Origin: a virus | Virus record (IMG/VR): IMGVR_UViG_3300032213_001988 | Location: 32,001-96,000 of that record | Direction: 5' to 3' (one strand) | DNA length: 64,000 nucleotides | In this document: positions 1 to 64,000 of the stretch, piece by piece | Numbering within the stretch: position 1 is the first letter of the stretch | Layout of the letters: each line of letters opens with the position of its first letter | The notes under the pieces: model-generated | Seen by the model: only the letters and a program-made list of their open reading frames with translations | Told to the model about the DNA's origin: nothing | Databases searched by the model: none | Made by a program: the position numbers and the translations under genes

Positions 1-950
<950 letters not shown>

Positions 951-954
<4 letters not shown>

Positions 955-1190
955 TAATGGAAACCGTAGGAAACTGGCAGTGGCACGCTGAGGAAAGCGA
1001 AAATGCTCCTCTACTTAACCTAACAATTAGAAGTATCTCAGACAACAAGACGATTCGTATCTCTGACGTCGTTTGGGCAACCGGCCGCGAGGACTTTCTT
1101 GAAGGTGTCTACAACACCGCAGTTGAGACCTTAGATGGAGCAGATCACTGTTGCTATGAAGGAAAGGTCACTTTAGTACCTAATACGTGA
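951..1190 (+). CDS. Hypothetical protein, 79 aa
   Basis: ATGA overlap with upstream stop; fills gap in + strand operon. Confidence 0.7.
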
Positions 1191-1230
1191 TAAGATAACT
1201 GCGTAGCGACGAACAACAGGGAGAGAAAAA

Positions 1231-2307
1231 ATGAAGGTAGCTATCTACACAATCGCGCTTAATGAACTTCAATTTGTACAGCCTTGGTATGACTCCGCAA
1301 AGGAGGCAGACTACCTTCTAATAGCGGACACAGGTTCAACTGATGGCACAATCGAGGCAGCGCAGAAGCTAGGAATTAACGTAATAAACGTTCTTGTAAA
1401 GCCTTGGCGTTTTGATATGGGCCGCAATGCGTCTCTTGCAGCGTTACCAGCTGATATTGACTACTGCATCGCACTTGACATGGACGAGGTACTTTTACCA
1501 GGTTGGCGTGAAGAGCTTGAAAAAGCGCACGCAGAAGGTTGGACTCGTCCACGCTACGAGTACACATGGTCATGGAACGAAGATGGGACACCTGGTCTGG
1601 TCTACGGCGGAGATAAGATTCATAAGCGTTTTGGATATCGCTGGAAGCATCCCGTTCATGAGGTCTTGATGACATACGGAGATACTCACGAAACACAGGG
1701 CTGGACAGGATTAAAGATTCATCACCACGCAGACAACACTAAGCCACGTAGTCAGTATCTTCCACTGTTAAAGTTTGCAGTTGAGGAAGACCTAAGTGAT
1801 GACCGCAACGCATTTTACTACGCACGCGAGCTATATTTTTACGGACGTAACGAGGAAGCTGCAGTTGAGTTTAAGCGTCACCTTGCACTACCTCGCGCAA
1901 CATGGCCGCCAGAGCGTGCTGCGTCAATGCGCTATCTTTCAAAGATTGAAACTGATAAGACAGAGTACTGGGCAAACCGTGCAGTTGAAGAAGCGCCTGG
2001 TCGCCGCGAGCCACTAGTGGATCTATCAAAGTACTATTACGAAACATCAAATTGGACAAAGTGCCTTGATTACGCGCAGGCTGCACTAGATATTAAGGAG
2101 CGTCCTCTTGAGTATCTTTGTGAAGACGAGGCTTGGGGATACACTCCACATGACATGCTTTCAATAGCAGCATATCATCTAGGAAAGTTTGATCTTGCTG
2201 CAGAGCACGGAAATCTAGCTCTTCAGTTAGCTCCAGCAGGTGAAAAGTCTAGGATTTCTTCAAATCTTTCTTTTTACGTTTCTTCTCTAGACGCTCCTTC
2301 TTCTTAG
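1231..2307 (+). CDS. Family 2 glycosyltransferase with TPR-like C-terminus
   Basis: ADTGSTDGT, RN-x-L and LDMDE (DxD) motifs, WKHPVHE; helical C-terminal half; GGGAG RBS. Confidence 0.85.
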   Translation: MKVAIYTIALNELQFVQPWYDSAKEADYLLIADTGSTDGTIEAAQKLGINVINVLVKPWRFDMGRNASLAALPADIDYCIALDMDEVLLPGWREELEKAHAEGWTRPRYEYTWSWNEDGTPGLVYGGDKIHKRFGYRWKHPVHEVLMTYGDTHETQGWTGLKIHHHADNTKPRSQYLPLLKFAVEEDLSDDRNAFYYARELYFYGRNEEAAVEFKRHLALPRATWPPERAASMRYLSKIETDKTEYWANRAVEEAPGRREPLVDLSKYYYETSNWTKCLDYAQAALDIKERPLEYLCEDEAWGYTPHDMLSIAAYHLGKFDLAAEHGNLALQLAPAGEKSRISSNLSFYVSSLDAPSS

Positions 2308-2788
2308 CCTTTTCACGAGCTTGGCGTTCTAGCTTTTCGTTACGCTCAACGTGATATGCATCTACCGCGTTTGCACTTGTTCGTGAGCGCCAGGTAAAAT
2401 CACAGGCAGTGCAGTGAACTAATCTCATTGTTGCCCAGCGTCCACCGTTAGGCGTATCAACAACTAGTGTTTCTAGCTTATTAGGACGAGCTGTGCAATG
2501 AGGACATTGAGGGTATCGTTGACGACGGGATTCCTGACCGTTCCATGAAACGCTAAGCGCACGACGTATTTCACCTTCATCTTTTCCTCCCCAGATTCCC
2601 CAGATCTGCCGATGCTCTAGTGCCCACTTTAAACAGTCCTGTCGTGCAGGACACAAAAAGCAAAGGTTCTTTGCCTGGTACTTTTCAGTAGGCTCAGTTG
2701 AAAAGAAGTAATCACGAAGTTTCTCATTCTGCGGCAGTGCGCAAATCGCTTCTTTTTGCCAACTTAGATCTGTGGTTGCTCTGCTCAA
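2249..2788 (-). CDS. whiB: WhiB-family Fe-S transcription factor with C-terminal Zn-ribbon-like extension
   Basis: W..AIC...FF...AKNLCFLCPARQDC..WAL...WGIWGG; then CPHC...CTAC. Confidence 0.9.
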   Translation of the reverse strand: MSRATTDLSWQKEAICALPQNEKLRDYFFSTEPTEKYQAKNLCFLCPARQDCLKWALEHRQIWGIWGGKDEGEIRRALSVSWNGQESRRQRYPQCPHCTARPNKLETLVVDTPNGGRWATMRLVHCTACDFTWRSRTSANAVDAYHVERNEKLERQAREKAKKKERLEKKRKKKDLKKS

Positions 2789-2789
2789 C

Positions 2790-3128
2790 TTACTGTAGCT
2801 CCACCCAGGTTGTTAAGATTGCGTAGTCTAGAAGATCTCCTTGTGGAGTTTCTCTATCTTCATCACAGACTGTCAAGTCTCTTTCGCCCGGGAGGTAGCC
2901 ACAGTAGCCTTGCGTCACTGTTGCAGTGTCGATTGATCCGTATCCGTTACCTAATGAAAATACTAAACCTTCGCGTTGAATTGCAGATGCAAGCGCACGA
3001 CGGACAACCTCATTTTCGATATCTACGTGCGCATCAGTGTAGAATATGTACGCAGCGTCGGTTTTAGGCTCGTAGCCCTCACCTTCCCATATAGACCATA
3101 AGGACTGGCCTGCTCTTGAATCTCGCAT
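2790..3128 (-). CDS. Hypothetical protein, probably leaderless
   Basis: TACAAT lies 6 nt upstream of the ATG; coupled to whiB. Confidence 0.7.
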   Translation of the reverse strand: MRDSRAGQSLWSIWEGEGYEPKTDAAYIFYTDAHVDIENEVVRRALASAIQREGLVFSLGNGYGSIDTATVTQGYCGYLPGERDLTVCDEDRETPQGDLLDYAILTTWVELQ

Positions 3129-3211
3129 GTATACATTGTATCTTGAGTCTCGCTCGTTTGCGCAGGAAACACCGGTATTTTTTAGACGTGAAGATATATG
3201 GACCCAGGCGT

Positions 3212-3226
3212 GAAAGTGTCTCTAAT
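3212..3226. promoter_or_regulatory. 15-bp element GAAAGTGTCTCTAAT (exact copy at 28723-28737, variant at 54483-54495)
   Basis: Exact repeat seen by eye; two of the three sites are intergenic. Confidence 0.4.
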
Positions 3227-3243
3227 GACGACTGAGCGCCCTG

Positions 3244-3771
3244 CTATAGGTTGTTAAACGTGCCTAAGTATAGGTTGCCGTTAACGTCAGGCCATAGGTA
3301 CTGATAATGAGGAGGGCGATAGCCAGGGTCTTCTTCCCAGCCAAACTGGCTATACCAGCTGTAATCTTTGCGTAAAAGTGACACACGGTGCGTGGACGCA
3401 ACCTGTTCAAACTTATCTCTGTCTGCCATCCAGCCAGGAAAGACTAGCTCTGGAGAGATTAACTTGCGCTCAACTGCAATATCAAATGTGCCGTAGATCT
3501 TGCCAAGCATTGTAGACTTGTAGCCGCGCTTACGCCACTCGAAGTACGTCGCTGCAAGATAAGAGACTAGCACGGCTTCGTGTCCGCGCCACATGTGCGC
3601 AACAGGATGATTAACCCAACCTTTAGGGTCACGAAACTCGCCCGCAGGATTAAGCTTAGTTAAGGCTAGTAAACACTGCCAGCCTTCTAAGGTTTGCTTG
3701 TGAAGGCGCTTGTTATCAAGCTCAGCAGCAATGCGCTCGAACGAATCGGTCTGTTGCATAAACGTTTGCAT
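3244..3771 (-). CDS. Pyrimidine-dimer DNA glycosylase-like protein (MSMEG_6728 / endonuclease V-like)
   Basis: MQTF...LDNKRLHKQTLE...GWVNHP...MWRGHE...EWRKRGY. Confidence 0.75.
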   Translation of the reverse strand: MQTFMQQTDSFERIAAELDNKRLHKQTLEGWQCLLALTKLNPAGEFRDPKGWVNHPVAHMWRGHEAVLVSYLAATYFEWRKRGYKSTMLGKIYGTFDIAVERKLISPELVFPGWMADRDKFEQVASTHRVSLLRKDYSWYSQFGWEEDPGYRPPHYQYLWPDVNGNLYLGTFNNL

Positions 3772-3800
3772 GTTGTGCGTCCTTTGTCATTTGGTAGATA

Positions 3801-3812
3801 AATTATATCAGG
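3801..3812 (-). promoter_or_regulatory. Extended -10 promoter CCTGATATAATT
   Basis: TGnTATAAT; same core as the early-region copies. Confidence 0.75.
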
Positions 3813-4086
3813 TGCCCTTGCTATATGGGTCAGTATTGAGATCGTCTAGGTTAAGAGGATCAACGTCATACTGAACCTCATCTGCCTCCATGTTTGCGTA
3901 TATTCCTACTATAGTAATATCTCCACATGAGGCACAGACGTTAATCTCGCCTGTCTTTAGCTCATCTGGAACTGTCACCGCAGTTAGCTTAGATATTAAA
4001 CTTCCATCGTCTCCAACAGATTCTGGCTCCCACTGTGTGTTCTCTTCAAGATAACACTTCTCGCACTGCGGATAGGCTTTTGTCAT
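3808..4086 (-). CDS. Small Cys4 (Zn-binding) hypothetical protein
   Basis: CEKC...CASC; ATGA coupling to upstream gene. Confidence 0.7.
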   Translation of the reverse strand: MTKAYPQCEKCYLEENTQWEPESVGDDGSLISKLTAVTVPDELKTGEINVCASCGDITIVGIYANMEADEVQYDVDPLNLDDLNTDPYSKGT

Positions 4087-5318
4087 TCGTAGCGCTTCTT
4101 TGCTGCGTGCCTTGAGAAGCCCTTATCAGTGTCTATAAGCCATTCACGATCTCCGATTAGTTCACCCTGGGGTCCGTTAGGTTCCCCACTCAGAGAGGCA
4201 ACTACGGCATCTCCTAGCCACTTAGCAGCGTGCACTGGAACTGCCTTTCCCCACGTAGCTTGCATCGCAGAGTAGTCCTTAGCACCTTCAATGTCCCAAT
4301 CGTCTGGCAGACCTTGCATGCGTGCACACTCGCGGTGAGTAAGAAGTCGCGGTTCAGTTGGGTGAACAACATGATCTAACGCAGAGCCAGTAAGCACGTT
4401 ACACCAGTGATCTTCCTTCCAGCGATACGGCTGAGAAAACCCAAGTTTATACTGCTTGCGTACAACACGCGCAGATATGTCGACCCAACGTTGAGGAAAC
4501 TTGCCATCATTCATTTCAACGGCCTTCTTTATGGCTCCGCCAAGATCTCCGTTCCCTGGCCACCCGTCATTTCCAATGATGTCAAACACCTCTTGAATTC
4601 TCTGTGAGTGAATCGTGTCCTTGCCAATGTGCCCGTTTACCTTGCCGTTTTTTGAGCGCAAGGACTTAGTAAACTTAGAGTGTTTTTCAATGTAAGGCTG
4701 CGCCTCCCACTGTTGTGGAAGATGCGCAAGATCACCTATGATGTCCATGATCTTAGGGAATTCCTTAGGCTCTGTCACCTGCGCACCAAACTTTAATCCT
4801 TTGCGTACCGCAACCCAGAAGTAACGTGGTCGATACGAGAATCCACCAAGTTGAAGATTGTTTTGTTTTACGTGATATAAGTCGTATTTCTTACCAGAGA
4901 TCTCTTCTACCATAAGACGATACTTGTTCATCGTCTCTCTCCCTTGTGTATAGGCTTGCTGCACGCACTCAAACACAATAATCTTTGGCGCAACTCGCCC
5001 TGCGTATCTCATAAAGGCGCGCGTATGCTCGTGCGCTGCAGAATCAGGACCACGATTTGCAGGACCAGACCAGACTGACCAACCAGAGCATGGAGGACAG
5101 CCAACGACAGCATCAACCTTGTGAACTGGCCACTCGTTTGCGTCATCTGAGAAAAATGTGCTCCACTTATTGCCTAGATGATGACGATTAGCTTCTGCAA
5201 CTGCGTTGCCAAAGTTAAGTGTGCCCGTGCGATTTGTCATTTCCATTCCAGCCTGCACAAGGCCTAAGCTCATGAAACCTGCAAGCCCGTTGCAGTCAGT
5301 AAATGTTGGTGTAGTCAT
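4083..5318 (-). CDS. Divergent C5-cytosine DNA methyltransferase homolog (SAM motifs degenerate)
   Basis: Motif IV GCPPCSGWS, VI FECV, VIII YRPRYF, IX RLLTHRECARMQGLPD, X WGKAVP; motif I reads DCNGLAGFMSLG. Confidence 0.8.
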   Translation of the reverse strand: MTTPTFTDCNGLAGFMSLGLVQAGMEMTNRTGTLNFGNAVAEANRHHLGNKWSTFFSDDANEWPVHKVDAVVGCPPCSGWSVWSGPANRGPDSAAHEHTRAFMRYAGRVAPKIIVFECVQQAYTQGRETMNKYRLMVEEISGKKYDLYHVKQNNLQLGGFSYRPRYFWVAVRKGLKFGAQVTEPKEFPKIMDIIGDLAHLPQQWEAQPYIEKHSKFTKSLRSKNGKVNGHIGKDTIHSQRIQEVFDIIGNDGWPGNGDLGGAIKKAVEMNDGKFPQRWVDISARVVRKQYKLGFSQPYRWKEDHWCNVLTGSALDHVVHPTEPRLLTHRECARMQGLPDDWDIEGAKDYSAMQATWGKAVPVHAAKWLGDAVVASLSGEPNGPQGELIGDREWLIDTDKGFSRHAAKKRYE

Positions 5319-5368
5319 AAAGTATCTCCCGTAGTAGCCACGGAAGGACTGTATACTGGCTTTTAAGC

Positions 5369-5692
5369 TTAAGGCTGCTCTAGGGGAGCAGTTTTATTGC
5401 TTTTTTCAGCCTCAAGTTGTCCTACCTCGTATCCACACCCAGCGTAGCCTGCAATATCAATCCAAGTATCAGGCTGAAAACCAGACTTTGACCCATAGCG
5501 AGCAAGTTTAAGCCCTACCATCATCATTGCAACGTCTTCGCGTGTAAAGTTGTAGTTAGTGATAACACTCCACACCTTTGCGATACGTTCAAAGTTCTCT
5601 TCTGGTCCTCCGTATTGAACGTCACGCTCGCCGGCAATAATTCTTGCCGCCTCGCGTAACGCCTCAACACGTGGTTTATTTTCCTGGCTCAT
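5369..5692 (-). CDS. DUF6378-like all-alpha nucleotide-modification-associated protein
   Basis: EAARIIAGERDVQYGGPEENFERIA..W...DVAMMM..LKLAR...DTWIDIAGYA. Confidence 0.75.
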   Translation of the reverse strand: MSQENKPRVEALREAARIIAGERDVQYGGPEENFERIAKVWSVITNYNFTREDVAMMMVGLKLARYGSKSGFQPDTWIDIAGYAGCGYEVGQLEAEKSNKTAPLEQP

Positions 5693-5694
5693 CG

Positions 5695-5904
5695 CTAAAC
5701 TCTCACCTTGACTTTACAGTCTGCTGAAAACGTTAAGTCCATTGGTCCTTCTTCTCCACAGAAAATAAACATTTCTATGTCAATTTTTTCTTTTATAGAA
5801 TCGTAATCTTCTACTTTAAAATAAGAACATATTCTTTCTATAAGCTTTCCTTCAATTTGTTCTTTTGTTTTTCCAATAATCTGAAAAGTTATGGTTGCTC
5901 TCAT
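5695..5904 (-). CDS. AT-rich hypothetical protein, 69 aa
   Basis: Coupled to neighbours; about 22% GC over 5761-5880 (hand count). Confidence 0.55.
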   Translation of the reverse strand: MRATITFQIIGKTKEQIEGKLIERICSYFKVEDYDSIKEKIDIEMFIFCGEEGPMDLTFSADCKVKVRV

Positions 5905-6323
5905 TATTTGATCCTTCTTTCTAACTTGTATGGTGAATAGTGAACTCCGTCAAGAAAAGGCTTCTTGTCGTCGTTTGAGCGAATAATAATATCTCCGCTT
6001 CTTATTGCAACTACTATACCTCTCCGTCCGTTGTGCATTGCGCCCGTTGAGTCGCTGAAGGCGTCGTTCATTACGCGCACCTCTTCACCGACTGTTAAGA
6101 AACCCGCCTGAGCAGGTACCCAAACCTCGTCCTTTGGTGGATCAACAAGCGAGTGGTTAAGCGCAAGTTTGCTAAATACCTCAACGGCAGACTTTGCATG
6201 CTCTGGTTTTAGCTCAAGCGCCTTCCATGTGTCTAGTAGCTCAAGAACAGCCTTGCCAACAACAACACGAACTTTTGCTGAGACAAACTGTTCTCTTGCC
6301 CATTCCTCATTTATATCTGGCAT
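5904..6323 (-). CDS. Hypothetical protein with SH3/KOW-like C-terminus
   Basis: GGAG RBS; VGEEVRV...NGRRGIVVAIRSGDIII. Confidence 0.7.
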   Translation of the reverse strand: MPDINEEWAREQFVSAKVRVVVGKAVLELLDTWKALELKPEHAKSAVEVFSKLALNHSLVDPPKDEVWVPAQAGFLTVGEEVRVMNDAFSDSTGAMHNGRRGIVVAIRSGDIIIRSNDDKKPFLDGVHYSPYKLERRIK

Positions 6324-6324
6324 T

Positions 6325-6795
6325 TTACCCCTCCACTACTGGTCTGCACTTTGCGCAGACGTCTGGCGTCTTGCCAACGCCAACATCGTCAATTGCCCTT
6401 GAGCACATCGCGCACTTGACGCCGATGTCCTTTACCTTATATCCATTTAACTGACGCTGCTTATTCTTTTCCATCTTTTCAAGATAGAACTTGTTAAGCT
6501 GCTCGTCTGTTCCTCCCGCCGCAACGATGATGTTTGCAACAAAGTGTAGAACGTCAACAGCTTCCTTAACAATCTCTTCGCGGTCTGCGTAAGGCTTATC
6601 GTGCTGCCAAGGCTTCCACGAAATTGCCTGCCGCATCTCTGCAAGCTCATCGTCGATGGCTAACATGTTCCAGCGCATGTACTCAACAAGACGGCGGATA
6701 TTCGCGTCCTTGTCGCCTTCCATCTCTTCGTAGTTAATGTAGTAGACGTCCTTCTGCAGGTCGCGTGTCTTCTTTAGCCAGCTATCAAACAGCAT
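6325..6795 (-). CDS. All-alpha dimeric dUTPase/dCTPase (T4 gp56-like) with C-terminal Cys4
   Basis: DELAEM...WKPW...KEAVDVLHF...Y.EKMEKNKQRQ..GY; CAMC...CAKC. Confidence 0.8.
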   Translation of the reverse strand: MLFDSWLKKTRDLQKDVYYINYEEMEGDKDANIRRLVEYMRWNMLAIDDELAEMRQAISWKPWQHDKPYADREEIVKEAVDVLHFVANIIVAAGGTDEQLNKFYLEKMEKNKQRQLNGYKVKDIGVKCAMCSRAIDDVGVGKTPDVCAKCRPVVEG

Positions 6796-7804
6796 ATACT
6801 GCTCCTTTTATGTTAAGTGTTCTTTCTAAGTTGTGCAGTGCTTCTTCCTTGCCCGGTGAGTTAGCTAAGTAGGCGCTACTCTGAGTTCTTGACAGATCGT
6901 ATCTTTCCTGTGGTGTCATATCCTCAATCGTTGCTGCAAGGTACCTCCAAGAATTGCCAATTGCAGACGTGCTTGTCCAAAGTGACGCGATTGGCGTTGC
7001 AGTGTTCATTGCTTGGATATAACGATACGTCCACCAGGTTCTATCCTTGTGCGGGGATATAAGTGCACCAATAGACTGCCTGATCTGTTCTTCAACCTGT
7101 GAGTCAGTCCAGCCCTTGTTCCACTTCATTGGCATGGCCGGATAGTTTAAGGTTGAAAGCTTTTTCTTTGTCCACGGTGAATCATGACTATCTGCTACCC
7201 ATCGCGCAGTTCTATCTGTTACACCCTGCGTGTTTTTCTCGACGATATACGCATCAAGGTTTACTCCGTGCAGTGATGCAGCAGCTCCTTCAGGCAGTTG
7301 GTCACTGGCGCTTTGTTTTGTGTCCCAAGGAAGAACAGGGCACAATGTAGTTGGCCATGTTTCATTTAGTAGAAACTCAACAACGGCAAGCATCTCATTT
7401 GATCTTGCAACCGCAAGACGGTATCCCTTGCGGTTCTTGTAGAACTCCTTTGTAAGGTTTCCGTTCCAGGTGCTGATTGATGTCAAACTCGATCTAATCT
7501 GCACAGGATTAGGCGCGTCAATAAAAAACCTAAGCTTATCTGTACCCTTAAGCAGATCAATAAGGTGTAGTGCTCCATACGCGTAGTTTGCGCTTAAACT
7601 TGTTAACGGAGAGATGCCAACAAGAACTGAGTCGTAGTAGTCCAGGTGTTGAGCTTCCCACGTAATATCTGGCTCAAGCATCACGACTTGATGCCCTGCG
7701 TCAGTAAGAACCTTGTCAACAAGACCTGCAAAAGATAGCGAGCGCTTGTTTGCACTGGTTGATACCTGTGGCGCAGACATACCTGTAATAAGAACGCGAC
7801 TCAT
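6785..7804 (-). CDS. GT-B glycosyltransferase, T4 beta-glucosyltransferase-like (paralog 2)
   Basis: VLITG..LTDAGHQV..YDSVLVGISPL..FFID; VEEQIRQSIGALISP..WWTYRYIQAM. Confidence 0.6.
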   Translation of the reverse strand: MSRVLITGMSAPQVSTSANKRSLSFAGLVDKVLTDAGHQVVMLEPDITWEAQHLDYYDSVLVGISPLTSLSANYAYGALHLIDLLKGTDKLRFFIDAPNPVQIRSSLTSISTWNGNLTKEFYKNRKGYRLAVARSNEMLAVVEFLLNETWPTTLCPVLPWDTKQSASDQLPEGAAASLHGVNLDAYIVEKNTQGVTDRTARWVADSHDSPWTKKKLSTLNYPAMPMKWNKGWTDSQVEEQIRQSIGALISPHKDRTWWTYRYIQAMNTATPIASLWTSTSAIGNSWRYLAATIEDMTPQERYDLSRTQSSAYLANSPGKEEALHNLERTLNIKGAVYAV

Positions 7805-9006
7805 GCATCGGTACCGTCTGCGTTTAACTTAACGCCCTTGTCCTCGCGTAGTGCGCGCGCAATGATGCGTTCACAGTGATCCTTAAACTGGTCATACGTT
7901 CCGATGTAAGGGCGTAACGCGTCAGCCTGTGCCTTTGCTGCTGCAACTAGCTCTGTATCTGACATCTTTTCAACGTCTGCGATGGTTAACTTATAGGCAT
8001 CACCTAACGGATCACCTTCGCCTTTATCGGTAACGAGAATAGATCCAATGTGCGCTGCGTAGAGGAAGCGCGAACGCCACCAACCTGAACCTGCGTGTGG
8101 ATACGGTGGAGAAAGAATTCCCCAACGAGTGTTGTAATACTCAAGTACTTCCTGCTCTGTATCAAGACGCTTTCCACCAAGCTTACGAATAAGTTTACGA
8201 CTACCAATAATTTCAACAGCCCAGTCTGGTTTCTTACGACCTAGCCATTCATCGTGTGGCATTAGTGCGCCAAGCACCCACGCACGATTCTTTTCTGTCG
8301 ATGGAGTTACAGCTGCGAGCGTATCGTTAACCACTACACTAGGGTCCAGTGCCTCAATGGGACCGACTTCTTTTGGCATACGTTTACGAACACCGGTGCG
8401 GTCACCCCACGCATACATCGGACAAACTGGAACCATACCAGCTTCCCAGCGGCGGTCAATCATGTCTGTTGCTGCCTGCACAAGACGTTTTTCGTAAGGC
8501 TGAACGTTTTCGTCTGTGTCCATCATGTAGTAACGTTCAATGTAGCATTTCTTCGCCGCAACTGGATCTAATACACGAACACGTTCTAACGCTGCCTCGA
8601 TATCTGCGCGACTAAAGTAGGTTGCGCCTTCTTCACCGCGATGCTCTGTTCCAACAAGCAGATGCTTATAGAGCATTGAAGGCTTTTTCATCATAGCGCG
8701 AGCGCCATTGAACACAGTATTAAACTGCCAATCATCAAAAAATCCAACCGCAGGCAAGCCTGAGGATAAAGTATAGAGAGCGCCCATAGCGCCTTGTCGT
8801 CCATTTAGCGAGTTCAACGGAGCAAGGTTAACCCAAGCAACATCGTATGAGGACAAATCCTCGCCAGGCGTTACCTTACGCCAGTCAACTTCATGACCTA
8901 AATCTGTTAATGCCTTTACAATTAACGCAGGCACATCAATCTTTTGTATTGTGCGTCGTTCTGTGTTAATCTGTAACGCAGTAAAACCAGTCATCAAGAT
9001 TTTCAT
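7801..9006 (-). CDS. GT-B glycosyltransferase, T4 beta-glucosyltransferase-like (paralog 1)
   Basis: MKILMTG..LTDLGHEV..YDVAWVNLAPLN..FFDDW; WGILSPPY..WWRSRF..LVTD; AAGGAG RBS. Confidence 0.65.
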   Translation of the reverse strand: MKILMTGFTALQINTERRTIQKIDVPALIVKALTDLGHEVDWRKVTPGEDLSSYDVAWVNLAPLNSLNGRQGAMGALYTLSSGLPAVGFFDDWQFNTVFNGARAMMKKPSMLYKHLLVGTEHRGEEGATYFSRADIEAALERVRVLDPVAAKKCYIERYYMMDTDENVQPYEKRLVQAATDMIDRRWEAGMVPVCPMYAWGDRTGVRKRMPKEVGPIEALDPSVVVNDTLAAVTPSTEKNRAWVLGALMPHDEWLGRKKPDWAVEIIGSRKLIRKLGGKRLDTEQEVLEYYNTRWGILSPPYPHAGSGWWRSRFLYAAHIGSILVTDKGEGDPLGDAYKLTIADVEKMSDTELVAAAKAQADALRPYIGTYDQFKDHCERIIARALREDKGVKLNADGTDA

Positions 9007-9030
9007 ACTACTCCTTAAATAATTGCTGGA

Positions 9031-9060
9031 TCATTACCCATGCTTGTGCATGGGTAATGA
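9031..9060. terminator. Perfect 13-bp hairpin between ssb-like gene and glycosyltransferase operon
   Basis: tcattacccatgc-ttgt-gcatgggtaatga; no U-tract on the minus strand. Confidence 0.55.
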
Positions 9061-9076
9061 TACCAGACAATCGTTG

Positions 9077-9631
9077 TTAGAACGGTGCAGCAGGTGGTGC
9101 AGCAGGCGCTGGAACTGATGCAGCAGCGGCAGGCGCTGGTGCAGGAGCAGGCGCAGCGGCAGGCGCTGGTGCAGGGGCAGGTGCAGGCGCAGCTGCCACT
9201 ACAGGTGCAGCAGCTGATGCTGTTGCAGTGTAGTACATCTTGATTTCGTTCTTCTTAGAGCCGTTCCACGTGCGAGAACCAATCTGCGCGCGGAAGGCAC
9301 GATTTTGCAGTGCTGCCTCAATAGCAGCGTTGCTTGGTGAAGTTGCGAAGTACTCACGGCCAAGGCCTAGAGCTGCCATCTTACGGAAGAACATTCCGAG
9401 TGCTGCAGGACTGTCTGGTGTAACAACAAGGTTATCCCAAACACGACGCTTAGCGTGCGCGCCACCTGTAACTTGCGCTGTTATCGCAAACATTGTCTTA
9501 CCAGATTGTGCAACCTTTGCAGTTGCTTCAATTACGATTAAATCGTAGTCTCCATCGGGAAGCGGCTCAAAATTACCACCACCGACATCTCCAGCGTCCT
9601 TTACAAGGTCGCCCCAGTTGAGTGAACTCAC
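9077..9631 (-). CDS. ssDNA-binding protein (DUF669-like)
   Basis: FEPLPDGDY..I..A...SGKTM..GAHAKRRVWDNL; Pro/Ala tail ending PF. Confidence 0.8.
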   Translation of the reverse strand: MSSLNWGDLVKDAGDVGGGNFEPLPDGDYDLIVIEATAKVAQSGKTMFAITAQVTGGAHAKRRVWDNLVVTPDSPAALGMFFRKMAALGLGREYFATSPSNAAIEAALQNRAFRAQIGSRTWNGSKKNEIKMYYTATASAAAPVVAAAPAPAPAPAPAAAPAPAPAPAAAASVPAPAAPPAAPF

Positions 9632-9665
9632 GGTTATCCTTTCAATAGTGCGCTAACCAATTTGG

Positions 9666-10436
9666 TTAGGACGCGGCTTTCTTTGCTTTGGCTTCTGTCT
9701 TTTCGCCAAAAATCATGTCTAACATGCGCTCAATGCCAAGGTCTTGTTGTTCAACAATTTTACCAAGGCGTCCTTGAACACGCTCACCAGCTTCAAACTC
9801 GTCTGTTCGTTCGACGTACATACGACGAACTTTATACGGAGCTTGCAGTGGATCTGGGTTAGGAAAAGTCTCGACGTTGATTGCGCCAAGAATGTCGTAA
9901 AAGTATGGTGCCTGAATAGCAAGTTGACCCTGTAGGTACGGACGCATACGCCCGTCCTGGCCTGGTCGTGCCATAGCAGTAAGCACAACAGCTTCTAACG
10001 GTTGAGTTGGGTGCATTGTAAGGTCACGTAGGTCACGCAAAAGTGCGCCCATGTGACGAAGCAACTCGCCCCACTGTTGCATCTTCATCTGCTCTGTACC
10101 TGCAATTGAATCCATGCACTTCACTTGAAGCTCAGAGATAGAATCAATGATAAGAGATTTGAACTGATGCTTTCCAGTTTGTAACCACTGGAATGTTTTG
10201 ATAACAACGTCGTAGTCACGAACATTTACTACGACAGTGTCCCATGTGCCATCTGCGACTGGTGGTTCTTCGCGCAGAGGGTCCCAGTACCTTACGGTGA
10301 TAGGTAGGAATCGGTGCCCACCTTCAACGTCGAGCATGAGACGAGGATAGGGTGCAGTTACGGCAAAAGTTGACTTACCAACCTTTGACTCGCCATACAC
10401 CATGATAGTCAGCGAACGCTGTACTTCATTTGACAT
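9666..10436 (-). CDS. AAA_24/Sak4-like ATPase recombinase
   Basis: VYGESKVGKST Walker A, LDVEGG, IIDSISE. Confidence 0.8.
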   Translation of the reverse strand: MSNEVQRSLTIMVYGESKVGKSTFAVTAPYPRLMLDVEGGHRFLPITVRYWDPLREEPPVADGTWDTVVVNVRDYDVVIKTFQWLQTGKHQFKSLIIDSISELQVKCMDSIAGTEQMKMQQWGELLRHMGALLRDLRDLTMHPTQPLEAVVLTAMARPGQDGRMRPYLQGQLAIQAPYFYDILGAINVETFPNPDPLQAPYKVRRMYVERTDEFEAGERVQGRLGKIVEQQDLGIERMLDMIFGEKTEAKAKKAAS

Positions 10437-10439
10437 ACG

Positions 10440-11375
10440 TCACTCACTTCCTTTCTTCTCTTCGATGTGGTAATACCCGTATGGATCGGATGATTCATAC
10501 GCCTCGCTAAGTGCTTGTTCGGCGGCGCTTCCGTCGTCAAACATTGGGCATATAGCGAAAAATTGACATTTCCATTTGCAATCACGACTTGGTCGTGGAT
10601 ACGCAACAAGCTGATGAGATGATCCATCGTCTAAGGCTTGACGCACGTTGAGCATATCAGATAGTGTTCCATGAATACGTTGCCAGAAGTTACGTAACGC
10701 AAAAACATTGTGTCGAACTTCCATCTGCTCATAAAAAGGTGGTCGTGCATTTGCAGAGCGTTTTACCTTCTTAAGCATTGTAAAGATTCCGCCTTCAGAA
10801 CGTTCGCCTTCTTTGTTCTGTGCAGTCTCAAGCATCATATATGTAAGGATCTGCTCATTCATGTGCGCCATCGCCGCAAAGTCTGTGAATGACCCTCCAA
10901 CAGTCTTAAAGTCACGGAACATACGCACGCCGTCAGCCTTACGACGAACACGCATATCAATCTTGCCTTGAAGAATAACCTTGCCATCAAACAACGGCAT
11001 CTCGATAATTTCTTCTGTAGAGATCATCTCTAGCTCAGCATCAATTCCATTTTCTTCAATCCACTCAAGATATCCTTCGAGCATGATGCGCCCAAGCTCA
11101 GCCTCAGCGTCAAGATCATACGTATCTCTAATCTGCGCTTCTAGGTCTGCCTTATCCTTTGCAATAAGAGCAGAGTGCGCCTCAAGAAGAGGTATTCCTT
11201 TTGAGTAGTAGTCATCAAGCGCCTGGTGAATGCGAGAACCAAGCGCTAACGCACCAGTCTTTGACTCTGTGCGTGGACGTAAACGACGGTAGTAGCTTAG
11301 CCACCACTTACGTCGACAATCCTTAAATGTTTGGATCTCTGAGTTTGATATGCGTATTGGTTCTACTACGCTCAT
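10440..11375 (-). CDS. PD-(D/E)XK exonuclease (RecB/Cas4-like)
   Basis: ISNSEIQTFKDCRRKW, GSRIH, GKID, DFKT, C-terminal CKWKCQF..C. Confidence 0.85.
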   Translation of the reverse strand: MSVVEPIRISNSEIQTFKDCRRKWWLSYYRRLRPRTESKTGALALGSRIHQALDDYYSKGIPLLEAHSALIAKDKADLEAQIRDTYDLDAEAELGRIMLEGYLEWIEENGIDAELEMISTEEIIEMPLFDGKVILQGKIDMRVRRKADGVRMFRDFKTVGGSFTDFAAMAHMNEQILTYMMLETAQNKEGERSEGGIFTMLKKVKRSANARPPFYEQMEVRHNVFALRNFWQRIHGTLSDMLNVRQALDDGSSHQLVAYPRPSRDCKWKCQFFAICPMFDDGSAAEQALSEAYESSDPYGYYHIEEKKGSE

Positions 11376-13177
11376 AGCTTTCCTGCCTTGTCGTCTTTAA
11401 GTAGTGATAACAATTGTGCCTTATCGCGAACGATTTGCTCAAAGTTATCAGCCTTGGTTTCAAGGACTTGAATTACGCGTTCCTCAATAGTTCCTTCAGT
11501 AACATAGTCACTAATGATAATTGAGTCATGAATCTCAGAACCAATGCGGTGCACACGGTCAAGAGCTTGCTTGTGATCAACAAGTGACCAAGGGCGCTGC
11601 AGCATGATTAAACGACGTGCTGCAGTTAGCGTGATTCCAACACCACCAGCCTGCGCTGTAAAAAGTATCCACTTGATCTTGCCAGCCTGAAAATCATCAA
11701 CCGCTTGTTGACGTTCATCCTCAGACTGAGCACCAGTGATGAGACCATGTGGAATTTTTTCCTTAGTCATTTCTGCACTAAGTAAATCTATAAGTTGGCG
11801 TGATACCGCGCATACTGCAACTGAGTCATCGCCAAAGTCGCCGTTCTTAATATCATCCATAACTGCATCAACCTTGCATGATGGGCCAATAAGTGTTACC
11901 TTGCTCTCACCGGTTGTCTCATCAACGCTCATTTCAGCGAAAGAACTTGCAAACTGCAGCAACCTTATTGTTTGTGTTAAAGGGCTAGGTGCTGTAACTG
12001 ACTCACCGTCCTCGAGTTCAGCAATCATAAGATCACGCATCTGGTCATAAGCTTTCTTTTGCTTAGTGGACATTTCTACGTCCTTGCGTTCAAACATCAT
12101 TTCTGGAAGCCAAGGAAGAACCTTTTGCTTAAGCATACGACGCATACGCGGATTTATCGCCGCGTAGAACTCTTGTTCCATGTGAGGCTTTACACCTAGA
12201 ACCATCATTCCGCCAAAGGCATTCATCATTGTGTTAATCATGCGGTCAATCCAACGCGTCTTACTTGGCCATTCATCTGGTGATAACCAGTGCAATATAG
12301 ACCACATATCTAATACGTTATTGGCGATAGGTGTTCCTGTAAGAGCAAACCGAATATCAGCGTCACCTGTTGCCGCCCAAAGAGCACGAGTTTGTTTTGA
12401 CTTAGGCTCCTTAGATCTGTGGATCTCATCAGCAACGACTGCCTTAAAGTCAATTGTGTTTAATTCACGCAGGTGAACCTCGCAGCGATTCTCTGAAACT
12501 CTATCATCGTGGCCACCGCACTCTGGGCACTTTGCAAGTGCAATTGAACCGTAGCCAGAAAGACGAGAATGCGAGCGCAGAGATTCCCAGTTAATGACGT
12601 ATACGTCAGCCTCTTCCTCAAAAATCTTGCGACGTTGAGTTGCAGAACCTTTAATAACTTCTACATCAACTCCAGGCCACCAGCGTTCAAACTCACGCTT
12701 CCAGTTTTTCTTCAATGTATTAGGGCAAACGATTAACGCAGGAAATACGTCTTCACCGCGATCTTGTAGTTCTTTAAGTGCACGGATCGCCTGTGCTGTC
12801 TTGCCAAGGCCAGGTTCATCTGCAAGCAGCGCACGTCGGGCTACTGCTAGAAACTTTACGCCAGCTCGCTGGTGCGGGAATAGATCCTCGTTAGAGCCGT
12901 CCTCAATTACTTCTAGTTCACGTAGTTCGTTTGCTGGCGTAATTCTACTTGAAACCTCCTGCCCTGCCCATACGGCTAACCTTGGGCCGATTACGAGATC
13001 ATCGCGAAACGTTGAGCGCAAAGCTAGGCAGGTTGCCCAGGATGTAGGAACGCGCCATTGCTGCTCTTTAGGGTCCCACTTAGAACCAGGGATACTTTTG
13101 CAAAGCTCCTTAAAGCGCCACTCTGTATGGATAACTACATTCTTACCCAGTTCATCGAGCTCTACGTTTACTGGCAC
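11372..13177 (-). CDS. SNF2-family DEAD/H helicase
   Basis: ADEPGLGKT, ADEIH, LTGTP, AGGVGITL, QALDRVHRIG. Confidence 0.9.
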   Translation of the reverse strand: MPVNVELDELGKNVVIHTEWRFKELCKSIPGSKWDPKEQQWRVPTSWATCLALRSTFRDDLVIGPRLAVWAGQEVSSRITPANELRELEVIEDGSNEDLFPHQRAGVKFLAVARRALLADEPGLGKTAQAIRALKELQDRGEDVFPALIVCPNTLKKNWKREFERWWPGVDVEVIKGSATQRRKIFEEEADVYVINWESLRSHSRLSGYGSIALAKCPECGGHDDRVSENRCEVHLRELNTIDFKAVVADEIHRSKEPKSKQTRALWAATGDADIRFALTGTPIANNVLDMWSILHWLSPDEWPSKTRWIDRMINTMMNAFGGMMVLGVKPHMEQEFYAAINPRMRRMLKQKVLPWLPEMMFERKDVEMSTKQKKAYDQMRDLMIAELEDGESVTAPSPLTQTIRLLQFASSFAEMSVDETTGESKVTLIGPSCKVDAVMDDIKNGDFGDDSVAVCAVSRQLIDLLSAEMTKEKIPHGLITGAQSEDERQQAVDDFQAGKIKWILFTAQAGGVGITLTAARRLIMLQRPWSLVDHKQALDRVHRIGSEIHDSIIISDYVTEGTIEERVIQVLETKADNFEQIVRDKAQLLSLLKDDKAGKL

Positions 13178-13206
13178 CTATTGGTCCTCTCGTCGTTACG
13201 TAATAC

Positions 13207-13217
13207 ATACTATCAGG
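13207..13217 (-). promoter_or_regulatory. Extended -10 promoter variant CCTGATAGTAT for helicase/recombination operon
   Basis: Variant of the early promoter, followed by the same AACGACGA leader and RBS. Confidence 0.55.
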
Positions 13218-13276
13218 ATTTGCACTTTTGTAAATACTATTTATGCTTAGTATCTATGGAAATAATATATCACGTA

Positions 13277-13732
13277 TTACTGCAATAAACGCACTGGCTT
13301 CCAGCCTGTTTTTACAAGTTTAAGTAGACCGTGCCTTATCGCGTCAAGTGCGTGACCTTCTCCACCTTTGTGCCAGTACTCAAGTTTCTTGAGCTTAGGA
13401 TTGTCAAACATTGCCTTTGCATCTGCCGGTGATTGAAAGTAGATGTCATCTGGCTTTCTACCTGCGTCCATAAGGCACTGCTTAAGGATGCCAATTTGCT
13501 CAAGCGAGTACGGCGCCTGTGAGTTGCGAACCGTCTGCGCGTTAATGGTAAATCGCTCACACACAACGTCTAAAGTGTCCCCGTAAGAGGCTAGAGTGTC
13601 CCGTATAGGCTTGGCGTATTCCTCCTGTTGGAATTCACCAGACCAGATTAAAACCGGCTCCTGGCCGCTCTCAAGGCTAAATAAAGCCATTCCAGTGGAT
13701 TTCCCTGGGTCTACTGCAAGAACGTATCTCAT
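13277..13732 (-). CDS. RuvC-like Holliday junction resolvase
   Basis: VLAVDPGKSTG, VVCERF, HALDAIRH. Confidence 0.75.
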   Translation of the reverse strand: MRYVLAVDPGKSTGMALFSLESGQEPVLIWSGEFQQEEYAKPIRDTLASYGDTLDVVCERFTINAQTVRNSQAPYSLEQIGILKQCLMDAGRKPDDIYFQSPADAKAMFDNPKLKKLEYWHKGGEGHALDAIRHGLLKLVKTGWKPVRLLQ

Positions 13733-15555
13733 TAGTATTTATCTCCCCAAGTCTCCATTGGACCGTCAATACCGGCGGTAAGTGGGACGTCCCAACCCTC
13801 AGTTGTAGTCATGCATTGTTTAACAACTTGCATAATCTCCTGGGCGTCCTCGCGTGGTGCGTTAAGAACAATTTCGTCGTGTACTGGCACGATAAGAAGC
13901 TCGGTTAGATCTGCCTGGTCAAGTTTAATAAGATTTGCCTTGAACACCTCGGCAGCTCCACCTTGAATGAGATAGTTAACAAGTGTGTACGCGCGATCTT
14001 CATCACAAGGTAGGCGTCGACCTGTCCAGGTGTAGACGTATCCTTGTCCCTCTGCCTTCAAGCGTCTCATTCCAGCATCTTCAATTTGACGTTGAAAGAG
14101 CGCCATGCCAGGGAAGCGTAGATCAAACGCGTCTGATGTTTGGCGCATCTGTGGCTCAGTAACTCCTGCTGTTAACGCCTGCTTAGCAACTCCTGCTCCG
14201 TAGAGACGTCCATACACAGTTCCCTTAATTAGGTTACGGCGCTTATCTGACCGTTGCATCGTTGGATCTCCGTAGATTTCACGACCAATTTCAGTGAAAG
14301 GATCTGACCCTGTTGCATCTGCACGGTTAAAGAGCGTGATGAGATTTGGGTCCTGTGAGAGGGAGGCAAACATTCTAAATTCAACCTGGTCAAGGTCTGA
14401 GGTAATGATGACATGATCCTTATCCTTTGGTATGAATGCGGTGCGAACAGTTGCGTCGCCTTTAGGCAACGTCTGTAGCGCAGGGTTTTGGATTGACATG
14501 CGGGAGGTACGAGCGCCAAGCGTCTTTACAGAGGGATGTACAAAACCGTTCACGTTGTCATTGATAAAGTTTGCAAAGTATGTGTTGGCAAGCTTATCTG
14601 CCTTGCGTTGTTTTAGCACCACATCAGCGAGATTCTTTACGTCAGCGTTGCCTGAGATTGCAAGAAATGCAAGTTGGTCCTTATCGGCAGATTTTTGACC
14701 AGATGCTGTAAATGTTGTGATCTCTGCACCAAGCGACTCGAACAAGCGAACAAGTTGAATGTTACTTGTGATTGATACTCCGTTATACGTTTTCTTTGCC
14801 CAGTCTTTTACGGACTCTGCATACGCAGTTAGTTCATCAAACTTCTTCCTTGAGTAGTCAAGATCAATACGTGCGCCGTTAATCTCCATGCGGGTGACAA
14901 TCTTGCGCGCAGCCATTTCCAATTCATATGCACGATGATAAGGCTGTCCTGGCCCGCACTTCTCCCAGAACTGTTCCCATATGCGCATTGTTAAAACTGT
15001 GTCAAGTGCACCGTAAGCCCAATAAGGCTGGAAGTTTGTAGGGACAGTTCCCCATGTCCAGCCGTTTGTTGCTAGTGATGTATCAAGAGTTTCCTGCATT
15101 GCAGCTGCGCGTCCATCAACGTAAAGTGACGCAAGACGTTTTAACGCACCTGAGCCAAGAGGATCAATAATGTGCGCCATAATCATCGTGTCGTGTGCGC
15201 GTTCCCACGGCATCTTCCAGGTTGAGTGAACATCAAACCAACGAGCTTCAAACGCAATGTTATGGCAGACTATTGGGCCATCAAACTTATCCATAGCCTC
15301 GTAAAAAACACCAGACCATTCCTTCCAAGGAATTGCCCAACCTGTTAATCCATCGCCTACCTGCACTAAACGTAGTTGCCCGTGCCAAGGAGATAGAGCG
15401 TCCTTACGCTCACCACCTGGATTCTCACCAGTTTCAGTGTCAATTGAAATTGCGTTGTGAGGGCGACGTTCACCTAGCCACGCAATAAACTCGCGCGCGG
15501 TATCAACGTTATCAACGAGATGTAGTTTTACGTCGCTTAGTCCTGTAGTTGTCAT
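13732..15555 (-). CDS. polA: Family A DNA polymerase (3'-5' exo plus pol domains)
   Basis: DTET, HNIAFE, motif A SDLDQVEFR, motif B KGTVYGRLYG, motif C VHDE. Confidence 0.92.
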   Translation of the reverse strand: MTTTGLSDVKLHLVDNVDTAREFIAWLGERRPHNAISIDTETGENPGGERKDALSPWHGQLRLVQVGDGLTGWAIPWKEWSGVFYEAMDKFDGPIVCHNIAFEARWFDVHSTWKMPWERAHDTMIMAHIIDPLGSGALKRLASLYVDGRAAAMQETLDTSLATNGWTWGTVPTNFQPYWAYGALDTVLTMRIWEQFWEKCGPGQPYHRAYELEMAARKIVTRMEINGARIDLDYSRKKFDELTAYAESVKDWAKKTYNGVSITSNIQLVRLFESLGAEITTFTASGQKSADKDQLAFLAISGNADVKNLADVVLKQRKADKLANTYFANFINDNVNGFVHPSVKTLGARTSRMSIQNPALQTLPKGDATVRTAFIPKDKDHVIITSDLDQVEFRMFASLSQDPNLITLFNRADATGSDPFTEIGREIYGDPTMQRSDKRRNLIKGTVYGRLYGAGVAKQALTAGVTEPQMRQTSDAFDLRFPGMALFQRQIEDAGMRRLKAEGQGYVYTWTGRRLPCDEDRAYTLVNYLIQGGAAEVFKANLIKLDQADLTELLIVPVHDEIVLNAPREDAQEIMQVVKQCMTTTEGWDVPLTAGIDGPMETWGDKY

Positions 15556-16026
15556 TTAATCCTCTAGTATCGTTACATCAATACTGCAATTTTTAAGATA
15601 ATCAATTGTAGCTTCTGGCTTTCGGTGAATTGCCTTACTGCCAACACGCATAACAACTCTTGCAACTCCTGAGTTAGACACAAGCTTTGCGCATTGTAGG
15701 CATGCTACGTCTGTTATGTATATTGTTCCACCTTCAATACGTGATCTATCAACGTATAAAAGAGCATTTGCTTCTGCATGAATTGACGGACACGTGTCAT
15801 ACATGTTATCTAGTGGTACAAGACCTTGCGCACGCGGGCACCACTCAATGCAGTCGCCCTCAACGTCAAGAGTTGCAGCAGGCCCATTATACCCGGTAGA
15901 CGCAACGCGCTGGTTGGAAGAAACTACAACCGCGCCAATCTGTGCACGAGAACAACGTGAACGTTTAGCAATGGTGTCTGCTACGTCCATCCATACCTTG
16001 TCCCATGAAGGTCTATCTAAGCTCAA
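15556..16026 (-). CDS. dCMP deaminase
   Basis: SWD..WM..A...RSRC..GAVV..TGYNG..HAEANAL..ACLQC. Confidence 0.9.
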   Translation of the reverse strand: MSLDRPSWDKVWMDVADTIAKRSRCSRAQIGAVVVSSNQRVASTGYNGPAATLDVEGDCIEWCPRAQGLVPLDNMYDTCPSIHAEANALLYVDRSRIEGGTIYITDVACLQCAKLVSNSGVARVVMRVGSKAIHRKPEATIDYLKNCSIDVTILED

Positions 16027-16256
16027 AACGGAACATCTCCCTTATCATCGTCATCATCAATGTGACCGTACTCGTCCATTCCTTCGTGAACTCCTGCAGC
16101 AAGAATATGCGCAACAATAGTTACAGCCTGTCGACGTGTAAAACCAGCACGCGTAAGTTCGCGATACATCTCATGCATCTGTAGTGCAGCCTCGCGCAAA
16201 GGACTTATATTAAAGTCCTCCTCGTTAAGACCGCCTTCTTTCTTATTGTCCGTCAT
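16023..16256 (-). CDS. Small acidic hypothetical protein
   Basis: Translationally coupled on both sides. Confidence 0.65.
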   Translation of the reverse strand: MTDNKKEGGLNEEDFNISPLREAALQMHEMYRELTRAGFTRRQAVTIVAHILAAGVHEGMDEYGHIDDDDDKGDVPF

Positions 16257-17134
16257 TATTTACTTTTCTTGTCTGCTTGCTTTTCATCCTTCTGTAAGTT
16301 ATTTAGAACAGCGCGTTTCATCGAGTCAGTATACCACTTCTCAGCGTCGTTAAGACGCGCATACGTTGGCTCACTCACAGTTGCCTGCATTGCAAGCATG
16401 GCAGATGACTTAACCTCGTTCCAGGTGCGTCCAGTGATTGCAGGAATTGTCGGGCTATGCAGTGCGTGTGCAAGCTTATCTGCTGAGGCGTAGTGCTGCT
16501 CATAAATGTGAAGTGATCCTACGTGGTGATTGTATGTTCCAGGCTCGATACCTAAAACAGATGCCATAGCAATTTGCACGCGAGTAAACTGGAAGAAGTC
16601 ATACGCTGCACCTAGCCATACATCGTTTGAGCGCATATACACACTCATGTTAAGCTTGTTATTACGAATACGGAACTGATGCAGGATTGTGCAAGGGTAG
16701 TCACGCTTTCGTTCCTGTAGGTCAAGCTGCGGGTTCCAAATTGTAACTACTGCCTGTCGTGTATCAGGGTCTTGCATAAGTCTGTCAATAATCATGTCGT
16801 ATTGCCCTGCAGTTCGAGGACCGTATGCTCCGTGAAATAAACCGTTGTCCTCCGCGTAGTTTGCAAACTGCGGGCCAACGGAGATAACTAAGTCTGGAAT
16901 AGTTACACCTGCAAGAAGTTGACACGCCTCAACCGCACCGATGCCAGGAACTGTTCCTCGACCAACCTCAAGAGGTAAGGTGTTAAACACGTTGTCAATG
17001 CGAATAATCGCATCCTCGATCTCAAGGGTCTTCATACCACGTGGAGCAACCTCCTTGCCGTGCTCAAGTACATGCTTAACAAGATCAACGTATCCGTTGA
17101 CTCCGTCTTCTATATTTATTATCGCAGTATCCAT
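16256..17134 (-). CDS. Thymidylate synthase homolog, dCMP-specific type (dCMP hydroxymethylase/methylase)
   Basis: YPCT (Cys148), MRSNDVWLGAAYD (Asp179 at the TS Asn position), GSLHIY. Confidence 0.8.
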   Translation of the reverse strand: MDTAIINIEDGVNGYVDLVKHVLEHGKEVAPRGMKTLEIEDAIIRIDNVFNTLPLEVGRGTVPGIGAVEACQLLAGVTIPDLVISVGPQFANYAEDNGLFHGAYGPRTAGQYDMIIDRLMQDPDTRQAVVTIWNPQLDLQERKRDYPCTILHQFRIRNNKLNMSVYMRSNDVWLGAAYDFFQFTRVQIAMASVLGIEPGTYNHHVGSLHIYEQHYASADKLAHALHSPTIPAITGRTWNEVKSSAMLAMQATVSEPTYARLNDAEKWYTDSMKRAVLNNLQKDEKQADKKSK

Positions 17135-18132
17135 GCGTCATCCTTTTCTTGTAGTGTAGCAACTCGTAGAATTGCATCTCCGTATTCTTCCTTGCTTTTG
17201 TTAAAGAACCTACGCACATACTGCGGGTGAGGCAGAACAGAGTAGTAGTCCTCGTGTACGGGAATTGACGCCAACGTCTTCTCCGCAAGACGCCCAAGAA
17301 CAACTATTCTTGGGAAACCTAACGTTCTCCATAACTTTAAGAAGGAGTCCTTCACACCTTCATCGTTTATATTGACGATGCCCACGGCACGCCAAAGCTC
17401 CTCGGACATTGCAGTAAGTAGATACTCCGCAGAGTTACCATCAACAGGCATAAACGGAAGTTTTGTTTCCTCGCCGTATTTCTTTACGATGTTACGCGTA
17501 TCTCCAATAAGCAGCACCTTCGGGCTTGGGTTTCCAATATAGTATGGAAAAGGCTCGAGCTTGGCTGCCATTAACTCAACCTGCTCCGCGCTATCAACTA
17601 TATACTTTGCAACCTCAGGTATAAGATCAATGCTGTCTGCTGGAGGCTCAATCTTTGCAATGATGTTTGATGAGCCACAGGCAATTTCATATTGTTTAAG
17701 AATATCACTGAGGTCATCTACGTCTACAAAGTCGTCGCCGCGAGAGGCAAGACGCTGCTGAATAACATCAAGAGGCTGATATAGCCAAAATTGAGCAACG
17801 CCACGAGACATAAGGAAGAGTTCAACCCAACGCCAACCGGCCTTGCCTAATAGACCATATCCATCCTTGTTTGTACTTGGGCGAAACTTAGGAGCGTATG
17901 TTACTTCGCCCCAGTGCCAACGATCTGATAATCCAATTTTATTAAACCAATTTATTGGTTCAATTGACATGACGTAGTCGTTTAACACCCAACGGCGTGT
18001 TTGTTCTTCAGGACGCCCCTTGTGAAAAAGACGCGTTGGAGTAGTTGCAAAGCGCTCGTTAAGCTCGTGCTCAACTGCAGCGATAAGAGAGCTCTTACCC
18101 GATGCGTCGGTACCTTCGATTACTATAAACAT
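17119..18132 (-). CDS. dNMP kinase fused to uracil-DNA-glycosylase-superfamily-like domain
   Basis: EGTDASGKSS P-loop, DRWHWGE; then GNPSPKVLLIGD..LPF..IVVLGR.A..HPQY. Confidence 0.7.
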   Translation of the reverse strand: MFIVIEGTDASGKSSLIAAVEHELNERFATTPTRLFHKGRPEEQTRRWVLNDYVMSIEPINWFNKIGLSDRWHWGEVTYAPKFRPSTNKDGYGLLGKAGWRWVELFLMSRGVAQFWLYQPLDVIQQRLASRGDDFVDVDDLSDILKQYEIACGSSNIIAKIEPPADSIDLIPEVAKYIVDSAEQVELMAAKLEPFPYYIGNPSPKVLLIGDTRNIVKKYGEETKLPFMPVDGNSAEYLLTAMSEELWRAVGIVNINDEGVKDSFLKLWRTLGFPRIVVLGRLAEKTLASIPVHEDYYSVLPHPQYVRRFFNKSKEEYGDAILRVATLQEKDDAWILR

Positions 18133-18161
18133 CTTGTCCTTTTGTCCTTAGTAGAATGATT

Positions 18162-18173
18162 ATAACACGTTAA
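18162..18173. promoter_or_regulatory. Near-palindrome ATAACACGTTAA overlapping extended -10 of kinase/TS/polymerase operon
   Basis: Minus strand reads TGTTATAAT; matches elements at 52333 and 54357. Confidence 0.5.
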
Positions 18174-18179
18174 ATTGTC

Positions 18180-18650
18180 TTAGGGAATAAGCTCAATTCT
18201 GTACATCTTTTCAATACCTTTATCCTTAATAGACGCCTCCTCAAGTAAGCGCTCTGCAACCTTAGTAAGATAGCGAGCGCCACCTTGGTCATACTTGTAT
18301 AGCGCCTCAAGCACCGCGTCTGGCTCATCGGATACCTGTGCCCAGTATCTTGGCTTCTCTGGAAACACGAGATCAACCTCGAACGTAGGGTTGCACTGCT
18401 CGCAAGGAACTGAGTCTGCATCTAGATTATTAACAGGCCCCTCAGATAGGCCGTATCTTTTTACAAGAGGGCAAGCTGCACCGTGAAATACAAGCGATAT
18501 TCCAATGCGCGAAAGAATGTATGCGCCGTTCTCTGTCTTATAGAGCTCGAACTCGATCCAGCGAGTAGAACCACGACGCCAGGAGGAAGACGAGGCTAGA
18601 AGTTTGCCGTTGAACTGCAGTATGCGAGTTCCGTCTTTTACCTCAAACAA
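18180..18650 (-). CDS. Hypothetical protein, 156 aa
   Basis: AAGGGG RBS, TTG start. Confidence 0.7.
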   Translation of the reverse strand: MFEVKDGTRILQFNGKLLASSSSWRRGSTRWIEFELYKTENGAYILSRIGISLVFHGAACPLVKRYGLSEGPVNNLDADSVPCEQCNPTFEVDLVFPEKPRYWAQVSDEPDAVLEALYKYDQGGARYLTKVAERLLEEASIKDKGIEKMYRIELIP

Positions 18651-18721
18651 TTATTGTCCCCTTAGTCATAACGTCGTTAGACGTAAATAGTATCATAAAA
18701 TCTGTGCTACAGCGACTAGTA

Positions 18722-19045
18722 CTACTCATTTTCTTGTCCTCTGTCTATGCGCATTGGATTTTCTGTTGCATACTTTATACAAAAATTCATAACTTCTAGC
18801 ATTTTCATAGATACGTCAGGTCCGGCTAGAGTTTGCGCGTCCATGAACTCTGCAACTCCTCTAAAGTATAGGCTTACTTTATTAAAGTAATCTTCAATAG
18901 ATGTAGGGTCTGCCTCTAGGGCTTCCTTGTGAGAGCATTCTGAGTAGCTTAACGCCTCGTTGTCCTTATAGACTACTCTGTATATCTTAGGGTACCCGTT
19001 ATCACCTTCGTCGATTATTGTTGTGTATCTTACCTCAAGTGCCAT
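18722..19045 (-). CDS. Hypothetical protein, 107 aa
   Basis: Coupled to end of tail fibre gene. Confidence 0.7.
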   Translation of the reverse strand: MALEVRYTTIIDEGDNGYPKIYRVVYKDNEALSYSECSHKEALEADPTSIEDYFNKVSLYFRGVAEFMDAQTLAGPDVSMKMLEVMNFCIKYATENPMRIDRGQENE

Positions 19046-20628
19046 TACTTTTTGTCCTTTCGTATGTTATTTATGTCCTCAAGGTGATCTACCCTGAGAG
19101 AAAGTTCTTGAATTGACTTAATAACAGGGGAGATAAGCTGGTAGTAGTCAATTCTTCTTACAGGGCTTGGTGCAAGTCCAGGTTCAGGCGCAAGCTCGCT
19201 TTCATCACGGAAGACAAGACCATAGTTCTCAATACCTTCGCTTGACATGAGTTTTTCAACGTCCTGCGCAATAAGACCGTACTGCACAGAGTCAGCTTGC
19301 TCATTCCACGCGAACGAAACAGGAGTAAGCTTATTGATGAAGTTTAGACCAAGCCCAACTGGAGAAACCTTTTGCTTTAGGCGTAAGTCAGACTTTGCAC
19401 CGGGAGCGCCTGCAGGACCAGGAGCACCTTTAGGGCCAGGAGGGCCAGGAGGGCCAATAGGACCAGTAGGTCCTGCAATGAAAGGTCCACGAAAAATTGT
19501 TCCGCTGCTATTGATATATGCAAGACCAGTGCCAGAGCCTTTAAGGCCAGAGGCAAAATACGAGCCAGTGATGTCCATATTTCCGGCTACAAAAACATTA
19601 CCAACGGTTGAAATTGTGTAGCCAGACACAATTGATCCAGAGACAAGAAGCCCACCAGTTAACTGAGCCTTACCCGACATTTGAAGCCCACCGAACAACG
19701 AGTTAACGCCTAAGAAGCCCATGCCAAGAAAGTTAGTTCCAGAATGCTGTAGAATAGCTCCAGTAGATCCAAGAAATATCCTAGGAACACCATTATTGAC
19801 AGCACCAAGATTCATTCCCGTGCCAAACGTAGGGTCACCATCACTAGCAGATAGAGATCCTAACGGTGTTCCGCTATTTCCATAAATTGTTAAGGTACGA
19901 TTGCCACCATCAAGCTCTACTCTAGCTTTCTCTCCAAGCAAGGGATCTCTTGTTCTCACTGTTCTACCTGTAAGTGTTCCAGCAGTAATGTTAGTTGCGT
20001 TGATGTTCTCAACGATAATATCTGTTGCGTTTATTGTGCCAGTCGAACCGTCAAAGGTTAGTGTATTCACTCCGGCAGAGTTTATTGCACGCAAACCTTG
20101 TGCGGTAAGTTCAATGCGCGAAACATCGTTTACGTTATCCTTAAGCTCAATCTTCTTGCCTTGAATCAGCGACGCGGTAATTGCGTTGGCTGAGATCTTG
20201 TCTGCAACAATGGCGTTAGCAGAGATCTCATCCGCGGTAATTGCGTTGGCTTGAATCTCGCGCGCGGTAATGGCATCAGCGCTAATCTTGCCTGCAATAA
20301 TGGCGTTGGCGTTAATTACACGTGCGTCAATCGCGTCAGTGGTGATGTTACGGTTTGTGACCGCGTTGTTGTTCAGCTCAGAGTTGGTAACCGCGTTCGC
20401 GTCAATGGTACGAGTAGAGATCTCATTGGTTCCAATTGAGTTTTCTACAACCGCAAGATTTTTTATCGTCTCCGTGACAACTGCTGCACGTGGAAGCTTC
20501 TCTGTTGTAACAACCTGTGCCTGTAGACGTTTTGCAGCAGGGCGTTTTTCAATGTAGCGTAGACGCGAGTCAATGTTAGTTGTCATGTTACCTACAGACT
20601 TACGAGATCTAAAGCGACGACTAGCCAC
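19045..20628 (-). CDS. Tail fibre with short collagen segment and intramolecular chaperone (peptidase S74-like)
   Basis: 10-aa repeats AITADEISAN/AIVADKISAN; GPTGPIGPPGPP; SDLRLK..GLIAQDVE..IDY.QL. Confidence 0.85.
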   Translation of the reverse strand: MASRRFRSRKSVGNMTTNIDSRLRYIEKRPAAKRLQAQVVTTEKLPRAAVVTETIKNLAVVENSIGTNEISTRTIDANAVTNSELNNNAVTNRNITTDAIDARVINANAIIAGKISADAITAREIQANAITADEISANAIVADKISANAITASLIQGKKIELKDNVNDVSRIELTAQGLRAINSAGVNTLTFDGSTGTINATDIIVENINATNITAGTLTGRTVRTRDPLLGEKARVELDGGNRTLTIYGNSGTPLGSLSASDGDPTFGTGMNLGAVNNGVPRIFLGSTGAILQHSGTNFLGMGFLGVNSLFGGLQMSGKAQLTGGLLVSGSIVSGYTISTVGNVFVAGNMDITGSYFASGLKGSGTGLAYINSSGTIFRGPFIAGPTGPIGPPGPPGPKGAPGPAGAPGAKSDLRLKQKVSPVGLGLNFINKLTPVSFAWNEQADSVQYGLIAQDVEKLMSSEGIENYGLVFRDESELAPEPGLAPSPVRRIDYYQLISPVIKSIQELSLRVDHLEDINNIRKDKK

Positions 20629-22642
20629 GCTTATCTACCTCCCACTCTGCAATTAGTTTTAACGATACCTTTTCAGGAAACGTTGGGCTGTTTCCGACTG
20701 AAACCGTGTACGAGTCAATCTTACGCACAATAACGGTGTCACGTGGCTCAAGATCTGACGCAAGACGCATCTTAACAAACTCGTCATCAATTACGAGCGA
20801 GCACCAGTCACCTGGTGCATACGTCCCAACTACGGGATTAAGTGAACCGTTAACACCTACCGTGATGTCGGCAAGTGGCGGACGAAACTCACTAAGATAG
20901 CGTGAAGCTGTCTCGTAAAGAGCAACCTCATCTACTTCATCGTTCTCTGAGACGTCGTCCTCAAGAATAGGCCAGCCATCAAGTAGTAGTTCTAACGAGG
21001 CAGCAGCGGAGTATGGCTGACTTGCACCTTCACCAAGATCACCGATGTTGCCAACCGCCCACATGCGCGTTACCGCGTCATCTGACTTTTCATCAAGAGA
21101 AAAATCACTTATCTGTCCAGGGTACTCAAATACAAGTTCATCTGCGCCAAAGCGACTTATTGGAGATACCTCGCCTGGTGCTGGAGGATTAGGATAGTTT
21201 ATTGGAAGTAGAACAAACTCTCGCTTAAACGACGCCGTGTTTGGGTCATAGAAGCAGTCGATGCGATACTCAAAGCCGTCTGTTCGTTCAACAGGAGAAG
21301 CTGATCTTCTCTTTGAGCTCGAAAGACGATCTGAATACTTATCAAGCTCCTCGCCAACGTTTCTTAACTCAAAGCCGCGATAATTTTCTGGCTCAAGATC
21401 AATTCCGGAGTATTCGTCTGTGGAGTAGTCAAGTCCTCCAATGTCAGAGTTGGCGGTGTATGGTCCGTATGTTCCAACAAGAACATATGGAGTTACAACC
21501 GCGGTAGCACCTGCTGCAACAGCTGATGGCGCGATGTTGACAAGACCAGAGGTAAGATAGCTAAACGTGTTTGCAGTCGTTGAAAGAATAATGTACTCTC
21601 CGTTAAGAATCTCTGAGAACGAGTTGCCTTGATCAACGCCAGATATAACTACTCTTTGTCCAACTGAGAACCCATGACTCCCAGAGGTAGTAAGCGTTGC
21701 AACGTAGTCAACTAGCTGCTTGTTTGTAACTGTTCTTGTGTTAACAGACACTGCAGTAGGTGGAACCGTTCCACTTTTTGCGTAGGTTAGTGTTGTTGCT
21801 GTTGGAGTGCTTGCAACGATGTATTGCCCGTTAAACGTCTGGTCAACGTTTCTTATAAGAACAACCTGCCCTGGACTAAGCCCATGAGCAGTAGAGGTAG
21901 TTATAGTTGCAAAACCACTTGCTATTTGCTTATTTGTTATTAAAACTCTCTCTGCTAAACCAGGCTCAATTTCATCGTTGGCAAACTCTAGGTTTGTAAA
22001 ATCAGCTAACATGGAGTCGATAAGACTCTTAACCCAATCATACGTATCGGTGTTTACAAGAACAGTAACTAGAGGATAGGTTCCGTTTGCAACTCCTACA
22101 GCGTCAATAGAGAACGTGGTGCTAGTCGGAGCTGGGCTACTTCTTACAGTGTAGAACCCGTCAAATGGAAAATGTTGTACCTCACGAAACGACATCTTTA
22201 CAGATGATCCTGCTGCTATCTCATATGTGTAACCTGGATCTAATGTAACTGCACCGATGCCGCCAGACACAACTATCGTGGCTCCAAGATCATGTGACCA
22301 CGTCTTCCACACACGGCGACGAAATAGGTAGCTTGTCCACTCTGACGCATTGATGTCAAGCGTGCGGCTAATAAGGTTGTAGTTGCGAGACCAGATAACT
22401 CCTCCCCACACACATACTCCGTCTCTAGTTACATATAGCGCAGTTTTTCCTGGCATTGTCGAGTCGTAAAGATTAAATGACGCTGTCTTGTCAATAACAG
22501 GGATGTTGCCGCTAAAGCTCCCTGCGCCTTTTAGCGCACGTCCATAGCTTACACCTTGAAATGGAATCTCCGCTAGTAGCGTGTTACTTACAATGTCGGT
22601 AACAAAGTACCGATACGTTGCAGCCTCTGTATTAAAACCCAT
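20621..22642 (-). CDS. Minor tail/baseplate hub protein with inserted beta-rich modules
   Basis: Follows Dit; CVWGGVIWSR; two TT..HG..GQ.V.I..VD...NG.Y modules. Confidence 0.75.
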   Translation of the reverse strand: MGFNTEAATYRYFVTDIVSNTLLAEIPFQGVSYGRALKGAGSFSGNIPVIDKTASFNLYDSTMPGKTALYVTRDGVCVWGGVIWSRNYNLISRTLDINASEWTSYLFRRRVWKTWSHDLGATIVVSGGIGAVTLDPGYTYEIAAGSSVKMSFREVQHFPFDGFYTVRSSPAPTSTTFSIDAVGVANGTYPLVTVLVNTDTYDWVKSLIDSMLADFTNLEFANDEIEPGLAERVLITNKQIASGFATITTSTAHGLSPGQVVLIRNVDQTFNGQYIVASTPTATTLTYAKSGTVPPTAVSVNTRTVTNKQLVDYVATLTTSGSHGFSVGQRVVISGVDQGNSFSEILNGEYIILSTTANTFSYLTSGLVNIAPSAVAAGATAVVTPYVLVGTYGPYTANSDIGGLDYSTDEYSGIDLEPENYRGFELRNVGEELDKYSDRLSSSKRRSASPVERTDGFEYRIDCFYDPNTASFKREFVLLPINYPNPPAPGEVSPISRFGADELVFEYPGQISDFSLDEKSDDAVTRMWAVGNIGDLGEGASQPYSAAASLELLLDGWPILEDDVSENDEVDEVALYETASRYLSEFRPPLADITVGVNGSLNPVVGTYAPGDWCSLVIDDEFVKMRLASDLEPRDTVIVRKIDSYTVSVGNSPTFPEKVSLKLIAEWEVDKRG

Positions 22643-22684
22643 GTCGCGTTAGCCTATGTCTCTCGTCGTTGTTATCATTGTAAA

Positions 22685-23632
22685 CTATCCAATCCACCCA
22701 GAGCGGTAGTAAACACGCAAGGTTGCATTACTTGCAGCGTTGCCTTCATCAATTACAGTGATTGTGTTTTGTCCTGGAGAAAGTCGTATCCAGTCAACAA
22801 GCGTGTCAATCATCGAGCGTGTGCCTTCAATTGAGCCGTCAAGTGCAACCTCTCGGTCCTGGGTGTCAATCTCTAGAAACTGTCCGTTTGGCACAGGATC
22901 AATAACAAGAATCAACTCGTCACGAGTCGAGTTTGTGATAGTTAGAGGGCCTGTTACTCCTCCAGAAAGTTCAAGGATAACGTAGACCTCGTAGTTACCG
23001 ATGTTTGTAACAACACCTGTTCCAGTTTTTCCTGCGCCAGTGTTACGCACAGGAATTTCAACAACAGAGTATCCTTCTGGGTCAGAGTCGTCCCACTCAT
23101 ACTTAATTGGATCTGCTGCTCTTAGCGTTATAGAAAACTCAGTTCTTCCACGAGCGTTAACTGTCTCAATGTCAGGTTGACCACTTAGACGCACGAACGA
23201 AGCGCGTGGTGGATCCTCAAATGTTCTAAACCAGGCGCCTCGATAGACAAGGTTTGTATCGCGAATAAGTTTATCTCGTGCCGCAGCAACGTATGATGGG
23301 CTTGGCGGAAGAAACACTCCTTCAAGAGTAAAGGTGCGAGACTGCCAACGCCCGTTGATGTCATAGGATCCGTCAGCAAAACCGCGCTGTATGTTCGGCA
23401 TGTCAAGGTCAGGGTGACCCCACCAACCTTTAATGCTGGTGCATACCCAGATCACGTTGTTCTCGTCAATTGCGTTAAGAATAAGATCTCCAAGAATGAT
23501 GTCAGAGTTTAACTTCATTCCAGAGATGTAAGGCTCTGGCAAAGGAGTTAGCGCACGCTTGACTACCTTGTTTTCACGGTATTGCTCTATCGCACTAGGC
23601 GCTACGTCAATGTATTCTTTTTCCTCTGACAC
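22685..23632 (-). CDS. Distal tail (Dit) protein
   Basis: Directly after TMP; GWWG.P..RTFTLEG..LRAADP.KY..WIRLSPGQN..YYRSGW. Confidence 0.8.
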   Translation of the reverse strand: MSEEKEYIDVAPSAIEQYRENKVVKRALTPLPEPYISGMKLNSDIILGDLILNAIDENNVIWVCTSIKGWWGHPDLDMPNIQRGFADGSYDINGRWQSRTFTLEGVFLPPSPSYVAAARDKLIRDTNLVYRGAWFRTFEDPPRASFVRLSGQPDIETVNARGRTEFSITLRAADPIKYEWDDSDPEGYSVVEIPVRNTGAGKTGTGVVTNIGNYEVYVILELSGGVTGPLTITNSTRDELILVIDPVPNGQFLEIDTQDREVALDGSIEGTRSMIDTLVDWIRLSPGQNTITVIDEGNAASNATLRVYYRSGWIG

Positions 23633-26600
23633 TATGCAGCTCCTTTACGCATTGCAAATGCAATCTTGCGAGATACGATCTCTGCAAGCTCTGACTCATT
23701 CATACCCTGTGAAGGATACACGTTTATTGTAGTTCCACCACCAGCACCGCCGGAAAGCATCTGAATCATCGCCTTGTCACGCTTTGATAGACCGTCTGGG
23801 TCAAGAGGCTCAACACGCTCTGCACGACCAGCCTCACCAATACGTGCAAGCATTCCTCCTGGTGTTGCAGGGACGATTCCACCCATCGCTAGGGCAATAG
23901 GAGGAATCTTTTGAAGTTGATCTATGTCCTTACCGATTTTTACCTTATTTGCTTGTCTAATTGCCCAGTTAATTCCATCTATGACGTTGTTAAGTCTGTC
24001 AATGATAAAGTTTACAACTCCCGAAAGCCCAGATTTTAATCCGTCCCACAGTCCAGTTGCAAGGCTGGTTATCTTTGTTTTAATTCCAGTAATGAACGGA
24101 TAGATTGTGTTTGTAAAGAAGCCAGATACCTTGTCCCAAGCTGCAGAAATTCCACCAGAGATAAAGTCCCAGATGGCACCAGCTCTAGTTTTTACGGCGT
24201 TAACAATACCAGAAACAAAAGGGTAGATAGTTGTATCCCAGAAACCCTTTACAGTGGTCCATACTGCCATGATTTTGTCATAGATCCAATTCCAGATCAT
24301 TGCGCCAAATGCTGCAACCTTTGCAACAATTGCGGTAATGAATGGCAGAATGGTGTCGTTCCACCAGCCTGAAACAGTCCCCCACACCTCAACAATCTTG
24401 TCATACAGGAAGTTCCAGACGATAAGACCAATTCCGATGATGATCTCAACGATGGCCTTCCAAAAACCATATATAGCTTTAAAGTAGTCTTCTACTAAGC
24501 CCCACACAAACTTAAGCGCATCAATAAAGAAGTCCCAGATCTTAGCTCCAACTTCAGCTATTTTTCCAAAGATATCCTTTATAAACTCCCAGGCAGCGCC
24601 AATTGCATCCTTAACTGCAGCCCATACCTTATCAACGAGCTCTCGGAACGCCTCGTTCTTTTTGTAGAGAGTAACAAATATAGCAACAAGAGCAACGATG
24701 GCTAAGACTACGAGGGCAAAAGGGTTGTTAATCAGCGCTGTTGAGAGAAGTTTGAACACGGCTGTAAAGACCTTAACTGCAGTGCTAACAACACCAAATA
24801 TAGTTGCAAGGGCGTTAAACGCAAGAATAAGAACATACAGAATAAAGTTTCCTACAGCTATAAGAATAATCTTAATTAGGCCAAATGCAAGTAGGAAGCC
24901 TGTGATCGGGCCAAGTACCTTTGCTATAGCTTGAACAACATCGTTCTCAAGAATCTTTCTTACGACAGTCGCAGCGACGTTTAGGGTGTCAAAGAAGGTC
25001 TTCATCTGTCCGGAGTCGGTGAGCAGATCAATGATCTTAATTACATTTACAGTAAGCTCTGCAAGCGCAGGTCCAGCCGCGTTTGACTTTGTAAGAATGT
25101 TTCCAAAAGCGTCAGCGCCGCCCTTTAGAATATCAAACGCCTTGCCAACGTTTGGATCAGCACCAGCTTTTAGGATCTCCTTAAAAAACGCGCCGACAGC
25201 CTCGAGAGCAGATGCAGCGTTCTTTGAAGAGTTAAGGAAGAACTCCTTGAGTTCCTTTTGTCCTTCTACTGTTTTTCCAAATTCCTTGAATCCCTTTAAT
25301 GAACCTTCTAACCAGTCAAGTAGGAACTGTCCGCCGGTACCTGGACCGACGTTTGCCTTGATGACAACTCCGAGAGCACCAAATGCTTCCTTAAATACTT
25401 GACCAATTTCAGCAGCAACGTCTCCTGCCGTATTGAAGAACTCTTCGAGCTTTCTCTTGCCTTCCTCGGTGTTGAAGTAGGTGTCCCACTTCTTTCCTTG
25501 CGCATCTAGGAACTTAAGGAACCGCTCGGTGACAGGCTGAGCCGCGTTTAGAACAGATAAAGCTATTCCCCAGGCTGACCCAATAATAGAACCCAAAGTA
25601 CGAATGTTTGTTGCAGCATCCTCAAACAGCTTAGCTAACTTGTCAAGGTTCTCTGATTTTGCGATTGCGTTTGCTATTTCAATTGCAGCGTCACCTAAGG
25701 CAGAACCGACTCCTGCAAGGCCAGTCTTAAACACCTCAAAGGCTTTGCCGTCTGTTAGGATCTTAATTGCTTCTTCTAGCTTAGGAAGAAATTCCTTTGC
25801 GATGGCTTCCTTTAGCTCTTTAATCTTTCCTTGCAGCGAGACAATAAACTCTGCAAAATCCCTTTGCGAAGGTGTAAGACCAGCAAAAGGATCATCTCCT
25901 CCACCTTCTTGTGCCTTCTTTAGATCGCGCTCTGCTCGCTCAATCTCTCGTTTTGCGTCTGCTTCCTTGCGCGCGCCTTCGATAATCTTTTTATTCTTCG
26001 CGTCCTCTGCGTCAAGAACCTTTTGATTAGCATCTGCAAGACGTTGAGACGCCTCAATAACGGCTTCAACTCCTTCAGGTCCAGTCTTTGCAAGACGATC
26101 TTGCTCCTTGGCAAGATCACCGTTGCGGTCCTTTGCCTTGCGTAGGTTTAACTCTGCCTCTGCGTAGGCAAGCTCTGCTTCCTTGCGAGCACGAGAGTTA
26201 GGTGGAAGATCTTGAGCACGCTGTAGAGTCTCGCGAGCCTTCTCAAGCTCAAGGGCTGCCTTCTTCTCGGCAAGTGCCGCGTCCTCCGCGTCAAAGCCAA
26301 GTTGCTGGATTGTTTCATTTGCTTTTTCAAGTGCCAGGTTGTACTCGCGCTGGGCTTCCTCGGCGTCCTTTGTTGACTCTGCTATTTCTTTATTAGCCGC
26401 AAGGATTGCTTCCTTGTTGCTTTCAACAACCTCACCAAAACGGCGATAGGCATCATCAACTCTATCTTGAGCAGCAGTAGTGTCCTTTGCTCCTTTTTTC
26501 TGAGCATTAAGATACTTTGATACAGCTTGTCCCACTCCGCCTAATGCTAGTTTAGCAGCTATTGCTCCTATACCTACAGAGACAAAAGCCGAGCCAAGCG

Positions 26601-26955
26601 CCACAACAGAAGGTATTGCTGCCGCAAAAGATGCGCCTAGTGAGACTGCAGCGGTGATAATAGAGCCTAGCCCACTGACAAGCACAGACAAGGTAGTCTG
26701 GAGAGTCATTCCAGCTCTTTGTAGAGTAGCAAATGCCTTTCCGACAGCTAGCGCTTTTCCTATTTGGTCGTTATCAAATATCTTAGCGCCATCTGGACCA
26801 AACGCCTTTCCAAAGGCTCCGCCAAATGTTTTTCCAGCACGTGCACCCGCACTACCGGCAAGTCCGCCAACTCTGTCAAGATCTTTCTTAACAGCTCCAG
26901 CAAAACCGGTAGTGATTGGTCGAATAATTATCGACGCCTCGCCAACTACTGCCAC
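23632..26955 (-). CDS. Tape measure protein
   Basis: 1107 aa, coiled-coil and W/F-periodic repeats, C-terminal ALAMGGIV..GEAGRAE. Confidence 0.9.
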   Translation of the reverse strand: MAVVGEASIIIRPITTGFAGAVKKDLDRVGGLAGSAGARAGKTFGGAFGKAFGPDGAKIFDNDQIGKALAVGKAFATLQRAGMTLQTTLSVLVSGLGSIITAAVSLGASFAAAIPSVVALGSAFVSVGIGAIAAKLALGGVGQAVSKYLNAQKKGAKDTTAAQDRVDDAYRRFGEVVESNKEAILAANKEIAESTKDAEEAQREYNLALEKANETIQQLGFDAEDAALAEKKAALELEKARETLQRAQDLPPNSRARKEAELAYAEAELNLRKAKDRNGDLAKEQDRLAKTGPEGVEAVIEASQRLADANQKVLDAEDAKNKKIIEGARKEADAKREIERAERDLKKAQEGGGDDPFAGLTPSQRDFAEFIVSLQGKIKELKEAIAKEFLPKLEEAIKILTDGKAFEVFKTGLAGVGSALGDAAIEIANAIAKSENLDKLAKLFEDAATNIRTLGSIIGSAWGIALSVLNAAQPVTERFLKFLDAQGKKWDTYFNTEEGKRKLEEFFNTAGDVAAEIGQVFKEAFGALGVVIKANVGPGTGGQFLLDWLEGSLKGFKEFGKTVEGQKELKEFFLNSSKNAASALEAVGAFFKEILKAGADPNVGKAFDILKGGADAFGNILTKSNAAGPALAELTVNVIKIIDLLTDSGQMKTFFDTLNVAATVVRKILENDVVQAIAKVLGPITGFLLAFGLIKIILIAVGNFILYVLILAFNALATIFGVVSTAVKVFTAVFKLLSTALINNPFALVVLAIVALVAIFVTLYKKNEAFRELVDKVWAAVKDAIGAAWEFIKDIFGKIAEVGAKIWDFFIDALKFVWGLVEDYFKAIYGFWKAIVEIIIGIGLIVWNFLYDKIVEVWGTVSGWWNDTILPFITAIVAKVAAFGAMIWNWIYDKIMAVWTTVKGFWDTTIYPFVSGIVNAVKTRAGAIWDFISGGISAAWDKVSGFFTNTIYPFITGIKTKITSLATGLWDGLKSGLSGVVNFIIDRLNNVIDGINWAIRQANKVKIGKDIDQLQKIPPIALAMGGIVPATPGGMLARIGEAGRAERVEPLDPDGLSKRDKAMIQMLSGGAGGGTTINVYPSQGMNESELAEIVSRKIAFAMRKGAA

Positions 26956-26985
26956 TCTGTTCTCACCTCCTTCCTTAAGTTCTTA

Positions 26986-27438
26986 CTAGTTATTTTCTAA
27001 TGGTGCGTCCAGCACATTACCAAACGGAAGCGGTGAGTCTGCATCAACTGCTGTTGGTGCAACGTAACGCTTTGGCTTCATTGCTGGGTTGAACGGTTCG
27101 GGCATCTTCTCTTCAGGATCATCAAAATCTTTTATCGTAGACGCGTCAAACGAGTTAGCTGTATTTTTCTTACTATACTTATAGGTAGTGTCATACATGC
27201 TTTCGTAGATTTGAGTACGAACGGCATCACGAGCATCGGCTTGCTCTGCGGTACCATAATTCATATCATCCTCAAGGAAGTAGTGAAGAACGTCTAACAT
27301 GTCTGAAGCAGGCATGCTTGCGAGTTGCAGTCCGTTCACTAATGCTCTTCCATTCACATAGGGCCAGAGGTCAATCCCCCACTCTAGGAGACTTCTGGCC
27401 GCTCCGTAGGGCGGCCTGAGTATTCCTCTACAAGCCAC
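26986..27438 (-). CDS. Tail assembly chaperone, second ORF (probable -1 frameshift extension)
   Basis: -1 frame overlapping end of upstream ORF; weak independent start; precedes TMP. Confidence 0.6.
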   Translation of the reverse strand: MACRGILRPPYGAARSLLEWGIDLWPYVNGRALVNGLQLASMPASDMLDVLHYFLEDDMNYGTAEQADARDAVRTQIYESMYDTTYKYSKKNTANSFDASTIKDFDDPEEKMPEPFNPAMKPKRYVAPTAVDADSPLPFGNVLDAPLENN

Positions 27439-27719
27439 GCCGTGATATTTGCCAGTGTTTCTACCGGCACAATTTTTTCGCTAGCAAGAAGAGTTGAAAA
27501 GCGTGTGTAGCTTTCCTCAAGAAGTACTTGCGCAAAAAACGTGTCAATCATTCCTGCTGCCTTAGATGGGTCATTATCCCCAGAGCTTGCAGCAAGTTGC
27601 AGCATAAGCTTTCCTTGCACTGCTGGAACGCAGTGAAATTCCTCGTTGTGAAGCTTAAAGGACAACGGGCTAGTTTCAACACCTTCACCCGATCCAAAGT
27701 CCTTGAATCTAGTAGTCAT
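27384..27719 (-). CDS. Tail assembly chaperone
   Basis: Position between neck genes and TMP; ends WLVEEYSGRPT. Confidence 0.75.
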   Translation of the reverse strand: MTTRFKDFGSGEGVETSPLSFKLHNEEFHCVPAVQGKLMLQLAASSGDNDPSKAAGMIDTFFAQVLLEESYTRFSTLLASEKIVPVETLANITAWLVEEYSGRPTERPEVS

Positions 27720-27776
27720 GTATTATTTTTCTCTCTTTCCTGTGTCATTGAGACGGTTGTCTCCGTTATTATTTTA

Positions 27777-28169
27777 TCAAACTAGAGCAAGTCCTAGGTT
27801 GTCTTTTAGGTATCTATTCGGCTTAGTTCCTGGGTGTCTAACTATAGGAGTAAACACCATTCCTCCGTTAGTTACAAACCTAAGTTTGCCTCCCCCGCTG
27901 CGCGTAATCGTATGACGGCGTGTGCCTTCATGGTGCATGTATGCGTAGCTAACCGTTGAACCTACGTACCAATAAGGTCCGAAGGTGTCACGGCTTCTCC
28001 TCGAGTGAATTGACTTTTGGAGAAAATTAGTTTGTTTTCCAACCTGCCTGCGCGCTGCAGCTTGAACTGAAAGTGCGCGACGTCGCATGTCGTTGTCAAC
28101 CATTCCACCTGCTCCATTTAGCATGTGGTTGAAATTTGGATAAAACTTTATGTCTACGACGTTTGCCAC
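27777..28169 (-). CDS. HK97 gp10-like tail completion protein
   Basis: LQKSI..VGSTVSYAYMHHEGT..VRHPGTKPNRYLKDNL. Confidence 0.75.
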   Translation of the reverse strand: MANVVDIKFYPNFNHMLNGAGGMVDNDMRRRALSVQAAARRQVGKQTNFLQKSIHSRRSRDTFGPYWYVGSTVSYAYMHHEGTRRHTITRSGGGKLRFVTNGGMVFTPIVRHPGTKPNRYLKDNLGLALV

Positions 28170-28675
28170 TATGGCACCACCACAGAGAGCTGCATGTTGA
28201 CAAGTTGAAAACCACCCTCAACAGTTGGAGCATCAACAGTTGCAATAACTCCAAGCCCTAGGCCAGTCTCATCCCAAGGATCAAATGACTTCATTGACTC
28301 CATAAGTACCCACGCGTCGACAGCAGACAGCGCACTGCCAGCCTCGATCTTTTCAGCTGATGGAGGACGACCGTTTATCCCAACTACAGGCACCTCACGG
28401 GCAATAGAGATAGCTAAAACTGCCGTTCTTGGCATGTGACATCTTTGCGGGCTAGAAGCTTGATCACCTGGAGTCCCAAGATACATTTGAATGAATGAAA
28501 CGACAAGCTGTTCGCAGTCAATGGCAGGATTTCCCATTGTCCAGTAGCAGCGAGCAGGTAGAGGAACACCATATGATGTAAGAACGGATGTAACCTTCTC
28601 GAGGACCTGGTCCATCATGTTTTTAAGACTAAGTGCGTCTGGATCTACACTGGAAACGTCGTATACGGCAGCCAT
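28169..28675 (-). CDS. Tail terminator-like protein
   Basis: Position; DCEQLVV..GG pattern resembling actinophage neck proteins. Confidence 0.6.
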   Translation of the reverse strand: MAAVYDVSSVDPDALSLKNMMDQVLEKVTSVLTSYGVPLPARCYWTMGNPAIDCEQLVVSFIQMYLGTPGDQASSPQRCHMPRTAVLAISIAREVPVVGINGRPPSAEKIEAGSALSAVDAWVLMESMKSFDPWDETGLGLGVIATVDAPTVEGGFQLVNMQLSVVVP

Positions 28676-28685
28676 TTAGATACCC

Positions 28686-28820
28686 TTATTCCGTACCTGT
28701 GGAATTTAGCCTTGGAGAGGACGAAAGTGTCTCTAATCCCTTGTGAGCAGCCTTGCTAGCTGCGTTAGAGCGGTTTAGAGCAGGACTCGAGATCTTAAAC
28801 GTTGTTTTGCTGTCTTGCAT
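28686..28820 (-). CDS. Small ORF missed by track, 44 aa (MQDSKTTFK...)
   Basis: AAAGGAG RBS 8 nt upstream; fills the gap. Confidence 0.55.
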   Translation of the reverse strand: MQDSKTTFKISSPALNRSNAASKAAHKGLETLSSSPRLNSTGTE

Positions 28821-28846
28821 CGTTATTTCTCCTTTATGTCGTTGGT

Positions 28847-29983
28847 CTACGCTCCACCAAGCGTGAACGCGTTGATATTCGAGTTCGCTAGTTGGAATCT
28901 TATGTTACCTGAGCAGATAAGAACGGTTTCAGTGGTTCCCGGTGATTCCACGCTTGGTCTAGATGCGTAAAGATCATAAGTACCAGGGTCAACCATCCCT
29001 ATAACACTAAGGGCATTCGCATAGCTGACATTAAATGTAATGTCATACGCTGCCTCATCAATACTTACCGCTCCCTGGTCAGTATCAAGCTGCTTTGTTT
29101 GTCCATAGTTGCGAATAATAAGATTTGGGACCCAGTTGCCTTGCTCAACAAGAAACTCTGCCGCGATGTACTCGAGAGGAACGGTTACAGATCCTCCAGT
29201 TGATTTTACTTCAATATCAAGCTCGCTTGTGCCAAGACGAAGAGGCTTTGGAGTGTAGCGGCGTCCGCGCGGAACATCAGGAGAAAACACACGAGCCTTT
29301 GCTCGTGCCTTGTCCGGGTTTGTGGACTTAAGAAATAGATCTACCATGTAGATACCAGTGCGCATCTCTTCAATGAAGTCCTGGCTGTCTAGAAGCGTGT
29401 AGGATACGCCTTGTCGTGCTATAGATGTGACACGCTGTGGAAGAGCACAGTCATCAGACCCTTCAAAAAGCTTTACAAATTCAATTGCAAGTGTTCGTGC
29501 AGCCATTCTTCCCATAGTAGGAGCATACGTTCCATACGAGTACGTAATTTCTAGGTTACAAGGCGTCCAAGGAATACCTGTGGCAGCTTGAACTGTTGAG
29601 TGATCTACTAGGTAGTACGCTGATGGGTCAAGAATAACTCCGTCGCGACGACGAATCGAGTGAATCTTTGTTACAGGGCGTCCGCGAAGACGAATACGGG
29701 ACTCTGGAGATAAACCGTCAGTTACTCCGCCCTCAAACTCGTCAGCTGGAATGTTAAATACTGCTCCGTCAAGAAGCACCGCTTGATACGTGTTTGTAGA
29801 CGCGCCGTAGCGGAAAATTCTGTTTTGGCAGACGTATCGCTCAGTTACAGTCGTGATTCCGCTGTACTTGCGACCTGACATTGACCAAAGAAGTCCAGAT
29901 GCTGACTTACAAGCTTCATAGGCAAATTCCGAGTCGGCGTAAGGTGTGCCGAGCTCGTCGGGTGTTACCCAAAGGTTACTCAT
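28847..29983 (-). CDS. Head-to-tail adaptor with C-terminal extension
   Basis: ASGLLWSMSGRKY..CALPQRVTSIARQGVS..TGIYMVDLF. Confidence 0.75.
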   Translation of the reverse strand: MSNLWVTPDELGTPYADSEFAYEACKSASGLLWSMSGRKYSGITTVTERYVCQNRIFRYGASTNTYQAVLLDGAVFNIPADEFEGGVTDGLSPESRIRLRGRPVTKIHSIRRRDGVILDPSAYYLVDHSTVQAATGIPWTPCNLEITYSYGTYAPTMGRMAARTLAIEFVKLFEGSDDCALPQRVTSIARQGVSYTLLDSQDFIEEMRTGIYMVDLFLKSTNPDKARAKARVFSPDVPRGRRYTPKPLRLGTSELDIEVKSTGGSVTVPLEYIAAEFLVEQGNWVPNLIIRNYGQTKQLDTDQGAVSIDEAAYDITFNVSYANALSVIGMVDPGTYDLYASRPSVESPGTTETVLICSGNIRFQLANSNINAFTLGGA

Positions 29984-30004
29984 ACCGTCCCTCTTGTCCC
30001 ATTT

Positions 30005-30059
30005 AATAAAAACAGGCGGTGTACCTGTGTATACCTATTACACATCGGCACACCGCCTG
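30005..30059 (-). terminator. Rho-independent terminator after major tail gene
   Basis: caggcggtgt (30013-30022) pairs with acaccgcctg (30050-30059); T-run follows on minus strand. Confidence 0.7.
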
Positions 30060-30070
30060 CTGTACTTAAA

Positions 30071-31117
30071 TTACGCTGTTGGATCCTCGTTTGAAGCAAT
30101 GATAAAGTCGATTGGTAGATCGGCGTTGTAGTCATTGTTTCCTGGGATGTTGTACGCAGACGTTGATCCCTGGCTTGTGAAGTCAGAAACTGCGCGGCTG
30201 TTTGTTGGTACGGTTGCTGCGCCTACAGGTGATACTGCTGTTGAGGCAACGTCTCCTGTTGTCTTAGCGTAGCGGAACTGTGTAGTGCTTGGCACTGCGG
30301 TAATTGTGTAGGTACCGTTTAGTGTTGCATCTACTCCAGTAACTACGACGCTGTCACCAATCTCAAATCCGTGAGCAGCTGATGTCGTAAGTGTTGCAAC
30401 GTTAGTTGTAACTGCCTTATTTGACACAGCAGCCACAAGAGTAGGGTGCCATCTGTAGAAACCATTACGTCCTGTTGGTGCCCATGTTGAACGTGCGTAT
30501 GAGTACGGACGCTCTGTGGCAACTGGGTACTCCCAGCGAGAATCAAGTCCTTCTCCGAACAAAGAGTTTCCAAGGCCGTAACCTTCAAATGTATTTGCAA
30601 GCAAACCATTCTCAATTACACGGTCACCAGATTGGCGAACCTTTACGTATGGGAAGACCCAGTGGAAGTAAGGCAATGTAGATGACTTCTTGCCATCCTT
30701 GATTGCGTGTGACCAGCACTCGATTGCGACACCAGTTGCTGCAGGATCATCTCCTACTGCTGGTGAAGACCAACCGATTGACTTACGGTTTGGTGCTGCG
30801 AATGTTCCGAGGTTCTTGCGAAGCAAGAGACCGCCGGACAAAAGTTGTGTTAGTTCAGGATCTGGCTCACAAATTGCCAGTTCCATTGTGATACGCTTTA
30901 GCGTATCTGGAGACTTGTAAACTACACAGACGGTGCCATCGGCAGCCTTCTCTGTGATTTCGTCTCCTTCTTCATATTCAGGCGTAAACGAAACGCGGAT
31001 GAAAGCTGACGTAGTGTAGCTGTCTCCTGGTGTGTTCAGAAGATTACCGGCCGCATCGAGGCGAGTAACCCGAATGGACACGCCTTGAATACTTGCGGCG
31101 TAATCTTGAGTTGCCAT
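30071..31117 (-). CDS. Major tail protein with C-terminal beta module
   Basis: IRVTRLD..F..VSFTPEYEEGDEI..C..DP.L pattern as in cluster-B-like actinophage tail tubes. Confidence 0.8.
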   Translation of the reverse strand: MATQDYAASIQGVSIRVTRLDAAGNLLNTPGDSYTTSAFIRVSFTPEYEEGDEITEKAADGTVCVVYKSPDTLKRITMELAICEPDPELTQLLSGGLLLRKNLGTFAAPNRKSIGWSSPAVGDDPAATGVAIECWSHAIKDGKKSSTLPYFHWVFPYVKVRQSGDRVIENGLLANTFEGYGLGNSLFGEGLDSRWEYPVATERPYSYARSTWAPTGRNGFYRWHPTLVAAVSNKAVTTNVATLTTSAAHGFEIGDSVVVTGVDATLNGTYTITAVPSTTQFRYAKTTGDVASTAVSPVGAATVPTNSRAVSDFTSQGSTSAYNIPGNNDYNADLPIDFIIASNEDPTA

Positions 31118-31157
31118 GTGTTTCTTTCTCCTTATTTAGCTATCAACGTAGATAATT

Positions 31158-32024
31158 CTACGCTGTTAGATCGATTCTTACTGCGAGGTGAATGGTCGTA
31201 TCAAAATAAACAGCCGCTGGGCGGATTGCCTTGATACGCATATCATTTTGGTTCCCTGCCACGTCGTAGCCTTGAGCTAGCGTGTCAGTAACGACATCGA
31301 CGTCGCCAAGAATTGTCCTGACTTCACCGGTGCCGTACATCCATTTGTTTGTCGCTGACGCCGTTGCGCCTGTCTGTCCTGTAGGCCCGTTTCCACTGTA
31401 GCCAGAACCAAGAATGATCTTAGTTCCGCTGACTGTCTGAAGGTGGCCTTTTTCTTTATTATCAAAGATCATGTAGTTAGCTGATAGAAGACCAGCAACG
31501 TCCTTTGTCATGTGAATGACACCATTTTCTCCACAAGGAGAGGTATCTGCTAGTTCATAGTCAAGTAGGGCAAGCGCACGTACAGCTGACAGCGCTGTGG
31601 TGCCGTTAAGAAGTGTCGCAGTTGAGTCACTAAGTGCTTTATTTGCGTGGCTTCTACCTTTTCTAACTCCGCCATCCCAGAGCTCGCGCTCCATTGCCTT
31701 CTGTGTTATACCGTCAAGCTGACGCTTAACTCGTTCTATGTAATCAATGCCGTTAGCATCTAGTGTTGAGCGGTAATCTTCAGCTTCAATAAAAAATGGT
31801 TTAATTTCAGTGTATCGCACAGGTGTTGCATCTGAGGCAATAGTGATAAGCGTTGTGTCTGTGTCGTCGATATTCTTTGCAGAATAGATGTCAGTGTTCC
31901 ACTCCTGTGAGAATCCTCTGATCCATTGATCCTCGCTTGAACGAGTGTCAGGCTTTGCTACGGTGAATAGACCGAACTCCGAAGGTGTAATCTTCGGTGC
32001 TTCGAAAACTCCTCTAAAAGCCAT
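31158..32024 (-). CDS. Capsid-associated (minor capsid/decoration) protein
   Basis: Immediately downstream of MCP; MERELW motif. Confidence 0.6.
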   Translation of the reverse strand: MAFRGVFEAPKITPSEFGLFTVAKPDTRSSEDQWIRGFSQEWNTDIYSAKNIDDTDTTLITIASDATPVRYTEIKPFFIEAEDYRSTLDANGIDYIERVKRQLDGITQKAMERELWDGGVRKGRSHANKALSDSTATLLNGTTALSAVRALALLDYELADTSPCGENGVIHMTKDVAGLLSANYMIFDNKEKGHLQTVSGTKIILGSGYSGNGPTGQTGATASATNKWMYGTGEVRTILGDVDVVTDTLAQGYDVAGNQNDMRIKAIRPAAVYFDTTIHLAVRIDLTA

Positions 32025-32065
32025 CTTTACTTCCTAATCTAAAAGTTTGTTTGATTATTTGTATC

Positions 32066-32091
32066 GGAGGGGCCCGTTTCCGAGCCCCTCC
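32066..32091. terminator. GC-rich hairpin after MCP
   Basis: ggaggggc / gcccctcc. Confidence 0.55.
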
Positions 32092-32115
32092 TCAACATTA
32101 GTACTTGGTTACGGC

Positions 32116-34134
32116 TTAGTACTCAATCGCCGCTGCTGTTGCGCCACCTGTTGTATCACGGAGGGCTGCTGCCACGCCGTTTACGTTGATGGTGCTTGTG
32201 ATCTGAAGTGATTCTACTCCGACGAACGCGACACCTTCGAAGGTTTCAACGAACATCTTGTAGTCGTTTGTGCCAACAAGTGTTGAGTCACGAACGATAC
32301 CGAGATCCAAAGTACCGCCATCAAGGAACAAGAATGAACCTTCTGCGAATAGGTACCATGCGAATGAATCTGGGAACTCCAGCATCGCTGCTGCGCTTTG
32401 TGAACCAAACACTGTTGCATCCAGAGAAGTACATAGGTTTACGCCGCGTGATGCTGCGTAGCCGTCGATTTCTGCGTATGCGTTAAGTGTGTTGTCGCCA
32501 GGCATTGCGATGGTTAGATCTGCTGCCATTGCGTCCTTGACCCAGCCAGGAATGATTGCGCGAAGTGGCGCATCAGTCTCTAGACGGTGACGTGAACGGT
32601 AAGCTGCTGCTGCGCGGCCCATTTGAACCAAGAAGTCGCGACCAAATCCGATTAAGGATGTTGATGTGATTGCTGTTGAAGCAGCACCGATCTTGCTCAT
32701 TAGGTATTGCTCAGCTTCGCGTGCGTGCTGGATTAGACCAAGCTCGTTGTGACGAGCGATCAATTCAGGGTATGCACGTGTTGCAAGGTTACCGAACTGC
32801 ATTTGTAGAGTTACAGCGTCAGTTGCGACGGTAGTCTCTGCTGCTGCAGCAACTGTCAAGCTAAGCTTGGTGTCAGTTCCTGGGTTTGTGTCAACTGCGT
32901 TTGTCCAAACACCAACAGCGTTAGCATATGAGCTAAGTACTGGTGGGGTTACGAAGCGGATACCGCCACGGTTAGCTTGGAACTTAGGTAGGCAGTCACG
33001 TACTGGACGAGCGGTTGTTCCGATACCAAAGATATCGTACTTAACTTCGAATGGCGCTGCGTGTCCACCTGAAGCAACAAGTGCTTCTGGGCTTGTTACA
33101 GCGTTGATTTTTGCCCAGTTTGATTCTGCATCATTTGTTAATGTGCGCTCTTCTGGGAAAGTGGTAGAGAATGAGGCAACAATGTGTTGCTCTCCGTTTC
33201 CACCGTTTACGTTACGGAATCCATGAAGACGCTTTGCCATAAGGCCAGCTACTTCTGTCATGTCCTTAATTTCGCTGCCGGCTGAGTAGCCAGGAATGTC
33301 AGCACCCGCTGTGATTGCCACGGCGGCTACTGAAGCCTGAGCTACTGGGCGACGGTCAGCTGGAACTTCAATGTTTGAAGTTTCTTCTGATGATACTGCG
33401 GCGGTCACTGGTGCCTCCTGCTCCTTCTGCTCAATAACTTGAGCTGTTTCTGTTGTTGTTGATGCTTCAGCCTCAGGAGTAGCTTCAACTACAGCCTCGG
33501 CAACTGGTGCCTCGTCTGCTGCTGCAGTTACAGCAGGAGCTTCTTCAGCAACTGCTTCTACCTTAGCTTCTTCGGCAGCGAATTCCGCAGGTGCGGCTTC
33601 TTCTGCCTTAACTTCTGTTACGGCTGCTTCTGCTACAGGTTCTGTTGCAGGTGCAGCTTCTACAGCTACCTCGGTAGCTGGTGTTGCTTCGACTACTGTC
33701 TCAGCGATTGTGTCGTCGGTCGATAGTTCCGAACCAGTTTCCACAGCAGTTGACGCTTCAGCCATCGGCTCTTTGTCTGCTGGCTTTTCCTCTTCCATAG
33801 CAGGAACAGCAGGAGCTTCTTCAGCTTCTTTGTCCTCTTCCATAGGTTCGGCTTCGCCTTCAGCCTTTGGAGCATCTTCAGCTTCACCCTTGACGCGCAT
33901 TGCAGCCTCTGCGGCACGTGCAGCAAGTTCTTCAACCTGTGCTTCGCGACGCTTTGCTTCATTGCGTACTGTGTCAAGCATGTCAGCTAGTGATGTCATC
34001 GCATCTACTGTCTGGGGAGTTGGATCTTCCTTTTCAACCGTCTCAAATTCGCCGACAATAGCACTTTGAAGCTCAGCGAGTTGATCCTCGTTAAGCTCAG
34101 TTAGTGTATCTAGCATTTCTTTAATACGGTCCAC
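32116..34134 (-). CDS. Major capsid protein with long acidic N-terminal scaffold region
   Basis: GGAGGAGG RBS, GTG start; LVASGG..P.EV.YD..RGGIRF..FLFLDGGTLDLG.VRDS. Confidence 0.85.
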   Translation of the reverse strand: MDRIKEMLDTLTELNEDQLAELQSAIVGEFETVEKEDPTPQTVDAMTSLADMLDTVRNEAKRREAQVEELAARAAEAAMRVKGEAEDAPKAEGEAEPMEEDKEAEEAPAVPAMEEEKPADKEPMAEASTAVETGSELSTDDTIAETVVEATPATEVAVEAAPATEPVAEAAVTEVKAEEAAPAEFAAEEAKVEAVAEEAPAVTAAADEAPVAEAVVEATPEAEASTTTETAQVIEQKEQEAPVTAAVSSEETSNIEVPADRRPVAQASVAAVAITAGADIPGYSAGSEIKDMTEVAGLMAKRLHGFRNVNGGNGEQHIVASFSTTFPEERTLTNDAESNWAKINAVTSPEALVASGGHAAPFEVKYDIFGIGTTARPVRDCLPKFQANRGGIRFVTPPVLSSYANAVGVWTNAVDTNPGTDTKLSLTVAAAAETTVATDAVTLQMQFGNLATRAYPELIARHNELGLIQHAREAEQYLMSKIGAASTAITSTSLIGFGRDFLVQMGRAAAAYRSRHRLETDAPLRAIIPGWVKDAMAADLTIAMPGDNTLNAYAEIDGYAASRGVNLCTSLDATVFGSQSAAAMLEFPDSFAWYLFAEGSFLFLDGGTLDLGIVRDSTLVGTNDYKMFVETFEGVAFVGVESLQITSTINVNGVAAALRDTTGGATAAAIEY

Positions 34135-34245
34135 TACTGTCCCTCCTCCGGGCCAGTCACGACGAACGAGATATTCTCATTCGTCTCGTTGATCAGTCCA
34201 AGGCTGAGGGACTCCGCTGCAATAGCGTGGAGGCACTCCACCCGA
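34135..34245 (-). promoter_or_regulatory. Structured leader of MCP gene (several hairpins)
   Basis: GTGGAG/CTCCAC, CGCT/AGCG, AGTCC/GGACT, AACGAGA/TCTCGTT. Confidence 0.4.
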
Positions 34246-34267
34246 ATTGAATAATATATTACTTTTA

Positions 34268-37200
34268 TTAGGTTAATAGTCGAAGCATCTTACTTAACTC
34301 AGAGCTTATTTGGCTCTGGTTAAGGAAATCTCCTCCGGCCATATAGGAGCGTAGTCCTTCGGTAGCGACGTCCGCATCCTTTTTACCGATCTTAGTCTCC
34401 ACCCTCGTAATCATGTCATCGACAAGGTCACGTAGGGCAGGAGGTAGATCGCTAAATCTTACCTTTGTAGCTTCCGCTCCAAAAGGTAAAGGTAGATTGG
34501 CGATTGTCTCGCCTAGAGCACGTGCGCTCTCACGCACGTTAGTTAGAGCCTGTGGGTTAAGAGCTCCTGAGTCAATACGGTCAATGAGTCCGATAACATC
34601 TGTTGCAGAGCGAGCAGCCTCGATGTAGTCACCGGAGTTGCCTAGTCCTTCAGCCTCATTAACCTTGTCAAGAACGTTTTGTAGACCAGAATCGCCAATA
34701 TCCTGCTTTAGTCGAGCAAGAACTGTGCGAAACTTACCTTTAGCATCACGCGGTTGAGTCTTGCCAGATACGTATTTAGCCTCTGGCTCGGCAGTCTCAA
34801 CCGCTAATGCTTTTCCCAGGTCTTGGGACTCCTCGTTGTTGTAAGAAACCTCGCTCGTATGGCACCTAGGGCACGTGCAACCTTGCATACAACCGCACGG
34901 TTGTCCTACGCACCCTGGACAGATGCAACCGAAGTCCTTGCACATTCCGCATTCATCCATTGCAGCCTCTGTTGAAGCTGTAAGTGCAGGAATACGTGAA
35001 CGAAGACCTTCAACTGCAAAGGTAATCTCGTCTGAGGACATTGCCTTCCACTTTTCAGGGATGAGATCGGCACGGTCAAGAACGCGAGCGCGCTTCATGA
35101 TGTGACGACGGATTGCAGCACGCTTTGAAGCCTTGCCACGTCCGTAGGCTTGGATTGAATCCTTTAATGAATCAATGTTGGTAATTGGATAGGATCCGTC
35201 TGGTAGAGCCTTGCCTTCCTTGGCAAGCTTCTGACGTACCTCGCGTGAGATGTATCCGAATCCATCCTCGTAGTCTTCTGTTGGAAGAACACGAGATGAA
35301 AGCTCAGTTATTTGAGCTTGAAGCTCTGACCTTCTTTTTGCACGAATATCGGCAAAACGCAGGCGAGCGTCGTCAGCTTTGATTGAAAGCTCTGTTAGTT
35401 CTAACTGCTCAAGTTTTTGTACACGAGCAGCAAGTTCTGACACAGGGTCACTCTTCATCTTAGCCAGAGTGCTTGCGCCAGCGGCAACAAGTGCCATAAC
35501 CTGTCCTGATGCGACTCGGGCACGAGCAATAGGGAACCCAGGAACATTTACCTGGCAAACCGCTACTAGCTCAAGAGCACCCTTAATTGGGCGCCAGTCT
35601 CCTGAAGGAGCTGATGCGCGAAGGGCACGGATTTGCTCCGGAGTTGCGCTAGGGCGTAGTGCTCCAGCAACCCAGATGCCATAAGCATCTTCTCCAGCGT
35701 GAACATCTGATACAGCAGATCCTGTGTCGTCATAGTGACGAGCAGCTGCTGCGGCGCTTGCCTCAAGTGATGCGTGACCACCGGCAAGTGTTAGTTGACC
35801 TACAGGAACATCGGTTCCGTCGTCAGTGCGAACTACTCCTGTGTGGAAGTAGGCGTATTTGCTCTTTGAGCGTGGTGGCTTGGTTCCATATGCTAGGCCA
35901 ATGTGATCTACATGCCATGCAGCAATGTGACCAAACACCTGACCTTCATCCGTAACTGTAAGTGGTGTTGCCTTCTTAAGTTCTGGATTTACAAACCAGC
36001 TCTTTGGTGGGGTGACGGGGATTGCTCCAGCAACGAAACCGCATGCGACTAGCGACGCTGCTTCTGCCGGATCCACATCTTCCACATAGACTCCGTCAGG
36101 AATCACATCATCCTCCTGTATCTCATTTTCTTCCTCAACGAGGAAAATCTTGCATTCTTGGAATGCAGGCTTAGGCACCATAGTAACTCCCATAACGCGT
36201 GCCTTAGTAATGTCCATTTTACCATTACCAACTTTACCTGGCTTATCTTCTCCAGCCTTTAGTTCTTCTTCTTGTGCTTCAAACATATCCATGTCGGCTG
36301 AAACTCCACGGATAAAACCTTCGCGAACTAGACGTTCGGCTTCCTTACCATATTCACCAGTATCAAACACGCCCTTTGCGTTTCCAATACCTTGCTCAAC
36401 GCGTTCCATAGTCTCAATGCGGCCTACGACTACAGAGCCCATGTGACCTTCGCCAGTCTTGATCTGCCACATCAAAGGAAGAGGTAGCTCGCGTAGGTTA
36501 ATTGAATCTTTTCTAAACTTGCGGCCATCGCCTGACTCAATTCCTTCAGGTATAACAAGAGGAATGGTAAACTTTGCGCCTGGTGTTTCGTGCCCTGTTG
36601 CAACTAGGCCCATACGAGATCGAGCCTCATTTGCACGAGCAGATAGAGCTGCTTTTTCAATCATCTCTTCAGAGCTTACAACAACATCGGTGCTAAATGA
36701 GTTGCGGCCTTTTCCTTTTCTACCATAAAGTTGACGATGTTCCTTGTCGCCTGTCCACATTCCGGTCATTTCCTTATGACGGAGTGAGCAGTATCCTTTT
36801 GCGCGTGGACCCATGTACTTTGAAAGTTGACGTACACAACGTGTCCAGTCGCCTCCAGTGTTCCAGCGAATCTTCATTCCACCCTTGCCAATAGTCCAAT
36901 AACGACGTAAGGCTTCAGCGTTTCCACGATTACGGTCAAGGCCACCAGCTGCAGTTAACGTTGGCCCCCATAGAACAGTAAGAATGTGGTCTACATCTTC
37001 AGAGACGTAGATAGACGCTGTGACCGTGTTTGTGTCAATCTGTGTTAATACGTCCTGCAGCGTCTCGCTATCAAGAGGTACAACTGGCGGAGGTGTCGCC
37101 GAGTTAAGATCTGAGATGATGCCTTCATCACGAACCCACTCTGCCTCAACTCGCTTGTAAGCCATTGGAAGATTTGATTTAGAGCTAGCAGGAACTAGTG

Positions 37201-39115
37201 CAATTAGATCCATCACAGCGCGAGGATCATCTGGAGAAACAAGAGCCATGAACAACGGCTGAACGTCAGAGTTATCCGGTGTTAGTTCAACAGCAGCGGC
37301 TGAGGACATCATTCCTGATGCTCTAGTCACTGGCTGATACCAAAGACGATTTGGATAGGTAGTCTCACCAGTTTTCTTGTTTACAATTTTTTTATTTAAC
37401 CACGACTTAAGAAGAGGGTGATCATACGCATCAAGAGTAAGCGTTTTGCCTGTCATCTTTAGGATGTCAGCGCCCTTAGTGCCAGAGATGTCAGGTGTAC
37501 CAGCTCTATCAAGAGGAGTTGCACCTGCTGGAGCCTTGGTTGGAGTCTGCGTAGATGGTTTTGGCGCTCCTGGGACTGTTGTTCCTGGTTGCGCAGTAAT
37601 AGAAGAGCCTGGAGCTACTGGCGCAGGTGTATTTAACGGCTTAAACTGATCTCGTTGCGATTTAACCCAGGCTGGCCAGTTATTAACAATCTCCGACATG
37701 TCACTTGGGCGTAGCGCAGGTAAAGTTCCAGGGATTTGAACGTTTGGACGGTCAATCGGTGTACGTGGTTGCGCAAGTATCCCTGTAGTGTCAAAAGCAG
37801 GAGTGTCAACAGTCTCTCTTGAGATCGCGCCGATGTACTTGTCAACCTTTTCAGTTGATTGCGCTGGCACATCAGCGGTTGTTCCATTATCAAATTGAAT
37901 CTTAACTGTATTAGCGTCAGGGTTAATCGCACGGATTGTTCCGACGCCATTTTGGACGTCACCTCCGACAACAACACGAGATCCTTGCGACGCAAACCGA
38001 CCTGACGCATCACGAACTTGACGCGCTGCGTTCTTAGCGCGCTCCTCGGGTGAGTACTGGCCATCTCCTTCAGCAGGAGCTGCTACAGGAGCAGGTGCTG
38101 CTACCATTGCGCTGTCAACATAATCCCAGTCGACTTCATTCATTGCACGTGCGACTAGGTGAGCCTCGTCGTAGTCAATGTCTTCAACAGAAACGTATCT
38201 GTCAGGGTTTTGCTGTAGTCGTGCTGAGATAATTATTGCAGAGTCTGGGTCAATTACAACGTGCGACTTCTCAACGTAGTCATCTACGTCATCAAGCTCA
38301 CTGTCGTATAGATAAACATCTCCGTTGTATAAGCCTAAGTCGTCCCAGCCTAAACCGTCCCAGACATAAACGCTGCTATCAAAATCAATCTTGTAAAGGC
38401 GGTCCATGCCGGTGCCGTCAAGTCGTACTCGAGCAAGAAACTCTGGTGCAGTCATTGCTGGCTTCTCTAGAGCTTCTTTAAATGCGTCTAAGTCAGAGGT
38501 GTAAAGACGCGGTGCGTCATACTCGCTAATATCCTGTTGATGACCAGGAAGAATATAGCCATCAGCAGTTAGAGATTTTTTGTTTTCGCGTTCTACGATT
38601 GCTTGCGCCCATCGCCATCCCGCGTCGCCGCCCCAGAGAGCCCACGCAATACGCCCACGAGAAGGAAAGCCCTTTTCACCTGGCTGGTATCCTTGCGCCT
38701 TCTTATCAATCTCATGACGAGGAAAATACTTCGCAATATGACGGACCTTTTCGATCCCGATCTGCCCTCCCTTAGCAAGAGTGCGCGCGGTGTTGAGCCC
38801 AACTGGTGTACCTCCTCGCTTATGTTCTTTTCTCCATTCAATACCTTTTTTAGCTTCAACCTGAACTCCGCGAGGAATCGTGTACATACGTCCTGACGCA
38901 ACGATAACCTTAATTTCTAGGTCTGCTAAAGCACCTTGTGCAAGATCAAACATTGCCTGAGGAATATCGTCAGAGCAAGGCGTCCAGCTGCTAGATGAAA
39001 ACATCTGCTCTGCGTTACCAGTCTCGATGACAAGGTTAACGTTCTTGTCTATTACGACAGCGTTATCTCCACTTTGGAATAAAACTAGTGAGTCATTAAC
39101 TCCAAGTATATTCAC
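34268..39115 (-). CDS. Multidomain capsid maturation protease polyprotein
   Basis: ESGDGRKF..LPLPLMWQ..GH..VVGRI..RGVSAD protease core; FGHIAAW..HYD..GIWVAG; KALPDGSYPI (DUF6582-like); Cys-rich segment. Confidence 0.8.
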   Translation of the reverse strand: MNILGVNDSLVLFQSGDNAVVIDKNVNLVIETGNAEQMFSSSSWTPCSDDIPQAMFDLAQGALADLEIKVIVASGRMYTIPRGVQVEAKKGIEWRKEHKRGGTPVGLNTARTLAKGGQIGIEKVRHIAKYFPRHEIDKKAQGYQPGEKGFPSRGRIAWALWGGDAGWRWAQAIVERENKKSLTADGYILPGHQQDISEYDAPRLYTSDLDAFKEALEKPAMTAPEFLARVRLDGTGMDRLYKIDFDSSVYVWDGLGWDDLGLYNGDVYLYDSELDDVDDYVEKSHVVIDPDSAIIISARLQQNPDRYVSVEDIDYDEAHLVARAMNEVDWDYVDSAMVAAPAPVAAPAEGDGQYSPEERAKNAARQVRDASGRFASQGSRVVVGGDVQNGVGTIRAINPDANTVKIQFDNGTTADVPAQSTEKVDKYIGAISRETVDTPAFDTTGILAQPRTPIDRPNVQIPGTLPALRPSDMSEIVNNWPAWVKSQRDQFKPLNTPAPVAPGSSITAQPGTTVPGAPKPSTQTPTKAPAGATPLDRAGTPDISGTKGADILKMTGKTLTLDAYDHPLLKSWLNKKIVNKKTGETTYPNRLWYQPVTRASGMMSSAAAVELTPDNSDVQPLFMALVSPDDPRAVMDLIALVPASSKSNLPMAYKRVEAEWVRDEGIISDLNSATPPPVVPLDSETLQDVLTQIDTNTVTASIYVSEDVDHILTVLWGPTLTAAGGLDRNRGNAEALRRYWTIGKGGMKIRWNTGGDWTRCVRQLSKYMGPRAKGYCSLRHKEMTGMWTGDKEHRQLYGRKGKGRNSFSTDVVVSSEEMIEKAALSARANEARSRMGLVATGHETPGAKFTIPLVIPEGIESGDGRKFRKDSINLRELPLPLMWQIKTGEGHMGSVVVGRIETMERVEQGIGNAKGVFDTGEYGKEAERLVREGFIRGVSADMDMFEAQEEELKAGEDKPGKVGNGKMDITKARVMGVTMVPKPAFQECKIFLVEEENEIQEDDVIPDGVYVEDVDPAEAASLVACGFVAGAIPVTPPKSWFVNPELKKATPLTVTDEGQVFGHIAAWHVDHIGLAYGTKPPRSKSKYAYFHTGVVRTDDGTDVPVGQLTLAGGHASLEASAAAAARHYDDTGSAVSDVHAGEDAYGIWVAGALRPSATPEQIRALRASAPSGDWRPIKGALELVAVCQVNVPGFPIARARVASGQVMALVAAGASTLAKMKSDPVSELAARVQKLEQLELTELSIKADDARLRFADIRAKRRSELQAQITELSSRVLPTEDYEDGFGYISREVRQKLAKEGKALPDGSYPITNIDSLKDSIQAYGRGKASKRAAIRRHIMKRARVLDRADLIPEKWKAMSSDEITFAVEGLRSRIPALTASTEAAMDECGMCKDFGCICPGCVGQPCGCMQGCTCPRCHTSEVSYNNEESQDLGKALAVETAEPEAKYVSGKTQPRDAKGKFRTVLARLKQDIGDSGLQNVLDKVNEAEGLGNSGDYIEAARSATDVIGLIDRIDSGALNPQALTNVRESARALGETIANLPLPFGAEATKVRFSDLPPALRDLVDDMITRVETKIGKKDADVATEGLRSYMAGGDFLNQSQISSELSKMLRLLT

Positions 39116-40174
39116 TTACTCTTCCTCCGTAATAGGTCCACCAACAACCCACGCGTTACATGTACGAGATGCCGCACACTTGAAATCTAAAGCTTCGCAG
39201 TACCCAAGCTCTGCCGCGTCAACCGCGTCCCAGGCGTTATCACTTGAGGATCCACCTTGCTCAATACCAGTTGTAATACAGTCAAGCATCTTAGGAGTAC
39301 GAATAAACATTACACAGTTTCCACATGTGCTCTTTCGTGCCTCGTCACCAGAGACTCCCCAGCGTGTTCCTTTATCGTCCCAGAACTCATCGTTTGGCTC
39401 GTTTGGATTTAGTGGGCCGTAGCCTGCGTTCTTAATTGCATATTCACGATTTTCAAGATTAACAACAATGTCCTGTGTTGCGGGAGGGCAGTCACCATCT
39501 GCAGCTGCAGTAATAGGCTCGGACTCTTCGTCCTCGTATTGCGCGGTGTCTTCCGTGGTAAGAGTTTCATCATTACCCTCAGCCATATCGTAGATTTTTA
39601 TAAACTTAGGTGTTACCTCATGAACCTCTAGCCCGTCGATTGACTCGTCGTCTGCAGGTAGCTTAAACCATCCGCGATTTGAGCGGGTGTACATTCCAGC
39701 CTCTGATGAGTAGATTAAGTATTTAACCTCTTGAGACTCGGTGTCAACTGCTGCGTAAAGATTATCCTCTGGAGCAGGCGCGTTGGGAGTAAACGCTAGT
39801 TTTACATCTGCCATGTACATCTCCTCTAGTGCCTCAGCAGGGACGGTAGTCCGAAGGCTTGAAGCCCATCTACCATCTGTGTCTTGAAATGCTCGTACTG
39901 TATAAATCTTACCGTAACTTGAGAAAGTTATGTCGCCTCTCGACTCATTTACACGCACATCTTCAGGCCGAACAAGTGGGTAGTAACGTATGCCGTCAAT
40001 AGTTGAGGCTCCTGCGTGAGGCTTGTCGTCAATCATCTCGACGTGAACTCCGTAGACCGGTTGAAGCATGACCTGTCCATCTTCACCTTTAACTGTCATA
40101 ACCGCAGGACCGGCTAGAAAGCCTTCATCAGTCTTCCACGCTGCCTCATCTGTAAACTTCAATTTATTTATCAC
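39116..40174 (-). CDS. Head-module protein with C-terminal Cys-rich domain
   Basis: CGNC..F..C..GYC..FKC..RTCNAW..GGP. Confidence 0.7.
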   Translation of the reverse strand: MINKLKFTDEAAWKTDEGFLAGPAVMTVKGEDGQVMLQPVYGVHVEMIDDKPHAGASTIDGIRYYPLVRPEDVRVNESRGDITFSSYGKIYTVRAFQDTDGRWASSLRTTVPAEALEEMYMADVKLAFTPNAPAPEDNLYAAVDTESQEVKYLIYSSEAGMYTRSNRGWFKLPADDESIDGLEVHEVTPKFIKIYDMAEGNDETLTTEDTAQYEDEESEPITAAADGDCPPATQDIVVNLENREYAIKNAGYGPLNPNEPNDEFWDDKGTRWGVSGDEARKSTCGNCVMFIRTPKMLDCITTGIEQGGSSSDNAWDAVDAAELGYCEALDFKCAASRTCNAWVVGGPITEEE

Positions 40175-43100
40175 GACTTAGATGCTCCTGTTCCGGTAAT
40201 GATAACCTCCTCGATAGGACGTCCTCCGATGTAGTTAATTCCTCTAGCCTTTAGCCCCTCAATGACGCCCACATGAACTTCCTTTGAGACTACCATCACG
40301 TCAAGATCTTCCCAGGAGAGTCTTTGCTTAAACATAACCTCGTAGGCTCCAACCTGCGCAGCAGATATAACGTCCTTGTTCTTTGAGCGCTTGCCAAAGG
40401 CATCGGTGTAGTTTGCATAGAAGTCTAAACGTTGATACACCTTCTTAGGGTCAAAGTATAGTGTAGGCACCCAGTCGGTAGTTCCGTATCTCTTTCTATC
40501 AGCACTTTTTACCGGGCGAGTAAACACGTAGTCAGCGCCACCAGTTCCAATATCAGCCGCGCTTGACTGACCGTTAACTCCAATTCCTTCTGTCCAGCGT
40601 GTTGTTGTTGAGAGAAGGCCTCCCTGTGGGTTATCAATGAATCCTACTATCCAGTCTGTCATTGCCTTTACTTTTTGCTCGTCACTCATGCTGTATTCAA
40701 GAACGCCAGGATTACGAAGGCCGTGACTCATAGCCTCTGGCTTGCCAGTTGCCTCCCAGATCTTTAACGCGCCTTCCTCAGAAAGGCGATATTCAATTCT
40801 TCCTGATGGGCCTGTCGTTACGATAACGTCGTCTACAGTTAGTCCCCACTTGTCCTTTACCTTTTCAAGACTTTCTGTTCTTGCCGCACCCTTAGGGTTT
40901 GTGTTCGCATCTGTCTTAGCATCAAAGATACTCATCAAGCGATTTTCAATAAGAACCTTTGCGTCTGCTGGTGTTGCAGGACGCACCTGACTTACTCCTG
41001 CTAGAGCTAGTGCGTTAGCAATCTGATCATCGGTGGCACCTGCTGGCGCTTGAATCTGCACCGTGTTGTGAAAGGCGCGAGCCGGAGCTCCACCGTATCC
41101 TTTTGAGAATGTGTCAGACGCGTCTGGATTAGCACGATGAATATAGATAACAATTCCGTCCTTTGTAGTAATCTTATAAGTTCTTCCTGTTGGGCTTTCA
41201 TAGGCTGTCTCAGATGCAGATAGATCTCCTACTCCGTCCTTGCCTACAGTTATTCTTGGAATACGTAGCTTACTGACTTCTATACCTGCGTCTGCTCTTT
41301 CCTGCTCAGTCATGCTTGCAATATCAGCGACTTTTCTCTTACCGGCCCAGTTCGTAAGCTTAAACTTTAGTTGAATGCCATCCACGCCTTCAGCGTTACG
41401 CACGTGCATAACTCGAACATCTAGGTCTTCAATTGAGTCTGCGTCAACAGCTGCAGACGCTCCACGCATTGCAGCTTTTTTGTCACCTGTGTCAAGAGCC
41501 TTTGCTATTGCGTCTGGAAGGGCAGGTACTGTCTCAAAGTTAGATAATGACCAGTCAGCTGGGCTGTCAACAATTACTGGCTCAGCGCCAGCGCCAGTTG
41601 CCTTTGTTGTAGACTTTTTAGTTGTAGGTCCCTTAAAGTTTTCATCGAGTGTATTTGTAGATTTTAGGGTCTTTCCTGAGCGCCACTTTACTACGCCATT
41701 TCCAAAGTCTACGAAGGCGTAGTTGTCCTTATTGACTTTTAGCACGGTACCAATTACGCCGTCCTTGTCTGCAACCTTTACTCCTGCAAAGATCTGATTA
41801 CCAGTAGAATCAGCAATTGCTGTAAACCCATCAGGTACTTCAAGTTCATCAGTTGCGTCTACATCTTCTATAGGTTCTGACTCGGTACCGAAAGGCTCAG
41901 ACTTGTTTTGAGCTATCTTTTCAAGCAGCGCATCATTTTCTTCCTTGGTTGGCTGACGCCACTGAAATACCTCAATGCCGTTTCCGCCAGGCTCAAAGAA
42001 ATCAGGTTTAGAGTCAGGAGTGTAATTTGTCTTTTTCTTTGCATCAATGATGTATACAGTCTCGCCATCAGGGGTTGCAGCAATCATTCCGTCTTTCTCA
42101 TGAACTGCAAGGATCTTTCCACCCTCTGGCATTCCGTATGAGAAAAGCTTAACTAGTTCGTTTGCTGCATCATTAAGAATAGGCTCGGTTGGGAAAGGAG
42201 TACTTGGAGATGGCTTGGTTGCTGCTGGCGTTACTTTTTCTCCAGCTGCAATTTCATCGCTAATATCAACTATGCCAGGAGCGACTATGTCGGTAATTGC
42301 TGAGATGACGTCTGCGTCTTCTGCCTCAGACCAGTCAACAAGACCTTCCTCATCTATAGCATCACGTATCTGATCTGCCTTTTCCTTAGAGATCTTAGTG
42401 CCTTGAGCGTCTAGTAGATCTAGTATCATCTTTGAGTGAGCTTGGATTTTTTTATTATCGGTGTAGATGTCACCGTAGAACTCTTCAGGCACAAAGTCTT
42501 CATCAAGAACTGACTTGTACTCTTTTGCAAAGTCGTCCATCTTGTCAAGTGGTACCTCTACTGTAATTTCATCAACGCCATCAACATCTAACTTAGAATC
42601 AACTACATACGGCAAAACTTCTTCGTATCCAGCAGGTCCGTTACTATTAGGATTAAAAGGACGAGTCCCGTCGTGAACAAACGACACGCGAACTTTCTTA
42701 CCATCTTCAGTTAGTTGCGCAGTTGGTTCAAACTGACCAATGTCATCTTGCGGAGTTTCTGGTGTTGGCGCTTCTGGAGCTTCTGGCTCGGGAGCGTCCG
42801 GAGCCTCAGGGGCTTTTGGGCCTTCGCCACCACCGCCATCGCCATCAATAACTGTTAGATACTTAGTGCTAAACACCTTGGGTTTGCCACCATCTGACAT
42901 CTTAACCCAGACGTAGCCTGAGTTCTTGTCGTAGCGTGAGAGTACTCCTTCAAGAACCTCACCCTTCTTCTCATAGCGAATTTTTGCGCCTGGCTCAATA
43001 GGCGTTCCATTTTTATCCTTATAAGGATTTGTCACAGACTCAGTTGCGACTGGCTCTGGCGCTTCAGCAGGCGCTGTTGGCTCTGGCGCTGCAGGAGTGC

Positions 43101-46100
43101 TCTTATCATTATCTTCTTCAATGTAGTCTTTTAGAACGCGTAGTTGCTCATCAATATCATCTACGTTATTCATTAGACCAATATCATCTTTATCCCAGTC
43201 ATAGGTGTCAAGCATACCGCGTAGCTCTTCAAGAACTCCTGGTAGCTCTTCATCAGAGATCTCGCCGTTACGCCAGTCAACTAACGCAGTGTCGATTTGA
43301 TCTGCAACTGCTTGGAACGCCTTTCGGTATACTGCAAGTTGTTTTTCGTCATCAGCGTACTCTTGTGCCCAACCACCAGCAGTATCAAGTGCGCTGTCAA
43401 TCTCTGCTTTCTTTCCTTCGGGAGTTTGAACTGCCTCTGGGTCTGTGTCCTGCTCTTTGCTAATATCTGCGTTGTCAACTACAATAGATGTGTCCTCACT
43501 AAGGAGGTCGTATCTATCAAGAATAAACTGGCGACGAGCCTTTAGCTTATCCTTTATCTCTTGCGCTGCTTCTGTGTCTGTGACAATTCCATCAACCATT
43601 GAGTCAATGTCATCGTTTGATATGTCAAGAAGCTTGCGGGCTGACTCCTTCTGTTGCTCATCGGTCATTGAACCAAATACAGCAGCAGACTGTGGATTCA
43701 TGCTAGGGTCACGCAGCGTGTCTAGTTCATTGACATCATTGCCAAACAAGGATCCCTTAGGTTTACCCATAGCGCGGAACAAAAGCGCTCCACCTGGGTC
43801 CACACGGACTGGATTACCACTGCCATCGGACATTACGTTATCAAATCCTAAACCTGCAACGTCCCAGTTTCCAAGCCACGCATCAACTGCAAAGCCTTCC
43901 TGCAACTTAGCAAGATACTCTGGGTTGTTTAATTGTTCCTGTAGATCTTGTTTTGATCCAATAATGTCTGGAGAGAACGTCATCTTAACTCCGTCATCTC
44001 CACTGCCAATTCCAATGTCCGCTGCATCAACTTTTAGAAGTTTATAGAACGCGGCAGCAAGAACTTCGTTCTGTGCGTGCAACTCTGACTTAGGCTTCTT
44101 TACATAGAAGCGATTTCCTTCAGCGTCTTCGTAGAAGCCACCTTCATTAGAACCAAGCTGTGGGCCAACCTTCTTCCAGCCTTCCATGTCGTACTCTGTT
44201 GAAAGTTCTTCAACTATGGAGTTAACTGGGTTGTCTACACTTTGTTCTACAGGCTCGGCTTCTTCATCAGACGCCTGTGCCTCTGGGTCTGCGTTTGCAA
44301 TATCATCAAGCAACGCATTTGTGTCAACACCTTGAATCTGCAAAGCATCACGAATAAGTTCTACGGCAACAGTGACTTCTTTCTCGTCTTCCCACTCAAG
44401 AACAACCTCGCCTGAACCATCTTCAATTGCTTGTCTAAATGATTCAGCGAGAACGTCACGGTCGTAGCTGCGTGCAACAGCATCGGGCTTGTCTTCAAAA
44501 TCGTCAGGGAAATCCTGTTCTGCTCTTGATTCGTATCGAGCAGGGTCAATCTTGTGGTAGCCTTCTGGCATCTCTGGAGATGCGTTATCCTTTATCAAAA
44601 GTTCATTGTATGAAGTGTCAAGTCCTTCGAGTACGGCATCGCGCTTTGACAGCATTTCAATTTCAACCTTAAAGACTTTTCTACCACTTGAGGTAGTTGT
44701 CTCTTTAACTTCTACTATCTTAAAGTTTCCTAGCATTCTGTGCTCTTGCTCGTTAAAGGTAGATATCGTTGTTAGGTCAACTGATCTTCCTTTGTTAGGC
44801 TTTACTGTGAAGACGATTGATGTCTTATCAGTCGAATTAGAAAGCGCGCCTGCAAAGATCGAGGCGTTAATATCACTCGTTGAGAACGAACGCGCATCAA
44901 ATGCTAAAACGTCACCATTCTTAATTTTTTCTATAAGAGGGCTGTCGTTTGGCACCTGTAGGCCTCGGTGCAATGACACCTGGTTGTATCGAGAGGACTC
45001 AGTCATAAGTCTAAAGAAAGCGCCTGCAAATGATGTGTCGCTGTCAATAGATTCTCTTCCATCGATTAAAGCCTGCTTTGACTTAATAAGATCATTTATG
45101 CTTCCATTTTTGTCAAAGAACTCTTTTACCTCTGACCACTCAGCAGAGCCGTTGTACTTTTTAATTGCAGCGTAGACGCCGTTGGCTAGTCTAGTCCTTT
45201 CAACGCCATCACTAATTCCCTCATCAAGAGCAGTGATAGTTGCCCACAGAGCTTGGAATGCTTGCTTCTCTTCAGGAGTAGCGTCTGGGTTGAGCGCACC
45301 TCCGATATAGTCATCTAGTAATTTTTCAAGATCCTCTGAGATAGCAGAGTCGTTGTCATTTACAGGATTTCCCTTTGCTTTTCTAATTACATCTGCAAGT
45401 TCTACAATCTTAGGGTTTGGCTCGCCGTTTCTGTTGAGCTCCATTAGCTGTGATACAAGTGCAGATCCTGAGTCTGCAAGCGCAACATCAACGTTTGCTC
45501 TTGCGATAGCCTCTGCGTCCTCTGGGTCAATCGCGTCAAGCAATGGCGTTTCAGCTTGAACGTTCTCCTCCTTGCGAAGAGACTTAAGAAGGTCTTGGTT
45601 CTTGCTCTCGCCTAAGCCCGCGTCGTAGAGTTGCGCGAGTAAAAGGTCAGCGTCGTATCCTTGCTTCTTAAGCGCAAGATAGATTGCCTCTACTGGAACC
45701 CACTCTTCACCGTTATTAAAATCAAGAGCGCCAACACCTAGACCAACAGGTTTAGCTACTGGCTTCTTTTTCTTAGGGCCAGGCTTTCCTGGTTTCTTTT
45801 CAATAGGATCACCGTTGTCATCAACTTCTTCGTCGTCGCCATCATCCTCAAGGAGATCTAGCGCGTAATCTTTCTTACCAACGATACCTTGGATAAAACC
45901 GTCAACAAGCGCATCGGTTCCAAACTTGTTTGCAATAACTTCTGGATCATCTGAGAAGTCAGGACTCATCTCATCGTCAACGCGACCTTCAGGCTCAAAT
46001 GCCTCAGGAGCTTTTAACTTCCACGCACCTTCAGGAGGCGTAAGCTTTGAGATAACAGATGTTTCAGGTTCAGCAGCTGGAGCTGAGGGAGCTTCAGGGA

Positions 46101-47796
46101 GTTTTGCGATAACTTCGTCGTCTCCTGGACGAGGAAAGGCGATAGTTTCTTTCCACCAAGGATTTGCTGGGTCATGCAGTAAACTTTCGTGGTCACCAAC
46201 CCAGTTAACAACATCTGGGATCTTTGCTTCAGCTTCTTCCCAGGTGTCATAGCCTAGAGCGTTTCCATCCTTGTTAAACCAAGAAGCGCGATGACCAAAA
46301 TTGATCTGTCCTTTGCTGTTAACCTCAGCAATTATTTGAACTTGATTTTTTCCGTCTGCACTTGGAACAAGCTTTTGGAATGATCTAATCTCAGGAGCTC
46401 CGTCAACTGAATACTTGCTGATTGCAAGTTCCCAGCCGGCAGGAATGTCGCGGCCTTCAATGTCCTTGCCTTGTTCAAGCATAGCTTCAAACTTGTCAAC
46501 TTCCTCGTTGTGCTTTAATCTTTTTTCTTTAAAGAAAGCGTCATCGGCTGCTTTTTTGTCTTCCTGCACCTTAAGGATTTCTTTTGAGGATTCTGGCATC
46601 TTGTCATAAGGATCAACCTCAGAACCTGGAAGAACATCTGCATTTTGTGGCGCAGACATGATGCGCTTAAACTTGTCGTAGTCTTTTTCATCTGCGTTAG
46701 CAAGATCCTGTACCTGTGCCCAGTCATCAACTTGCTCGCCAACCTGTGCGCCCTTGTCACCGTTCTTGTCCTTGCGGAACAGTGTAAGCTTTCCATCAGA
46801 CTCTTCTACAATGTAGTCGTCGTCAGAACCAAATGAACCATCTTCATTTTTCTTCCAGCCGAAAGGTGCGTCCATACGCATCTTAATCATGTCTTCCTTA
46901 GAGAAGATCTGCGCTCTCTTATCAAAGATAGACGAAAGCTTTCCTGTAAGTTTTCCAGCAACACTGTCTGGCAGAAGTGCCTTATACTCCTGAGCGTTAC
47001 TTGACTCTACTGGGTAAATACCGTCTGGTAGATTTGCGTCACCCTTAACTTGAACGAGTCCACGCTTACCATCAACACCAATAAACTTTCCATTGATAGG
47101 AACGTTGTTCCCACCGATGTTAATCTTGAAGCCGATACCACGACCCATTTCAATCCAGCGACCTAAACGGTCACGCCATTGTAGATTTGCACGTGCGCTA
47201 CGAGCAGCAGATGAATTGCCGGAGCCAAAGCTAAATGCAGCAGTAAGAGCTGATAGATAGATCTCGCGAGGAACTCCTCCTGCGACAAGAACTTGTAGAG
47301 ATGCAATTGCATGTGAGTACTCTGTTGAACTTCTGTCATAGAAGTATGCTGCTGCGACAATCTCTCTTGCTTCATCGTCAACACGTGGGTCTGCTGCGAT
47401 CCAACGAGAACGAGCGTGACGCAACGCTGAGGCAGTCATCGAGTTAGCGCGAGATGCTAAAGGGTGTCCTACTGGAAGTAGATCTCTATATGATACCTGT
47501 GAGTCAGTAGATATCTCTCCGGTGCATGCAAGACTAATAAAGGATGAAACTTCCTTATAGGCAACAAACTGACGAGTCTTTGTCTCTAGGCTTGCTGTCT
47601 TTGCCAGCGAGCGCTCTGCAACTAAAAAGACAGCCTGTTGAGAAACGCGACGCTCTGCAGGTACCTTTGCGTTTTCAGCTGCTGCAAGGTTGCGTAGCGA
47701 CTGGCGAAATGACGTCTTGCTTCCACGAACGTTTGCCTTAGGAACAACCTTAGCCTTTTCTCTGTGTGAGATAAGTTCGTTAATTAGCTCGTACAT
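40171..47796 (-). CDS. Giant head-associated protein with ADP-ribosyltransferase, HipA/PI3K-like kinase and second putative ART domain
   Basis: LHRG..SFSTS..NEQE; GPQLGSNEGG..YVKK..NEVLA..DAWLGNWD..DN..RVDPGG; HG..GGLLST..GADYVF..EVMF. Confidence 0.75.
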   Translation of the reverse strand: MYELINELISHREKAKVVPKANVRGSKTSFRQSLRNLAAAENAKVPAERRVSQQAVFLVAERSLAKTASLETKTRQFVAYKEVSSFISLACTGEISTDSQVSYRDLLPVGHPLASRANSMTASALRHARSRWIAADPRVDDEAREIVAAAYFYDRSSTEYSHAIASLQVLVAGGVPREIYLSALTAAFSFGSGNSSAARSARANLQWRDRLGRWIEMGRGIGFKINIGGNNVPINGKFIGVDGKRGLVQVKGDANLPDGIYPVESSNAQEYKALLPDSVAGKLTGKLSSIFDKRAQIFSKEDMIKMRMDAPFGWKKNEDGSFGSDDDYIVEESDGKLTLFRKDKNGDKGAQVGEQVDDWAQVQDLANADEKDYDKFKRIMSAPQNADVLPGSEVDPYDKMPESSKEILKVQEDKKAADDAFFKEKRLKHNEEVDKFEAMLEQGKDIEGRDIPAGWELAISKYSVDGAPEIRSFQKLVPSADGKNQVQIIAEVNSKGQINFGHRASWFNKDGNALGYDTWEEAEAKIPDVVNWVGDHESLLHDPANPWWKETIAFPRPGDDEVIAKLPEAPSAPAAEPETSVISKLTPPEGAWKLKAPEAFEPEGRVDDEMSPDFSDDPEVIANKFGTDALVDGFIQGIVGKKDYALDLLEDDGDDEEVDDNGDPIEKKPGKPGPKKKKPVAKPVGLGVGALDFNNGEEWVPVEAIYLALKKQGYDADLLLAQLYDAGLGESKNQDLLKSLRKEENVQAETPLLDAIDPEDAEAIARANVDVALADSGSALVSQLMELNRNGEPNPKIVELADVIRKAKGNPVNDNDSAISEDLEKLLDDYIGGALNPDATPEEKQAFQALWATITALDEGISDGVERTRLANGVYAAIKKYNGSAEWSEVKEFFDKNGSINDLIKSKQALIDGRESIDSDTSFAGAFFRLMTESSRYNQVSLHRGLQVPNDSPLIEKIKNGDVLAFDARSFSTSDINASIFAGALSNSTDKTSIVFTVKPNKGRSVDLTTISTFNEQEHRMLGNFKIVEVKETTTSSGRKVFKVEIEMLSKRDAVLEGLDTSYNELLIKDNASPEMPEGYHKIDPARYESRAEQDFPDDFEDKPDAVARSYDRDVLAESFRQAIEDGSGEVVLEWEDEKEVTVAVELIRDALQIQGVDTNALLDDIANADPEAQASDEEAEPVEQSVDNPVNSIVEELSTEYDMEGWKKVGPQLGSNEGGFYEDAEGNRFYVKKPKSELHAQNEVLAAAFYKLLKVDAADIGIGSGDDGVKMTFSPDIIGSKQDLQEQLNNPEYLAKLQEGFAVDAWLGNWDVAGLGFDNVMSDGSGNPVRVDPGGALLFRAMGKPKGSLFGNDVNELDTLRDPSMNPQSAAVFGSMTDEQQKESARKLLDISNDDIDSMVDGIVTDTEAAQEIKDKLKARRQFILDRYDLLSEDTSIVVDNADISKEQDTDPEAVQTPEGKKAEIDSALDTAGGWAQEYADDEKQLAVYRKAFQAVADQIDTALVDWRNGEISDEELPGVLEELRGMLDTYDWDKDDIGLMNNVDDIDEQLRVLKDYIEEDNDKSTPAAPEPTAPAEAPEPVATESVTNPYKDKNGTPIEPGAKIRYEKKGEVLEGVLSRYDKNSGYVWVKMSDGGKPKVFSTKYLTVIDGDGGGGEGPKAPEAPDAPEPEAPEAPTPETPQDDIGQFEPTAQLTEDGKKVRVSFVHDGTRPFNPNSNGPAGYEEVLPYVVDSKLDVDGVDEITVEVPLDKMDDFAKEYKSVLDEDFVPEEFYGDIYTDNKKIQAHSKMILDLLDAQGTKISKEKADQIRDAIDEEGLVDWSEAEDADVISAITDIVAPGIVDISDEIAAGEKVTPAATKPSPSTPFPTEPILNDAANELVKLFSYGMPEGGKILAVHEKDGMIAATPDGETVYIIDAKKKTNYTPDSKPDFFEPGGNGIEVFQWRQPTKEENDALLEKIAQNKSEPFGTESEPIEDVDATDELEVPDGFTAIADSTGNQIFAGVKVADKDGVIGTVLKVNKDNYAFVDFGNGVVKWRSGKTLKSTNTLDENFKGPTTKKSTTKATGAGAEPVIVDSPADWSLSNFETVPALPDAIAKALDTGDKKAAMRGASAAVDADSIEDLDVRVMHVRNAEGVDGIQLKFKLTNWAGKRKVADIASMTEQERADAGIEVSKLRIPRITVGKDGVGDLSASETAYESPTGRTYKITTKDGIVIYIHRANPDASDTFSKGYGGAPARAFHNTVQIQAPAGATDDQIANALALAGVSQVRPATPADAKVLIENRLMSIFDAKTDANTNPKGAARTESLEKVKDKWGLTVDDVIVTTGPSGRIEYRLSEEGALKIWEATGKPEAMSHGLRNPGVLEYSMSDEQKVKAMTDWIVGFIDNPQGGLLSTTTRWTEGIGVNGQSSAADIGTGGADYVFTRPVKSADRKRYGTTDWVPTLYFDPKKVYQRLDFYANYTDAFGKRSKNKDVISAAQVGAYEVMFKQRLSWEDLDVMVVSKEVHVGVIEGLKARGINYIGGRPIEEVIITGTGASKS

Positions 47797-48888
47797 TTAC
47801 TCGGTCTCCTTAACTGGCAAAAGGTCTGCGTCTTTTGACCCATAGAGAGCAGACGCAAGAACTGCTGCTCGATCAAATGGAGACTCGTTGTCACGTATGG
47901 CACGTAGCCAGGTTGCGCGTAGCGCTGGAACAATTTCATAACCTTGACCAGATAGCTCAGCCATCGCAAGTATGGCGTGCTCTGGTGAGTGATAATCTTC
48001 TTCATTCTGTAGTTCAACGTATAGCTCTTGGCTAGCATAGAGTGATGCAATGATTGAGGCATCACCTTTACTTGAGCGTGGATGCTTTGCTGGCAAAAGA
48101 TCATTGTCCTGCTTGTAGTTTGGATTTGCAGGACGCCCACTCTTTAATAAACGTAGGAACGCATTAACGCGAGCAAACGCCCAGCCGTCTCTTGTCATCC
48201 CTGGTCTGTGCGAGCTTGAGAACGCACCGGCGCCGCGACGATACACAGCCTTTAACATTCCAAGAGTTGCCTTACGACCTTCAGGCGCTTTCTCGTTGTG
48301 CTTCTTTACCTTCTCACGAAGAGTTGCCTCTGTTCGAGCGCTAAATACAATTTTCTTTCCACCCTTAGCAGATCCCTTAGGATTTTTCTTTGAGCCGTAG
48401 ATGCGATCTTTCTTTGGAGCAGGGCGAGATCCGGCAGCGGTAATCTGACTGTCTTCAACTTGAACAACACCATCAGGGATAACTGCAAAACGGCACTTGC
48501 CATCATCTTCAATTGGCTGTGCAATAATCTTACAAACGCCAGGGCCTTCATACAAAACGCAGTTGATGCACTTAACACCAATTTCCTTGTATTCGTTTTC
48601 TGCGGCAGGCGTGTACCCTGCCCAGATTCCTGTGCGGTCCTCGTTAAACTTTCCGTGCTTTTCAGCAATTTCTAAGAGTGCCTGAGCAAGGTCTTGCTCT
48701 TCAGCAACAATAATCCCTGCAGCTGTAAGCGAGTCTGCAAAATCCTTTGGCACACAGTTGGGAACCATGTTCCCGTTCTTGCCCTTCTTCATACCGACTT
48801 GCTTATACCCGTCCCAGCAAGGACTCTTACCGGCAGCAGTAATAGCTGCTTCTTCTTCGTCTAAGAGAGTAACCCAGTCTTGTGCCAT
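47797..48888 (-). CDS. Head-module multidomain protein (CWxGY motif, HiPIP-like Cys4, DUF5824-like); start corrected to MAQDW
   Basis: CWDGYKQVGMKK..VPNCVP; CINC-x8-C-x12-C; AVYRRG..SHRPG..WAFARVNAFL; ATG 2 nt after dps stop. Confidence 0.7.
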   Translation of the reverse strand: MAQDWVTLLDEEEAAITAAGKSPCWDGYKQVGMKKGKNGNMVPNCVPKDFADSLTAAGIIVAEEQDLAQALLEIAEKHGKFNEDRTGIWAGYTPAAENEYKEIGVKCINCVLYEGPGVCKIIAQPIEDDGKCRFAVIPDGVVQVEDSQITAAGSRPAPKKDRIYGSKKNPKGSAKGGKKIVFSARTEATLREKVKKHNEKAPEGRKATLGMLKAVYRRGAGAFSSSHRPGMTRDGWAFARVNAFLRLLKSGRPANPNYKQDNDLLPAKHPRSSKGDASIIASLYASQELYVELQNEEDYHSPEHAILAMAELSGQGYEIVPALRATWLRAIRDNESPFDRAAVLASALYGSKDADLLPVKETE

Positions 48889-48890
48889 GT

Positions 48891-49364
48891 TTAGAAACCG
48901 TAGTCTGATTTTTCTTCTGGTGTAAGGAATGCGTTTAACTGCCAACGCCACTTCTTGTGCATGTCAATACGACCACCGATGAAGTCAATAAGCCCTTGCT
49001 CGTTACTAGCATCTGCAATATCAAAGGTCATGTTAAGAGACGCCAGCAAGATGTCATTTGCATCGTAAAGGTCCTTACACATTGCCATAGCGTTTTGTCC
49101 AACCTGCGCATCTTGAATATCTGCCGAACGAGCAAACTCAACAAGACGGTAAGGAGACGGAGAACCTAGCTTGAGAATCTCTTCTGCTGTAGGGTCAATA
49201 GCGCTATAGATGTCTTCATAGATCTCGGCAAAGAAGTCATGAAACTGAGCAAAGTCACTACCAACAACATTCCAGTGATGTCCTTGAGCCTTAAAGTACA
49301 TAACAACTTCGTTACCTAGCAGCTTCTTCAGCGCTTCAACGAGTTGTGGATTTTCTATGGCCAT
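48891..49364 (-). CDS. dps: Dps / mini-ferritin
   Basis: HHWNVVG.DF..FH.FF.EIY..ID..AE.I..LG; DMHKKWRWQL. Confidence 0.88.
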   Translation of the reverse strand: MAIENPQLVEALKKLLGNEVVMYFKAQGHHWNVVGSDFAQFHDFFAEIYEDIYSAIDPTAEEILKLGSPSPYRLVEFARSADIQDAQVGQNAMAMCKDLYDANDILLASLNMTFDIADASNEQGLIDFIGGRIDMHKKWRWQLNAFLTPEEKSDYGF

Positions 49365-51110
49365 TTACTGTGCTCCTTCTTCCGTTGCTGGAGGCGGTGC
49401 TCCATTGCCTTGTGGGCCAGTTGGCGTCTCTGTCTCCGCTGCTTCTGCTGCAATCTGCTGTGGTCCCTTAAGAAGTCGTTCAACCTCTGGCGGAATTGGT
49501 GCAAGTGATGTTGCCTGTGATGCAAGACGAGTTGCCTTCATAACGTCAGGAGCAACTGCTGCAAGCATTGCCTCTGTGAGCTCAGGTGTGATTGCACCCT
49601 TCTCTCTAAGCAGACGTAGTGCAACCTCCGTAGGAGTTGGACCGTCCTGTTCTGTAAATCCGTGTGATCTGCGCCATGCATCTCCAGAGATAACTCCCCG
49701 GTCAAATCCAGCATCTGCGTCGGCGGCGCGGTCATTACGCGTAGCCACCTGTGATGGGTCATACCATACGCAGATGCGTTCTACCTGTGCTGGGTCGAAC
49801 CCATTTGCAATCAGGTAAGGACGCAGATAAACAACTGTAATAGCGTCTGCAATCAGAAGCATTAACGGTTCGATATGTGCTTTGTATAGTGACTCATCAA
49901 TTTGAAGAGCATTGGAATACTTAACGTTTGCAAGACCTGTAACGATGTCCTTTGGAACATCAAGGCCTTGTAAAATTCTTTCTAGAACACGATCTGCGCG
50001 TTGTGCAAGTGCTGGGTCAAATGAACGCTCAAACTTGAATTGTTTAATCTTGTCGCCAAGTTCTGCTGGACCACGAATAATAAGTGGAACAACCGCAGAC
50101 GCTGAATCCTCATCACGAATAGGCGTTGTCATCGCATCCATAAGTTGATCCTCGAACTCGTCAGCCGCCTCCTCAGGAGTGTAGGCTTGATTCATTGAGT
50201 CATCATCATCATACGGATAATCAGGATCTGGTGAACCTGCAACAGAAAGTCCGTCCGGAAGATACAAGGCGCCAGCATTTAGACGTGAGCGCGCTGTAGC
50301 ACGGAACGTTCTGTTGAGGAGAAGTAGTTCTGAGCAAAGATCTAACAAGCCACGTAGGCTCGAGTCTGCTTCATCGGAGTAGCGTGGGTGCGCTCGCCAG
50401 ATGCGACCGATAAACGCATTGTTTGGAAGTATAATTTGACCAGGTTGTTTTTGTCCCGTGTAGGAACCTGTTTCACGTCGAGGAATAATTGTGTAGGCAC
50501 CCTTTTGGTCAATCTGAATCTCATCGACTGAACGGATATCCCATGTCTCAGGAAGACCTTGTCCTATGCGCTCTGGAATTTGAACAAGGTAGCACTCGCC
50601 AGCTACTGCAAGGTTGAGTGCTGCATCGCGAAGAAGACCAGCCTGACCGCCGTATGCTGAGTCAAGACGCACGATTGCGCGCTCTGCCGCTGAGGCAAGA
50701 CGCTCATCGATGAGAGGACTGTTTCGAACTGGAAGTGGAGGCTCTGCAGGATTGTCAATTACTGCTGCAAAGATACGAATACGAGATATTACCGAGCCAA
50801 CTAGACTGAAGGCGTATTTAATTTCACCAATTGCATCATAGTATTCCCACGCCTCAGACTGCCAGGCGTTTGATCCTGATGTTCTGCGGCTACGGAATTG
50901 CTCGGCCTCACCTTTGTCATTAAGACGAAGTTGAGATGCTGCTGCGGTAAGTCCACGAGGAGCTGAGTACGCAACTGGCGATGCAAAACCTGGAATGGTT
51001 GCTATCGAGCTAAGGGAAAGAGCAGGCGAGTTGATTGCACGACGAGTAGCTGCAGCCGACCTAGGGCGCTGTGATCTGTTGCCGCTTGAATCGCGACTAA
51101 ATACTGCCAC
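49365..51110 (-). CDS. Portal protein
   Basis: WQSEAWEYYD.IGEI.Y..SRIRI; follows terminase module. Confidence 0.8.
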   Translation of the reverse strand: MAVFSRDSSGNRSQRPRSAAATRRAINSPALSLSSIATIPGFASPVAYSAPRGLTAAASQLRLNDKGEAEQFRSRRTSGSNAWQSEAWEYYDAIGEIKYAFSLVGSVISRIRIFAAVIDNPAEPPLPVRNSPLIDERLASAAERAIVRLDSAYGGQAGLLRDAALNLAVAGECYLVQIPERIGQGLPETWDIRSVDEIQIDQKGAYTIIPRRETGSYTGQKQPGQIILPNNAFIGRIWRAHPRYSDEADSSLRGLLDLCSELLLLNRTFRATARSRLNAGALYLPDGLSVAGSPDPDYPYDDDDSMNQAYTPEEAADEFEDQLMDAMTTPIRDEDSASAVVPLIIRGPAELGDKIKQFKFERSFDPALAQRADRVLERILQGLDVPKDIVTGLANVKYSNALQIDESLYKAHIEPLMLLIADAITVVYLRPYLIANGFDPAQVERICVWYDPSQVATRNDRAADADAGFDRGVISGDAWRRSHGFTEQDGPTPTEVALRLLREKGAITPELTEAMLAAVAPDVMKATRLASQATSLAPIPPEVERLLKGPQQIAAEAAETETPTGPQGNGAPPPATEEGAQ

Positions 51111-51148
51111 TTATTACTCCTCGTCCTTGTTAACGGAACAGCTGGGCA

Positions 51149-51523
51149 TTACTTTTCCAGCCACGCGGTTATAACTCCTGCAGCTGCTGATAGCGCAAAA
51201 ACAGCGCAAACGGCAATCGTAGGTATAGGTACTATAATATAGGAAACTATAACTAGTGATGAGATCCAAAATGACACACACCAGTAACAGGTGAGTAGAT
51301 ACCCAATTCCTCCGTCGGCTGGCTTAAACTTCTTCCAGACCTTCTTACGGAACTTGTCAAGAACTGTGTCCTCGATGATAAGGCGGCTAGCGCGGTATAC
51401 TGCAAGTGCTAATATGATGAAATTACCAAAGGCGATTTCCATTGTTATTCCTTTCATTCGGTTGGATCTTGGTCTGAGTACACGTGGCGATACGGATTCC
51501 ACGAGCGTAAACGTGAACCGCAA
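51149..51523 (-). CDS. DUF1360-like membrane protein
   Basis: LAVYRASRLII.D..LLTCYWCVSFW. Confidence 0.75.
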   Translation of the reverse strand: MRFTFTLVESVSPRVLRPRSNRMKGITMEIAFGNFIILALAVYRASRLIIEDTVLDKFRKKVWKKFKPADGGIGYLLTCYWCVSFWISSLVIVSYIIVPIPTIAVCAVFALSAAAGVITAWLEK

Positions 51524-51822
51524 CCGCAGTTCTCGTCCTTCTTATAGGCGAGCATCTTGCCCGTATCGGTGAGGATATATGAATCCTCGGTTTTAACATT
51601 TGACTTGTGATGTTCGGTGTACCGTTCACGGAAGATAATCATTGGCCCTTCGTTTCCGTCAACCGCGACCATTACTACCTCATCGGTCACAACGATACGA
51701 GCCTTTGTTACCTGATAGGCACCGACTGTAATTGGCGCGGAGTGTAGGTCCTGTAGCGTAGGAACTAGGTCTGGCTGAGCAACTCCAACGAAAGCAGGGA
51801 ATACATCGTGAACGATCTTCAT
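51454..51822 (-). CDS. Hypothetical protein, 122 aa
   Basis: ATGA coupling; C-terminal CGCG. Confidence 0.65.
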   Translation of the reverse strand: MKIVHDVFPAFVGVAQPDLVPTLQDLHSAPITVGAYQVTKARIVVTDEVVMVAVDGNEGPMIIFRERYTEHHKSNVKTEDSYILTDTGKMLAYKKDENCGCGSRLRSWNPYRHVYSDQDPTE

Positions 51823-52322
51823 TTGCCCAACCTTCTTGCCATTGCGCGATATGTAACGCCTGCCGCCTCGGCAAGCTCGCGAACTGGAACGTTTGACTCA
51901 TAAAGACGAGTGCAGATAGCTGTAAGTTCTTCATTGGCTGCCGCCTGCGGAGAGAAGCCTGTCATCTTTGAACGGTAGCGACGAGCCAGCGGAGACAACT
52001 GCTCGATACGTGCGCGTTCTGCTTCACTTATTCCTGGAGAGACTGGGCGTCGTGATACGTAACCGCGAGGTCCTGTCTTAAGCTTAGGTAGAGGAACTGG
52101 TACATCAAGAGGAGAATGCTCGTGTTTACGGGCAACCCAAAACTTAACTGTAGAACGTCTACGCGGAGGGTTACACGCGTTACCGATACTTTGAAGAGGC
52201 CAACCTGCCTCGAACAACTGTCCTACGCGGGTGTAGAACTCCTTGTGAAATAGAGTAGAGAGAAGCTCAACCTCAGACGCTGGTAGTTCCTGCTTACGTG
52301 CGGGACGACGCTTCTCTTCCAT
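51819..52322 (-). CDS. Double-HTH DNA-binding protein (paralog of 53757-54347), probably leaderless from MEEK
   Basis: GWPLQSIG; VPVRELAEAAGVTYRAMARRL; TGTTATCGT 7 nt upstream of ATG 52322. Confidence 0.7.
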   Translation of the reverse strand: MEEKRRPARKQELPASEVELLSTLFHKEFYTRVGQLFEAGWPLQSIGNACNPPRRRSTVKFWVARKHEHSPLDVPVPLPKLKTGPRGYVSRRPVSPGISEAERARIEQLSPLARRYRSKMTGFSPQAAANEELTAICTRLYESNVPVRELAEAAGVTYRAMARRLGK

Positions 52323-52332
52323 AAGGTACACG

Positions 52333-52344
52333 ATAACATGTTGT
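52333..52344. promoter_or_regulatory. Near-palindrome ATAACATGTTGT over -10 box
   Basis: One mismatch to perfect palindrome at 54357. Confidence 0.55.
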
Positions 52345-52349
52345 GTACA

Positions 52350-53747
52350 CTAGCGAACTTTAAAAACGCCGCCGGTTCTATCACTTGGAATCTTGCGACC
52401 TGCCATCGAGCGTGCGGTGATCTTTCCACCAACGAAGCCAGCAGGAGGTTTAATGAGGAGCGCGGTTAATGCGTGTACCAATGCGTCAACGCGGTCTGGA
52501 GACTTACCTTCGCCAGGAATCCACGAGATCATCTGTGATTCAAGGTCTGCAAGATAGTTAACGTGATGAACACGGCCTTGCTCATACGCGAGCGTAATTG
52601 GCTCTGCACGTAAAGCCTTTCCATACTTGGAGTGAACCTCTAAAACCTTAATGCTTGGATCGATAGTGTTAATTGCGTTGCGAACAAGCGCACCGCCTTG
52701 GTTAACTTCCGCGACCACAGGGCAACCCCACTTGCGCGCCATTTGAACTACCTTGTTTGCCCACACGTCAGGAGATCCATGAACGGTTGCGTCTTCTAAT
52801 ACCCACGAGTTACGCTTATACAAATCGCGCTCGCCAGTTGACGCACAAACTACAATTCCACACTCGTCGCGAGGATTCTCTGCAACAGACGGGTCAACGG
52901 CAACAACGCGCAACGGTGTTCCCATTGGTAGTTGAGACTCACGATTACGGTCAATAAGATCTGGTGTCCAGAGCGCACCCTCTACGTCCGAGAGCATCTC
53001 TCCGTATAGTTCCTGCTGTGCTAGTCGAGTTCCTTCGTACACACCCTTGATGGCGTCTAGATAGGCAGTAGACAGGTTTCCCTGGTTATCCATAGTTGAA
53101 CCACGGGTAATGATAACCTTTCCAGTTTTTTCAGCCTCAGCCATTAGTTGATAAAGAAGAGGAACTCTCTTTGGAGTTGTGGTAACAACGATCTTAGGAT
53201 TAGATCCAAGACGGGTACCAACGCGTAAGTTATCAAACGCTGTCATACCTGCTGCGTCAGGAGTTTGACGCCAGGCAGCAACCTCGTCACCCCAGGCGTG
53301 CGTAAATTGTGGACCACGAAGTGAATCCGGCTCATCTGCGGTGAAGCAAGTAGCCGTGTTTCCATTTGGCCAAGTTAATCGTCTCTTTGACGGTTCATAC
53401 AGCGGGCGCTCGCTTGGAGGCGTCACGTTGATGATTCCAGATTCACCTTCTACAATAACGTCACGAACGTCCGCGGCAGTACGAGCAACAAGCGCAAAAC
53501 GTATTTGCCCCTTGTTCGTATACTTTGCTTCTTCTCTTATCCACTCTGCGGCGGTGCGAGTCTTTCCAGCACCGCGACCTGCAAGATAAAGCCAGATGTT
53601 CCAGTCATCGCCTTCAGGGCGCTGCTGCTCGGGACGACCCCAAAACGACCAGTCCCACTGTAAGCGCTCAGGATCAAATCCTTGAAGCGCTATAGCCTTT
53701 TGCTCGGGAGATAGTTTGGCGATTCTTTCTGCCATTGACTCTGCCAT
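52350..53747 (-). CDS. terL: Terminase large subunit
   Basis: AGRGAGKTRT, LRGPQ, WGDE, TTTP, VAVDP, SPDRVDA. Confidence 0.93.
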   Translation of the reverse strand: MAESMAERIAKLSPEQKAIALQGFDPERLQWDWSFWGRPEQQRPEGDDWNIWLYLAGRGAGKTRTAAEWIREEAKYTNKGQIRFALVARTAADVRDVIVEGESGIINVTPPSERPLYEPSKRRLTWPNGNTATCFTADEPDSLRGPQFTHAWGDEVAAWRQTPDAAGMTAFDNLRVGTRLGSNPKIVVTTTPKRVPLLYQLMAEAEKTGKVIITRGSTMDNQGNLSTAYLDAIKGVYEGTRLAQQELYGEMLSDVEGALWTPDLIDRNRESQLPMGTPLRVVAVDPSVAENPRDECGIVVCASTGERDLYKRNSWVLEDATVHGSPDVWANKVVQMARKWGCPVVAEVNQGGALVRNAINTIDPSIKVLEVHSKYGKALRAEPITLAYEQGRVHHVNYLADLESQMISWIPGEGKSPDRVDALVHALTALLIKPPAGFVGGKITARSMAGRKIPSDRTGGVFKVR

Positions 53748-53756
53748 GTTACTACC

Positions 53757-54347
53757 TTATTCTGTAGGACGAAGGTTGATGCGATTTTCTTCTAGGATTG
53801 GAGTGTACGCCTTTGACGCACCTGAAACGGGAGCCTTATATCCGTAACGTGCAAGACGAAAACGAAGAGCGCCGTGCGTGACGCCAAGACGCTTTGCAAG
53901 ACGATACAGAGTCACACCCTCAACGGTGTGGGCATAGTTAATCAACCACGTATATTCCTCAGCCTCCTTGCGGTAAGCCTTTCCATATGAACGTACCTGT
54001 TGCGCATACGGTTGAAGCTCAAGTAGGCGCTTTAGCGTCTCCTCGGATGGTTCAACAAACTGCGGTGAAGATTTCTCAATGATCTTTGGCGGCTCAGGGA
54101 TTGGATACCCATTTGCGGCGACACGAATTGCCTCACTCATTGGAACGGCAACAGCAATCTGACGAATACGCTCACGGGTGACCCCAACTGCAATACCAAT
54201 TGAGTCGAGTGTCCAACCGCGCTCGCGAAGTGCCTTTATGTAGGCGTTGCGCTCAAGCTCGTTACTCGTGGTACGAGCGGAGAGCGAGGTGAAGGTGTCA
54301 AGTACCTCCTGTGGAAGAACGTGACCTTGCTTAGTATGTTTTGTCAT
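53757..54347 (-). CDS. Double-HTH DNA-binding protein (possible small terminase or regulator), leaderless
   Basis: GWTLDSIGIAVGVTRERIRQI; GVTLYRLAKRLGVTHGALRFRL; TGTTATAAT 6 nt before ATG. Confidence 0.75.
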   Translation of the reverse strand: MTKHTKQGHVLPQEVLDTFTSLSARTTSNELERNAYIKALRERGWTLDSIGIAVGVTRERIRQIAVAVPMSEAIRVAANGYPIPEPPKIIEKSSPQFVEPSEETLKRLLELQPYAQQVRSYGKAYRKEAEEYTWLINYAHTVEGVTLYRLAKRLGVTHGALRFRLARYGYKAPVSGASKAYTPILEENRINLRPTE

Positions 54348-54356
54348 GTGTATATT

Positions 54357-54368
54357 ATAACATGTTAT
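54357..54368. promoter_or_regulatory. Perfect palindrome ATAACATGTTAT over extended -10
   Basis: Read directly. Confidence 0.6.
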
Positions 54369-54369
54369 C

Positions 54370-54885
54370 GTGCGCTCTAGAACCAGGGCGGAATACTTGT
54401 GTACTGACGAGTAATAAATAGTACGTTAAGGCTAATTGCCTTGGGCGTGAGAGACCGAGGTTGTTTACTCGGGAGTAACTTAGAAGTGTCTCCAACAATT
54501 TTTTTATAAAAAGATTTTTCTACTGAGAAGTAGAAAAAACAACAGCAGGCACCTGCCTATGCCTGTCCTTCATAAGTTTTTGTAGCAAAAAGGCTGTAAA
54601 GTGACATAGATAAATAATGTGTAGATATGCCTGTCTATGCTGTCTATAAGTAGTTTAGATTTATTTTTATAGTTGTAGTGTCTATGTCTTGTGTGTAGAC
54701 AGACAGAGCTAGCGAGCTAGAGGCTAGCAGCTAGCAGACAGAACATCTGAGTGGAACTTAGATTACTTACGAGTAATGAGCAGACCTGCCAGCCTTCGTG
54801 TTGCGAGCTAGCCTACAGGCTAGGCGTCTATAGTTATAGAAATAGAAAGAGACCTGACATATAGCCAGGCCTCTTACTATTATTA
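54370..54885. other. Long non-coding AT-rich and low-complexity block (possible ori, pac site or genome end)
   Basis: No ORF >=60 aa; 10-bp hairpin 54515-54538; GCTAG, GTCTAT and AGACAG clusters. Confidence 0.45.
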
Positions 54886-54889
54886 ACTG

Positions 54890-55411
54890 TTATTCTGGGA
54901 CGACGACCATTACGTTTGGGTCGCCCTTGAAGATGCGCTTAAAGGTTTCAGCGTCCATGACGCCTGTTGCCTCAAGGTTGTTATCTCCTTGGTATTGCCT
55001 TACGGATTCCTTGGTTAGGTCACCGTACCAGCCATCAAGATCTGCTGAGGCATCGCCGTATCCTAGCTCCGCAAGGCGGCGCTGTAGATGATGTACGGTT
55101 AGTGACTTACGTGCATACATGTTCTTGTATACACACTGGGCAAGGAGTACCTCGTCCTTATCACCAAGGCCTACCACGTGGGCAGCCTCCGTATCCTCAA
55201 CCCGCTCCTTTGCCTTAGCCTTTGGGGCTGGTGCTGGTTCAGGTTTAGGTTCAGGTGTTGGCTCAGGCTCGATAGCCTCAACCTCTACCACAGGTTCTTC
55301 AGAGGTAAACGTTGCTGAGTTAAACTCGTACAGCGGCTCCTCTGTAGCCTTAGGCTCGTCCATAGGGACACCAGCCGCATAGGACTGGTAGTTATCTTCG
55401 TTTTCGCTCAT
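54890..55411 (-). CDS. Acidic protein with C-terminal peptidoglycan-binding domain
   Basis: LQRRLAELGY..DLDGWYG..T..VRQYQ....L.ATG.MD..T. Confidence 0.75.
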   Translation of the reverse strand: MSENEDNYQSYAAGVPMDEPKATEEPLYEFNSATFTSEEPVVEVEAIEPEPTPEPKPEPAPAPKAKAKERVEDTEAAHVVGLGDKDEVLLAQCVYKNMYARKSLTVHHLQRRLAELGYGDASADLDGWYGDLTKESVRQYQGDNNLEATGVMDAETFKRIFKGDPNVMVVVPE

Positions 55412-55426
55412 AGGTTAAATATATCC

Positions 55427-56050
55427 TTACTCTGGTAAAGTGACCTTAACGACACCAGGGTATTCGTTAAGCCTCTTTAATGTAGACATACCCGCACCTG
55501 AACGATATGCGTTAGGACCTATGCCCCAAGAGCCAAAGTCCTTACCTCCGCCTGTCATCAGGTACATGACCTGTACATTAAGTACTGGGTCAAATAACTG
55601 CTCATTGGAAGTAAGCCCGAACTTCTTGCGACGTTCTGGTCCTAAATCGTAGATCATGTTGATTTGGTATATGCCGTATGAGCTGTCACCAGTTCTTGTA
55701 CTCTTGTTAAGAGCTAGCGGACGGGCGTTTGATTCCCGCATTGCTATACCCCAGGCAATCCGATGTGCATCGCCTTCAAAGCCCACAGCTGAAAGAAGCT
55801 CTGAGAGTTGGCCACCGGATAGAGGTATCTTGCTGTTCCGGTAGGAAGCAAATACCTCAGCTGAAGTACGAACTGATGCTGAAACTTCAGGTATGACCTT
55901 TGGTTCCAGCTTGCTATTTAGTTGTTCTGACTCGCTGGCGACTGCCTTTGAGTCAGCATTGAATTGCGACGACGCAGTCATTGCGACTGCAATCAGTGTC
56001 ACCGCGTAAGCTACTGACGTCACTGCTAATTTCATCTTCGAAACTCGCAT
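55427..56050 (-). CDS. Lytic transglycosylase (SLT/lysozyme-like) with N-terminal signal anchor
   Basis: IAMRESN..GDSSYGIYQIN..LFDP..N..W; hydrophobic N-terminus; AAAGGAGG RBS. Confidence 0.8.
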   Translation of the reverse strand: MRVSKMKLAVTSVAYAVTLIAVAMTASSQFNADSKAVASESEQLNSKLEPKVIPEVSASVRTSAEVFASYRNSKIPLSGGQLSELLSAVGFEGDAHRIAWGIAMRESNARPLALNKSTRTGDSSYGIYQINMIYDLGPERRKKFGLTSNEQLFDPVLNVQVMYLMTGGGKDFGSWGIGPNAYRSGAGMSTLKRLNEYPGVVKVTLPE

Positions 56051-56085
56051 GCTAGTTAGCCTCCTTTGTTAGGGGACAGGGACAA

Positions 56086-56103
56086 CCAAGCCCGCAGGCT
56101 TGG
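56086..56103. terminator. Hairpin between 56119 gene and transglycosylase
   Basis: ccaagcc-cgca-ggcttgg. Confidence 0.45.
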
Positions 56104-56118
56104 CGGAATGCGCTAGAG

Positions 56119-56490
56119 TTAGTTAAACCCCAACGACGATTCATATTCGCGAAGTCTTGAACGAGCTTCCTCGTCCTCAACTTCATGCATCGTCGACCAC
56201 ACGCTTCCCAACGTGTAGGCGTATTCCTTTCCTCGGGTAATGGCAACTTGGTTTTTGAAGTTGCTATATCCAAGGAAATCTATTGAGTCATTCATCCAGC
56301 TTTTGACGTCTTCCTTACTCGCCACAAGGCGGTATGGGTAGTCGGCATCTGGCGTTGACTTGATCTCGATGCTCAGCATTGTAGCTAGCGGCTCGAGTGA
56401 TTCACGGTCACGTGCACGGACCATAAGGTACTCAGGGTTTTCGCGATGCTGAACAGCAGACACGAATCCAGTCTCAGTAAATATCCACAT
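56119..56490 (-). CDS. Conserved-looking phage hypothetical protein
   Basis: MWIFT..GFVSAV..VRAR..DYPYR..NFK; ACGAAAGGA RBS. Confidence 0.7.
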   Translation of the reverse strand: MWIFTETGFVSAVQHRENPEYLMVRARDRESLEPLATMLSIEIKSTPDADYPYRLVASKEDVKSWMNDSIDFLGYSNFKNQVAITRGKEYAYTLGSVWSTMHEVEDEEARSRLREYESSLGFN

Positions 56491-56606
56491 CAGTATTACG
56501 TCCTTTCGTCATGCGTCCAATAATAACATCAGACGCTGTTTTTTGGAAACAAAAAGGGACAGAAATAGAACCTTTTTGTTTCATGTTTGTTTACGAACTA
56601 GACGCC

Positions 56607-56837
56607 TTAGGCGATGTCTAGTTCTACTCCTTCGGGTAGTTGATCCATTGCCTCAGCCTCAACCTGGTATCCCTCCTCAAAGGAATACATGTGTTTGACC
56701 TTGCGCATCTTGTCACCCGCAACGTAGAGTGTCATGTAAGTAGAGCCATCACTGTTATTGACGCTCAGCTTATAGTACTTTGCTACATCTTCCATAGGTG
56801 CCATAGTATCGCCTACCTTCCGAACTTCTTGCGGCAT
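56607..56837 (-). CDS. Hypothetical protein
   Basis: In operon; true start uncertain. Confidence 0.55.
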   Translation of the reverse strand: MPQEVRKVGDTMAPMEDVAKYYKLSVNNSDGSTYMTLYVAGDKMRKVKHMYSFEEGYQVEAEAMDQLPEGVELDIA

Positions 56838-57394
56838 TCAGGCCCAAGCTGAAGATCCCTTGAAACTGGATCTGTTAGCTCGGCTCCACAGCTACCACAG
56901 CAGCTGTAGTGTTGCCCAAAGATCTTTGCGTACTTGTATGGGTCCTGGCTGATTACGTTCATAATCGTGATTGAGTCCTGTGAAGGCACACGGTGACGCG
57001 TAAATCCACCTACTGAGCCAGTTAGTCGGCGCATGTATAGGTTACCCATATATTCCTTAACCTCGATGAAAAGGAGGTCACCAGTTAATGGAGTGCCCTC
57101 AAGAGAGATGTCCAGCTCACCCGCAGGTATCGCATACTTAGATTTAGGCGCCTTCAAAAGTGCTTCCTGAAGAAGTGATTTGGTAGCTCCTGGAACCTTT
57201 GTAGCTTTCTGAGGCAGACGGAGAAGAAGATCAATCGTGCTGGAAGCTTGCTTCTTAGTCAGCGTTGGAAGCATCGAGCGGAAGCTAGAAACTTGAATCG
57301 CATCGAGCTCACGCTCGGTAAGTAGTGAATCAATGAAGGCTACCTGCTTTTCGCTAGCGGCATCCTTCACGATTGGAAGAGTCATTTGAGTCAT
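56813..57394 (-). CDS. DUF6011-like Zn-finger protein
   Basis: C-terminal CGSCGAELTDPVSRDLQLGPEC; N-terminal ASEKQVAFI. Confidence 0.75.
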   Translation of the reverse strand: MTQMTLPIVKDAASEKQVAFIDSLLTERELDAIQVSSFRSMLPTLTKKQASSTIDLLLRLPQKATKVPGATKSLLQEALLKAPKSKYAIPAGELDISLEGTPLTGDLLFIEVKEYMGNLYMRRLTGSVGGFTRHRVPSQDSITIMNVISQDPYKYAKIFGQHYSCCGSCGAELTDPVSRDLQLGPECRKKFGR

Positions 57395-57591
57395 CGCGCG
57401 TCTCTTTTCTGTTTAGCTTCTTTGTACTTTACGTCTGACCACTCAGCGAAGTCATCAATAAGCTTTGAGAAGCGAGCCTTGAACTCTGGGCTAAAGAACC
57501 CAACGTCCTTCTTAGCTTTACGGCGTGCTTTCTTTGTCATCTTAACTCCTGCGTAAAGTATCGGGCTGTCTGGTACTAATCCGTGGAACAT
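57391..57591 (-). CDS. Basic hypothetical protein
   Basis: AAAGGAG RBS, behind promoter at 57626. Confidence 0.6.
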   Translation of the reverse strand: MFHGLVPDSPILYAGVKMTKKARRKAKKDVGFFSPEFKARFSKLIDDFAEWSDVKYKEAKQKRDAR

Positions 57592-57625
57592 GTTGGGCTC
57601 CTTTCCTGGGGTCCTCTTGATAGGT

Positions 57626-57642
57626 TAATTATATCAGGTAGG
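57626..57642 (-). promoter_or_regulatory. Early promoter CCTACCTGATATAATTA
   Basis: Extended -10; one of ten copies. Confidence 0.8.
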
Positions 57643-57662
57643 GCCAGGAAAGGAGCGAGAGG

Positions 57663-57833
57663 CTACGCCCTTTGAGCCAGCAGTGCCATAGTTATGCCTG
57701 CCATACCCAAGGAAACCACCTTAGAGAGGCTCTCAGGGGAAATGAGGGCTACTCCTACGGAGAGCACGGCAAATACCAAGGCCAATACCGCAGGCCATAC
57801 CAGCTCTTGGAGTCTAGTAATCCAGTTTGGCAT
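57663..57833 (-). CDS. Two-TM membrane protein missed by track, 56 aa (MPNWITRLQE...)
   Basis: Hand translation; AGGA RBS; fills the gap. Confidence 0.6.
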   Translation of the reverse strand: MPNWITRLQELVWPAVLALVFAVLSVGVALISPESLSKVVSLGMAGITMALLAQRA

Positions 57834-57838
57834 GATTC

Positions 57839-58138
57839 CTACTTGACTGGGCGTGTTCGGCCCTTGAGACGGCTGGAGCCATCCCGAATGGTAGTTCCTG
57901 ATGCGTCGATGAGCTTGCGAGCCTTACCATAGGTAATTCCTAGCTCCTTGGCTACCTCAACCACCGGCTTGCCTTGTGTGTAGAGCTGAGCTGCCGCTTG
58001 CGGCGTTGCTTCTGTCATTTCAGTACCTTTCGTCAGTGTTTCCTTTAGTTCGGCTGGAGGTTCTGCCTCTAGCCAGGCTCGGGACTTCCTGTGAAGTTCC
58101 TCGGCCTCCTTGAGTAACTGCAGCTGCGAGCTACCCAA
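57839..58138 (-). CDS. HTH DNA-binding protein
   Basis: LYTQGKPVVEVAKELGITYGKARKLI; may start at MTEA. Confidence 0.7.
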   Translation of the reverse strand: MGSSQLQLLKEAEELHRKSRAWLEAEPPAELKETLTKGTEMTEATPQAAAQLYTQGKPVVEVAKELGITYGKARKLIDASGTTIRDGSSRLKGRTRPVK

Positions 58139-58140
58139 AT

Positions 58141-58455
58141 CTATTTTTCTTCCAGCTTGAGAGTCTCGATGACGGCGCGACCGGTAACGGAATCCCGAAT
58201 AAGGAATCCATCATCAGCGTGACAGCTCATACATAGATACTCGTTGCGTCGATGTGATGGGTCACGGAAAACCTTTTCTTGTTTGCCACACCTATCGCAG
58301 TAGGGTTTTAATGGATGTGAATGTGCGTATTGACGTGAGTGCTCAGCGCATAGCAGTTGCTCACCACACTCATAAACAAGTGCGTTGGTTTCCTGGCATC
58401 GTTCACATGTTCCGTAAACGTATACCTGATCTTTCTGAATCGTACCTCGCGTCAT
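58141..58455 (-). CDS. Tandem Zn-finger hypothetical protein
   Basis: CERC..C.EH; CDRC..CMSC. Confidence 0.65.
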   Translation of the reverse strand: MTRGTIQKDQVYVYGTCERCQETNALVYECGEQLLCAEHSRQYAHSHPLKPYCDRCGKQEKVFRDPSHRRNEYLCMSCHADDGFLIRDSVTGRAVIETLKLEEK

Positions 58456-58493
58456 TGCATCCTCCTGTAGTGGTAGAACTTTATCCTGAATCC

Positions 58494-58757
58494 TTATTCT
58501 TGTAAACCTTTATCCAAAACCATCTGGCGTCGTGGTCCATATTCACTGGAAGGTAGCCCAATGTTAATGGATACCTGACAGTCGATGTGGTCCATGTGAC
58601 GGGCAGACATCTTAAGGTTGCCCTTTGCCTTGTTGCCTAGCGGCACGAACTGAATCTCCTGAGCCACATAGATGTAGTGGCCGCAGGAGATACAGATCTC
58701 AAAACGATTGTCGTCTCTACGACGAGGGACTCTTTGGTCCTTTGCTAGAAACTTCAA
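58494..58757 (-). CDS. Small Cys/His-containing hypothetical protein
   Basis: CISC..H..C. Confidence 0.55.
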   Translation of the reverse strand: MKFLAKDQRVPRRRDDNRFEICISCGHYIYVAQEIQFVPLGNKAKGNLKMSARHMDHIDCQVSINIGLPSSEYGPRRQMVLDKGLQE

Positions 58758-58758
58758 G

Positions 58759-58971
58759 TTAGATGTCTAGCTTTCGGCTGCCTGGCTTGTAGCTCTTATG
58801 AGAGGCTACGCCAAGAAGAGGTTGGATCTTTACTTCATCCTTCTTGTGCTTGTAGATCTTGCGAGCTACGAAGCCTAAGGCTACTGCTGCAATGACCCAC
58901 GAGTGTAGGTACAGCTCAATGGTGTTGGGAATGTATAGAGACACTACCCAGCTTTCAATTGTAAACTCCAT
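58759..58971 (-). CDS. Small membrane protein
   Basis: One hydrophobic helix; coupled. Confidence 0.6.
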   Translation of the reverse strand: MEFTIESWVVSLYIPNTIELYLHSWVIAAVALGFVARKIYKHKKDEVKIQPLLGVASHKSYKPGSRKLDI

Positions 58972-59205
58972 TTACTTTCCTTTCGTTAGGTTGAACTCGT
59001 CGTCCGCAACGTTGAAGCAGTGAAGTGCAAATACTAGAAGTGGAATACATCCACCAAGTACGAGAACTGCTGCCGCAACAAGCGATAGCAAACTAGGGAA
59101 GATGAAAAACGTGTGAGCTGCGTATGGGAACCAGGCAACTGCTGCTACGATTAGTGCTGCGCCATAGCGGCGGTAACGGTATCCACGAAACTTGTTTATT
59201 TTCAT
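58972..59205 (-). CDS. Two-TM membrane protein
   Basis: Two hydrophobic segments; ACGAAAGGA RBS. Confidence 0.65.
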   Translation of the reverse strand: MKINKFRGYRYRRYGAALIVAAVAWFPYAAHTFFIFPSLLSLVAAAVLVLGGCIPLLVFALHCFNVADDEFNLTKGK

Positions 59206-59249
59206 TTGGGAAGTCCTTTCGTCATTTGCCGGAGGTTCCGGCGTTGGGA

Positions 59250-59266
59250 TAATTATATCAGGTAGG
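59250..59266 (-). promoter_or_regulatory. Early promoter copy
   Basis: taattatatcaggtagg. Confidence 0.8.
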
Positions 59267-59446
59267 TCAGGCAGATGGCTCCATTAGCTTGCTAATTGAA
59301 TCCATTTTTTCTTTGATGACGGCATACGCGTTGGCGCATGAGTAGCAGTATGTCTCGGTAGGAATCCCACCGAGCATGAAGGCGGCAACTCCTGAGTACA
59401 CAAGCTCTGTGTTCTCGCAGTTAGGAACCTTGCACTGGCTCGCCAT
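59267..59446 (-). CDS. Cys4 protein missed by track, 59 aa (MASQCKVPNC...)
   Basis: Hand translation; TAATG coupling. Confidence 0.6.
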   Translation of the reverse strand: MASQCKVPNCENTELVYSGVAAFMLGGIPTETYCYSCANAYAVIKEKMDSISKLMEPSA

Positions 59447-59559
59447 TATCGGCGAGCTTTCTTCATGCGACGCTCTTGCTTAGTTGTGTCGATGATGAAT
59501 GGAGCTGCAATAAGTAGGATTGCTGCGAAGTAGATTATGAATGCTGTTGTTTCTGTCAT
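59446..59559 (-). CDS. Single-TM peptide missed by track, 37 aa (MTETTAFIIY...)
   Basis: ACGAAAGG RBS behind promoter at 59593. Confidence 0.6.
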   Translation of the reverse strand: MTETTAFIIYFAAILLIAAPFIIDTTKQERRMKKARR

Positions 59560-59592
59560 TTTGTATTACCTTTCGTAGTTGGGTTGTTGGAA

Positions 59593-59609
59593 TAATTATA
59601 TCAGGTAGG
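59593..59609 (-). promoter_or_regulatory. Early promoter copy
   Basis: taattatatcaggtagg. Confidence 0.8.
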
Positions 59610-59618
59610 TTGGGAAGA

Positions 59619-59807
59619 TTAACTCTTTGTTCCCCAGGTAACCAGCGAGATCACCTTATCCGCAAGGAAGTTGCTACGGCTGTAAGCTTCGGCCCATGAT
59701 TCCGCCTCTGCCTCTGAACGGCAGTACTGGTAAAAGGTTTGGCCATTACTCATCGTGTAGTAGTACGTGGTTTGATTTCCAGGTATATTTTTCATTTGGA
59801 GCTCCAA
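59619..59807 (-). CDS. Hypothetical protein, 62 aa
   Basis: Behind promoter at 59824. Confidence 0.6.
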   Translation of the reverse strand: MELQMKNIPGNQTTYYYTMSNGQTFYQYCRSEAEAESWAEAYSRSNFLADKVISLVTWGTKS

Positions 59808-59823
59808 TCCCTTGTTGTTAGGA

Positions 59824-59840
59824 CAATTATATCAGGTAGG
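59824..59840 (-). promoter_or_regulatory. Early promoter copy
   Basis: caattatatcaggtagg. Confidence 0.8.
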
Positions 59841-59987
59841 TTCTCCACGGCGCTTAAACTCTGGGCGTCTGCGTGAGATTTCACACTGGTCGGGTTTTAG
59901 CCCCTGGGACTTTAGCCAGCTCTTGGCGGCATCCTCATCAGTGAACTGTCCCGCCCAGACTCCGCTGGGTAGGAACACGTTCACCAT
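59832..59987 (-). CDS. 51-aa protein missed by track (W-x-GQF paralog A)
   Basis: MVNVFLPSGVWAGQFTDEDAAKSWL...; stop is the TGA inside the promoter. Confidence 0.55.
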   Translation of the reverse strand: MVNVFLPSGVWAGQFTDEDAAKSWLKSQGLKPDQCEISRRRPEFKRRGEPT

Positions 59988-60001
59988 TTCGTAGAGAGTA
60001 C

Positions 60002-60106
60002 TCACCAACGAACCTCTGGGTCGTTTTTGTTGATTTTGTGGTCGAGCTCAAGCACCGCAAACAGCAGTGCCATAGCAACGGCAACTACAATGACTACACC
60101 TATCAT
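60002..60106 (-). CDS. Single-TM peptide missed by track, 34 aa (MIGVVIVV...)
   Basis: ATGA coupling. Confidence 0.55.
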   Translation of the reverse strand: MIGVVIVVAVAMALLFAVLELDHKINKNDPEVRW

Positions 60107-60321
60107 TTGTGTTCTCCAAACATCTCTGTCCAGCATGTTGGATGATAACCAGTCATTAGTTGCTCACGTAGAGACTTATCTAAGTCTGGGTAAGCATCTT
60201 GGATTGCCGCACCAAGTTGGCGAGCAAAGAATCCCACTGCTGGAACCTCAACTACTCCACCCTTGTTGCACCAAGAACAGGTTGGTGTCTCCACCACATA
60301 TGTTTCATCTATGAGTGCCAT
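60103..60321 (-). CDS. Cys4 hypothetical protein
   Basis: CSWC..GYHPTCW; ACGAAAGGA RBS. Confidence 0.65.
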   Translation of the reverse strand: MALIDETYVVETPTCSWCNKGGVVEVPAVGFFARQLGAAIQDAYPDLDKSLREQLMTGYHPTCWTEMFGEHK

Positions 60322-60348
60322 ACGTTGTCCTTTCGTAGTTTCTTAGGA

Positions 60349-60365
60349 CAATTATATCAGGCAGG
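60349..60365 (-). promoter_or_regulatory. Early promoter copy
   Basis: caattatatcaggcagg. Confidence 0.78.
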
Positions 60366-60506
60366 TGGGTATTTAGAAGCGCCAATCACGAGCTTGTAGT
60401 CGTTAATGTCCTCGCCCTTGTCATCAAGATACGTCTCAACGGCATCAACCGAACGAAATTGGCCTACCCACGTGTTGTCGGCACTATAAAGATGAATGTA
60501 GCTCAT
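60357..60506 (-). CDS. 49-aa protein missed by track (W-x-GQF paralog B)
   Basis: MSYIHLYSADNTWVGQFRSVDAVETYL...; ATGA coupling; stop inside promoter. Confidence 0.6.
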   Translation of the reverse strand: MSYIHLYSADNTWVGQFRSVDAVETYLDDKGEDINDYKLVIGASKYPPA

Positions 60507-61093
60507 TTTAGCTTCTTTCCGTATTGGATTCGTGTAATGATAGGAGCCTTAGTGTATACATCCCACTCACAGGCAACCGCAACTGATTTTTCAATAACCT
60601 TTTCGGCTTTCTCCGGGTTGTCCTTTAGCTTCTCGATTCCCAGGGCAACCAAAGCTCCAAGAGCTACATCACCACCTGAACCTCCGTAATAAATGTTACG
60701 TACTTCTCTGTCCCACGAGTAATCTTCAAAGATTGGATAGATAACACCGCGAACAATTACAAGTAAGTTCGAGTCTTGAAACGCCGCATCACCATCGTCC
60801 TTTGCATCGTAGCCAGCATCTTGAAATGCACTACGCAAGGAAGGTATAAAGGAGCGAGTCATAAACTTATCGAGACCATCTTGCGTTACGTTCTTTGGTG
60901 GCGTTGGTGGCGTCCAACCAAACTGCGAGATGTTTCCACCGCGTGATGCGCCGGAGACTGCAATAAGGTACTCACCATTCGCAACAACCTTTGGAGTCGC
61001 AAGATCCATTGCGCGACCACCTTCGTCACTTGCACGTGAATCACAGCCAATGACTGCCCAGCCATTTCCTTGAAAAGCAGCAAGCGTTGTCAA
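60503..61093 (-). CDS. Proteasome-beta/HslV-like Ntn hydrolase (start corrected to TTG giving M-TTL)
   Basis: TTLAA...GCDSRAS...PKVV...GSGGDVALGAL; GGGAG 6 nt before TTG. Confidence 0.75.
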   Translation of the reverse strand: MTTLAAFQGNGWAVIGCDSRASDEGGRAMDLATPKVVANGEYLIAVSGASRGGNISQFGWTPPTPPKNVTQDGLDKFMTRSFIPSLRSAFQDAGYDAKDDGDAAFQDSNLLVIVRGVIYPIFEDYSWDREVRNIYYGGSGGDVALGALVALGIEKLKDNPEKAEKVIEKSVAVACEWDVYTKAPIITRIQYGKKLK

Positions 61094-61171
61094 TAGAGTC
61101 TCCCAGGGTTTAGTCAATTGTATCCTAAACCTACCGCACATGGCGGTAAGCTTAGGAACAACCTATCAAAG

Positions 61172-61504
61172 TTATGCTGGGTCTACTATGGAGATAGGGA
61201 CTGTTATGTTGGCAGATTCAGTACCTGTCGGGGTATATCTTGCGAATCTACCCATAGGCTTTTCTAACTGAACCACAATCTTGGTTCTCTTCATACCGGT
61301 AACTCGTGCGTACTCACCCACGAGATAGCGGGTACCGCAACTGTTGTTGAATCGAACTCTGTCACCAATACCGAAATCGGTAGCTTTTTTAGTAGAACGG
61401 AGTGCCGCAAGTCGAGACTCAACCGAGGTGTTCAGTGCTCCAAGGTCATTGTCCAACTCACCACTTTCGATGGCAGCCTTAACTGCCTCTAGTGTTAGCG
61501 TCAT
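61172..61504 (-). CDS. Hypothetical protein with SH3/KOW-like C-terminus
   Basis: FGIGDRVRF; AGGAGG RBS. Confidence 0.65.
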   Translation of the reverse strand: MTLTLEAVKAAIESGELDNDLGALNTSVESRLAALRSTKKATDFGIGDRVRFNNSCGTRYLVGEYARVTGMKRTKIVVQLEKPMGRFARYTPTGTESANITVPISIVDPA

Positions 61505-61534
61505 TTTGTCCCTCCTTAGGGGTTGTCGTTAAGC

Positions 61535-61551
61535 TAATTATATCAGGTAGG
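61535..61551 (-). promoter_or_regulatory. Early promoter copy
   Basis: taattatatcaggtagg. Confidence 0.8.
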
Positions 61552-62002
61552 TCTCGACTTCGCCTTTAGCAAACGCGGCATACGTCACACCTGTGTGGTT
61601 GTTGCTGTCATCAACGCGTAGCTCACCTACATGCGCAGGCTCGAGTTGTGAATCATGAGTTAGATAGATCTCGTACACCAGCGAGTCATTGAGCCAACCG
61701 CAGGCGCTCTCAACCCAGGCAAGGCACTCATCTTCATATCTCGCTGGAACAGTGGTAACGAACTGCCGCGCAGTGAGATCAATCACGTTCCCCCACTCGG
61801 GTTCGGTAATAAAGTATCTGCCTTTAGCATCTTCACCAATGTCTTCATAGACTGCCCAGTGTTCTCTGCGTGTGTAGCTAAGACCTGTGACTCTAATCAG
61901 ACCTAGCTTATGTTTCTCCGCATACATACTTGACTGCATCAAGCACTGACCGAAAGCTGTAGCTGGATCGGCAATACCTTTAGGCGCTAACCGCACGCTC
62001 AT
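61538..62002 (-). CDS. Papain/transglutaminase-like fold protein
   Basis: GQC..EHW..VIDLTARQF (Cys-His-Asp). Confidence 0.5.
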   Translation of the reverse strand: MSVRLAPKGIADPATAFGQCLMQSSMYAEKHKLGLIRVTGLSYTRREHWAVYEDIGEDAKGRYFITEPEWGNVIDLTARQFVTTVPARYEDECLAWVESACGWLNDSLVYEIYLTHDSQLEPAHVGELRVDDSNNHTGVTYAAFAKGEVETYLI

Positions 62003-62316
62003 TAGTATTCCAAATCTGGATTTTTGTACTGTGGATACATTTTGTAGAATCCTTGCATGTCCCAGTTCATGTCAGTCTTGCAGATAGAGCATTCAGTAGG
62101 ATAGATGTCATCTAGGTTTGACATGTCAAGCTCGACAAGTTGAAGACCACACTCGCCAAAATTAAGAGCTAGACTTTCAAGTAAACCTCTACCCTCTTCC
62201 TCGGCGCTCTTACGGAACACAATGGAAAGACGTTCGGGGCCAGTCAGAGTCGACCAGGGAACTCCTGGACCGCGACACCAGATAGATGCCATCACCTTTT
62301 CTTTTTTGTCACTCAT
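62002..62316 (-). CDS. Hypothetical protein (start corrected to MSDKK)
   Basis: Overlaps stop of upstream gene; CSIC. Confidence 0.55.
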   Translation of the reverse strand: MSDKKEKVMASIWCRGPGVPWSTLTGPERLSIVFRKSAEEEGRGLLESLALNFGECGLQLVELDMSNLDDIYPTECSICKTDMNWDMQGFYKMYPQYKNPDLEY

Positions 62317-62569
62317 CGGACCAGAGCTCATCTCTGAGAGCTTCTTCGTATTTGTCTCCGCGAAACGAGTTAGAACCAAAAGTGATGTCTTCACTTTCAA
62401 TAAGTTTATCGAGTGACAACACCGCAGTGTGTCCTTCAGCTTCAAACATGATGACGAGTTTTGTGTCGCCTTCATTTGGGTCATCGACAAGAGCAACGCG
62501 GAATGGCATTCCCGCAACTCCATTTCGGTGGTAGTCTGCGTTTACAATTTGTAAGTTAGTTAGAGTCAT
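62309..62569 (-). CDS. Hypothetical protein (start corrected to MTLTN)
   Basis: GAAAGGAAC RBS; YHRNGVAGMPF. Confidence 0.6.
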   Translation of the reverse strand: MTLTNLQIVNADYHRNGVAGMPFRVALVDDPNEGDTKLVIMFEAEGHTAVLSLDKLIESEDITFGSNSFRGDKYEEALRDELWSDE

Positions 62570-62585
62570 GTGTGTTCCTTTCCAC

Positions 62586-62852
62586 TCAACCATCGTATCC
62601 ATCATCTTCGTACTCGCGCTCAAAGTCCGCGCTAGTACCGCAAGTTGGACACTTGTAAGTCCAGTACTCAAAGACCACGTTGTGGCTTCCGTACTCTTTT
62701 GTTAGAACGATTTCACGTTCCTCGAGCTTATCAAACTCAACGCACTCATCGTTTTGGCATGAAGCCTCACGATGGTCGATGTCTTCCCTTGAGTCGTAAC
62801 CCGCAATTTGGGGTTCAAATCCTGTGACGCCTGGTGGGTAGTTGCTTGCCAT
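62586..62852 (-). CDS. Acidic Zn-ribbon protein
   Basis: MASNYPPGV..CQNDEC..CPTCG; ACGAAAGGA RBS. Confidence 0.65.
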   Translation of the reverse strand: MASNYPPGVTGFEPQIAGYDSREDIDHREASCQNDECVEFDKLEEREIVLTKEYGSHNVVFEYWTYKCPTCGTSADFEREYEDDGYDG

Positions 62853-62877
62853 GATTTGTCCTTTCGTCGTTATGGGA

Positions 62878-62894
62878 TAATTATATCAGGTAGG
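62878..62894 (-). promoter_or_regulatory. Early promoter copy
   Basis: taattatatcaggtagg. Confidence 0.8.
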
Positions 62895-62904
62895 TTATTG
62901 AAGA

Positions 62905-62928
62905 GGAGAGAGTCCCACAACTCTCTCC
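62905..62928 (-). terminator. Hairpin ending the candidate sRNA unit
   Basis: ggagagagt / actctctcc. Confidence 0.55.
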
Positions 62929-62955
62929 CCTTCCCCACCATCGCCTTAAAGTTAG

Positions 62956-63033
62956 ATACGCGGAGCGGCGTATTGTTTCCGACCCCTGCAGGTTTCGAGT
63001 CGTTCAGGTGACCAGCGCCTGTCCTCCGCGTAT
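62956..63033 (-). ncRNA. Candidate 78-nt structured small RNA
   Basis: Closed by perfect 10-bp stem ATACGCGGAG/CTCCGCGTAT; predicted TSS falls on first stem base; no same-strand ORF. Confidence 0.55.
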
Positions 63034-63037
63034 AGGA

Positions 63038-63054
63038 TAATTATATCAGGTTGG
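63038..63054 (-). promoter_or_regulatory. Early promoter copy driving candidate sRNA
   Basis: taattatatcaggttgg. Confidence 0.78.
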
Positions 63055-63094
63055 AAATGAGAAACTGGAGCTCCCAGTATCCGAGAGCTCCAGT
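63055..63094 (-). terminator. Rho-independent terminator after WGR gene
   Basis: actggagctc/gagctccagt followed by TTTCTCATTT. Confidence 0.7.
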
Positions 63095-63106
63095 CCTCAA
63101 CTTTAG

Positions 63107-63349
63107 TTAGACAGCGTAGGCTAGTTCGTAACCCTTGTCAAGCTTTTCTTGAACCTTGATGAAAGCAAGTTGACGAGCATAAGACTCTGAGTAAACTTGC
63201 TTTACTGCAGTCTGACGCTGAGTCTTCTCAGCCATTCCCCAGACTGTGATTATCTTAGTTCCATCTACGATTACCTCGTACACTTTTTGCTTGCCATTGC
63301 TGCCACGTTCACCATCACTGGTTTTTAGTAAACACCATTTCTTTTGCAT
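63107..63349 (-). CDS. Stand-alone WGR-domain protein
   Basis: KVYEV..TVWG..Q..A..KVQEKLDKGY. Confidence 0.75.
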   Translation of the reverse strand: MQKKWCLLKTSDGERGSNGKQKVYEVIVDGTKIITVWGMAEKTQRQTAVKQVYSESYARQLAFIKVQEKLDKGYELAYAV

Positions 63350-63402
63350 TTGGGTTTTCCTTTCGTCGTTGCGTCGTTGGGTTCGATATTAAGTTGTTAG
63401 GA

Positions 63403-63419
63403 TAATTATATCAGGTAGG
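63403..63419 (-). promoter_or_regulatory. Early promoter copy
   Basis: taattatatcaggtagg. Confidence 0.8.
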
Positions 63420-63431
63420 AAACTGGAGCGC

Positions 63432-63626
63432 CTATACGCTTCTATGATTTAGAAAATCTTCGATGACTTGGTGAATTGCATCATTGATGTCTTCAGCCAA
63501 TTGGTCGATTTCTTCTTTCGTGTATTCCACGAAACCTTCTTCGTCTCCATTGCCCCACATCAGTCTCAACTGATCTGTCGTTAGAGATGAGTCATAGATT
63601 ACTATGTCTTCTTTTTCTTCGGCCAT
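63432..63626 (-). CDS. Acidic hypothetical protein, 64 aa
   Basis: ACGAAGGGA RBS behind promoter at 63655. Confidence 0.65.
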   Translation of the reverse strand: MAEEKEDIVIYDSSLTTDQLRLMWGNGDEEGFVEYTKEEIDQLAEDINDAIHQVIEDFLNHRSV

Positions 63627-63654
63627 TTTCAGTCCCTTCGTCGTTTGGTAAGGC

Positions 63655-63671
63655 TAATTATATCAGGTAGG
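63655..63671 (-). promoter_or_regulatory. Early promoter copy
   Basis: taattatatcaggtagg. Confidence 0.8.
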
Positions 63672-63920
63672 TTTTATGACGCCCGTCACCAAGTATGCAT
63701 ACGACACCATGCTGTCGTTGGGGTCGTAAATCGTAGCTGCTTGATTCGATAGAACTGACGAGTGTCTACGAGCGTGATGACCACAGAATAAAAGCATGCC
63801 CGTCAACATTGTTGCACGTACCTGTGCCTGCGAGCCACATCTGTCACATCGGTCCGTTGCCAGTAGCTGAGGCTGGGCTAATGCCGTTGTTACTTCTTCA
63901 ACCATGCCGTTACGCTCCAT
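63663..63920 (-). CDS. Small actinobacterial Zn-binding protein (DRCDRCG..FCGHH)
   Basis: Motif recalled from actinobacterial proteins; stop is the TGA inside the promoter. Confidence 0.65.
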   Translation of the reverse strand: MERNGMVEEVTTALAQPQLLATDRCDRCGSQAQVRATMLTGMLLFCGHHARRHSSVLSNQAATIYDPNDSMVSYAYLVTGVIKPT

Positions 63921-64000
63921 CCCACTCCGTTATGAATACCGCCTCGAAATCTGTAAGCGGTCGACCAAGCCCAATGTGAGCCATCTGCAAATACCGTGTT

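What the first reader, a model, noticed from the sequence alone, without database searches (positions are those of the whole stretch)
4083..5318. C5-methyltransferase homolog with intact catalytic motifs but dismantled SAM site: possible new cytosine hypermodification enzyme
Seen: motif IV PC, motif VI Glu (ECV instead of ENV), motif VIII RxR and motif IX are kept. Motif I FxGxG reads NGLAGF, no acidic motif II residue is evident (RTGTLNFG), and motif X Asn is Lys (GKAV). Known: without SAM, C5-MTases still form the Cys-C6 adduct and can add or remove hydroxymethyl groups or couple thiols to hmC in vitro. Inference: next to a dCTPase, two BGT-like enzymes and a dCMP-type TS, this protein may use a non-SAM donor or tailor hmC rather than methylate.
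Basis: partly seen in the sequence, partly recalled or inferred. Interest (0 to 1): 0.85.

Follow-up and report, generated by a model that had tools for sequence, protein, structure and literature searches.

The report
Rebuilt-pocket cytosine-C5 enzyme of hmC actinophages
A phage gene has the fold and cytosine-attacking residues of a DNA cytosine methylase but a conserved, rebuilt donor pocket, and it always travels with the genes that make hydroxymethyl-cytosine DNA, so it probably performs untested, non-standard chemistry at cytosine C5.

Summary
Window 4083-5318, minus strand, encodes a 411-aa C5-methyltransferase-fold protein. It keeps Cys77, Glu117, Arg163/Arg165 and motif IX. Motif I reads DCNGLAGF, Gly32 replaces the motif II Glu, and Lys358 replaces the motif X Asn.

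"Dismantled" is the wrong word: the pocket is rebuilt and conserved. In 102 family members motif X is Lys 97, Arg 3 and never Asn. The N-terminal pocket is under purifying selection (dN/dS 0.13).

The family looks virus-only. All 25 near-complete genomes carrying it have one thymidylate-synthase homolog. All 31 such homologs aligned, and three cultured-phage ones read by eye, have the cytosine-type Asp. 22 of 25 have a dUTPase_2/MazG enzyme. Tailoring genes vary between glycosyltransferases and a kinase/ADDT set, so this gene belongs to the constant core.

No CmoA or TET match turned up in the genomes searched. My best reading (0.35) is SAM-independent hydroxymethyl-level chemistry at C5 on DNA. 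The rivals are a carboxy-SAM-type transferase, an ordinary methylase, and a host-DNA-directed deaminase. The chemistry is untested.

The scan met this family before on other DNA (e1-5848160) and reached a similar reading.

The parts
4083..5318 (-). 411-aa C5-methyltransferase-fold protein (P0001) with a rebuilt donor pocket
   Evidence: ORF; PF00145 E 9e-23; AF2 pLDDT 96.4; Foldseek top hits DNMT1/MET1, 3G7U, M.HaeIII
5274..5297 (-). Motif I equivalent DCNGLAGF: Asn10 at the Phe position, Leu12 at the first Gly position
   Evidence: Invariant in 78 close relatives. Family-wide, the Phe position is Q52/N14/H13 and the first Gly position is F48/L41
5205..5237 (-). Motif II equivalent TNRTGTLNFGN: Gly32 where most of the family and canonical enzymes have Glu; Arg30 is basic in 88 of 102 members
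5076..5102 (-). Motif IV GCPPCSGWS with the catalytic Cys77
   Evidence: invariant in A1
4962..4973 (-). Motif VI FECV: Glu117 invariant; the Asn of ENV is replaced by Cys (Ser in most of the family)
4815..4832 (-). Motif VIII RPRYFW (Arg163, Arg165)
   Evidence: invariant
4296..4340 (-). Motif IX THRECARMQGLPDDW
4233..4253 (-). Motif X WGKAVPV: Lys358 (4245-4247) in place of the canonical Asn
   Evidence: K in 79/79, 78/78; K97/R3/S1/Q1 of 102
3808..4086 (-). 92-aa Zn-ribbon protein (CxxC...CxxC) with an acidic tail; its ATG overlaps the MT-like stop codon (ATGA)
   Evidence: present in 34 of 43 loci of the clade
5369..5692 (-). DUF6378 protein directly upstream
   Evidence: PF19905 E 3e-26; 38 of 43 loci
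5904..6323 (-). Conserved 139-aa protein with no family match
   Evidence: 42 of 43 loci
6325..6795 (-). dUTPase_2/MazG-like all-alpha NTP pyrophosphatase (candidate dCTPase/dUTPase)
   Evidence: PF08761 E 2e-12; PHROG dUTPase; 22 of 25 complete genomes of the family
6785..7804 (-). GT-B fold glycosyltransferase (339 aa)
   Evidence: AF2 pLDDT 85; Foldseek hits SenB and T4 BGT, TM about 0.55
7801..9006 (-). Divergent paralog of the GT (401 aa)
   Evidence: same blastp cluster; 20% identity in A4
15556..16026 (-). dCMP deaminase
   Evidence: PF00383 E 4e-18; PHROG
16256..17134 (-). Thymidylate-synthase homolog of dCMP-hydroxymethylase type: RSNDVWLGAAYD, Asp at the ThyA N177 position, D169 kept
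   Evidence: best PDB hit is MilA CMP hydroxymethylase; diagnostic residues from PMC13326640
17119..18132 (-). dNMP (thymidylate) kinase-like protein with an extra C-terminal domain
   Evidence: PHROG thymidylate kinase E 1e-12; weak UDG hit E 0.046

Best explanation
The protein is a catalytically competent, phage-only member of the cytosine-C5 methyltransferase superfamily. Its methyl-donor pocket has been rebuilt rather than lost. It forms the invariant core of an actinophage hydroxymethyl-cytosine DNA system, together with a dCMP-hydroxymethylase-type TS homolog and a dUTPase_2/MazG enzyme.

Most likely mechanism (inferred, not shown):
1. It flips a cytosine-type base out of DNA.
2. Cys77 adds to C6, with Glu117 and Arg163/Arg165 holding the ring, as in all C5-MTases.
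3. No methyl is taken from SAM. Instead the enzyme does hydroxymethyl-level chemistry at C5.
4. Lys358 sits where the transferred group normally lies. It acts as acid/base or as an anchor for an anionic group.

Two forms of step 3 are possible. One installs a CH2-O unit on cytosines that escaped nucleotide-level replacement, a DNA-level counterpart of the dCMP hydroxymethylase. The other exchanges the hydroxyl of 5hmC through the exocyclic-methylene intermediate.

Shown: fold, residues, conservation, virus-only distribution, obligate co-occurrence. Inferred: substrate, donor and product.
For: Fold and residues:
- The fold and all covalent-catalysis residues are kept and invariant.

Donor pocket:
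- It is altered family-wide. Motif X is Lys 97, Arg 3 and Asn 0 of 102. Phe to Gln/Asn/His. First Gly of FxGxG to Phe/Leu. A basic residue two positions before the motif II site in 88 of 102. New invariant Gly37, Asn44 and near-invariant Trp63 replace motif III.
- It is under purifying selection: dN/dS 0.13 for residues 1-60 against 0.08-0.09 for the core. Its residues are invariant in 78 relatives.

Distribution:
- One hit in 185,579 prokaryote species genomes, on a 17.5-kb MAG contig. Atlas clusters are 100% viral.

Co-occurrence:
- TS homolog in 25 of 25 near-complete genomes. All 31 aligned are Asp-type with D169 kept, and the three cultured-phage ones read separately are also Asp-type.
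- dUTPase_2 in 22 of 25.
- In cultured phages the closest TS relatives are in the same phages that carry this gene.

Context:
- The same module occurs in Gordonia, Micrococcus and freshwater actinophages.
- Tailoring genes vary while this gene stays.
- No CmoA in 26 genomes. No TET match in them either, but the TET control rang nowhere at the cut-off used for the 25 genomes, so that absence is weak.
- One protein fuses the domain to the helical domain of an HMUDK (5-hmdU DNA kinase).
Against: - No biochemical or nucleoside data exist for any member. I found no paper on the family.
- Engineered K/R mutants at this position still methylate with SAM (PMC13288465), so Lys does not exclude SAM.
- 62 of 102 members keep the motif II Glu, which suggests a ribose-containing ligand in much of the family.
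- T4 needs no such enzyme for hmC DNA.
- It is not proven that C is fully replaced. The pyrophosphatase specificity is unknown, and hm-dCMP could instead be deaminated towards hmU.
- I had no model coordinates, so pocket geometry and occlusion could not be examined.
Confidence: 0.35

Rival explanations
1. Carboxymethyl-type (or other anionic SAM-analogue) transferase. Like CmoX or engineered M.MpeI N374K, it would use carboxy-SAM supplied by the host and put a carboxymethyl group on C5 of unmodified cytosines. Lys358 would pair with the carboxylate.
For: - A cationic residue at exactly this position is the experimentally established determinant for Cx-SAM use: Arg350 in natural CmoX (PDB 8YF3), and K/R in engineered enzymes.
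- Lys or Arg occupies this position in 100 of 102 members.
- The motif II Glu is kept in 62 of 102.
- There are recurrent fusions or adjacency to a class I SAM-MTase domain that could methylate a carboxyl or hydroxyl.
Against: - No CmoA in the own genome or in 25 complete family genomes. By contrast, 4257 CmoA genes were found on the contigs of the 5615 CmoX.
- The adenine-binding Phe and Asp seen in CmoX are absent.
- The fused class I domain resembles UbiG/mycolic-acid MTases, not CmoA.
- C5 would already be occupied if C is replaced by hmC.
- The C. glutamicum control did not reach the CmoA cut-off.
Confidence: 0.15
2. An ordinary SAM-dependent m5C methyltransferase with a divergent cofactor site. 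It would methylate specific sites in phage DNA (or host DNA) for anti-restriction or regulation.
For: - Passes the Pfam threshold.
- All catalytic motifs are intact.
- K/R mutants of real MTases retain SAM activity.
- Much of the family keeps the motif II Glu and a Gly-rich loop.
- The target-recognition region is the most variable part (25% identity), as in sequence-specific MTases.
Against: - Never Asn at motif X in 102 members.
- Phe and the first Gly of FxGxG are replaced family-wide. Motif III is absent. This clade also lacks the Glu.
- Below the NCBIfam dcm cut-off.
- Found once in 185,579 cellular species genomes searched, and not in an R-M context, unlike the canonical relative.
- Strictly tied to a pathway that occupies C5.
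Confidence: 0.15
3. A cofactor-free enzyme aimed at unmodified (host) cytosine. It would use the MTase mechanism without SAM to protonate C5 (Lys358) and deaminate C to U, or to form trapping adducts. Host DNA would be damaged or marked, while hmC phage DNA would not fit.
For: - C5-MTases without SAM are known to deaminate cytosine (established knowledge).
- A bulky Phe/Leu at the first Gly and loss of the adenine contacts fit exclusion of SAM.
- Being part of the constant core fits a self/non-self function, analogous to the T4 dC-specific nucleases.
- A T4 endoV-like glycosylase follows the gene in 40 of 43 loci of this clade, and the kinase carries a weak UDG-like domain.
Against: - Purely inferential.
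- The Pyr_excise neighbour is not conserved in the wider family.
- Most members keep the motif II Glu.
- There is no precedent for such an enzyme.
Confidence: 0.15
4. A non-catalytic or non-DNA role: a base-flipping reader or scaffold for the modification machinery, or an RNA-directed enzyme like DNMT2.
For: - Fusions to wHTH, class I MTase and HMUDK helical domains could mean it serves as a targeting module.
Against: - Cys77, Glu117, Arg163 and Arg165 are invariant across roughly 30%-identical members, which argues for catalysis.
- The window has no tRNA genes.
Confidence: 0.1

Closest known systems
Canonical DNA cytosine-C5 methyltransferases (M.HaeIII 1DCT, M.HhaI, prophage CP-933R 3G7U, DNMT1/MET1; Pfam PF00145)
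   Same: Same fold (Foldseek E 1e-15 to 1e-20; TM to 3G7U 0.75 normalised by target length). Same catalytic PC Cys, motif VI Glu, RxR and motif IX. DNMT1-like large target-recognition region.
   Different: Motif I Phe to Asn/Gln and first Gly to Leu/Phe. No motif III Asp. Motif II Glu to Gly in this clade. ENV to ECV/ESV. Motif X Asn to Lys in the whole family. Below the NCBIfam dcm cut-off. Found once in cellular genomes. Not in R-M contexts.
CmoX, natural DNA cytosine C5-carboxymethyltransferase of Synechococcus phage S-B43 (PDB 8YF3), and engineered M.MpeI N374K / M.CviPI Y205K/R
   Same: C5-MTase fold with a cationic residue at the motif X Asn position next to the transferred group. Phage-encoded. 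Serves as a handle for hypermodification.
   Different: CmoX keeps canonical adenine/ribose contacts (Phe25, Phe48, Glu47, Asp69) and usually travels with CmoA. This family lacks those contacts in part, has no CmoA in 26 genomes, has Lys rather than Arg, and travels with a dCMP-hydroxymethylase pathway instead. The profile match to 8YF3 is no better than to other MTases.
T4-type hmC pathway (gp42 dCMP hydroxymethylase, gp56 dCTPase, gp1 kinase, Cd, alpha/beta-glucosyltransferases)
   Same: The neighbourhood reproduces it: a TS homolog with RSND...D (identical to T4's RSND...GFRND in Micrococcus phage Kurnik), an all-alpha NTP pyrophosphatase, a dNMP kinase, dCMP deaminase, and a GT-B transferase structurally near T4 BGT.
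   Different: To my knowledge T4 has no C5-MTase-fold component. Here that component is as constant as the hydroxymethylase itself.
Phage MT + TET/5mYOX + glycosyltransferase systems (PMC8256090)
   Same: A phage C5-MTase-family enzyme upstream of glycosylation of a C5 hydroxymethyl group.
   Different: Those MTases are SAM-dependent and need a TET dioxygenase. No Tet_JBP match in the own genome or in 25 family genomes, although the control for that search was uninformative.

Membership tests
DNA (cytosine-5)-methyltransferase (PF00145 / TIGR00675 dcm) | C5-MTase fold | tested here: met
   AF2 pLDDT 96.4; Foldseek hits to DNMT1, 3G7U and HaeIII at E 1e-15 to 1e-20
DNA (cytosine-5)-methyltransferase (PF00145 / TIGR00675 dcm) | Catalytic motif IV Pro-Cys, motif VI Glu, motif VIII Arg-x-Arg | tested here: met
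   Cys77, Glu117, Arg163 and Arg165 are invariant in 79 sequences; coordinates
DNA (cytosine-5)-methyltransferase (PF00145 / TIGR00675 dcm) | Motif I FxGxG (SAM loop) | tested here: not met
   Reads N-G-L-A-G. The HMM alignment to HaeIII puts Gln/Asn at the Phe and Phe/Leu at the first Gly
DNA (cytosine-5)-methyltransferase (PF00145 / TIGR00675 dcm) | Motif II acidic residue binding the SAM ribose | tested here: not met
   Gly32 in this protein and in all 78 close relatives. Glu is kept in 62 of 102 of the wider family
DNA (cytosine-5)-methyltransferase (PF00145 / TIGR00675 dcm) | Motif X Gly-Asn | tested here: not met
   Gly-Lys; no Asn in 102 members
DNA (cytosine-5)-methyltransferase (PF00145 / TIGR00675 dcm) | Curated score thresholds | tested here: inconclusive
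   Pfam 81.6 bits against 22 (passes, but only profile positions 56-321 match). NCBIfam dcm 48.9 bits against 100.65 (fails)
DNA (cytosine-5)-methyltransferase (PF00145 / TIGR00675 dcm) | Binds SAM and makes 5-methylcytosine | not testable with these tools
   Needs a binding assay and nucleoside LC-MS
CmoX-type DNA cytosine C5-carboxymethyltransferase | Cationic residue at the HhaI Asn304 position | tested here: met
   Lys358 (CmoX has Arg350); 3 of 102 family members have Arg
CmoX-type DNA cytosine C5-carboxymethyltransferase | SPPC motif as used to define the family in PMC12783734 | tested here: not met
   CPPC here; NPPC in most of the family
CmoX-type DNA cytosine C5-carboxymethyltransferase | [quoted passage not shown] | tested here: not met
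   TIGR00740: 0 hits in the own 131.5-kb genome and 0 of 25 complete family genomes
CmoX-type DNA cytosine C5-carboxymethyltransferase | Canonical adenosine contacts (Phe, Glu, Asp) seen in 8YF3 | tested here: not met
   Asn10, Gly32 and no motif III Asp
T4-like hmC DNA pathway (context, not the protein itself) | TS homolog with Asp at ThyA N177 and D169 retained (hydroxymethylase type, not 5hoC type) | tested here: met
   RSNDVWLGAAYD. Best PDB hit is MilA. 31 of 31 aligned homologs in family genomes, plus DSL-LC01, Sixama and Kurnik read separately
T4-like hmC DNA pathway (context, not the protein itself) | hmC actually present in virion DNA | not testable with these tools
   Only assembled contigs of public runs were available, no raw signal

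The most novel reading that the evidence does not exclude
The family is a new class of DNA-modifying enzyme: a SAM-independent cytosine-C5 enzyme on a methyltransferase scaffold. It would install or exchange a hydroxymethyl-level group directly on DNA (a DNA-level analogue of dCMP hydroxymethylase/TS chemistry, or the natural version of the in-vitro hmC-coupling side reaction). It would be an obligatory core part of hmC genomes in actinophages.
Probability: 0.3. Interest if true: 0.9.

Novelty: new variant of a known kind. Interest (0 to 1): 0.7.

Why it matters
C5-methyltransferases are among the best-understood DNA enzymes. Their SAM-free side reactions (hydroxymethyl addition or removal, thiol coupling, deamination) and engineered carboxymethyl transfer are so far mostly laboratory findings.

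Here is a large natural family: at least 136 clusters at 50% identity, abundant in freshwater and soil viromes, and present in culturable Gordonia and Micrococcus phages. Evolution has fixed a cationic residue next to C5 and rebuilt the donor pocket. The family is locked to a hydroxymethyl-cytosine pathway.

Finding its product would do one of two things. It could add a new DNA base modification or enzyme chemistry, useful for epigenomic labelling tools such as DM-Seq. Or it could reveal how these phages tell their own DNA from host DNA. It also shows that actinophage hmC systems have a core component that T4 lacks.

Tried and rejected
- Complex prediction of the MT-like protein with the ATGA-coupled 92-aa Zn-ribbon neighbour gave no verdict (score 0.00). 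It is no evidence either way.
- The search for related loci with the full family alignment A1 failed because no stretch was conserved enough. A sub-alignment A2 worked.
- Public sequencing runs: 20 holders, all kept as assembled contigs, so no raw reads or nanopore signal to look for modified bases.
- Megablast of the region against cultured phages found no match.
- The Iyer et al. 2013 paper on DNA-modification systems could not be fetched.
- The literature searches found nothing on this family or on hmC in actinophages.
- Phage-encoded CmoA, TET/JBP and (in the own genome) HMUDK were searched and not found. The TET control was silent, so that absence is weak.
- The class I MTase domain fused to some members was tested as a CmoA candidate and rejected: its best matches are UbiG and mycolic-acid MTases.
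- Sequence search of the two GT-like neighbours against the PDB gave nothing useful. A fold search was needed.
- The idea that the MT-like replaces the HMUDK kinase as the activating step was rejected. L064 carries both.
- Model coordinates are not exposed, so pocket geometry or ligand docking could not be examined.
- 4-mer palindrome statistics of the genome (GTAC 0.69, CATG 0.76, GATC 0.80) are too mild to say anything about modification.
Full report
**What is there**

Window 4083-5318 carries one ORF on the minus strand (ATG at 5318, 411 aa, P0001). A GGGAGA ribosome-binding site lies upstream. The window is part of a 131.5-kb virus genome with direct terminal repeats. Its closest cultured relative is Actinomycetia phage DSL-LC01, whose homolog of this protein is 69% identical.

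Pfam places the protein in PF00145 at E 9e-23, but only profile positions 56-321 match. NCBIfam dcm scores 48.9 bits against a cut-off of 100.65. An AlphaFold2 model built on a 79-sequence alignment is very confident (pLDDT 96.4). Foldseek matches it to DNMT1/MET1/ZMET2, the prophage MTase 3G7U and M.HaeIII. The fold is not in doubt.

**The motifs**

- GCPPCSGWS, with Cys77
- FECV, with Glu117
- RPRYFW, with Arg163 and Arg165
- motif IX
- WGKAVPV, with Lys358

A profile of the family aligned to M.HaeIII shows four substitutions. The motif I Phe corresponds to Gln/Asn (Asn10 here). The first Gly of FxGxG corresponds to Phe/Leu (Leu12 here). The motif II Glu corresponds to a Glu in most of the family but to Gly32 here. 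The motif X Asn corresponds to Lys.

A canonical MTase picked up by the same tblastn search gives a control. It comes from Oscillospiraceae phage NatCom_11393 and lies next to a second MTase and a restriction endonuclease. It has DLFAGVGG, NEYD, GDIT and GNAVPP. The deviations are therefore real.

**Rebuilt, not dismantled**

The protein belongs to a large family. In a library clustered at 50% identity, 136 representatives score E < 1e-30 and 260 score E < 1e-10.

In 102 aligned members:
- Motif X is Lys 97, Arg 3, Ser 1, Gln 1 and never Asn.
- The Phe position is Gln 52, Asn 14, His 13.
- The first Gly is Phe 48, Leu 41.
- A Lys or Arg sits two residues before the motif II position in 88.
- The motif II Glu is kept in 62.

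The family also has its own invariant residues where motif III should be: Gly37 and Asn44 invariant, Trp63 near-invariant.

In 78 close relatives from freshwater viromes the N-terminal 60 residues have dN/dS 0.13, against 0.08-0.09 for the catalytic core. Nearly every pocket residue is invariant: D8 C9 N10 G11 L12 A13 F15 G19 R30 T31 G32 T33 L34 N35 F36 G37 N38 N44 R45, and K358 in 78 of 78. A decaying site would not look like this. The loss of the motif II Glu is specific to this sub-clade, which includes the Gordonia phages.

**Distribution and company**

The family appears to be viral only.
- A pattern scan of one genome from each of 185,579 prokaryote species found a single hit, on a 17.5-kb MAG contig.
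- ESM Atlas neighbour clusters are 100% viral.

In 81 loci from IMG/VR, I clustered the ORFs within 10 kb. The commonest neighbours fall into two groups:
- A replication/recombination module: PDDEXK 56, AAA_24 53, SNF2 50, DUF669 49, PolA 34.
- Modification genes: a dUTPase_2/MazG enzyme 52, usually directly upstream. A GT-B-like protein 47. A STELLO/RGP-like GT 29. A sugar epimerase/dehydratase 20. A GT1 20. A nucleotidyltransferase 18. An ADDT amino-acid:DNA transferase 9.

Whole-record searches show one TS homolog in 42 of 48 records, and in 25 of 25 records that are at least 90% complete. All 31 TS homologs I aligned have Asp at the E. coli ThyA N177 position and keep D169. Thirty came from those records and one from Logan locus L004. 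By the diagnostic residues in PMC13326640 they are cytosine-specific and not the 5-hydroxycytosine type.

The window's own TS homolog is best matched by the CMP hydroxymethylase MilA. Read separately, DSL-LC01 and Sixama are also Asp-type. Micrococcus phage Kurnik even has the T4 gp42 string RSND...GFRND.

dUTPase_2 is present in 22 of 25 complete genomes. Among cultured phages, the closest relatives of this TS are found in exactly the phages that carry the MT-like gene: 13 Gordonia records and DSL-LC01.

**Constant core against variable tailoring**

Of 33 loci with full flanks, 25 have at least one glycosyltransferase. Of the other 8, 4 have an ADDT homolog.

One complete 88-kb genome (L064) carries, directly upstream of dUTPase_2 and the MT-like gene, this run of genes:
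- myo-inositol-1-phosphate synthase
- a HAD phosphatase
- ADDT
- a dual-specificity phosphatase
- an FkbM-like MTase
- an HMUDK-type DNA kinase

A Logan contig (L004) has the module with no GT in it, and there the MT-like is fused to a class I SAM-MTase domain. The tailoring set changes, but TS-Asp, dUTPase_2 and the MT-like stay. This places the MT-like in the core of the system rather than among the optional decorations. It weakens the narrower reading that it tailors glucosyl-hmC.

**What the Lys means**

A cationic residue at this exact position is the known determinant for using carboxy-SAM. Natural CmoX has Arg350 contacting the carboxymethyl group (PDB 8YF3). Engineered M.MpeI N374K and M.CviPI Y205K/R gain carboxymethyl transfer.

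Three facts temper it:
- The engineered K/R enzymes still methylate with SAM.
- CmoX keeps canonical adenosine contacts that this family lacks.
- No CmoA is encoded in the own genome or in 25 complete family genomes. By contrast, 4257 CmoA genes were found on the contigs of the 5615 CmoX.

No TET/JBP match and, in the own genome, no HMUDK was found.

**Mechanism**

What is shown:
- A catalytically intact cytosine-C6-attacking enzyme.
- A conserved non-canonical pocket with one or two extra positive charges.
- It is obligately coupled to a dCMP-hydroxymethylase pathway.

What is inferred is the reaction. I commit, at about 0.35, to SAM-independent hydroxymethyl-level chemistry at C5 on DNA, with Lys358 as acid/base or anion anchor. 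That means one of two things. It may add a CH2-O unit to cytosines that escaped nucleotide-level replacement, which is TS-like chemistry on an MTase scaffold. Or it may exchange the hydroxyl of 5hmC through the exocyclic methylene.

Rivals at roughly 0.15 each are:
- a Cx-SAM-type transferase
- a plain SAM methylase with an odd pocket
- a cofactor-free enzyme that deaminates or traps unmodified host cytosine

A non-catalytic role gets about 0.1.

A real uncertainty is that complete replacement of C by hmC is not proven. The pyrophosphatase specificity is unknown, and hm-dCMP could in principle be deaminated by the adjacent dCMP deaminase.

**Context checks**

The 339-aa neighbour (6785-7804) folds as GT-B (pLDDT 85). 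SenB and T4 beta-glucosyltransferase are its best structural matches (TM about 0.55, 14-15% identity). "BGT-like" is acceptable at fold level. The 401-aa neighbour is a distant paralog.

**Novelty**

I found no paper describing this family. The scan itself met it before on other DNA. Note e1-5848160 reached "rebuilt-pocket cytosine-C5 enzyme of hmC actinophages", which my independent tests agree with and extend. The additions are the virus-only distribution, the 25 of 25 co-occurrence, the core-against-tailoring argument, the CmoX/Lys connection, and the cultured test phages.

I class it as a new variant of a known kind, with a fair chance (about 0.3) that the chemistry is new.

Noticed in passing
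window 3808-4086 (-): A 92-aa Zn-ribbon protein (CxxC...CxxC) with a strongly acidic tail. Its ATG overlaps the MT-like stop codon (ATGA). It is conserved directly downstream in 34 of 43 loci of this clade, is absent from DSL-LC01, and has no family match.
   Followed up: partly
L064:4940-11200 (IMG/VR 88-kb complete genome): An unusual hypermodification cluster next to a family member: myo-inositol-1-phosphate synthase, HAD phosphatase, ADDT amino-acid:DNA transferase, dual-specificity phosphatase, FkbM-like MTase, HMUDK-type DNA kinase, dUTPase_2, MT-like. It hints at an undescribed, possibly inositol-containing, base modification in a phage with a cytosine-type TS homolog.
   Followed up: partly
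P0187, P0199, P0219, P0271-P0278; L004:9905-12412; L001:11431-11943: Recurrent fusion of the MT-like domain to a C-terminal class I SAM-MTase domain (Methyltransf_23/11/12; at least 10 proteins). DSL-LC01 has a separate small class I MTase gene directly upstream. The domain resembles UbiG/mycolic-acid MTases, not CmoA.
   Followed up: partly
P0248 (919 aa, Logan contig) and P0249: Single proteins fuse the MT-like domain to the helical domain of an HMUDK (5-hmdU DNA kinase) (E 5e-40) or to an FkbM methyltransferase domain.
   Followed up: no
window 5904-6323 (-): A 139-aa protein with no Pfam, PHROG or NCBIfam match. It is conserved between the pyrophosphatase and the MT-like gene in 42 of 43 loci and in DSL-LC01.
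   Followed up: no
window 3244-3771 (-): A T4 endonuclease V-like pyrimidine-dimer DNA glycosylase, conserved just downstream of the MT-like gene in 40 of 43 loci of this clade but not in the wider family.
   Followed up: no
window 17119-18132 (-): A thymidylate-kinase-like N-terminal half (PHROG E 1e-12) joined to a C-terminal domain with only a weak UDG-superfamily hit (E 0.046).
   Followed up: no
window 5369-5692 (-): DUF6378 protein. PHROGs label its families 'phosphofructokinase', which looks like an annotation artefact. It recurs in the same module in a distant family member (L198).
   Followed up: no
loci L005-L084, downstream of the MT-like gene: A DUF932 protein follows the MT-like gene in 28 of 81 loci. 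In L064 a DUF6011 protein lies between the two.
   Followed up: no

Follow-up and report, generated by a model that had tools for sequence, protein, structure and literature searches.

Bacteriophage T4 makes glucosyl-5-hydroxymethylcytosine with the gp56 dCTPase, the gp42 dCMP hydroxymethylase, the gp1 dNMP kinase, the Cd deaminase, and alpha- and beta-glucosyltransferases (AGT and BGT). The pyrimidine hydroxymethylase branch of the thymidylate synthase (TS) family also holds the MilA/BcmA CMP hydroxymethylases and the SPO1/SP8 dUMP hydroxymethylases, and Xanthomonas phage XP12, in which cytosine is completely replaced by 5-methylcytosine, uses a TS-fold dCMP methylase. Two positions distinguish these enzymes: replacement of Asn by Asp at the position of Escherichia coli ThyA Asn177 specifies cytosine (PMC8670742, PMC5175136), and Asp at the third residue ahead of the catalytic Cys (Cys-3) is a hydroxymethylase signature, with D145N abolishing activity (PMC6400193). 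In large Gordonia phages and the metagenome-assembled Actinomycetia phage DSL-LC01, genes of this kind are labelled thymidylate synthase, methyltransferase or hypothetical protein; the DSL-LC01 paper counts UDP-galactopyranose mutase and the methyltransferase (MTase) among auxiliary metabolic genes and contains no discussion of 5-hydroxymethylcytosine (hmC). Here we describe an uncultured freshwater phage of actinobacteria (131-kb genome) that is predicted from its sequence to carry a complete-looking gene kit for hmC synthesis and sugar attachment, akin to the anti-nuclease camouflage of T4.

Results

Layout of the module and host

We analysed a 64,000-nucleotide stretch of the genome (the window). 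The module genes are all encoded by the minus strand in a compact arrangement, with overlaps of 1-16 nt (Table 1). An initial annotation had proposed T4-like cytosine substitution and glycosylation in an actinobacterial siphovirus, with the genes split around those for recombination. Every gene that it named was found where it had been placed, and the split was borne out: DUF669, AAA_24, PD-(D/E)XK, SNF2 and RuvC-like genes, which are outside the modification chemistry, separate an upstream block at 13.3-18.1 kb (kinase, TS family, dCMP deaminase, family A polymerase) from a downstream block at 4.1-9.0 kb (two GT-B proteins, dUTPase_2, DUF6378, C5 MTase-like). An actinobacterial host is in keeping with a WhiB gene (2249-2788) and with the nearest relatives, DSL-LC01 and Gordonia phages, while tape-measure and minor-tail genes annotated in the syntenic DSL-LC01 genome suggest a siphovirus-type phage. 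A separate GT2+TPR gene occupies the terminal position of a structural operon elsewhere in the window.

Table 1. Features of the two blocks and the intervening genes (positions in the window)
Position (strand)	Feature	Basis
4083..5318 (-)	411-aa divergent C5-cytosine-MTase-like protein	PF00145 E 9e-23, residues 59-371 only
5369..5692 (-)	DUF6378 protein	PF19905 E 3e-26
5695..6323 (-)	Two small proteins (139 aa, 69 aa) inside operon	
6325..6795 (-)	156-aa all-alpha NTP pyrophosphohydrolase (MazG-like, gp56-like), predicted dCTPase/dUTPase	dUTPase_2 PF08761 E 2e-12
6785..7804 (-)	GT339, 339-aa GT-B fold, candidate second hmC-DNA or sugar-extending transferase	AlphaFold pLDDT 93.0
7801..9006 (-)	GT401, 401-aa GT-B fold, candidate hmC-DNA sugar transferase	AlphaFold pLDDT 86.6
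9077..13732 (-)	Recombination/replication block: DUF669, AAA_24 RecA-like ATPase, PD-(D/E)XK nuclease, SNF2 helicase, RuvC-like gene	Pfam, phrog_1981, DSL-LC01 annotation
13732..15555 (-)	Family A DNA polymerase with 3'-5' exonuclease domain	PF00476 E 3e-54, PF01612 E 1e-5
15556..16026 (-)	dCMP deaminase (Cd-like)	PF00383 E 4e-18; ComEB-type E 3e-17
16023..16256 (-)	77-aa conserved protein	
16256..17134 (-)	TS-fold enzyme, predicted dCMP hydroxymethylase	PF00303 E 4e-27
17119..18132 (-)	337-aa kinase, predicted hm-dCMP kinase	phrog_761 'thymidylate kinase' E 1e-12, residues 1-151

A predicted dCMP hydroxymethylase and its neighbours

The TS homologue is the sole TS-family gene in the genome, in which no second TS, ThyX or DHFR was found, and it scored far under every NCBIfam ThyA cut-off. 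Its Pfam match stopped at position 222 of 266, the sequence beyond being an unrelated extension, and its top PDB match was the MilA CMP hydroxymethylase (E 5e-23). Asp replaces ThyA Asn177, as it does in T4 gp42 (D179) and the XP12 enzyme, whereas the uracil enzymes SP8 dUMP hydroxymethylase and ThyA have Asn; Asp where SP8 has Asn points to cytosine, not uracil, as the base. Asp is also found at Cys-3 (RDYPC), as in T4 gp42, SP8 and MilA, this residue being Leu in ThyA and Asn in the XP12 dCMP methylase. The RSND and PDTRQ motifs provide the Ser/Arg pair of deoxyribonucleotide-specific enzymes (PMC5175136) in place of MilA Ala176/Lys133, which predicts a deoxyribonucleotide substrate. Both the specificity Asp and the DYPC (Asp-x-x-Cys) motif were invariant in 80/80 IMG/VR relatives. 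The Ser-x-Tyr half of a proposed hydroxymethylase signature is replaced by Gly-Ala-Tyr; the proven SP8 dUMP hydroxymethylase likewise lacks Ser-x-Tyr. These residues agree with the earlier designation of a dCMP-type TS (PMC8670742, PMC6400193, PMC5175136), and we predict a cytosine-specific hydroxymethylase acting on deoxyribonucleotides.

The stop codon of the kinase gene overlaps the start of the TS homologue by 16 nt. The N-terminal half of the kinase is a TMPK-like P-loop dNMP kinase (EGTDASGKSS, DRWHWG) with weak dTMP kinase, PPK2 and YorR matches, and the C-terminal half (about residues 190-337) forms a conserved domain that gave a weak match to the UDG superfamily (PF03167 UDG E 0.01, below cut-off; atlas lead 0.83); the fusion is kept in relatives and missing in Phendrix. 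The dNMP kinase of the initial annotation is thus present as a TMPK-like P-loop enzyme. Between the hydroxymethylase and deaminase genes, a 77-aa protein without a family match in Pfam and PHROG profile searches was found in 75/80 related loci. The dCMP deaminase and PolA of the initial annotation both matched their families. If the hmC reading holds, the polymerase would have to accept hm-dCTP.

Two glycosyltransferase-fold proteins

GT339 is a distant paralogue of GT401; their genes overlap by 4 nt, and the GT339 gene in turn overlaps the gp56-like gene. Neither protein had a match in Pfam, PHROG-function or NCBIfam searches, and sequence-profile comparison linked neither to BGT or AGT. T4 BGT was nevertheless the top structural match of both AlphaFold models, which are high-confidence GT-B folds, although for GT401 it was tied with SenB and PimA, so that the fold does not reveal the acceptor. 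In each protein an Asp that follows the fourth strand is invariant and lies near the sequence position of BGT Asp100. The modelled GT-B folds thus uphold the description of both proteins as BGT-like, a likeness of fold only; DNA is the putative acceptor of the sugar. No nucleotide-sugar enzyme is encoded in the window, which counts against the glycosyl-hmC reading.

The gp56-like enzyme and downstream genes

The predicted dCTPase/dUTPase, which carries a C-terminal CxxC...CxxC tail, was 31% identical to T4 gp56 by BLASTP (E 3e-11), and gp56 itself matches PF08761, consistent with the proposed activity. The 139-aa and 69-aa proteins had no match in family profile searches (Pfam, PHROG, NCBIfam); the former was detectable in relatives whose flank extends that far. 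DUF6378, present as claimed, has an equivalent relative position in DSL-LC01 and appears in the literature in annotations only. The MTase that had been called odd is divergent: PF00145 covers part of its length and its motifs (NGLAGF / PCS / ECV / RPR / GKAVPV) depart from the canonical ones. Noncanonical PCS/ESV/GK motifs extend throughout its large family, which includes Phendrix gp106 (35% identity, equal module position). The gene adjoins a gp56-like gene in distant phages, and an unrelated contig (L091) carries NTP_transferase, dUTPase_2 and the MTase-like family together. DUF6378 and the MTase-like protein may both have a role in modification. If every cytosine were already hydroxymethylated, however, the MTase-like gene would have no obvious job, which counts against glycosylated hmC.

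Distribution in relatives

The GT339 family comprised 14 phage records (DSL-LC01 and 13 Gordonia records), and the closest Asp-type TS homologues occurred in 14/14 of them. GT401 relatives were found in the same phages and others, among them a Manatee Spring siphovirus whose 'pyrimidine hmase' has both Asp residues. Proteins of T4-like Aeromonas phages match GT401 as well, over its N-terminal third, and one of these phages has a gp42 orthologue; a GT401-like protein in a Kyanoviridae phage without a TS-family gene counts against the glycosyl-hmC reading. Cultured Gordonia phages repeat this order of the module: Phendrix has GT401-like, GT339-like, two extra GTs, MazG, MTase-like and WhiB genes in that order. 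In DSL-LC01, UDP-galactopyranose mutase sits between the two GT orthologues, and in some relatives the GT/MazG position is filled by an APH-like kinase, a HAD-like protein and an unknown protein of 415 aa, again a point against glycosylated hmC.

Discussion

We hold with moderate confidence that the phage DNA contains glycosylated hmC in place of cytosine. Each enzymatic step of the T4-like scheme put forward in the initial annotation has a candidate gene, and the key ones pass residue- or fold-level tests. The genes themselves, their residue signatures, folds, synteny and joint occurrence are what the sequence shows; from these we infer which substrates and which sugar are used, how far cytosine is replaced, and protection from host nucleases. 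In the proposed pathway, the gp56-like pyrophosphohydrolase would convert dCTP (and dUTP) to the monophosphate, excluding dC from phage DNA and feeding the TS-fold enzyme, which would hydroxymethylate dCMP at C5 with methylene-tetrahydrofolate. The translationally coupled kinase would phosphorylate hm-dCMP, host NDP kinase completing hm-dCTP, while dCMP deaminase would drain some of the dCMP to dUMP, from which the host makes dTMP. Once the DNA has been replicated with hm-dCTP by the family A polymerase, the two GT-B enzymes would move sugar from a host nucleotide sugar onto the hydroxymethyl groups, perhaps forming two anomers, serving two sequence contexts or building a disaccharide.

It is also conceivable, though unlikely, that hmC is incorporated and the end product is not a simple sugar added by GT401/GT339 but bare hmC or the product of other chemistry (e.g. 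via the C5-MTase-like protein), with the GTs acting on something other than DNA, for instance virion proteins or polymers of the host wall. A GT-B fold leaves the choice of acceptor open, as the SenB and PimA tie illustrates, and the GT2+TPR gene, the pairing of MTase-like and gp56-like genes in Phendrix and L091, and the swapping of the GTs for other genes in some relatives all lean this way. The GT genes, however, lie within a nucleotide/replication operon and overlap the gp56-like gene, the Asp-type TS homologue accompanies every GT339-family record, and both models rank T4 BGT first.

More doubtful is partial replacement or nucleotide-pool salvage, in which the DNA would be largely canonical and receive sequence-specific 5mC from the MTase-like enzyme. 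Such a gene is sensible only if unmodified C is available, and the region yielded neither an Alc-like function nor a nuclease specific for host DNA; against this, the dCTPase, hydroxymethylase, kinase and GT set is kept under purifying selection (80 relatives, cultured Gordonia phages), and the MTase-like family is noncanonical throughout. We regard as very improbable an XP12-type dCMP methyltransferase yielding 5-methylcytosine DNA, with the MTase-like enzyme topping up methylation and the GTs acting elsewhere: the shared Asp at the N177 position, the 5-methyl-dCMP made by N177D mutants of true TS (PMC8670742) and the presence of a C5-MTase-like gene would allow it, but XP12 combines Asn at Cys-3 with a TS-like C-terminal tail and a DHFR gene beside the methylase, whereas the homologue described here has Asp at Cys-3, an unrelated C-terminal extension and a hydroxymethylase, MilA, as its nearest solved relative, and the absence of DHFR from the genome fits a hydroxymethylase, which regenerates tetrahydrofolate.

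Glycosylated hmC would place this phage beside T4, with which it shares pathway logic and enzyme folds step by step: the TS homologue has the gp42 Cys and equivalents of Asp145 and Asp179, a dCMP deaminase is common to both, and the gp56 relative and BGT-like folds complete the likeness. The two differ in polymerase (family A here, family B in T4) and in phage type, this being probably a siphovirus-type actinophage. The hydroxymethylase shares only 27-28% identity with gp42 and clusters with enzymes of the MilA and SPO1 types, the kinase resembles TMPK rather than gp1 and carries a fused UDG-like domain, and GT401 and GT339 form new sequence families. In addition, this phage has DUF6378 and a conserved C5-MTase-like gene, and it lacks a phage thymidylate synthase and a DHFR. 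With MilA the homologue shares the cytosine-specifying Asp, and with both MilA and SP8 the Asp at Cys-3; it differs from MilA in the Ser/Arg pair. XP12 likewise modifies cytosine at the nucleotide level with a TS fold and has an adjoining dCMP deaminase, the differences being those given above. Closest are the modules of Godonkavirus and other large Gordonia phages (GodonK, Phendrix, Sixama, Forza, GMA2) and of DSL-LC01, which are orthologous and syntenic, with kinase, TS(Asp), deaminase, PolA, RuvC and helicase in one block and GT401-like, GT339-like, MazG, MTase-like and WhiB genes in the other; Phendrix departs from this in its two extra GTs and a kinase without the C-terminal domain, and DSL-LC01 in its extra UDP-galactopyranose mutase.

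Genomic setting and gene layout

The window covers bases 32001-96000 of its parent IMG/VR record (131,518 bp), which carries direct terminal repeats and has a completeness rating of 100%; the GC content of the window is about 47%. Between 2249 and 22642, every long ORF lies on the minus strand with close spacing. Pfam and PHROG searches recovered every element named in the initial annotation in its place, the two glycosyltransferase candidates by position, and Pfam confirmed the arrangement in two gene blocks separated by recombination and replication genes. The family A polymerase that had been proposed was likewise borne out by Pfam, exonuclease domain included. The features are collected in the table below.

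Table. Predicted genes of the cytosine-modification module and of the replication genes between its two blocks
Feature	Position	Strand	Basis
C5 DNA methylase-like	4083-5318	-	Pfam, residues 59-371 only
DUF6378	5369-5692	-	Pfam
dUTPase_2/MazG-like	6325-6795	-	Pfam
GT339	6785-7804	-	no Pfam, NCBIfam or named PHROG match
GT401	7801-9006	-	no Pfam, NCBIfam or named PHROG match
DUF669, AAA_24 ATPase, PD-(D/E)XK nuclease, SNF2 helicase	9077-13177	-	Pfam
Family A polymerase with exonuclease domain	13732-15555	-	Pfam
dCMP deaminase	15556-16026	-	Pfam
Thymidylate-synthase-family protein	16256-17134	-	Pfam PF00303, E 4e-27
337-aa kinase	17119-18132	-	PHROG thymidylate-kinase family, first 151 residues

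The virus had also been described as an actinobacterial phage, and such a host is supported by a WhiB gene (2249-2788, PF02467, E 7e-15) and by protein-level kinship to Gordonia phages. In 14 studies, lake-water and freshwater metagenomes contained DNA close to this region. Among phage records, nucleotide similarity was limited to one, the metagenome-assembled Actinomycetia phage DSL-LC01 (73% across the helicase-recombinase part), which is syntenic with the window across the entire region.

Several neighbouring genes were recorded as well. The WhiB-domain protein (179 aa) has an additional C-terminal zinc-binding region and is encoded immediately downstream of the module (2249-3771) together with a DenV-like pyrimidine-dimer DNA glycosylase (PF03013, E 9e-14); both genes are also found in DSL-LC01. 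A GT2 plus TPR glycosyltransferase (1231-2307), encoded on the opposite strand where an upstream plus-strand operon ends, represents a second glycosylation function, separate from the GT401 and GT339 pair. A 527-aa protein encoded immediately upstream of the kinase operon (19045-20628) combines a collagen repeat with a Peptidase_S74 intramolecular chaperone domain and is probably a tail fibre. DUF6378 appeared in the literature in annotation lists only.

The thymidylate synthase homologue is a predicted dCMP hydroxymethylase

The thymidylate synthase (TS) homologue is the sole TS-family gene of the genome, and a genome search found neither ThyX nor dihydrofolate reductase (DHFR). It scored far below the trusted cut-offs of all NCBIfam thymidylate-synthase models, and its closest solved structure was the CMP 5-hydroxymethylase MilA (E 5e-23). 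We aligned the enzyme with T4 gp42, the SP8 dUMP hydroxymethylase, the XP12 TS-fold enzyme and E. coli ThyA. Nine columns were invariant among the five enzymes (E69, Y104, R126, C148, R168, S169, D171, H209 and Y211), and the residues of the TS fold were present: the catalytic Cys, the equivalents of Glu58 and of Arg166, Ser167 and Asp169, and the His and Tyr ribose binders.

Three sites bear on substrate and reaction. The Asn or Asp at ThyA position 177 acts as a switch between uracil and cytosine (PMC8670742, PMC5175136); here the window enzyme has Asp (AAYD), aligned to D179 of T4 gp42 (RND), while E. coli ThyA has Asn (PFN). Three residues before the catalytic Cys (Cys-3), an Asp has been proposed as a signature dividing hydroxymethylases from methyl-transferring synthases in the study of the T4 ternary complex, in which the D145N substitution in gp42 abolished activity (PMC6400193). 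Asp occupies Cys-3 in the window enzyme (RDYPC), T4 (SDFMC), SP8 (KDRPC) and MilA (IDVAC), in contrast to Leu in E. coli ThyA (ALAPC) and Asn in XP12 (KNVPC). In the ribose pocket, Ser and Arg rather than Ala and Lys mark a preference for deoxyribonucleotides (PMC5175136). The window enzyme has Ser and Arg (RSND, PDTRQ) in place of Ala176 and Lys133 of MilA (RAND, PDSKR), from which a deoxyribonucleotide substrate is predicted. Both the Asp at position 177 and the DYPC motif were kept in all 80 IMG/VR relatives (63-100% identical). One feature of T4 gp42, a Ser or Thr two residues ahead of the conserved Tyr (Ser94-x-Tyr96), is replaced by Gly-Ala-Tyr in the window enzyme. It is equally missing from SP8 dUMP hydroxymethylase, a proven enzyme (Ala-Pro-Tyr), and therefore the Ser-x-Tyr arrangement is not universal among hydroxymethylases.

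The specificity Asp, the Cys-3 Asp, the Ser/Arg pair, the kinship to MilA and the conservation in relatives together lead us to read the TS homologue as a predicted dCMP hydroxymethylase. A minor alternative is a dCMP methylase of the XP12 type. XP12, however, carries a DHFR gene beside its enzyme, whereas the present genome has none, and the XP12 enzyme has Asn rather than Asp at Cys-3. A CMP-specific enzyme of the MilA type was rejected on the Ser and Arg of the ribose pocket, a dUMP hydroxymethylase on the Asp at the specificity position, where SP8 has Asn, and a true thymidylate synthase on the same Asp at 177 together with scores far under every NCBIfam ThyA cut-off.

The same residues bear on the annotation of another phage. 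The protein of Pseudoxanthomonas phage PW916 annotated as 'deoxyuridylate hydroxymethyltransferase' (L006:283-1101) has Asp both at ThyA-177 and at Cys-3, and a dCMP hydroxymethylase is its likelier identity.

Nucleotide-pool enzymes

The MazG-like protein aligned with the T4 gp56 dCTPase by BLASTP (31% identity over 107 residues, E 3e-11), the alignment spanning the acidic metal-binding helices (IDDE..E and E.VD..HFV). It matched PF08761 with 48 bits against a cut-off of 22.9, a family that T4 gp56 itself matches. By sequence it is a gp56-type all-alpha NTP pyrophosphohydrolase, for which a dCTPase/dUTPase role is predicted.

The kinase, whose stop codon overlaps the start of the putative hydroxymethylase gene by 16 nucleotides, has a thymidylate kinase (TMPK)-type P-loop (EGTDASGKSS) and a DRW motif, and matched phrog_761 (E 1e-12). 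A PDB sequence search with E values up to 1 returned the SPbeta YorR kinase-like protein only. The protein thus appears TMPK-like and is not demonstrably a member of the T4 gp1 family. Its C-terminal half (17119-17565) forms a domain of its own, which is conserved across the freshwater group and in DSL-LC01; the orthologue of Gordonia phage Phendrix lacks it. The motif layout of this half (VLLIGDTRN, LPFMPVDGNS, HPQYVRRF) resembles that of uracil-DNA glycosylases (UDG). Against the UDG family PF03167 it scored 16.4 bits (E 0.01, profile positions 4-135 of 141), below the cut-off of 24.3, and a weak match in a language-model atlas (score 0.83) was to viral clusters that partly carry UDG. Its family profile gave zero matches to PDB sequences even at E 10. 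We treat the UDG-like assignment as a lead.

Two new sequence families with a predicted BGT-like fold

GT401 and GT339, named for their lengths in residues, are distant paralogues (20% identity over the full length, E 5e-8). Neither had a glycosyltransferase match in Pfam, NCBIfam or PHROG, and each family has over 200 metagenomic homologues, none of them with a Pfam domain. AlphaFold models built from the family alignments were confident (pLDDT 93.0 for GT339 and 86.6 for GT401). When these models were compared with the PDB using Foldseek, T4 beta-glucosyltransferase (BGT) ranked top for both, and both show the compact two-domain GT-B fold of about 350 residues that characterizes the T4 BGT family (CAZy GT63). 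Profile-profile comparison of either family with T4 BGT using hhalign was empty (probability < 1%), and the link to BGT is therefore structural only. Taken together, the Foldseek ranking and the empty profile comparison indicate that GT401 and GT339 form new sequence families whose modelled GT-B fold is compact and BGT-like. Just past the fourth strand of the N-terminal domain, each has an invariant Asp (Asp96 in the FFID of GT339, Asp91/Asp92 in the FFDD of GT401). The catalytic Asp100 of T4 BGT (YYLFTD) lies at about the same sequence position, a correspondence of collinearity and not of superposition.

In the phage collection, GT339 was confined to 14 records, DSL-LC01 and 13 Gordonia phage records, which are exactly the phages with the closest TS homologues; that of Phendrix has both Asp residues. 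GT401 occurred in the same phages and in a Manatee Spring siphovirus, which encodes an NTP-pyrophosphatase and a dCMP deaminase together with a 'pyrimidine hmase' in which the two Asp residues are present. Proteins of T4-like Aeromonas phages matched the N-terminal third of GT401 as well. One exception was a Kyanoviridae phage that encodes GT401-like proteins but lacks any TS-family gene. Context and the co-occurrence with Asp-type TS homologues support duplex DNA containing 5-hydroxymethylcytosine (hmC) as the predicted acceptor of both transferases, and UDP-glucose as the predicted donor.

Gene order is also shared. One block of Phendrix runs kinase, TS homologue (Asp type), deaminase, polymerase, RuvC and helicase; a second holds GT401-like and GT339-like genes, two more glycosyltransferases, a MazG-like gene, a small ORF, a methyltransferase-like gene (product 35% identical to the window protein) and WhiB. 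The orthologues of the two transferases in DSL-LC01 are 33% and 30% identical, and a UDP-galactopyranose mutase gene sits between them.

One of the T4-like Aeromonas phages matched by GT401 is the Tulanevirus 50AhydR13PP, in which three hypothetical proteins, each about 350 aa long, are encoded in tandem downstream of motA (L093:2895-6164). The middle one is 30% identical to the N-terminal 123 residues of GT401, and the genome also encodes a true TS in addition to an orthologue of gp42 (SDFMC...RND). The tandem proteins may be unrecognised hmC glycosyltransferases.

A variable cassette at a fixed site

We surveyed this locus in 80 IMG/VR relatives, counting only loci with sufficient flanking sequence. 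GT401, GT339 and the MazG-like gene followed DUF669 in all of these except one sub-group and single cases. In the sub-group, the three genes are replaced (L046:18168-20697, L069:18145-20662, and also L055, L038 and L035) by a cassette encoding a protein of about 415 aa with no Pfam match, an APH-like phosphotransferase of about 253 aa (E 1e-5) and a HAD-like hydrolase of about 172 aa. Among the single cases, a related 435-aa protein stands in place of GT401 alone in L076, and GT401 is missing from L058. A variable cassette at a fixed site agrees with a diversifying decoration of DNA, and the alternative cassette may encode hypermodification of another chemistry at this site.

The methyltransferase-like gene

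The methyltransferase-like protein matched PF00145 with 81.6 bits (cut-off 22), the match beginning at residue 59. It retains the Pro-Cys nucleophile of motif IV, the Glu of motif VI, the Arg-x-Arg of motif VIII and motif IX; PPC, FEC(V) and RPR are present and near-invariant across 98 family members. At motifs I, IV, VI and X, it reads NGLAGF, PCS, ECV and GK, compared with the canonical FxGxG, PCQ, ENV and GN. The consensus of the 98-member alignment has QGFAGG at motif I, with PCS, ESV and GK family-wide, and a HMMER scan over 1.84 billion representatives found 136 clusters at E < 1e-30. The occurrence of PCS, ESV and GK across the family marks these residues as features of a large, divergent subfamily and not as decay in the window copy. 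On an unrelated metagenomic contig (L091:1583-4003), the gene of a distant member of this subfamily directly follows those for a sugar nucleotidyltransferase (NTP_transferase) and a dUTPase_2 protein, which suggests that the association of gp56-like and methyltransferase-like genes is recurrent.

The methyltransferase-like protein would act in a phage whose cytosines are predicted to be hydroxymethylated already, and may be no ordinary methylase. Its altered motifs I, IV, VI and X and its adjacency to a gp56-like dCTPase in unrelated phages allow a speculative reading, which we consider unlikely: it would be a DNA-level Cys-C6 enzyme that elaborates or exchanges the 5-hydroxymethyl (or glycosyl-hydroxymethyl) group and, with the kinase-UDG-like fusion and the cassette of 415-aa, APH-like and HAD-like proteins, would form an undescribed family of cytosine hypermodification. 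A search of the genome for TET/JBP enzymes returned zero matches, but so did the control genomes, which makes the negative uninformative.

Implications and comparison with T4

Glycosylated hmC has been studied mainly in the T-even phages of enterobacteria, and T4 DNA is resistant to restriction enzymes. If the window phage makes glycosyl-hmC, the strategy would be widespread in abundant freshwater actinophages, combining a PolA replisome with a MilA/SPO1-like hydroxymethylase, two new GT-B families and a TMPK-like kinase. Cultured Gordonia phages would share it and it would be directly testable there. DNA of such phages may withstand restriction enzymes and perhaps other enzymatic or sequencing steps, and the new DNA glycosyltransferases and the variable cassette would be a source of DNA chemistries and tools. 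Labels such as 'thymidylate synthase', 'methyltransferase' and 'auxiliary metabolic gene' would then be explained as probably wrong. The paper describing DSL-LC01 classed the mutase and the methyltransferase as auxiliary metabolic genes, and its text does not mention hmC. In the literature we found no published dCMP hydroxymethylase or hmC pathway in actinophages, weak evidence of novelty given incomplete coverage.

We regard a glycosyl-hmC pathway in the window phage as a well-supported prediction from sequence. As predicted, the system would work like the T4 glucosyl-hmC pathway, with which it shares the folds at each step. It differs from T4 in the family of its polymerase, in the branch of the TS family that it uses, in a kinase that is of another type and fused, in transferases of different sequence families, and in the extra conserved genes of its module.

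Follow-up and report, generated by a model that had tools for sequence, protein, structure and literature searches.

An uncultured lake actinophage encodes in its head operon a 2541-aa protein which, to judge from predicted folds and conserved motifs, combines two different ADP-ribosyltransferases (ART1 and ART2) and a HipA/CtkA-like kinase in a single polypeptide. This giant protein belongs to a large, unnamed family, where the constant part is the kinase together with a DarT-like C-terminal enzyme, and whose members are probably capsid-delivered multi-enzyme proteins. The most probable role of the giant is that of a late-expressed, head-associated 'polyvalent' effector, packaged in the capsid, ejected with the DNA and acting through its three enzymes. 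The coordinates in Table 1 refer to the window, that is, the whole stretch of 64,000 nucleotides analysed.

The gene and its locus

The open reading frame (40171-47796, minus strand, stop codon included) was confirmed as described in the initial annotation, its ATG start lying 9 nt downstream of an AGGAG sequence and abutting the stop of the preceding gene. The gene order also bears out the position between portal and protease assigned to it there, since the head operon is tight and co-directional, with the giant placed between the portal and the protease/major capsid protein (MCP) genes. The 352-aa protein encoded directly downstream (p352), whose GTG start overlaps the stop of the giant, matched no family; it is syntenic in most relatives, its position being shifted in some loci. 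Homologues of the 1615-aa protein in DSL-LC01, a lake-metagenome-assembled phage genome, bear the annotation capsid maturation protease, and the order portal-p384-giant-p352-protease-MCP is conserved in DSL-LC01 as well as in about 50 viral loci. The genes adjoining the giant code for head proteins, among which no HipB/HipS-type antitoxin family was found. Moreover, the complete 131.5-kb genome contains no Macro, NADAR or ARH gene (PF01661, PF08719, PF03747), consistent with the earlier remark that no immunity gene was obvious.

Table 1. Features of the giant protein and of the surrounding head operon
Feature	Protein position (aa)	Window position	Strand	Basis or remark
Portal gene		49365..51110	-	phrog_776, E 1.9e-109
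384-aa head-operon protein (p384)		47797..48951	-	Directly upstream of giant; three xTAA motifs
Giant gene (P0001)		40171..47796	-	ORF call; ATG start, SD AGGAG
N-terminal module	1-200	47197..47796	-	Kept in relatives
RDxxGRW beta-rich domain	205-275	46972..47184	-	R208, D209, R210, G212 invariant
Variable acidic/helical region	345-585	46042..46764	-	Relatives' insertion hot spot near aa 565
Duplicated domain, copy A	585-735	45592..46044	-	Acidic/Lys-rich insert
ART1	869-1055	44632..45192	-	Divergent R-S-ExE ART; predicted fold and motifs
Duplicated domain, copy B	1070-1180	44257..44589	-	hhalign against copy A
Atypical kinase, CtkA/HipA/PI4K-like	1200-1432	43501..44199	-	Predicted fold and motifs
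SH3-like repeat a	1588-1652	42841..43035	-	hhalign
SH3-like repeat b	1990-2048	41653..41829	-	hhalign
cA	2081-2335	40792..41556	-	Alpha+beta domain
ART2	2336-2541	40174..40791	-	Second ART fold, nearest DarT
352-aa protein (p352)		39116..40174	-	Directly downstream of giant
1615-aa protein with head-maturation-protease-like region		34268..39115	-	phrog_18402, E 2.3e-58
Major capsid protein		32116..34134	-	phrog_777, E 1.7e-74

The three enzyme domains

Against Pfam, PHROG and PDB sequences every domain of the giant scores below threshold, and the three enzyme calls therefore rest on predicted folds and motifs. In fact, Pfam and PHROGs gave nothing significant with either the whole protein or ten pieces of it, and no PDB sequence was matched by phmmer or by profile searches (whole family; ART2 profile).

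ART1 is predicted to have the ART fold with N-terminal helices, four of them leading, followed by a split beta-sandwich core. Its key residues, R944 (44965-44967), S970-F-S972 and E1016-Q-E1018 (44743-44751), are situated on or beside predicted strands. They vary little or not at all among 18 sequences, and in alignments they correspond to the R, S-T-S and E-x-E of PF03496-type domains. The R-S-E transferase put forward in the initial annotation is thus upheld by the predicted fold and the conserved catalytic residues, and its motifs LHRG (aa 942, 44962-44973), FSTS (aa 971, 44875-44886) and EQE (aa 1016) were positioned exactly; FSTS overlaps the site, although the conserved S-x-S is S970-F-S972 (RSFS) and not S972-T-S974. 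PF03496 did not hit ART1 even at E<=1, with the whole protein or with the domain alone, while profile-profile comparison with the PF03496 domains of relatives gave a probability of 56.7% (E 1.1e-4). Since the nearest folds are HopU1, Tre1 and Vis, arginine is the likely acceptor in the mono-ADP-ribosylation of host protein(s) that ART1 probably carries out. A mutual duplication as the origin of ART1 and ART2 was rejected (hhalign probability 0.3%).

The kinase region has a predicted fold of the HipA/CtkA/PI3-4K kind, which, together with its conserved catalytic residues, agrees with the HipA/PI3K-like kinase initially proposed; its motifs, previously located at about 43500-44190, fall within the limits given in Table 1. 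These comprise a Gly-rich loop GSNEGG at 1215 (G1215-S-N-x-G-G), K1233, E1244, N1310-W-D1312, D1319-N1320 and DPGG at 1333 (D1333-x-G-G), where the presumed ATP-binding Lys K1233, catalytic pair D1312 and N1320 and metal-binding Asp D1333 show no variation across 117 unique sequences. PF07804 (HipA_C) gave no hit in the giant, and in the MuF-lineage relative L068 it reached 21.4 bits (E 2.1e-4; cut-off 30.5).

The C-terminal module formed by cA and ART2, which had been left out of the initial annotation, turned out to be the invariant, family-defining part. The cA domain always accompanies ART2 and is packed against it in the predicted structure, while the H-Y-E triad of ART2 (H2358, 40723-40725; Y2423, 40528-40530; E2486, 40339-40341) is the same in all of 32 sequences, whose identity falls as low as 22%. 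The nearest folds are the DNA-modifying DarT enzymes, these being the closest, and the phosphate-acting Tpt1. The likeness to DarT surfaced only in the full VIA search; Foldseek with the C-terminal model found no match at E<=1e-3 in PDB or BFVD, and PF14487 (DarT) had no hit in the giant or the genome and an E of 0.14 in 1 of 32 relatives.

N-terminal region, repeats and linkers

A paralogue of the N-terminal module is present in p384 (aa 183-311; module HMM, iE 6e-8). The [LIVM][TV]A[AS] motifs of the giant, candidate protease motifs found only at aa 120, 146 and 184, all lie within this module and are not enriched (3 observed against 1.0 expected, P 0.08). As their sole carrier, the module may be a propeptide or a capsid-targeting part. 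None of them occurs in the inter-domain linkers, so that cutting of the giant into separate enzymes finds no support. An N-terminus of the MuF type was also discarded, since aa 1-585, compared by hhalign with the MuF regions of L064-L073, gave a probability of 1.6% and there was no Pfam hit. An ESM Atlas search with aa 1-345 brought no informative match, the best score being 0.75. The RDxxGRW domain is common to the post-portal giant proteins of the Microbacterium phages Cece and Pumpernickel and is weakly shared with the 1615-aa protease protein, while the variable region is exchanged for other sequence in lake-metagenome variants.

Profile comparison detected two repeat pairs, neither of which was seen by plain self-BLASTP. 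Copies A and B, the duplicated domain already noticed on both sides of ART1, match with an hhalign probability of 96.8% (E 2.4e-10) and adjoin each other in relatives lacking ART1. The two SH3-like repeats are related as initially annotated (95.1%, E 3.2e-8), unrelated segment pairs giving less than 1%; as to the SH3 fold itself, the sole hint was a weak match to the KorB_C beta-barrel (E 0.011). The acidic linkers of the initial annotation are likewise visible in the composition, acidic and Pro-rich stretches being found at about aa 565-600, 650-680, 1565-1590 and 1651-1685.

Constant and exchangeable parts in the family

Clustered at 50% identity, the family falls into at least 540 groups; its proteins reach up to 7004 aa, and it ranges from lake actinophages to the genomes of Proteobacteria, Flavobacteriales, Verrucomicrobiota and Saccharibacteria, whose copies are presumably prophage-borne. 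Kinase and ART2 occur together in 82 of 92 members of an unbiased representative set, a value which replaces an apparent co-occurrence in all loci that was partly an artefact, since one of the scan patterns was a kinase motif. ART2 is found at the extreme C-terminus (tail of at most 30 aa in 80 of 107 proteins), and both protein ends are constant, while the middle varies. A domain of the ART1 type, treated as the centrepiece in the initial annotation, is present in only 43 of 107 long relatives, the others substituting other cassettes. The swapped-in domains include ArdC, MPTase-PolyVal, RNase_T, NUDIX, UvrD, PF03496/PF01129 ARTs and ATLF, and one relative (P0065) carries PF08401, PF18818, a helicase and RNase_T.

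Distant relatives carry the kinase-(cA)-ART2 cargo as a fusion with MuF (PF04233, E 5.4e-25; phrog_220, 'minor head protein and DNA pilot', E 1.2e-97), in genes placed directly after TerL and portal. Such fusions were found on further viral contigs and, presumably within prophages, in bacteria belonging to several phyla. The analogy with MuF toxins suggested at the outset is therefore literal, and the fusion supports capsid packaging and ejection. Kinase, cA and ART2 are the constant cargo and probably the ancestral one, to which this lineage would have added ART1, together with the duplicated domain and the SH3-like repeats, as cassettes.

Comparison with known systems

The giant family is a variation on a theme known from 'polyvalent proteins' and MuF toxins. 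Jamet and co-workers reportedly described, in 2017, the polymorphic toxins that (pro)phages carry fused to MuF. The giant shares with such toxins the position directly after the portal, and its distant relatives are true MuF fusions, whereas the giant itself has no detectable MuF, a C-terminal enzyme that is constant and not polymorphic, and no recognisable adjacent immunity gene. MuF-ART fusions have also been described (PMC9503650).

Polyvalent proteins, found in phages and in conjugative elements (Iyer et al. 2017, PMC5512222), are, like the giant, multi-enzyme polypeptides encoded beside portal/terminase genes and predicted to be packaged and injected. The giant presents several effector-type domains among virion genes, and its relatives share with polyvalent proteins the combinatorial shuffling of ArdC, MPTase-PolyVal, NUDIX, helicases and ARTs. 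In contrast, R-S-E ARTs are common in the giant family (63 of 92 long relatives), its constant ART is of the H-Y-E, DarT-like type with no ART-PolyVal Pfam match, its ends are constant and its middle variable, and its kinase is CtkA/HipA-like, while that of polyvalent proteins, from Verrucomicrobia/Bacteroidetes prophages, is a modified member of the Ser/Thr/Tyr kinases (PMC5512222). Together with polyvalent proteins, T4 Alt provides the precedent for packaged effectors (PMC5512222, PMC9503650): it is an ART of the R-S-E clade encoded with virion genes, has an N-terminal targeting segment for packaging which is cleaved by the prohead protease, and is injected with the DNA. ART1, however, remains below the PF03496 threshold, and it shares with two other enzymes a protein about four times the size of Alt.

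Among known systems, those closest to the kinase are the atypical Ser/Thr kinases HipA, HipT and CtkA. A HipA-family kinase is encoded between portal and MCP in the 'Gratiaviridae' gut phages (Benler et al. 2021, PMC8008677), which resemble the present case in that position; these are Bacteroidetes phages, where the kinase adjoins an ATPase and a glycosyltransferase, and no ART partner was described. The T7 kinase, in turn, is a broad anti-defence enzyme (PMC13645617). With respect to the DarT of the toxin-antitoxin/anti-phage system DarTG, a host defence gene, ART2 lacks both PF14487 membership and a DarG/macrodomain partner, is phage-encoded in a head operon and is fused to cA.

Proposed role and alternatives

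From the gene context we infer that the giant is packaged and injected, its ejection, activity, targets and purpose in host takeover or anti-defence being likewise presumed. The protein would enter the prohead by means of its conserved N-terminal module, which the prohead protease might trim, and would leave the capsid with the DNA, acting in the newly infected cell. There, ART1 would modify host protein(s), probably at arginine, the kinase would phosphorylate host proteins, and ART2, welded to cA, would act on a protein or nucleic acid target. Against this reading, the N-terminus is not detectably of the MuF type, a mature protein of about 2350 aa would have to unfold for tail passage, and the candidate protease motifs are confined to the first 190 residues. 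Late expression, moreover, would permit action in the producing cell too. That the giant is made late and acts there, undelivered, by shutting down host or defence functions or by superinfection exclusion, nevertheless seems improbable. The gene does lie within the late head-gene operon, and Benler et al. consider early action unlikely for the kinase at the same portal-MCP position, proposing the exclusion of superinfecting phages (PMC8008677); however, relatives carry this cargo on MuF, which lies inside the capsid and is associated with the portal, the N-terminal module is common to other head-operon proteins, and the head-module synteny is strict across roughly 30-95% identity.

It is quite improbable, too, that the DarT-like module is directed at the genome or particle of the phage itself and is not a host-protein effector, binding or ADP-ribosylating the DNA or its end at the portal and, assisted by the kinase, piloting it or protecting it against nucleases or restriction. 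The DNA- and phosphate-directed nature of the nearest folds would suit such a function, as would the invariant, terminal position of the module, its union with the 'DNA pilot' of PHROGs and the lack of a reversing hydrolase in the genome, but DarT enzymes act on ssDNA and require NAD+, which is not expected in capsids, ART2 has no sequence-level DarT membership, and a substrate cannot be read off from a similar fold. A mainly structural protein (internal core, scaffold or length-determining), with enzyme-like domains as inactive relics, might be suggested by the great size, the many linkers and repeats and the fixed place among morphogenesis genes. Nevertheless, the catalytic residues of the three enzyme domains are strictly conserved across very divergent sequences and cassettes are exchanged in the way usual for conflict proteins, which makes this reading hard to credit. 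Within the packaged-effector reading, a bolder proposal, unlikely as it stands, is that kinase, cA and ART2 constitute one coupled, previously undescribed unit, delivered from the capsids of tailed phages across many bacterial phyla by MuF or giant carriers. ART2 would then represent a new family of ARTs that attack the DNA or RNA of the host, the reverse of DarTG, and the kinase would either make a phosphorylated acceptor, in a Tpt1-like manner, or protect the adduct from the hydrolases of the host.

Implications

Capsid-delivered enzymes are the first move of a phage on its host, preceding phage gene expression, and to our knowledge T4 Alt and the N4 RNA polymerase are among the few that have been characterised. 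In this context, the present work defines a large unnamed family with a core formed by a HipA/CtkA-like kinase and a DarT-like ART; neither Pfam nor PHROGs contains any of its domains. The proposals made here are testable, since probable prophage copies exist in culturable strains. Should the DarT-like domain prove to modify nucleic acids, phages would have adopted for attack the chemistry of a toxin directed against them, and if the kinase acts like that of T7, it would constitute a second, pre-packaged broad anti-defence kinase.

Gene and genome context

The gene encoding the giant protein is an open reading frame without internal stop, situated in a complete record of 131,518 bp with direct terminal repeats, of which the window represents bases 32001-96000. 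Its ATG abuts the TAA of the upstream gene and has AGGAG 9 bases 5' of it, while its TGA is overlapped by the first possible start of the downstream gene; all its neighbours lie on the same strand. The order portal-(Dps)-p384-giant-p352-protease protein-capsid protein, in which p384 and p352 are the upstream and downstream neighbours, is kept in about 50 viral loci.

Features of the head region, listed from the terminase onwards
Feature	Position	Strand	Remarks
Large terminase	52350-53747	-	
Portal	49365-51110	-	phrog_776, E 1.9e-109
Dps/ferritin-like gene	48891-49364	-	PF00210, E 2e-17; next gene after the portal, within the head operon
p384 (384 aa)	47797-48951	-	weak DUF5824 match, E 2.2e-6
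Giant gene	40171-47796	-	2541 residues
p352 (352 aa)		-	next gene after the giant gene
1615-aa (protease) protein	34268-39115	-	head-maturation-protease-like region, phrog_18402, E 2.3e-58
Major capsid protein (MCP)	32116-34134	-	
Major tail protein and head-tail adaptor		-	after the major capsid protein

A Dps/ferritin-like gene also occurs, at varying positions, in the related loci L020, L025, L040 and L052, and Dps has likewise been reported in the 'Gratiaviridae', which carry a HipA-like kinase between portal and MCP (Benler et al., PMC8008677).

Three WhiB-family genes in the phage genome (G000:C1:121242-122145 and 34558-34761) point to an actinobacterial host. The closest named relative is Actinomycetia phage DSL-LC01, metagenome-assembled from Dishui Lake, with a 3289-aa protein at the equivalent position on which the corresponding paper (PMC10611076) makes no statement. 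Lake-water metagenomes of several studies contain contigs with 85-99% identity across the whole giant gene. A contig of 7969 nt from a different lake study has window positions 43075-43394 (a linker after the kinase) and 46067-46619 (the variable N-terminal region) replaced, the remainder being ~91-93% identical.

Predicted enzymatic domains

Since Pfam, PHROG and PDB-sequence searches recognised no part of the giant protein, aa 860-1470 were folded with 27 aligned relatives as input (mean pLDDT 78). The N-terminal part of this model, ART1 (aa 869-1055), matched R-S-E ADP-ribosyltransferases (ARTs) in Foldseek, namely the Vis toxin (E 2.7e-5) as well as Certhrax, Plx2a, C3bot1, HopU1 and BECa, and R944, S970, F971, S1012, F1014, E1016 and E1018 varied little or not at all across 18 relatives of 35-90% identity. 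The R-S-E ART proposed in the initial annotation is thereby upheld, and the motif strings on which it had been read (LHRG at 44962-44973, FSTS at 44875-44886 and EQE at 44743-44751) were all found in place. In addition, the ART1 profile aligns with that of the PF03496-type ARTs found elsewhere in some relatives (E 1.1e-4, probability 57%), with R on R, S970-F-S972 on S-T-S and E-Q-E on E-x-E. As the nearest folds of ART1 are arginine-specific and its motif is ExE, arginine is our best guess for the acceptor.

The C-terminal part of the same model corresponds to the CtkA/HipA-like kinase (aa 1200-1432), whose Gly-rich loop, K1233, E1244, N1310, D1312, N1320 and D1333 show no variation across 117 unique sequences, in agreement with the HipA/PI3K-like kinase previously suggested. 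This domain also occurs alone in proteins of ~228 aa, or fused solely to a PF03496 ART or to NUDIX, and in none of these proteins does the kinase part carry a Pfam label; one relative of the MuF lineage gave a HipA_C match below threshold (E 2.1e-4). Without the C-terminal ART, the kinase domain is found in Pseudomonas, Yersinia and Aeromonas phages of ~90 kb (L003, Pseudomonas phage Jeremy), whose 1213-aa protein bears the annotation 'ADP-ribosyltransferase', and in Gordonia Forzavirus gp77 (L004, Gordonia phage Mareelih), which directly follows the portal and has a separate ART gene two genes downstream.

The first reading of the domains stood for the ART and the kinase and lacked the C-terminal pair, cA (aa 2081-2335) and ART2 (aa 2336-2541). 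An H-Y-E pattern was suspected from the translation of the last 200 residues, and the model of aa 2050-2541 was confident and compact (pLDDT 88.7, pTM 0.89). Foldseek gave no match for it at E<=1e-3; a full VIA search ranked four DarT structures first for aa 2340-2540. The Pfam DarT family had no match in the phage genome and reached only E 0.14 in one relative. Given that no link to DarT was found at the sequence level, we regard ART2 as a putative new family of ARTs whose fold is DarT-like, and not as a DarT. The ~255 residues preceding it form cA, an alpha+beta domain with weak fold matches, which always accompanies ART2 in the long relatives.

Repeats and turnover of the cassettes

Two internal duplications previously noticed were recovered by profile-profile comparison: the ~100-aa domain (aa 585-735 versus 1070-1180, probability 96.8%, E 2.4e-10) and the SH3-like repeats (aa 1588-1652 versus 1990-2048, probability 95.1%, E 3.2e-8), ten control segment pairs all remaining below 2%. 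Neither was detected by self-BLASTP. In relatives without ART1 both copies of the duplicated domain adjoin when mapped on the query, which suggests that ART1 was inserted between them.

A word-indexed search yielded 66 giant relatives, in which the conserved blocks, mapped on the query, are aa 1-330, 560-1060, 1075-1170, 1203-1431 and 2065-2535, with indel hot spots around aa 565 and at aa 1680-1860. In distant members ART1 is substituted by RNase_T, NUDIX, a UvrD-type helicase, ArdC with MPTase-PolyVal, an ATLF-like peptidase or one to three canonical PF03496/PF01129 ARTs. The co-occurrence of kinase and ART2 in every locus proved to be inflated, one of the scan patterns being itself a kinase motif. 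With cA+ART2 alone, an exhaustive HMMER search retrieved 540 representative clusters, of which 131 reached E<=1e-30; in nearly all cases the matching part sits at the very C-terminal end of a protein of 2000-7004 aa. The kinase is present in 82 of the 92 representatives that have 2000 aa or more, a figure free of the scan bias because the set was retrieved by cA+ART2 alone; 63 have an R-S-E ART of either type and 57 have both. The largest members, P0173, P0158 and P0200, measure 5763-7004 aa, P0173 with two kinase copies and three canonical ARTs. In one related viral contig (L055:3-17553) two giant genes stand in tandem; they read as ~3917 and ~1935 aa, and both encode kinase, cA and ART2.

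MuF relatives and the probable link with the head

In viral contigs of a separate lineage (L064-L074) and in bacterial genomes, including Endozoicomonas, Thalassotalea, Methyloversatilis, Halomonas, Flavobacteriales and Verrucomicrobiota, kinase-(cA)-ART2 makes up the C-terminal two thirds of proteins of 1000-1700 aa. Culturable strains with probable prophages of the MuF-kinase-ART2 type are Thalassotalea loyana LMG 22536 (L089), Methyloversatilis sp. XJ19-49 (L091) and Endozoicomonas atrinae WP70 (L092/94/97). A MuF N-terminus (PF04233) was present in three of the four viral loci scanned (E 5.4e-25, 1.9e-18 and 2.5e-13), the fourth, L066, giving no match; for the bacterial loci, the MuF call relied on our own HMM, built from these viral proteins. 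The N-terminus of the L068 protein, whose gene directly follows terminase and portal, also matches phrog_220, 'minor head protein and DNA pilot' (E 1.2e-97). MuF/gp7-type proteins lie inside the capsid, associated with the portal, and their fusion to this cargo in relatives is the strongest available argument that kinase-ART2 may travel in the head. The kinase-ART2 proteins of Saccharibacteria (TM7) MAGs (L079-L087, ~730-1060 aa) showed no MuF match to the locally built HMM and may represent versions borne on prophages or other mobile elements in CPR bacteria.

The N-terminus of the giant protein itself is not detectably MuF. Its aa 30-120 are paralogous to p384 aa 183-311 (iE 6e-8), and N-terminal modules are thus common to head-operon proteins. 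Moreover, its RDxxGRW domain (aa 205-275) also begins post-portal giant proteins of Microbacterium phages, and the motif RDxxG[RK][FW] appears at aa 208 (window 47173-47193 (-)) as well as at aa 368 and 1456 of the 1615-aa protein, a similar beta-rich stretch following the motifs at aa 208 and 368 (HMM iE 0.011, weak).

In a scan of the head operon (window 32116-51110 (-)), [LIVM][TV]A[AS] proved over-represented in p384 (3 sites, P 5e-4) and the 1615-aa protein (6 sites, P<5e-4), and likewise in the capsid protein's N-terminal extension, at aa 202 and 243; it is on this account a candidate for the prohead-protease site. The giant protein has it at three positions only, aa 120, 146 and 184. 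If it is indeed the protease site, the sole loss would be an N-terminal propeptide, as in T4 Alt, leaving a mature protein of ~2350 aa uncut.

Proposed function and novelty

Polyvalent and MuF-borne capsid effectors are already known as a concept (PMC5512222, PMC9503650), and our literature search found no paper describing this giant-protein family. What appears to be new is its constant C-terminal cA with a DarT-like H-Y-E ART, the regular pairing of these with a CtkA/HipA-like kinase, and the absence of all its domains from Pfam and PHROGs. R-S-E ARTs were reported as not occurring in polyvalent proteins (PMC5512222); the present family, in contrast, appears to provide genuine polyvalent proteins with them. 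The occurrence of kinase and ART2, with or without MuF, in several bacterial phyla, cA being detected in most, also appears new.

Three other explanations remain. The producing cell could be where the protein acts, a role that Benler et al. suggested for a HipA-like kinase between portal and MCP (PMC8008677), or the DarT-like module could target the DNA of the phage itself, or a DNA end. The third is a purely structural role, against which the invariance of the catalytic residues speaks. As the initial annotation had stated, no obvious immunity gene accompanies the protein: Macro, NADAR and ARH are all absent from the phage genome, so that no reversal or immunity function is visible, a lack which would be acceptable in a lytic phage. 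Taken as a whole, our analysis best supports a polyvalent effector with three predicted active enzymes, which would be packaged in the phage head, ejected from it and act through these enzymes, with precedents in T4 Alt, in the concept of polyvalent proteins (PMC5512222, PMC9503650) and in the T7 kinase with its broad anti-defence role (PMC13645617).
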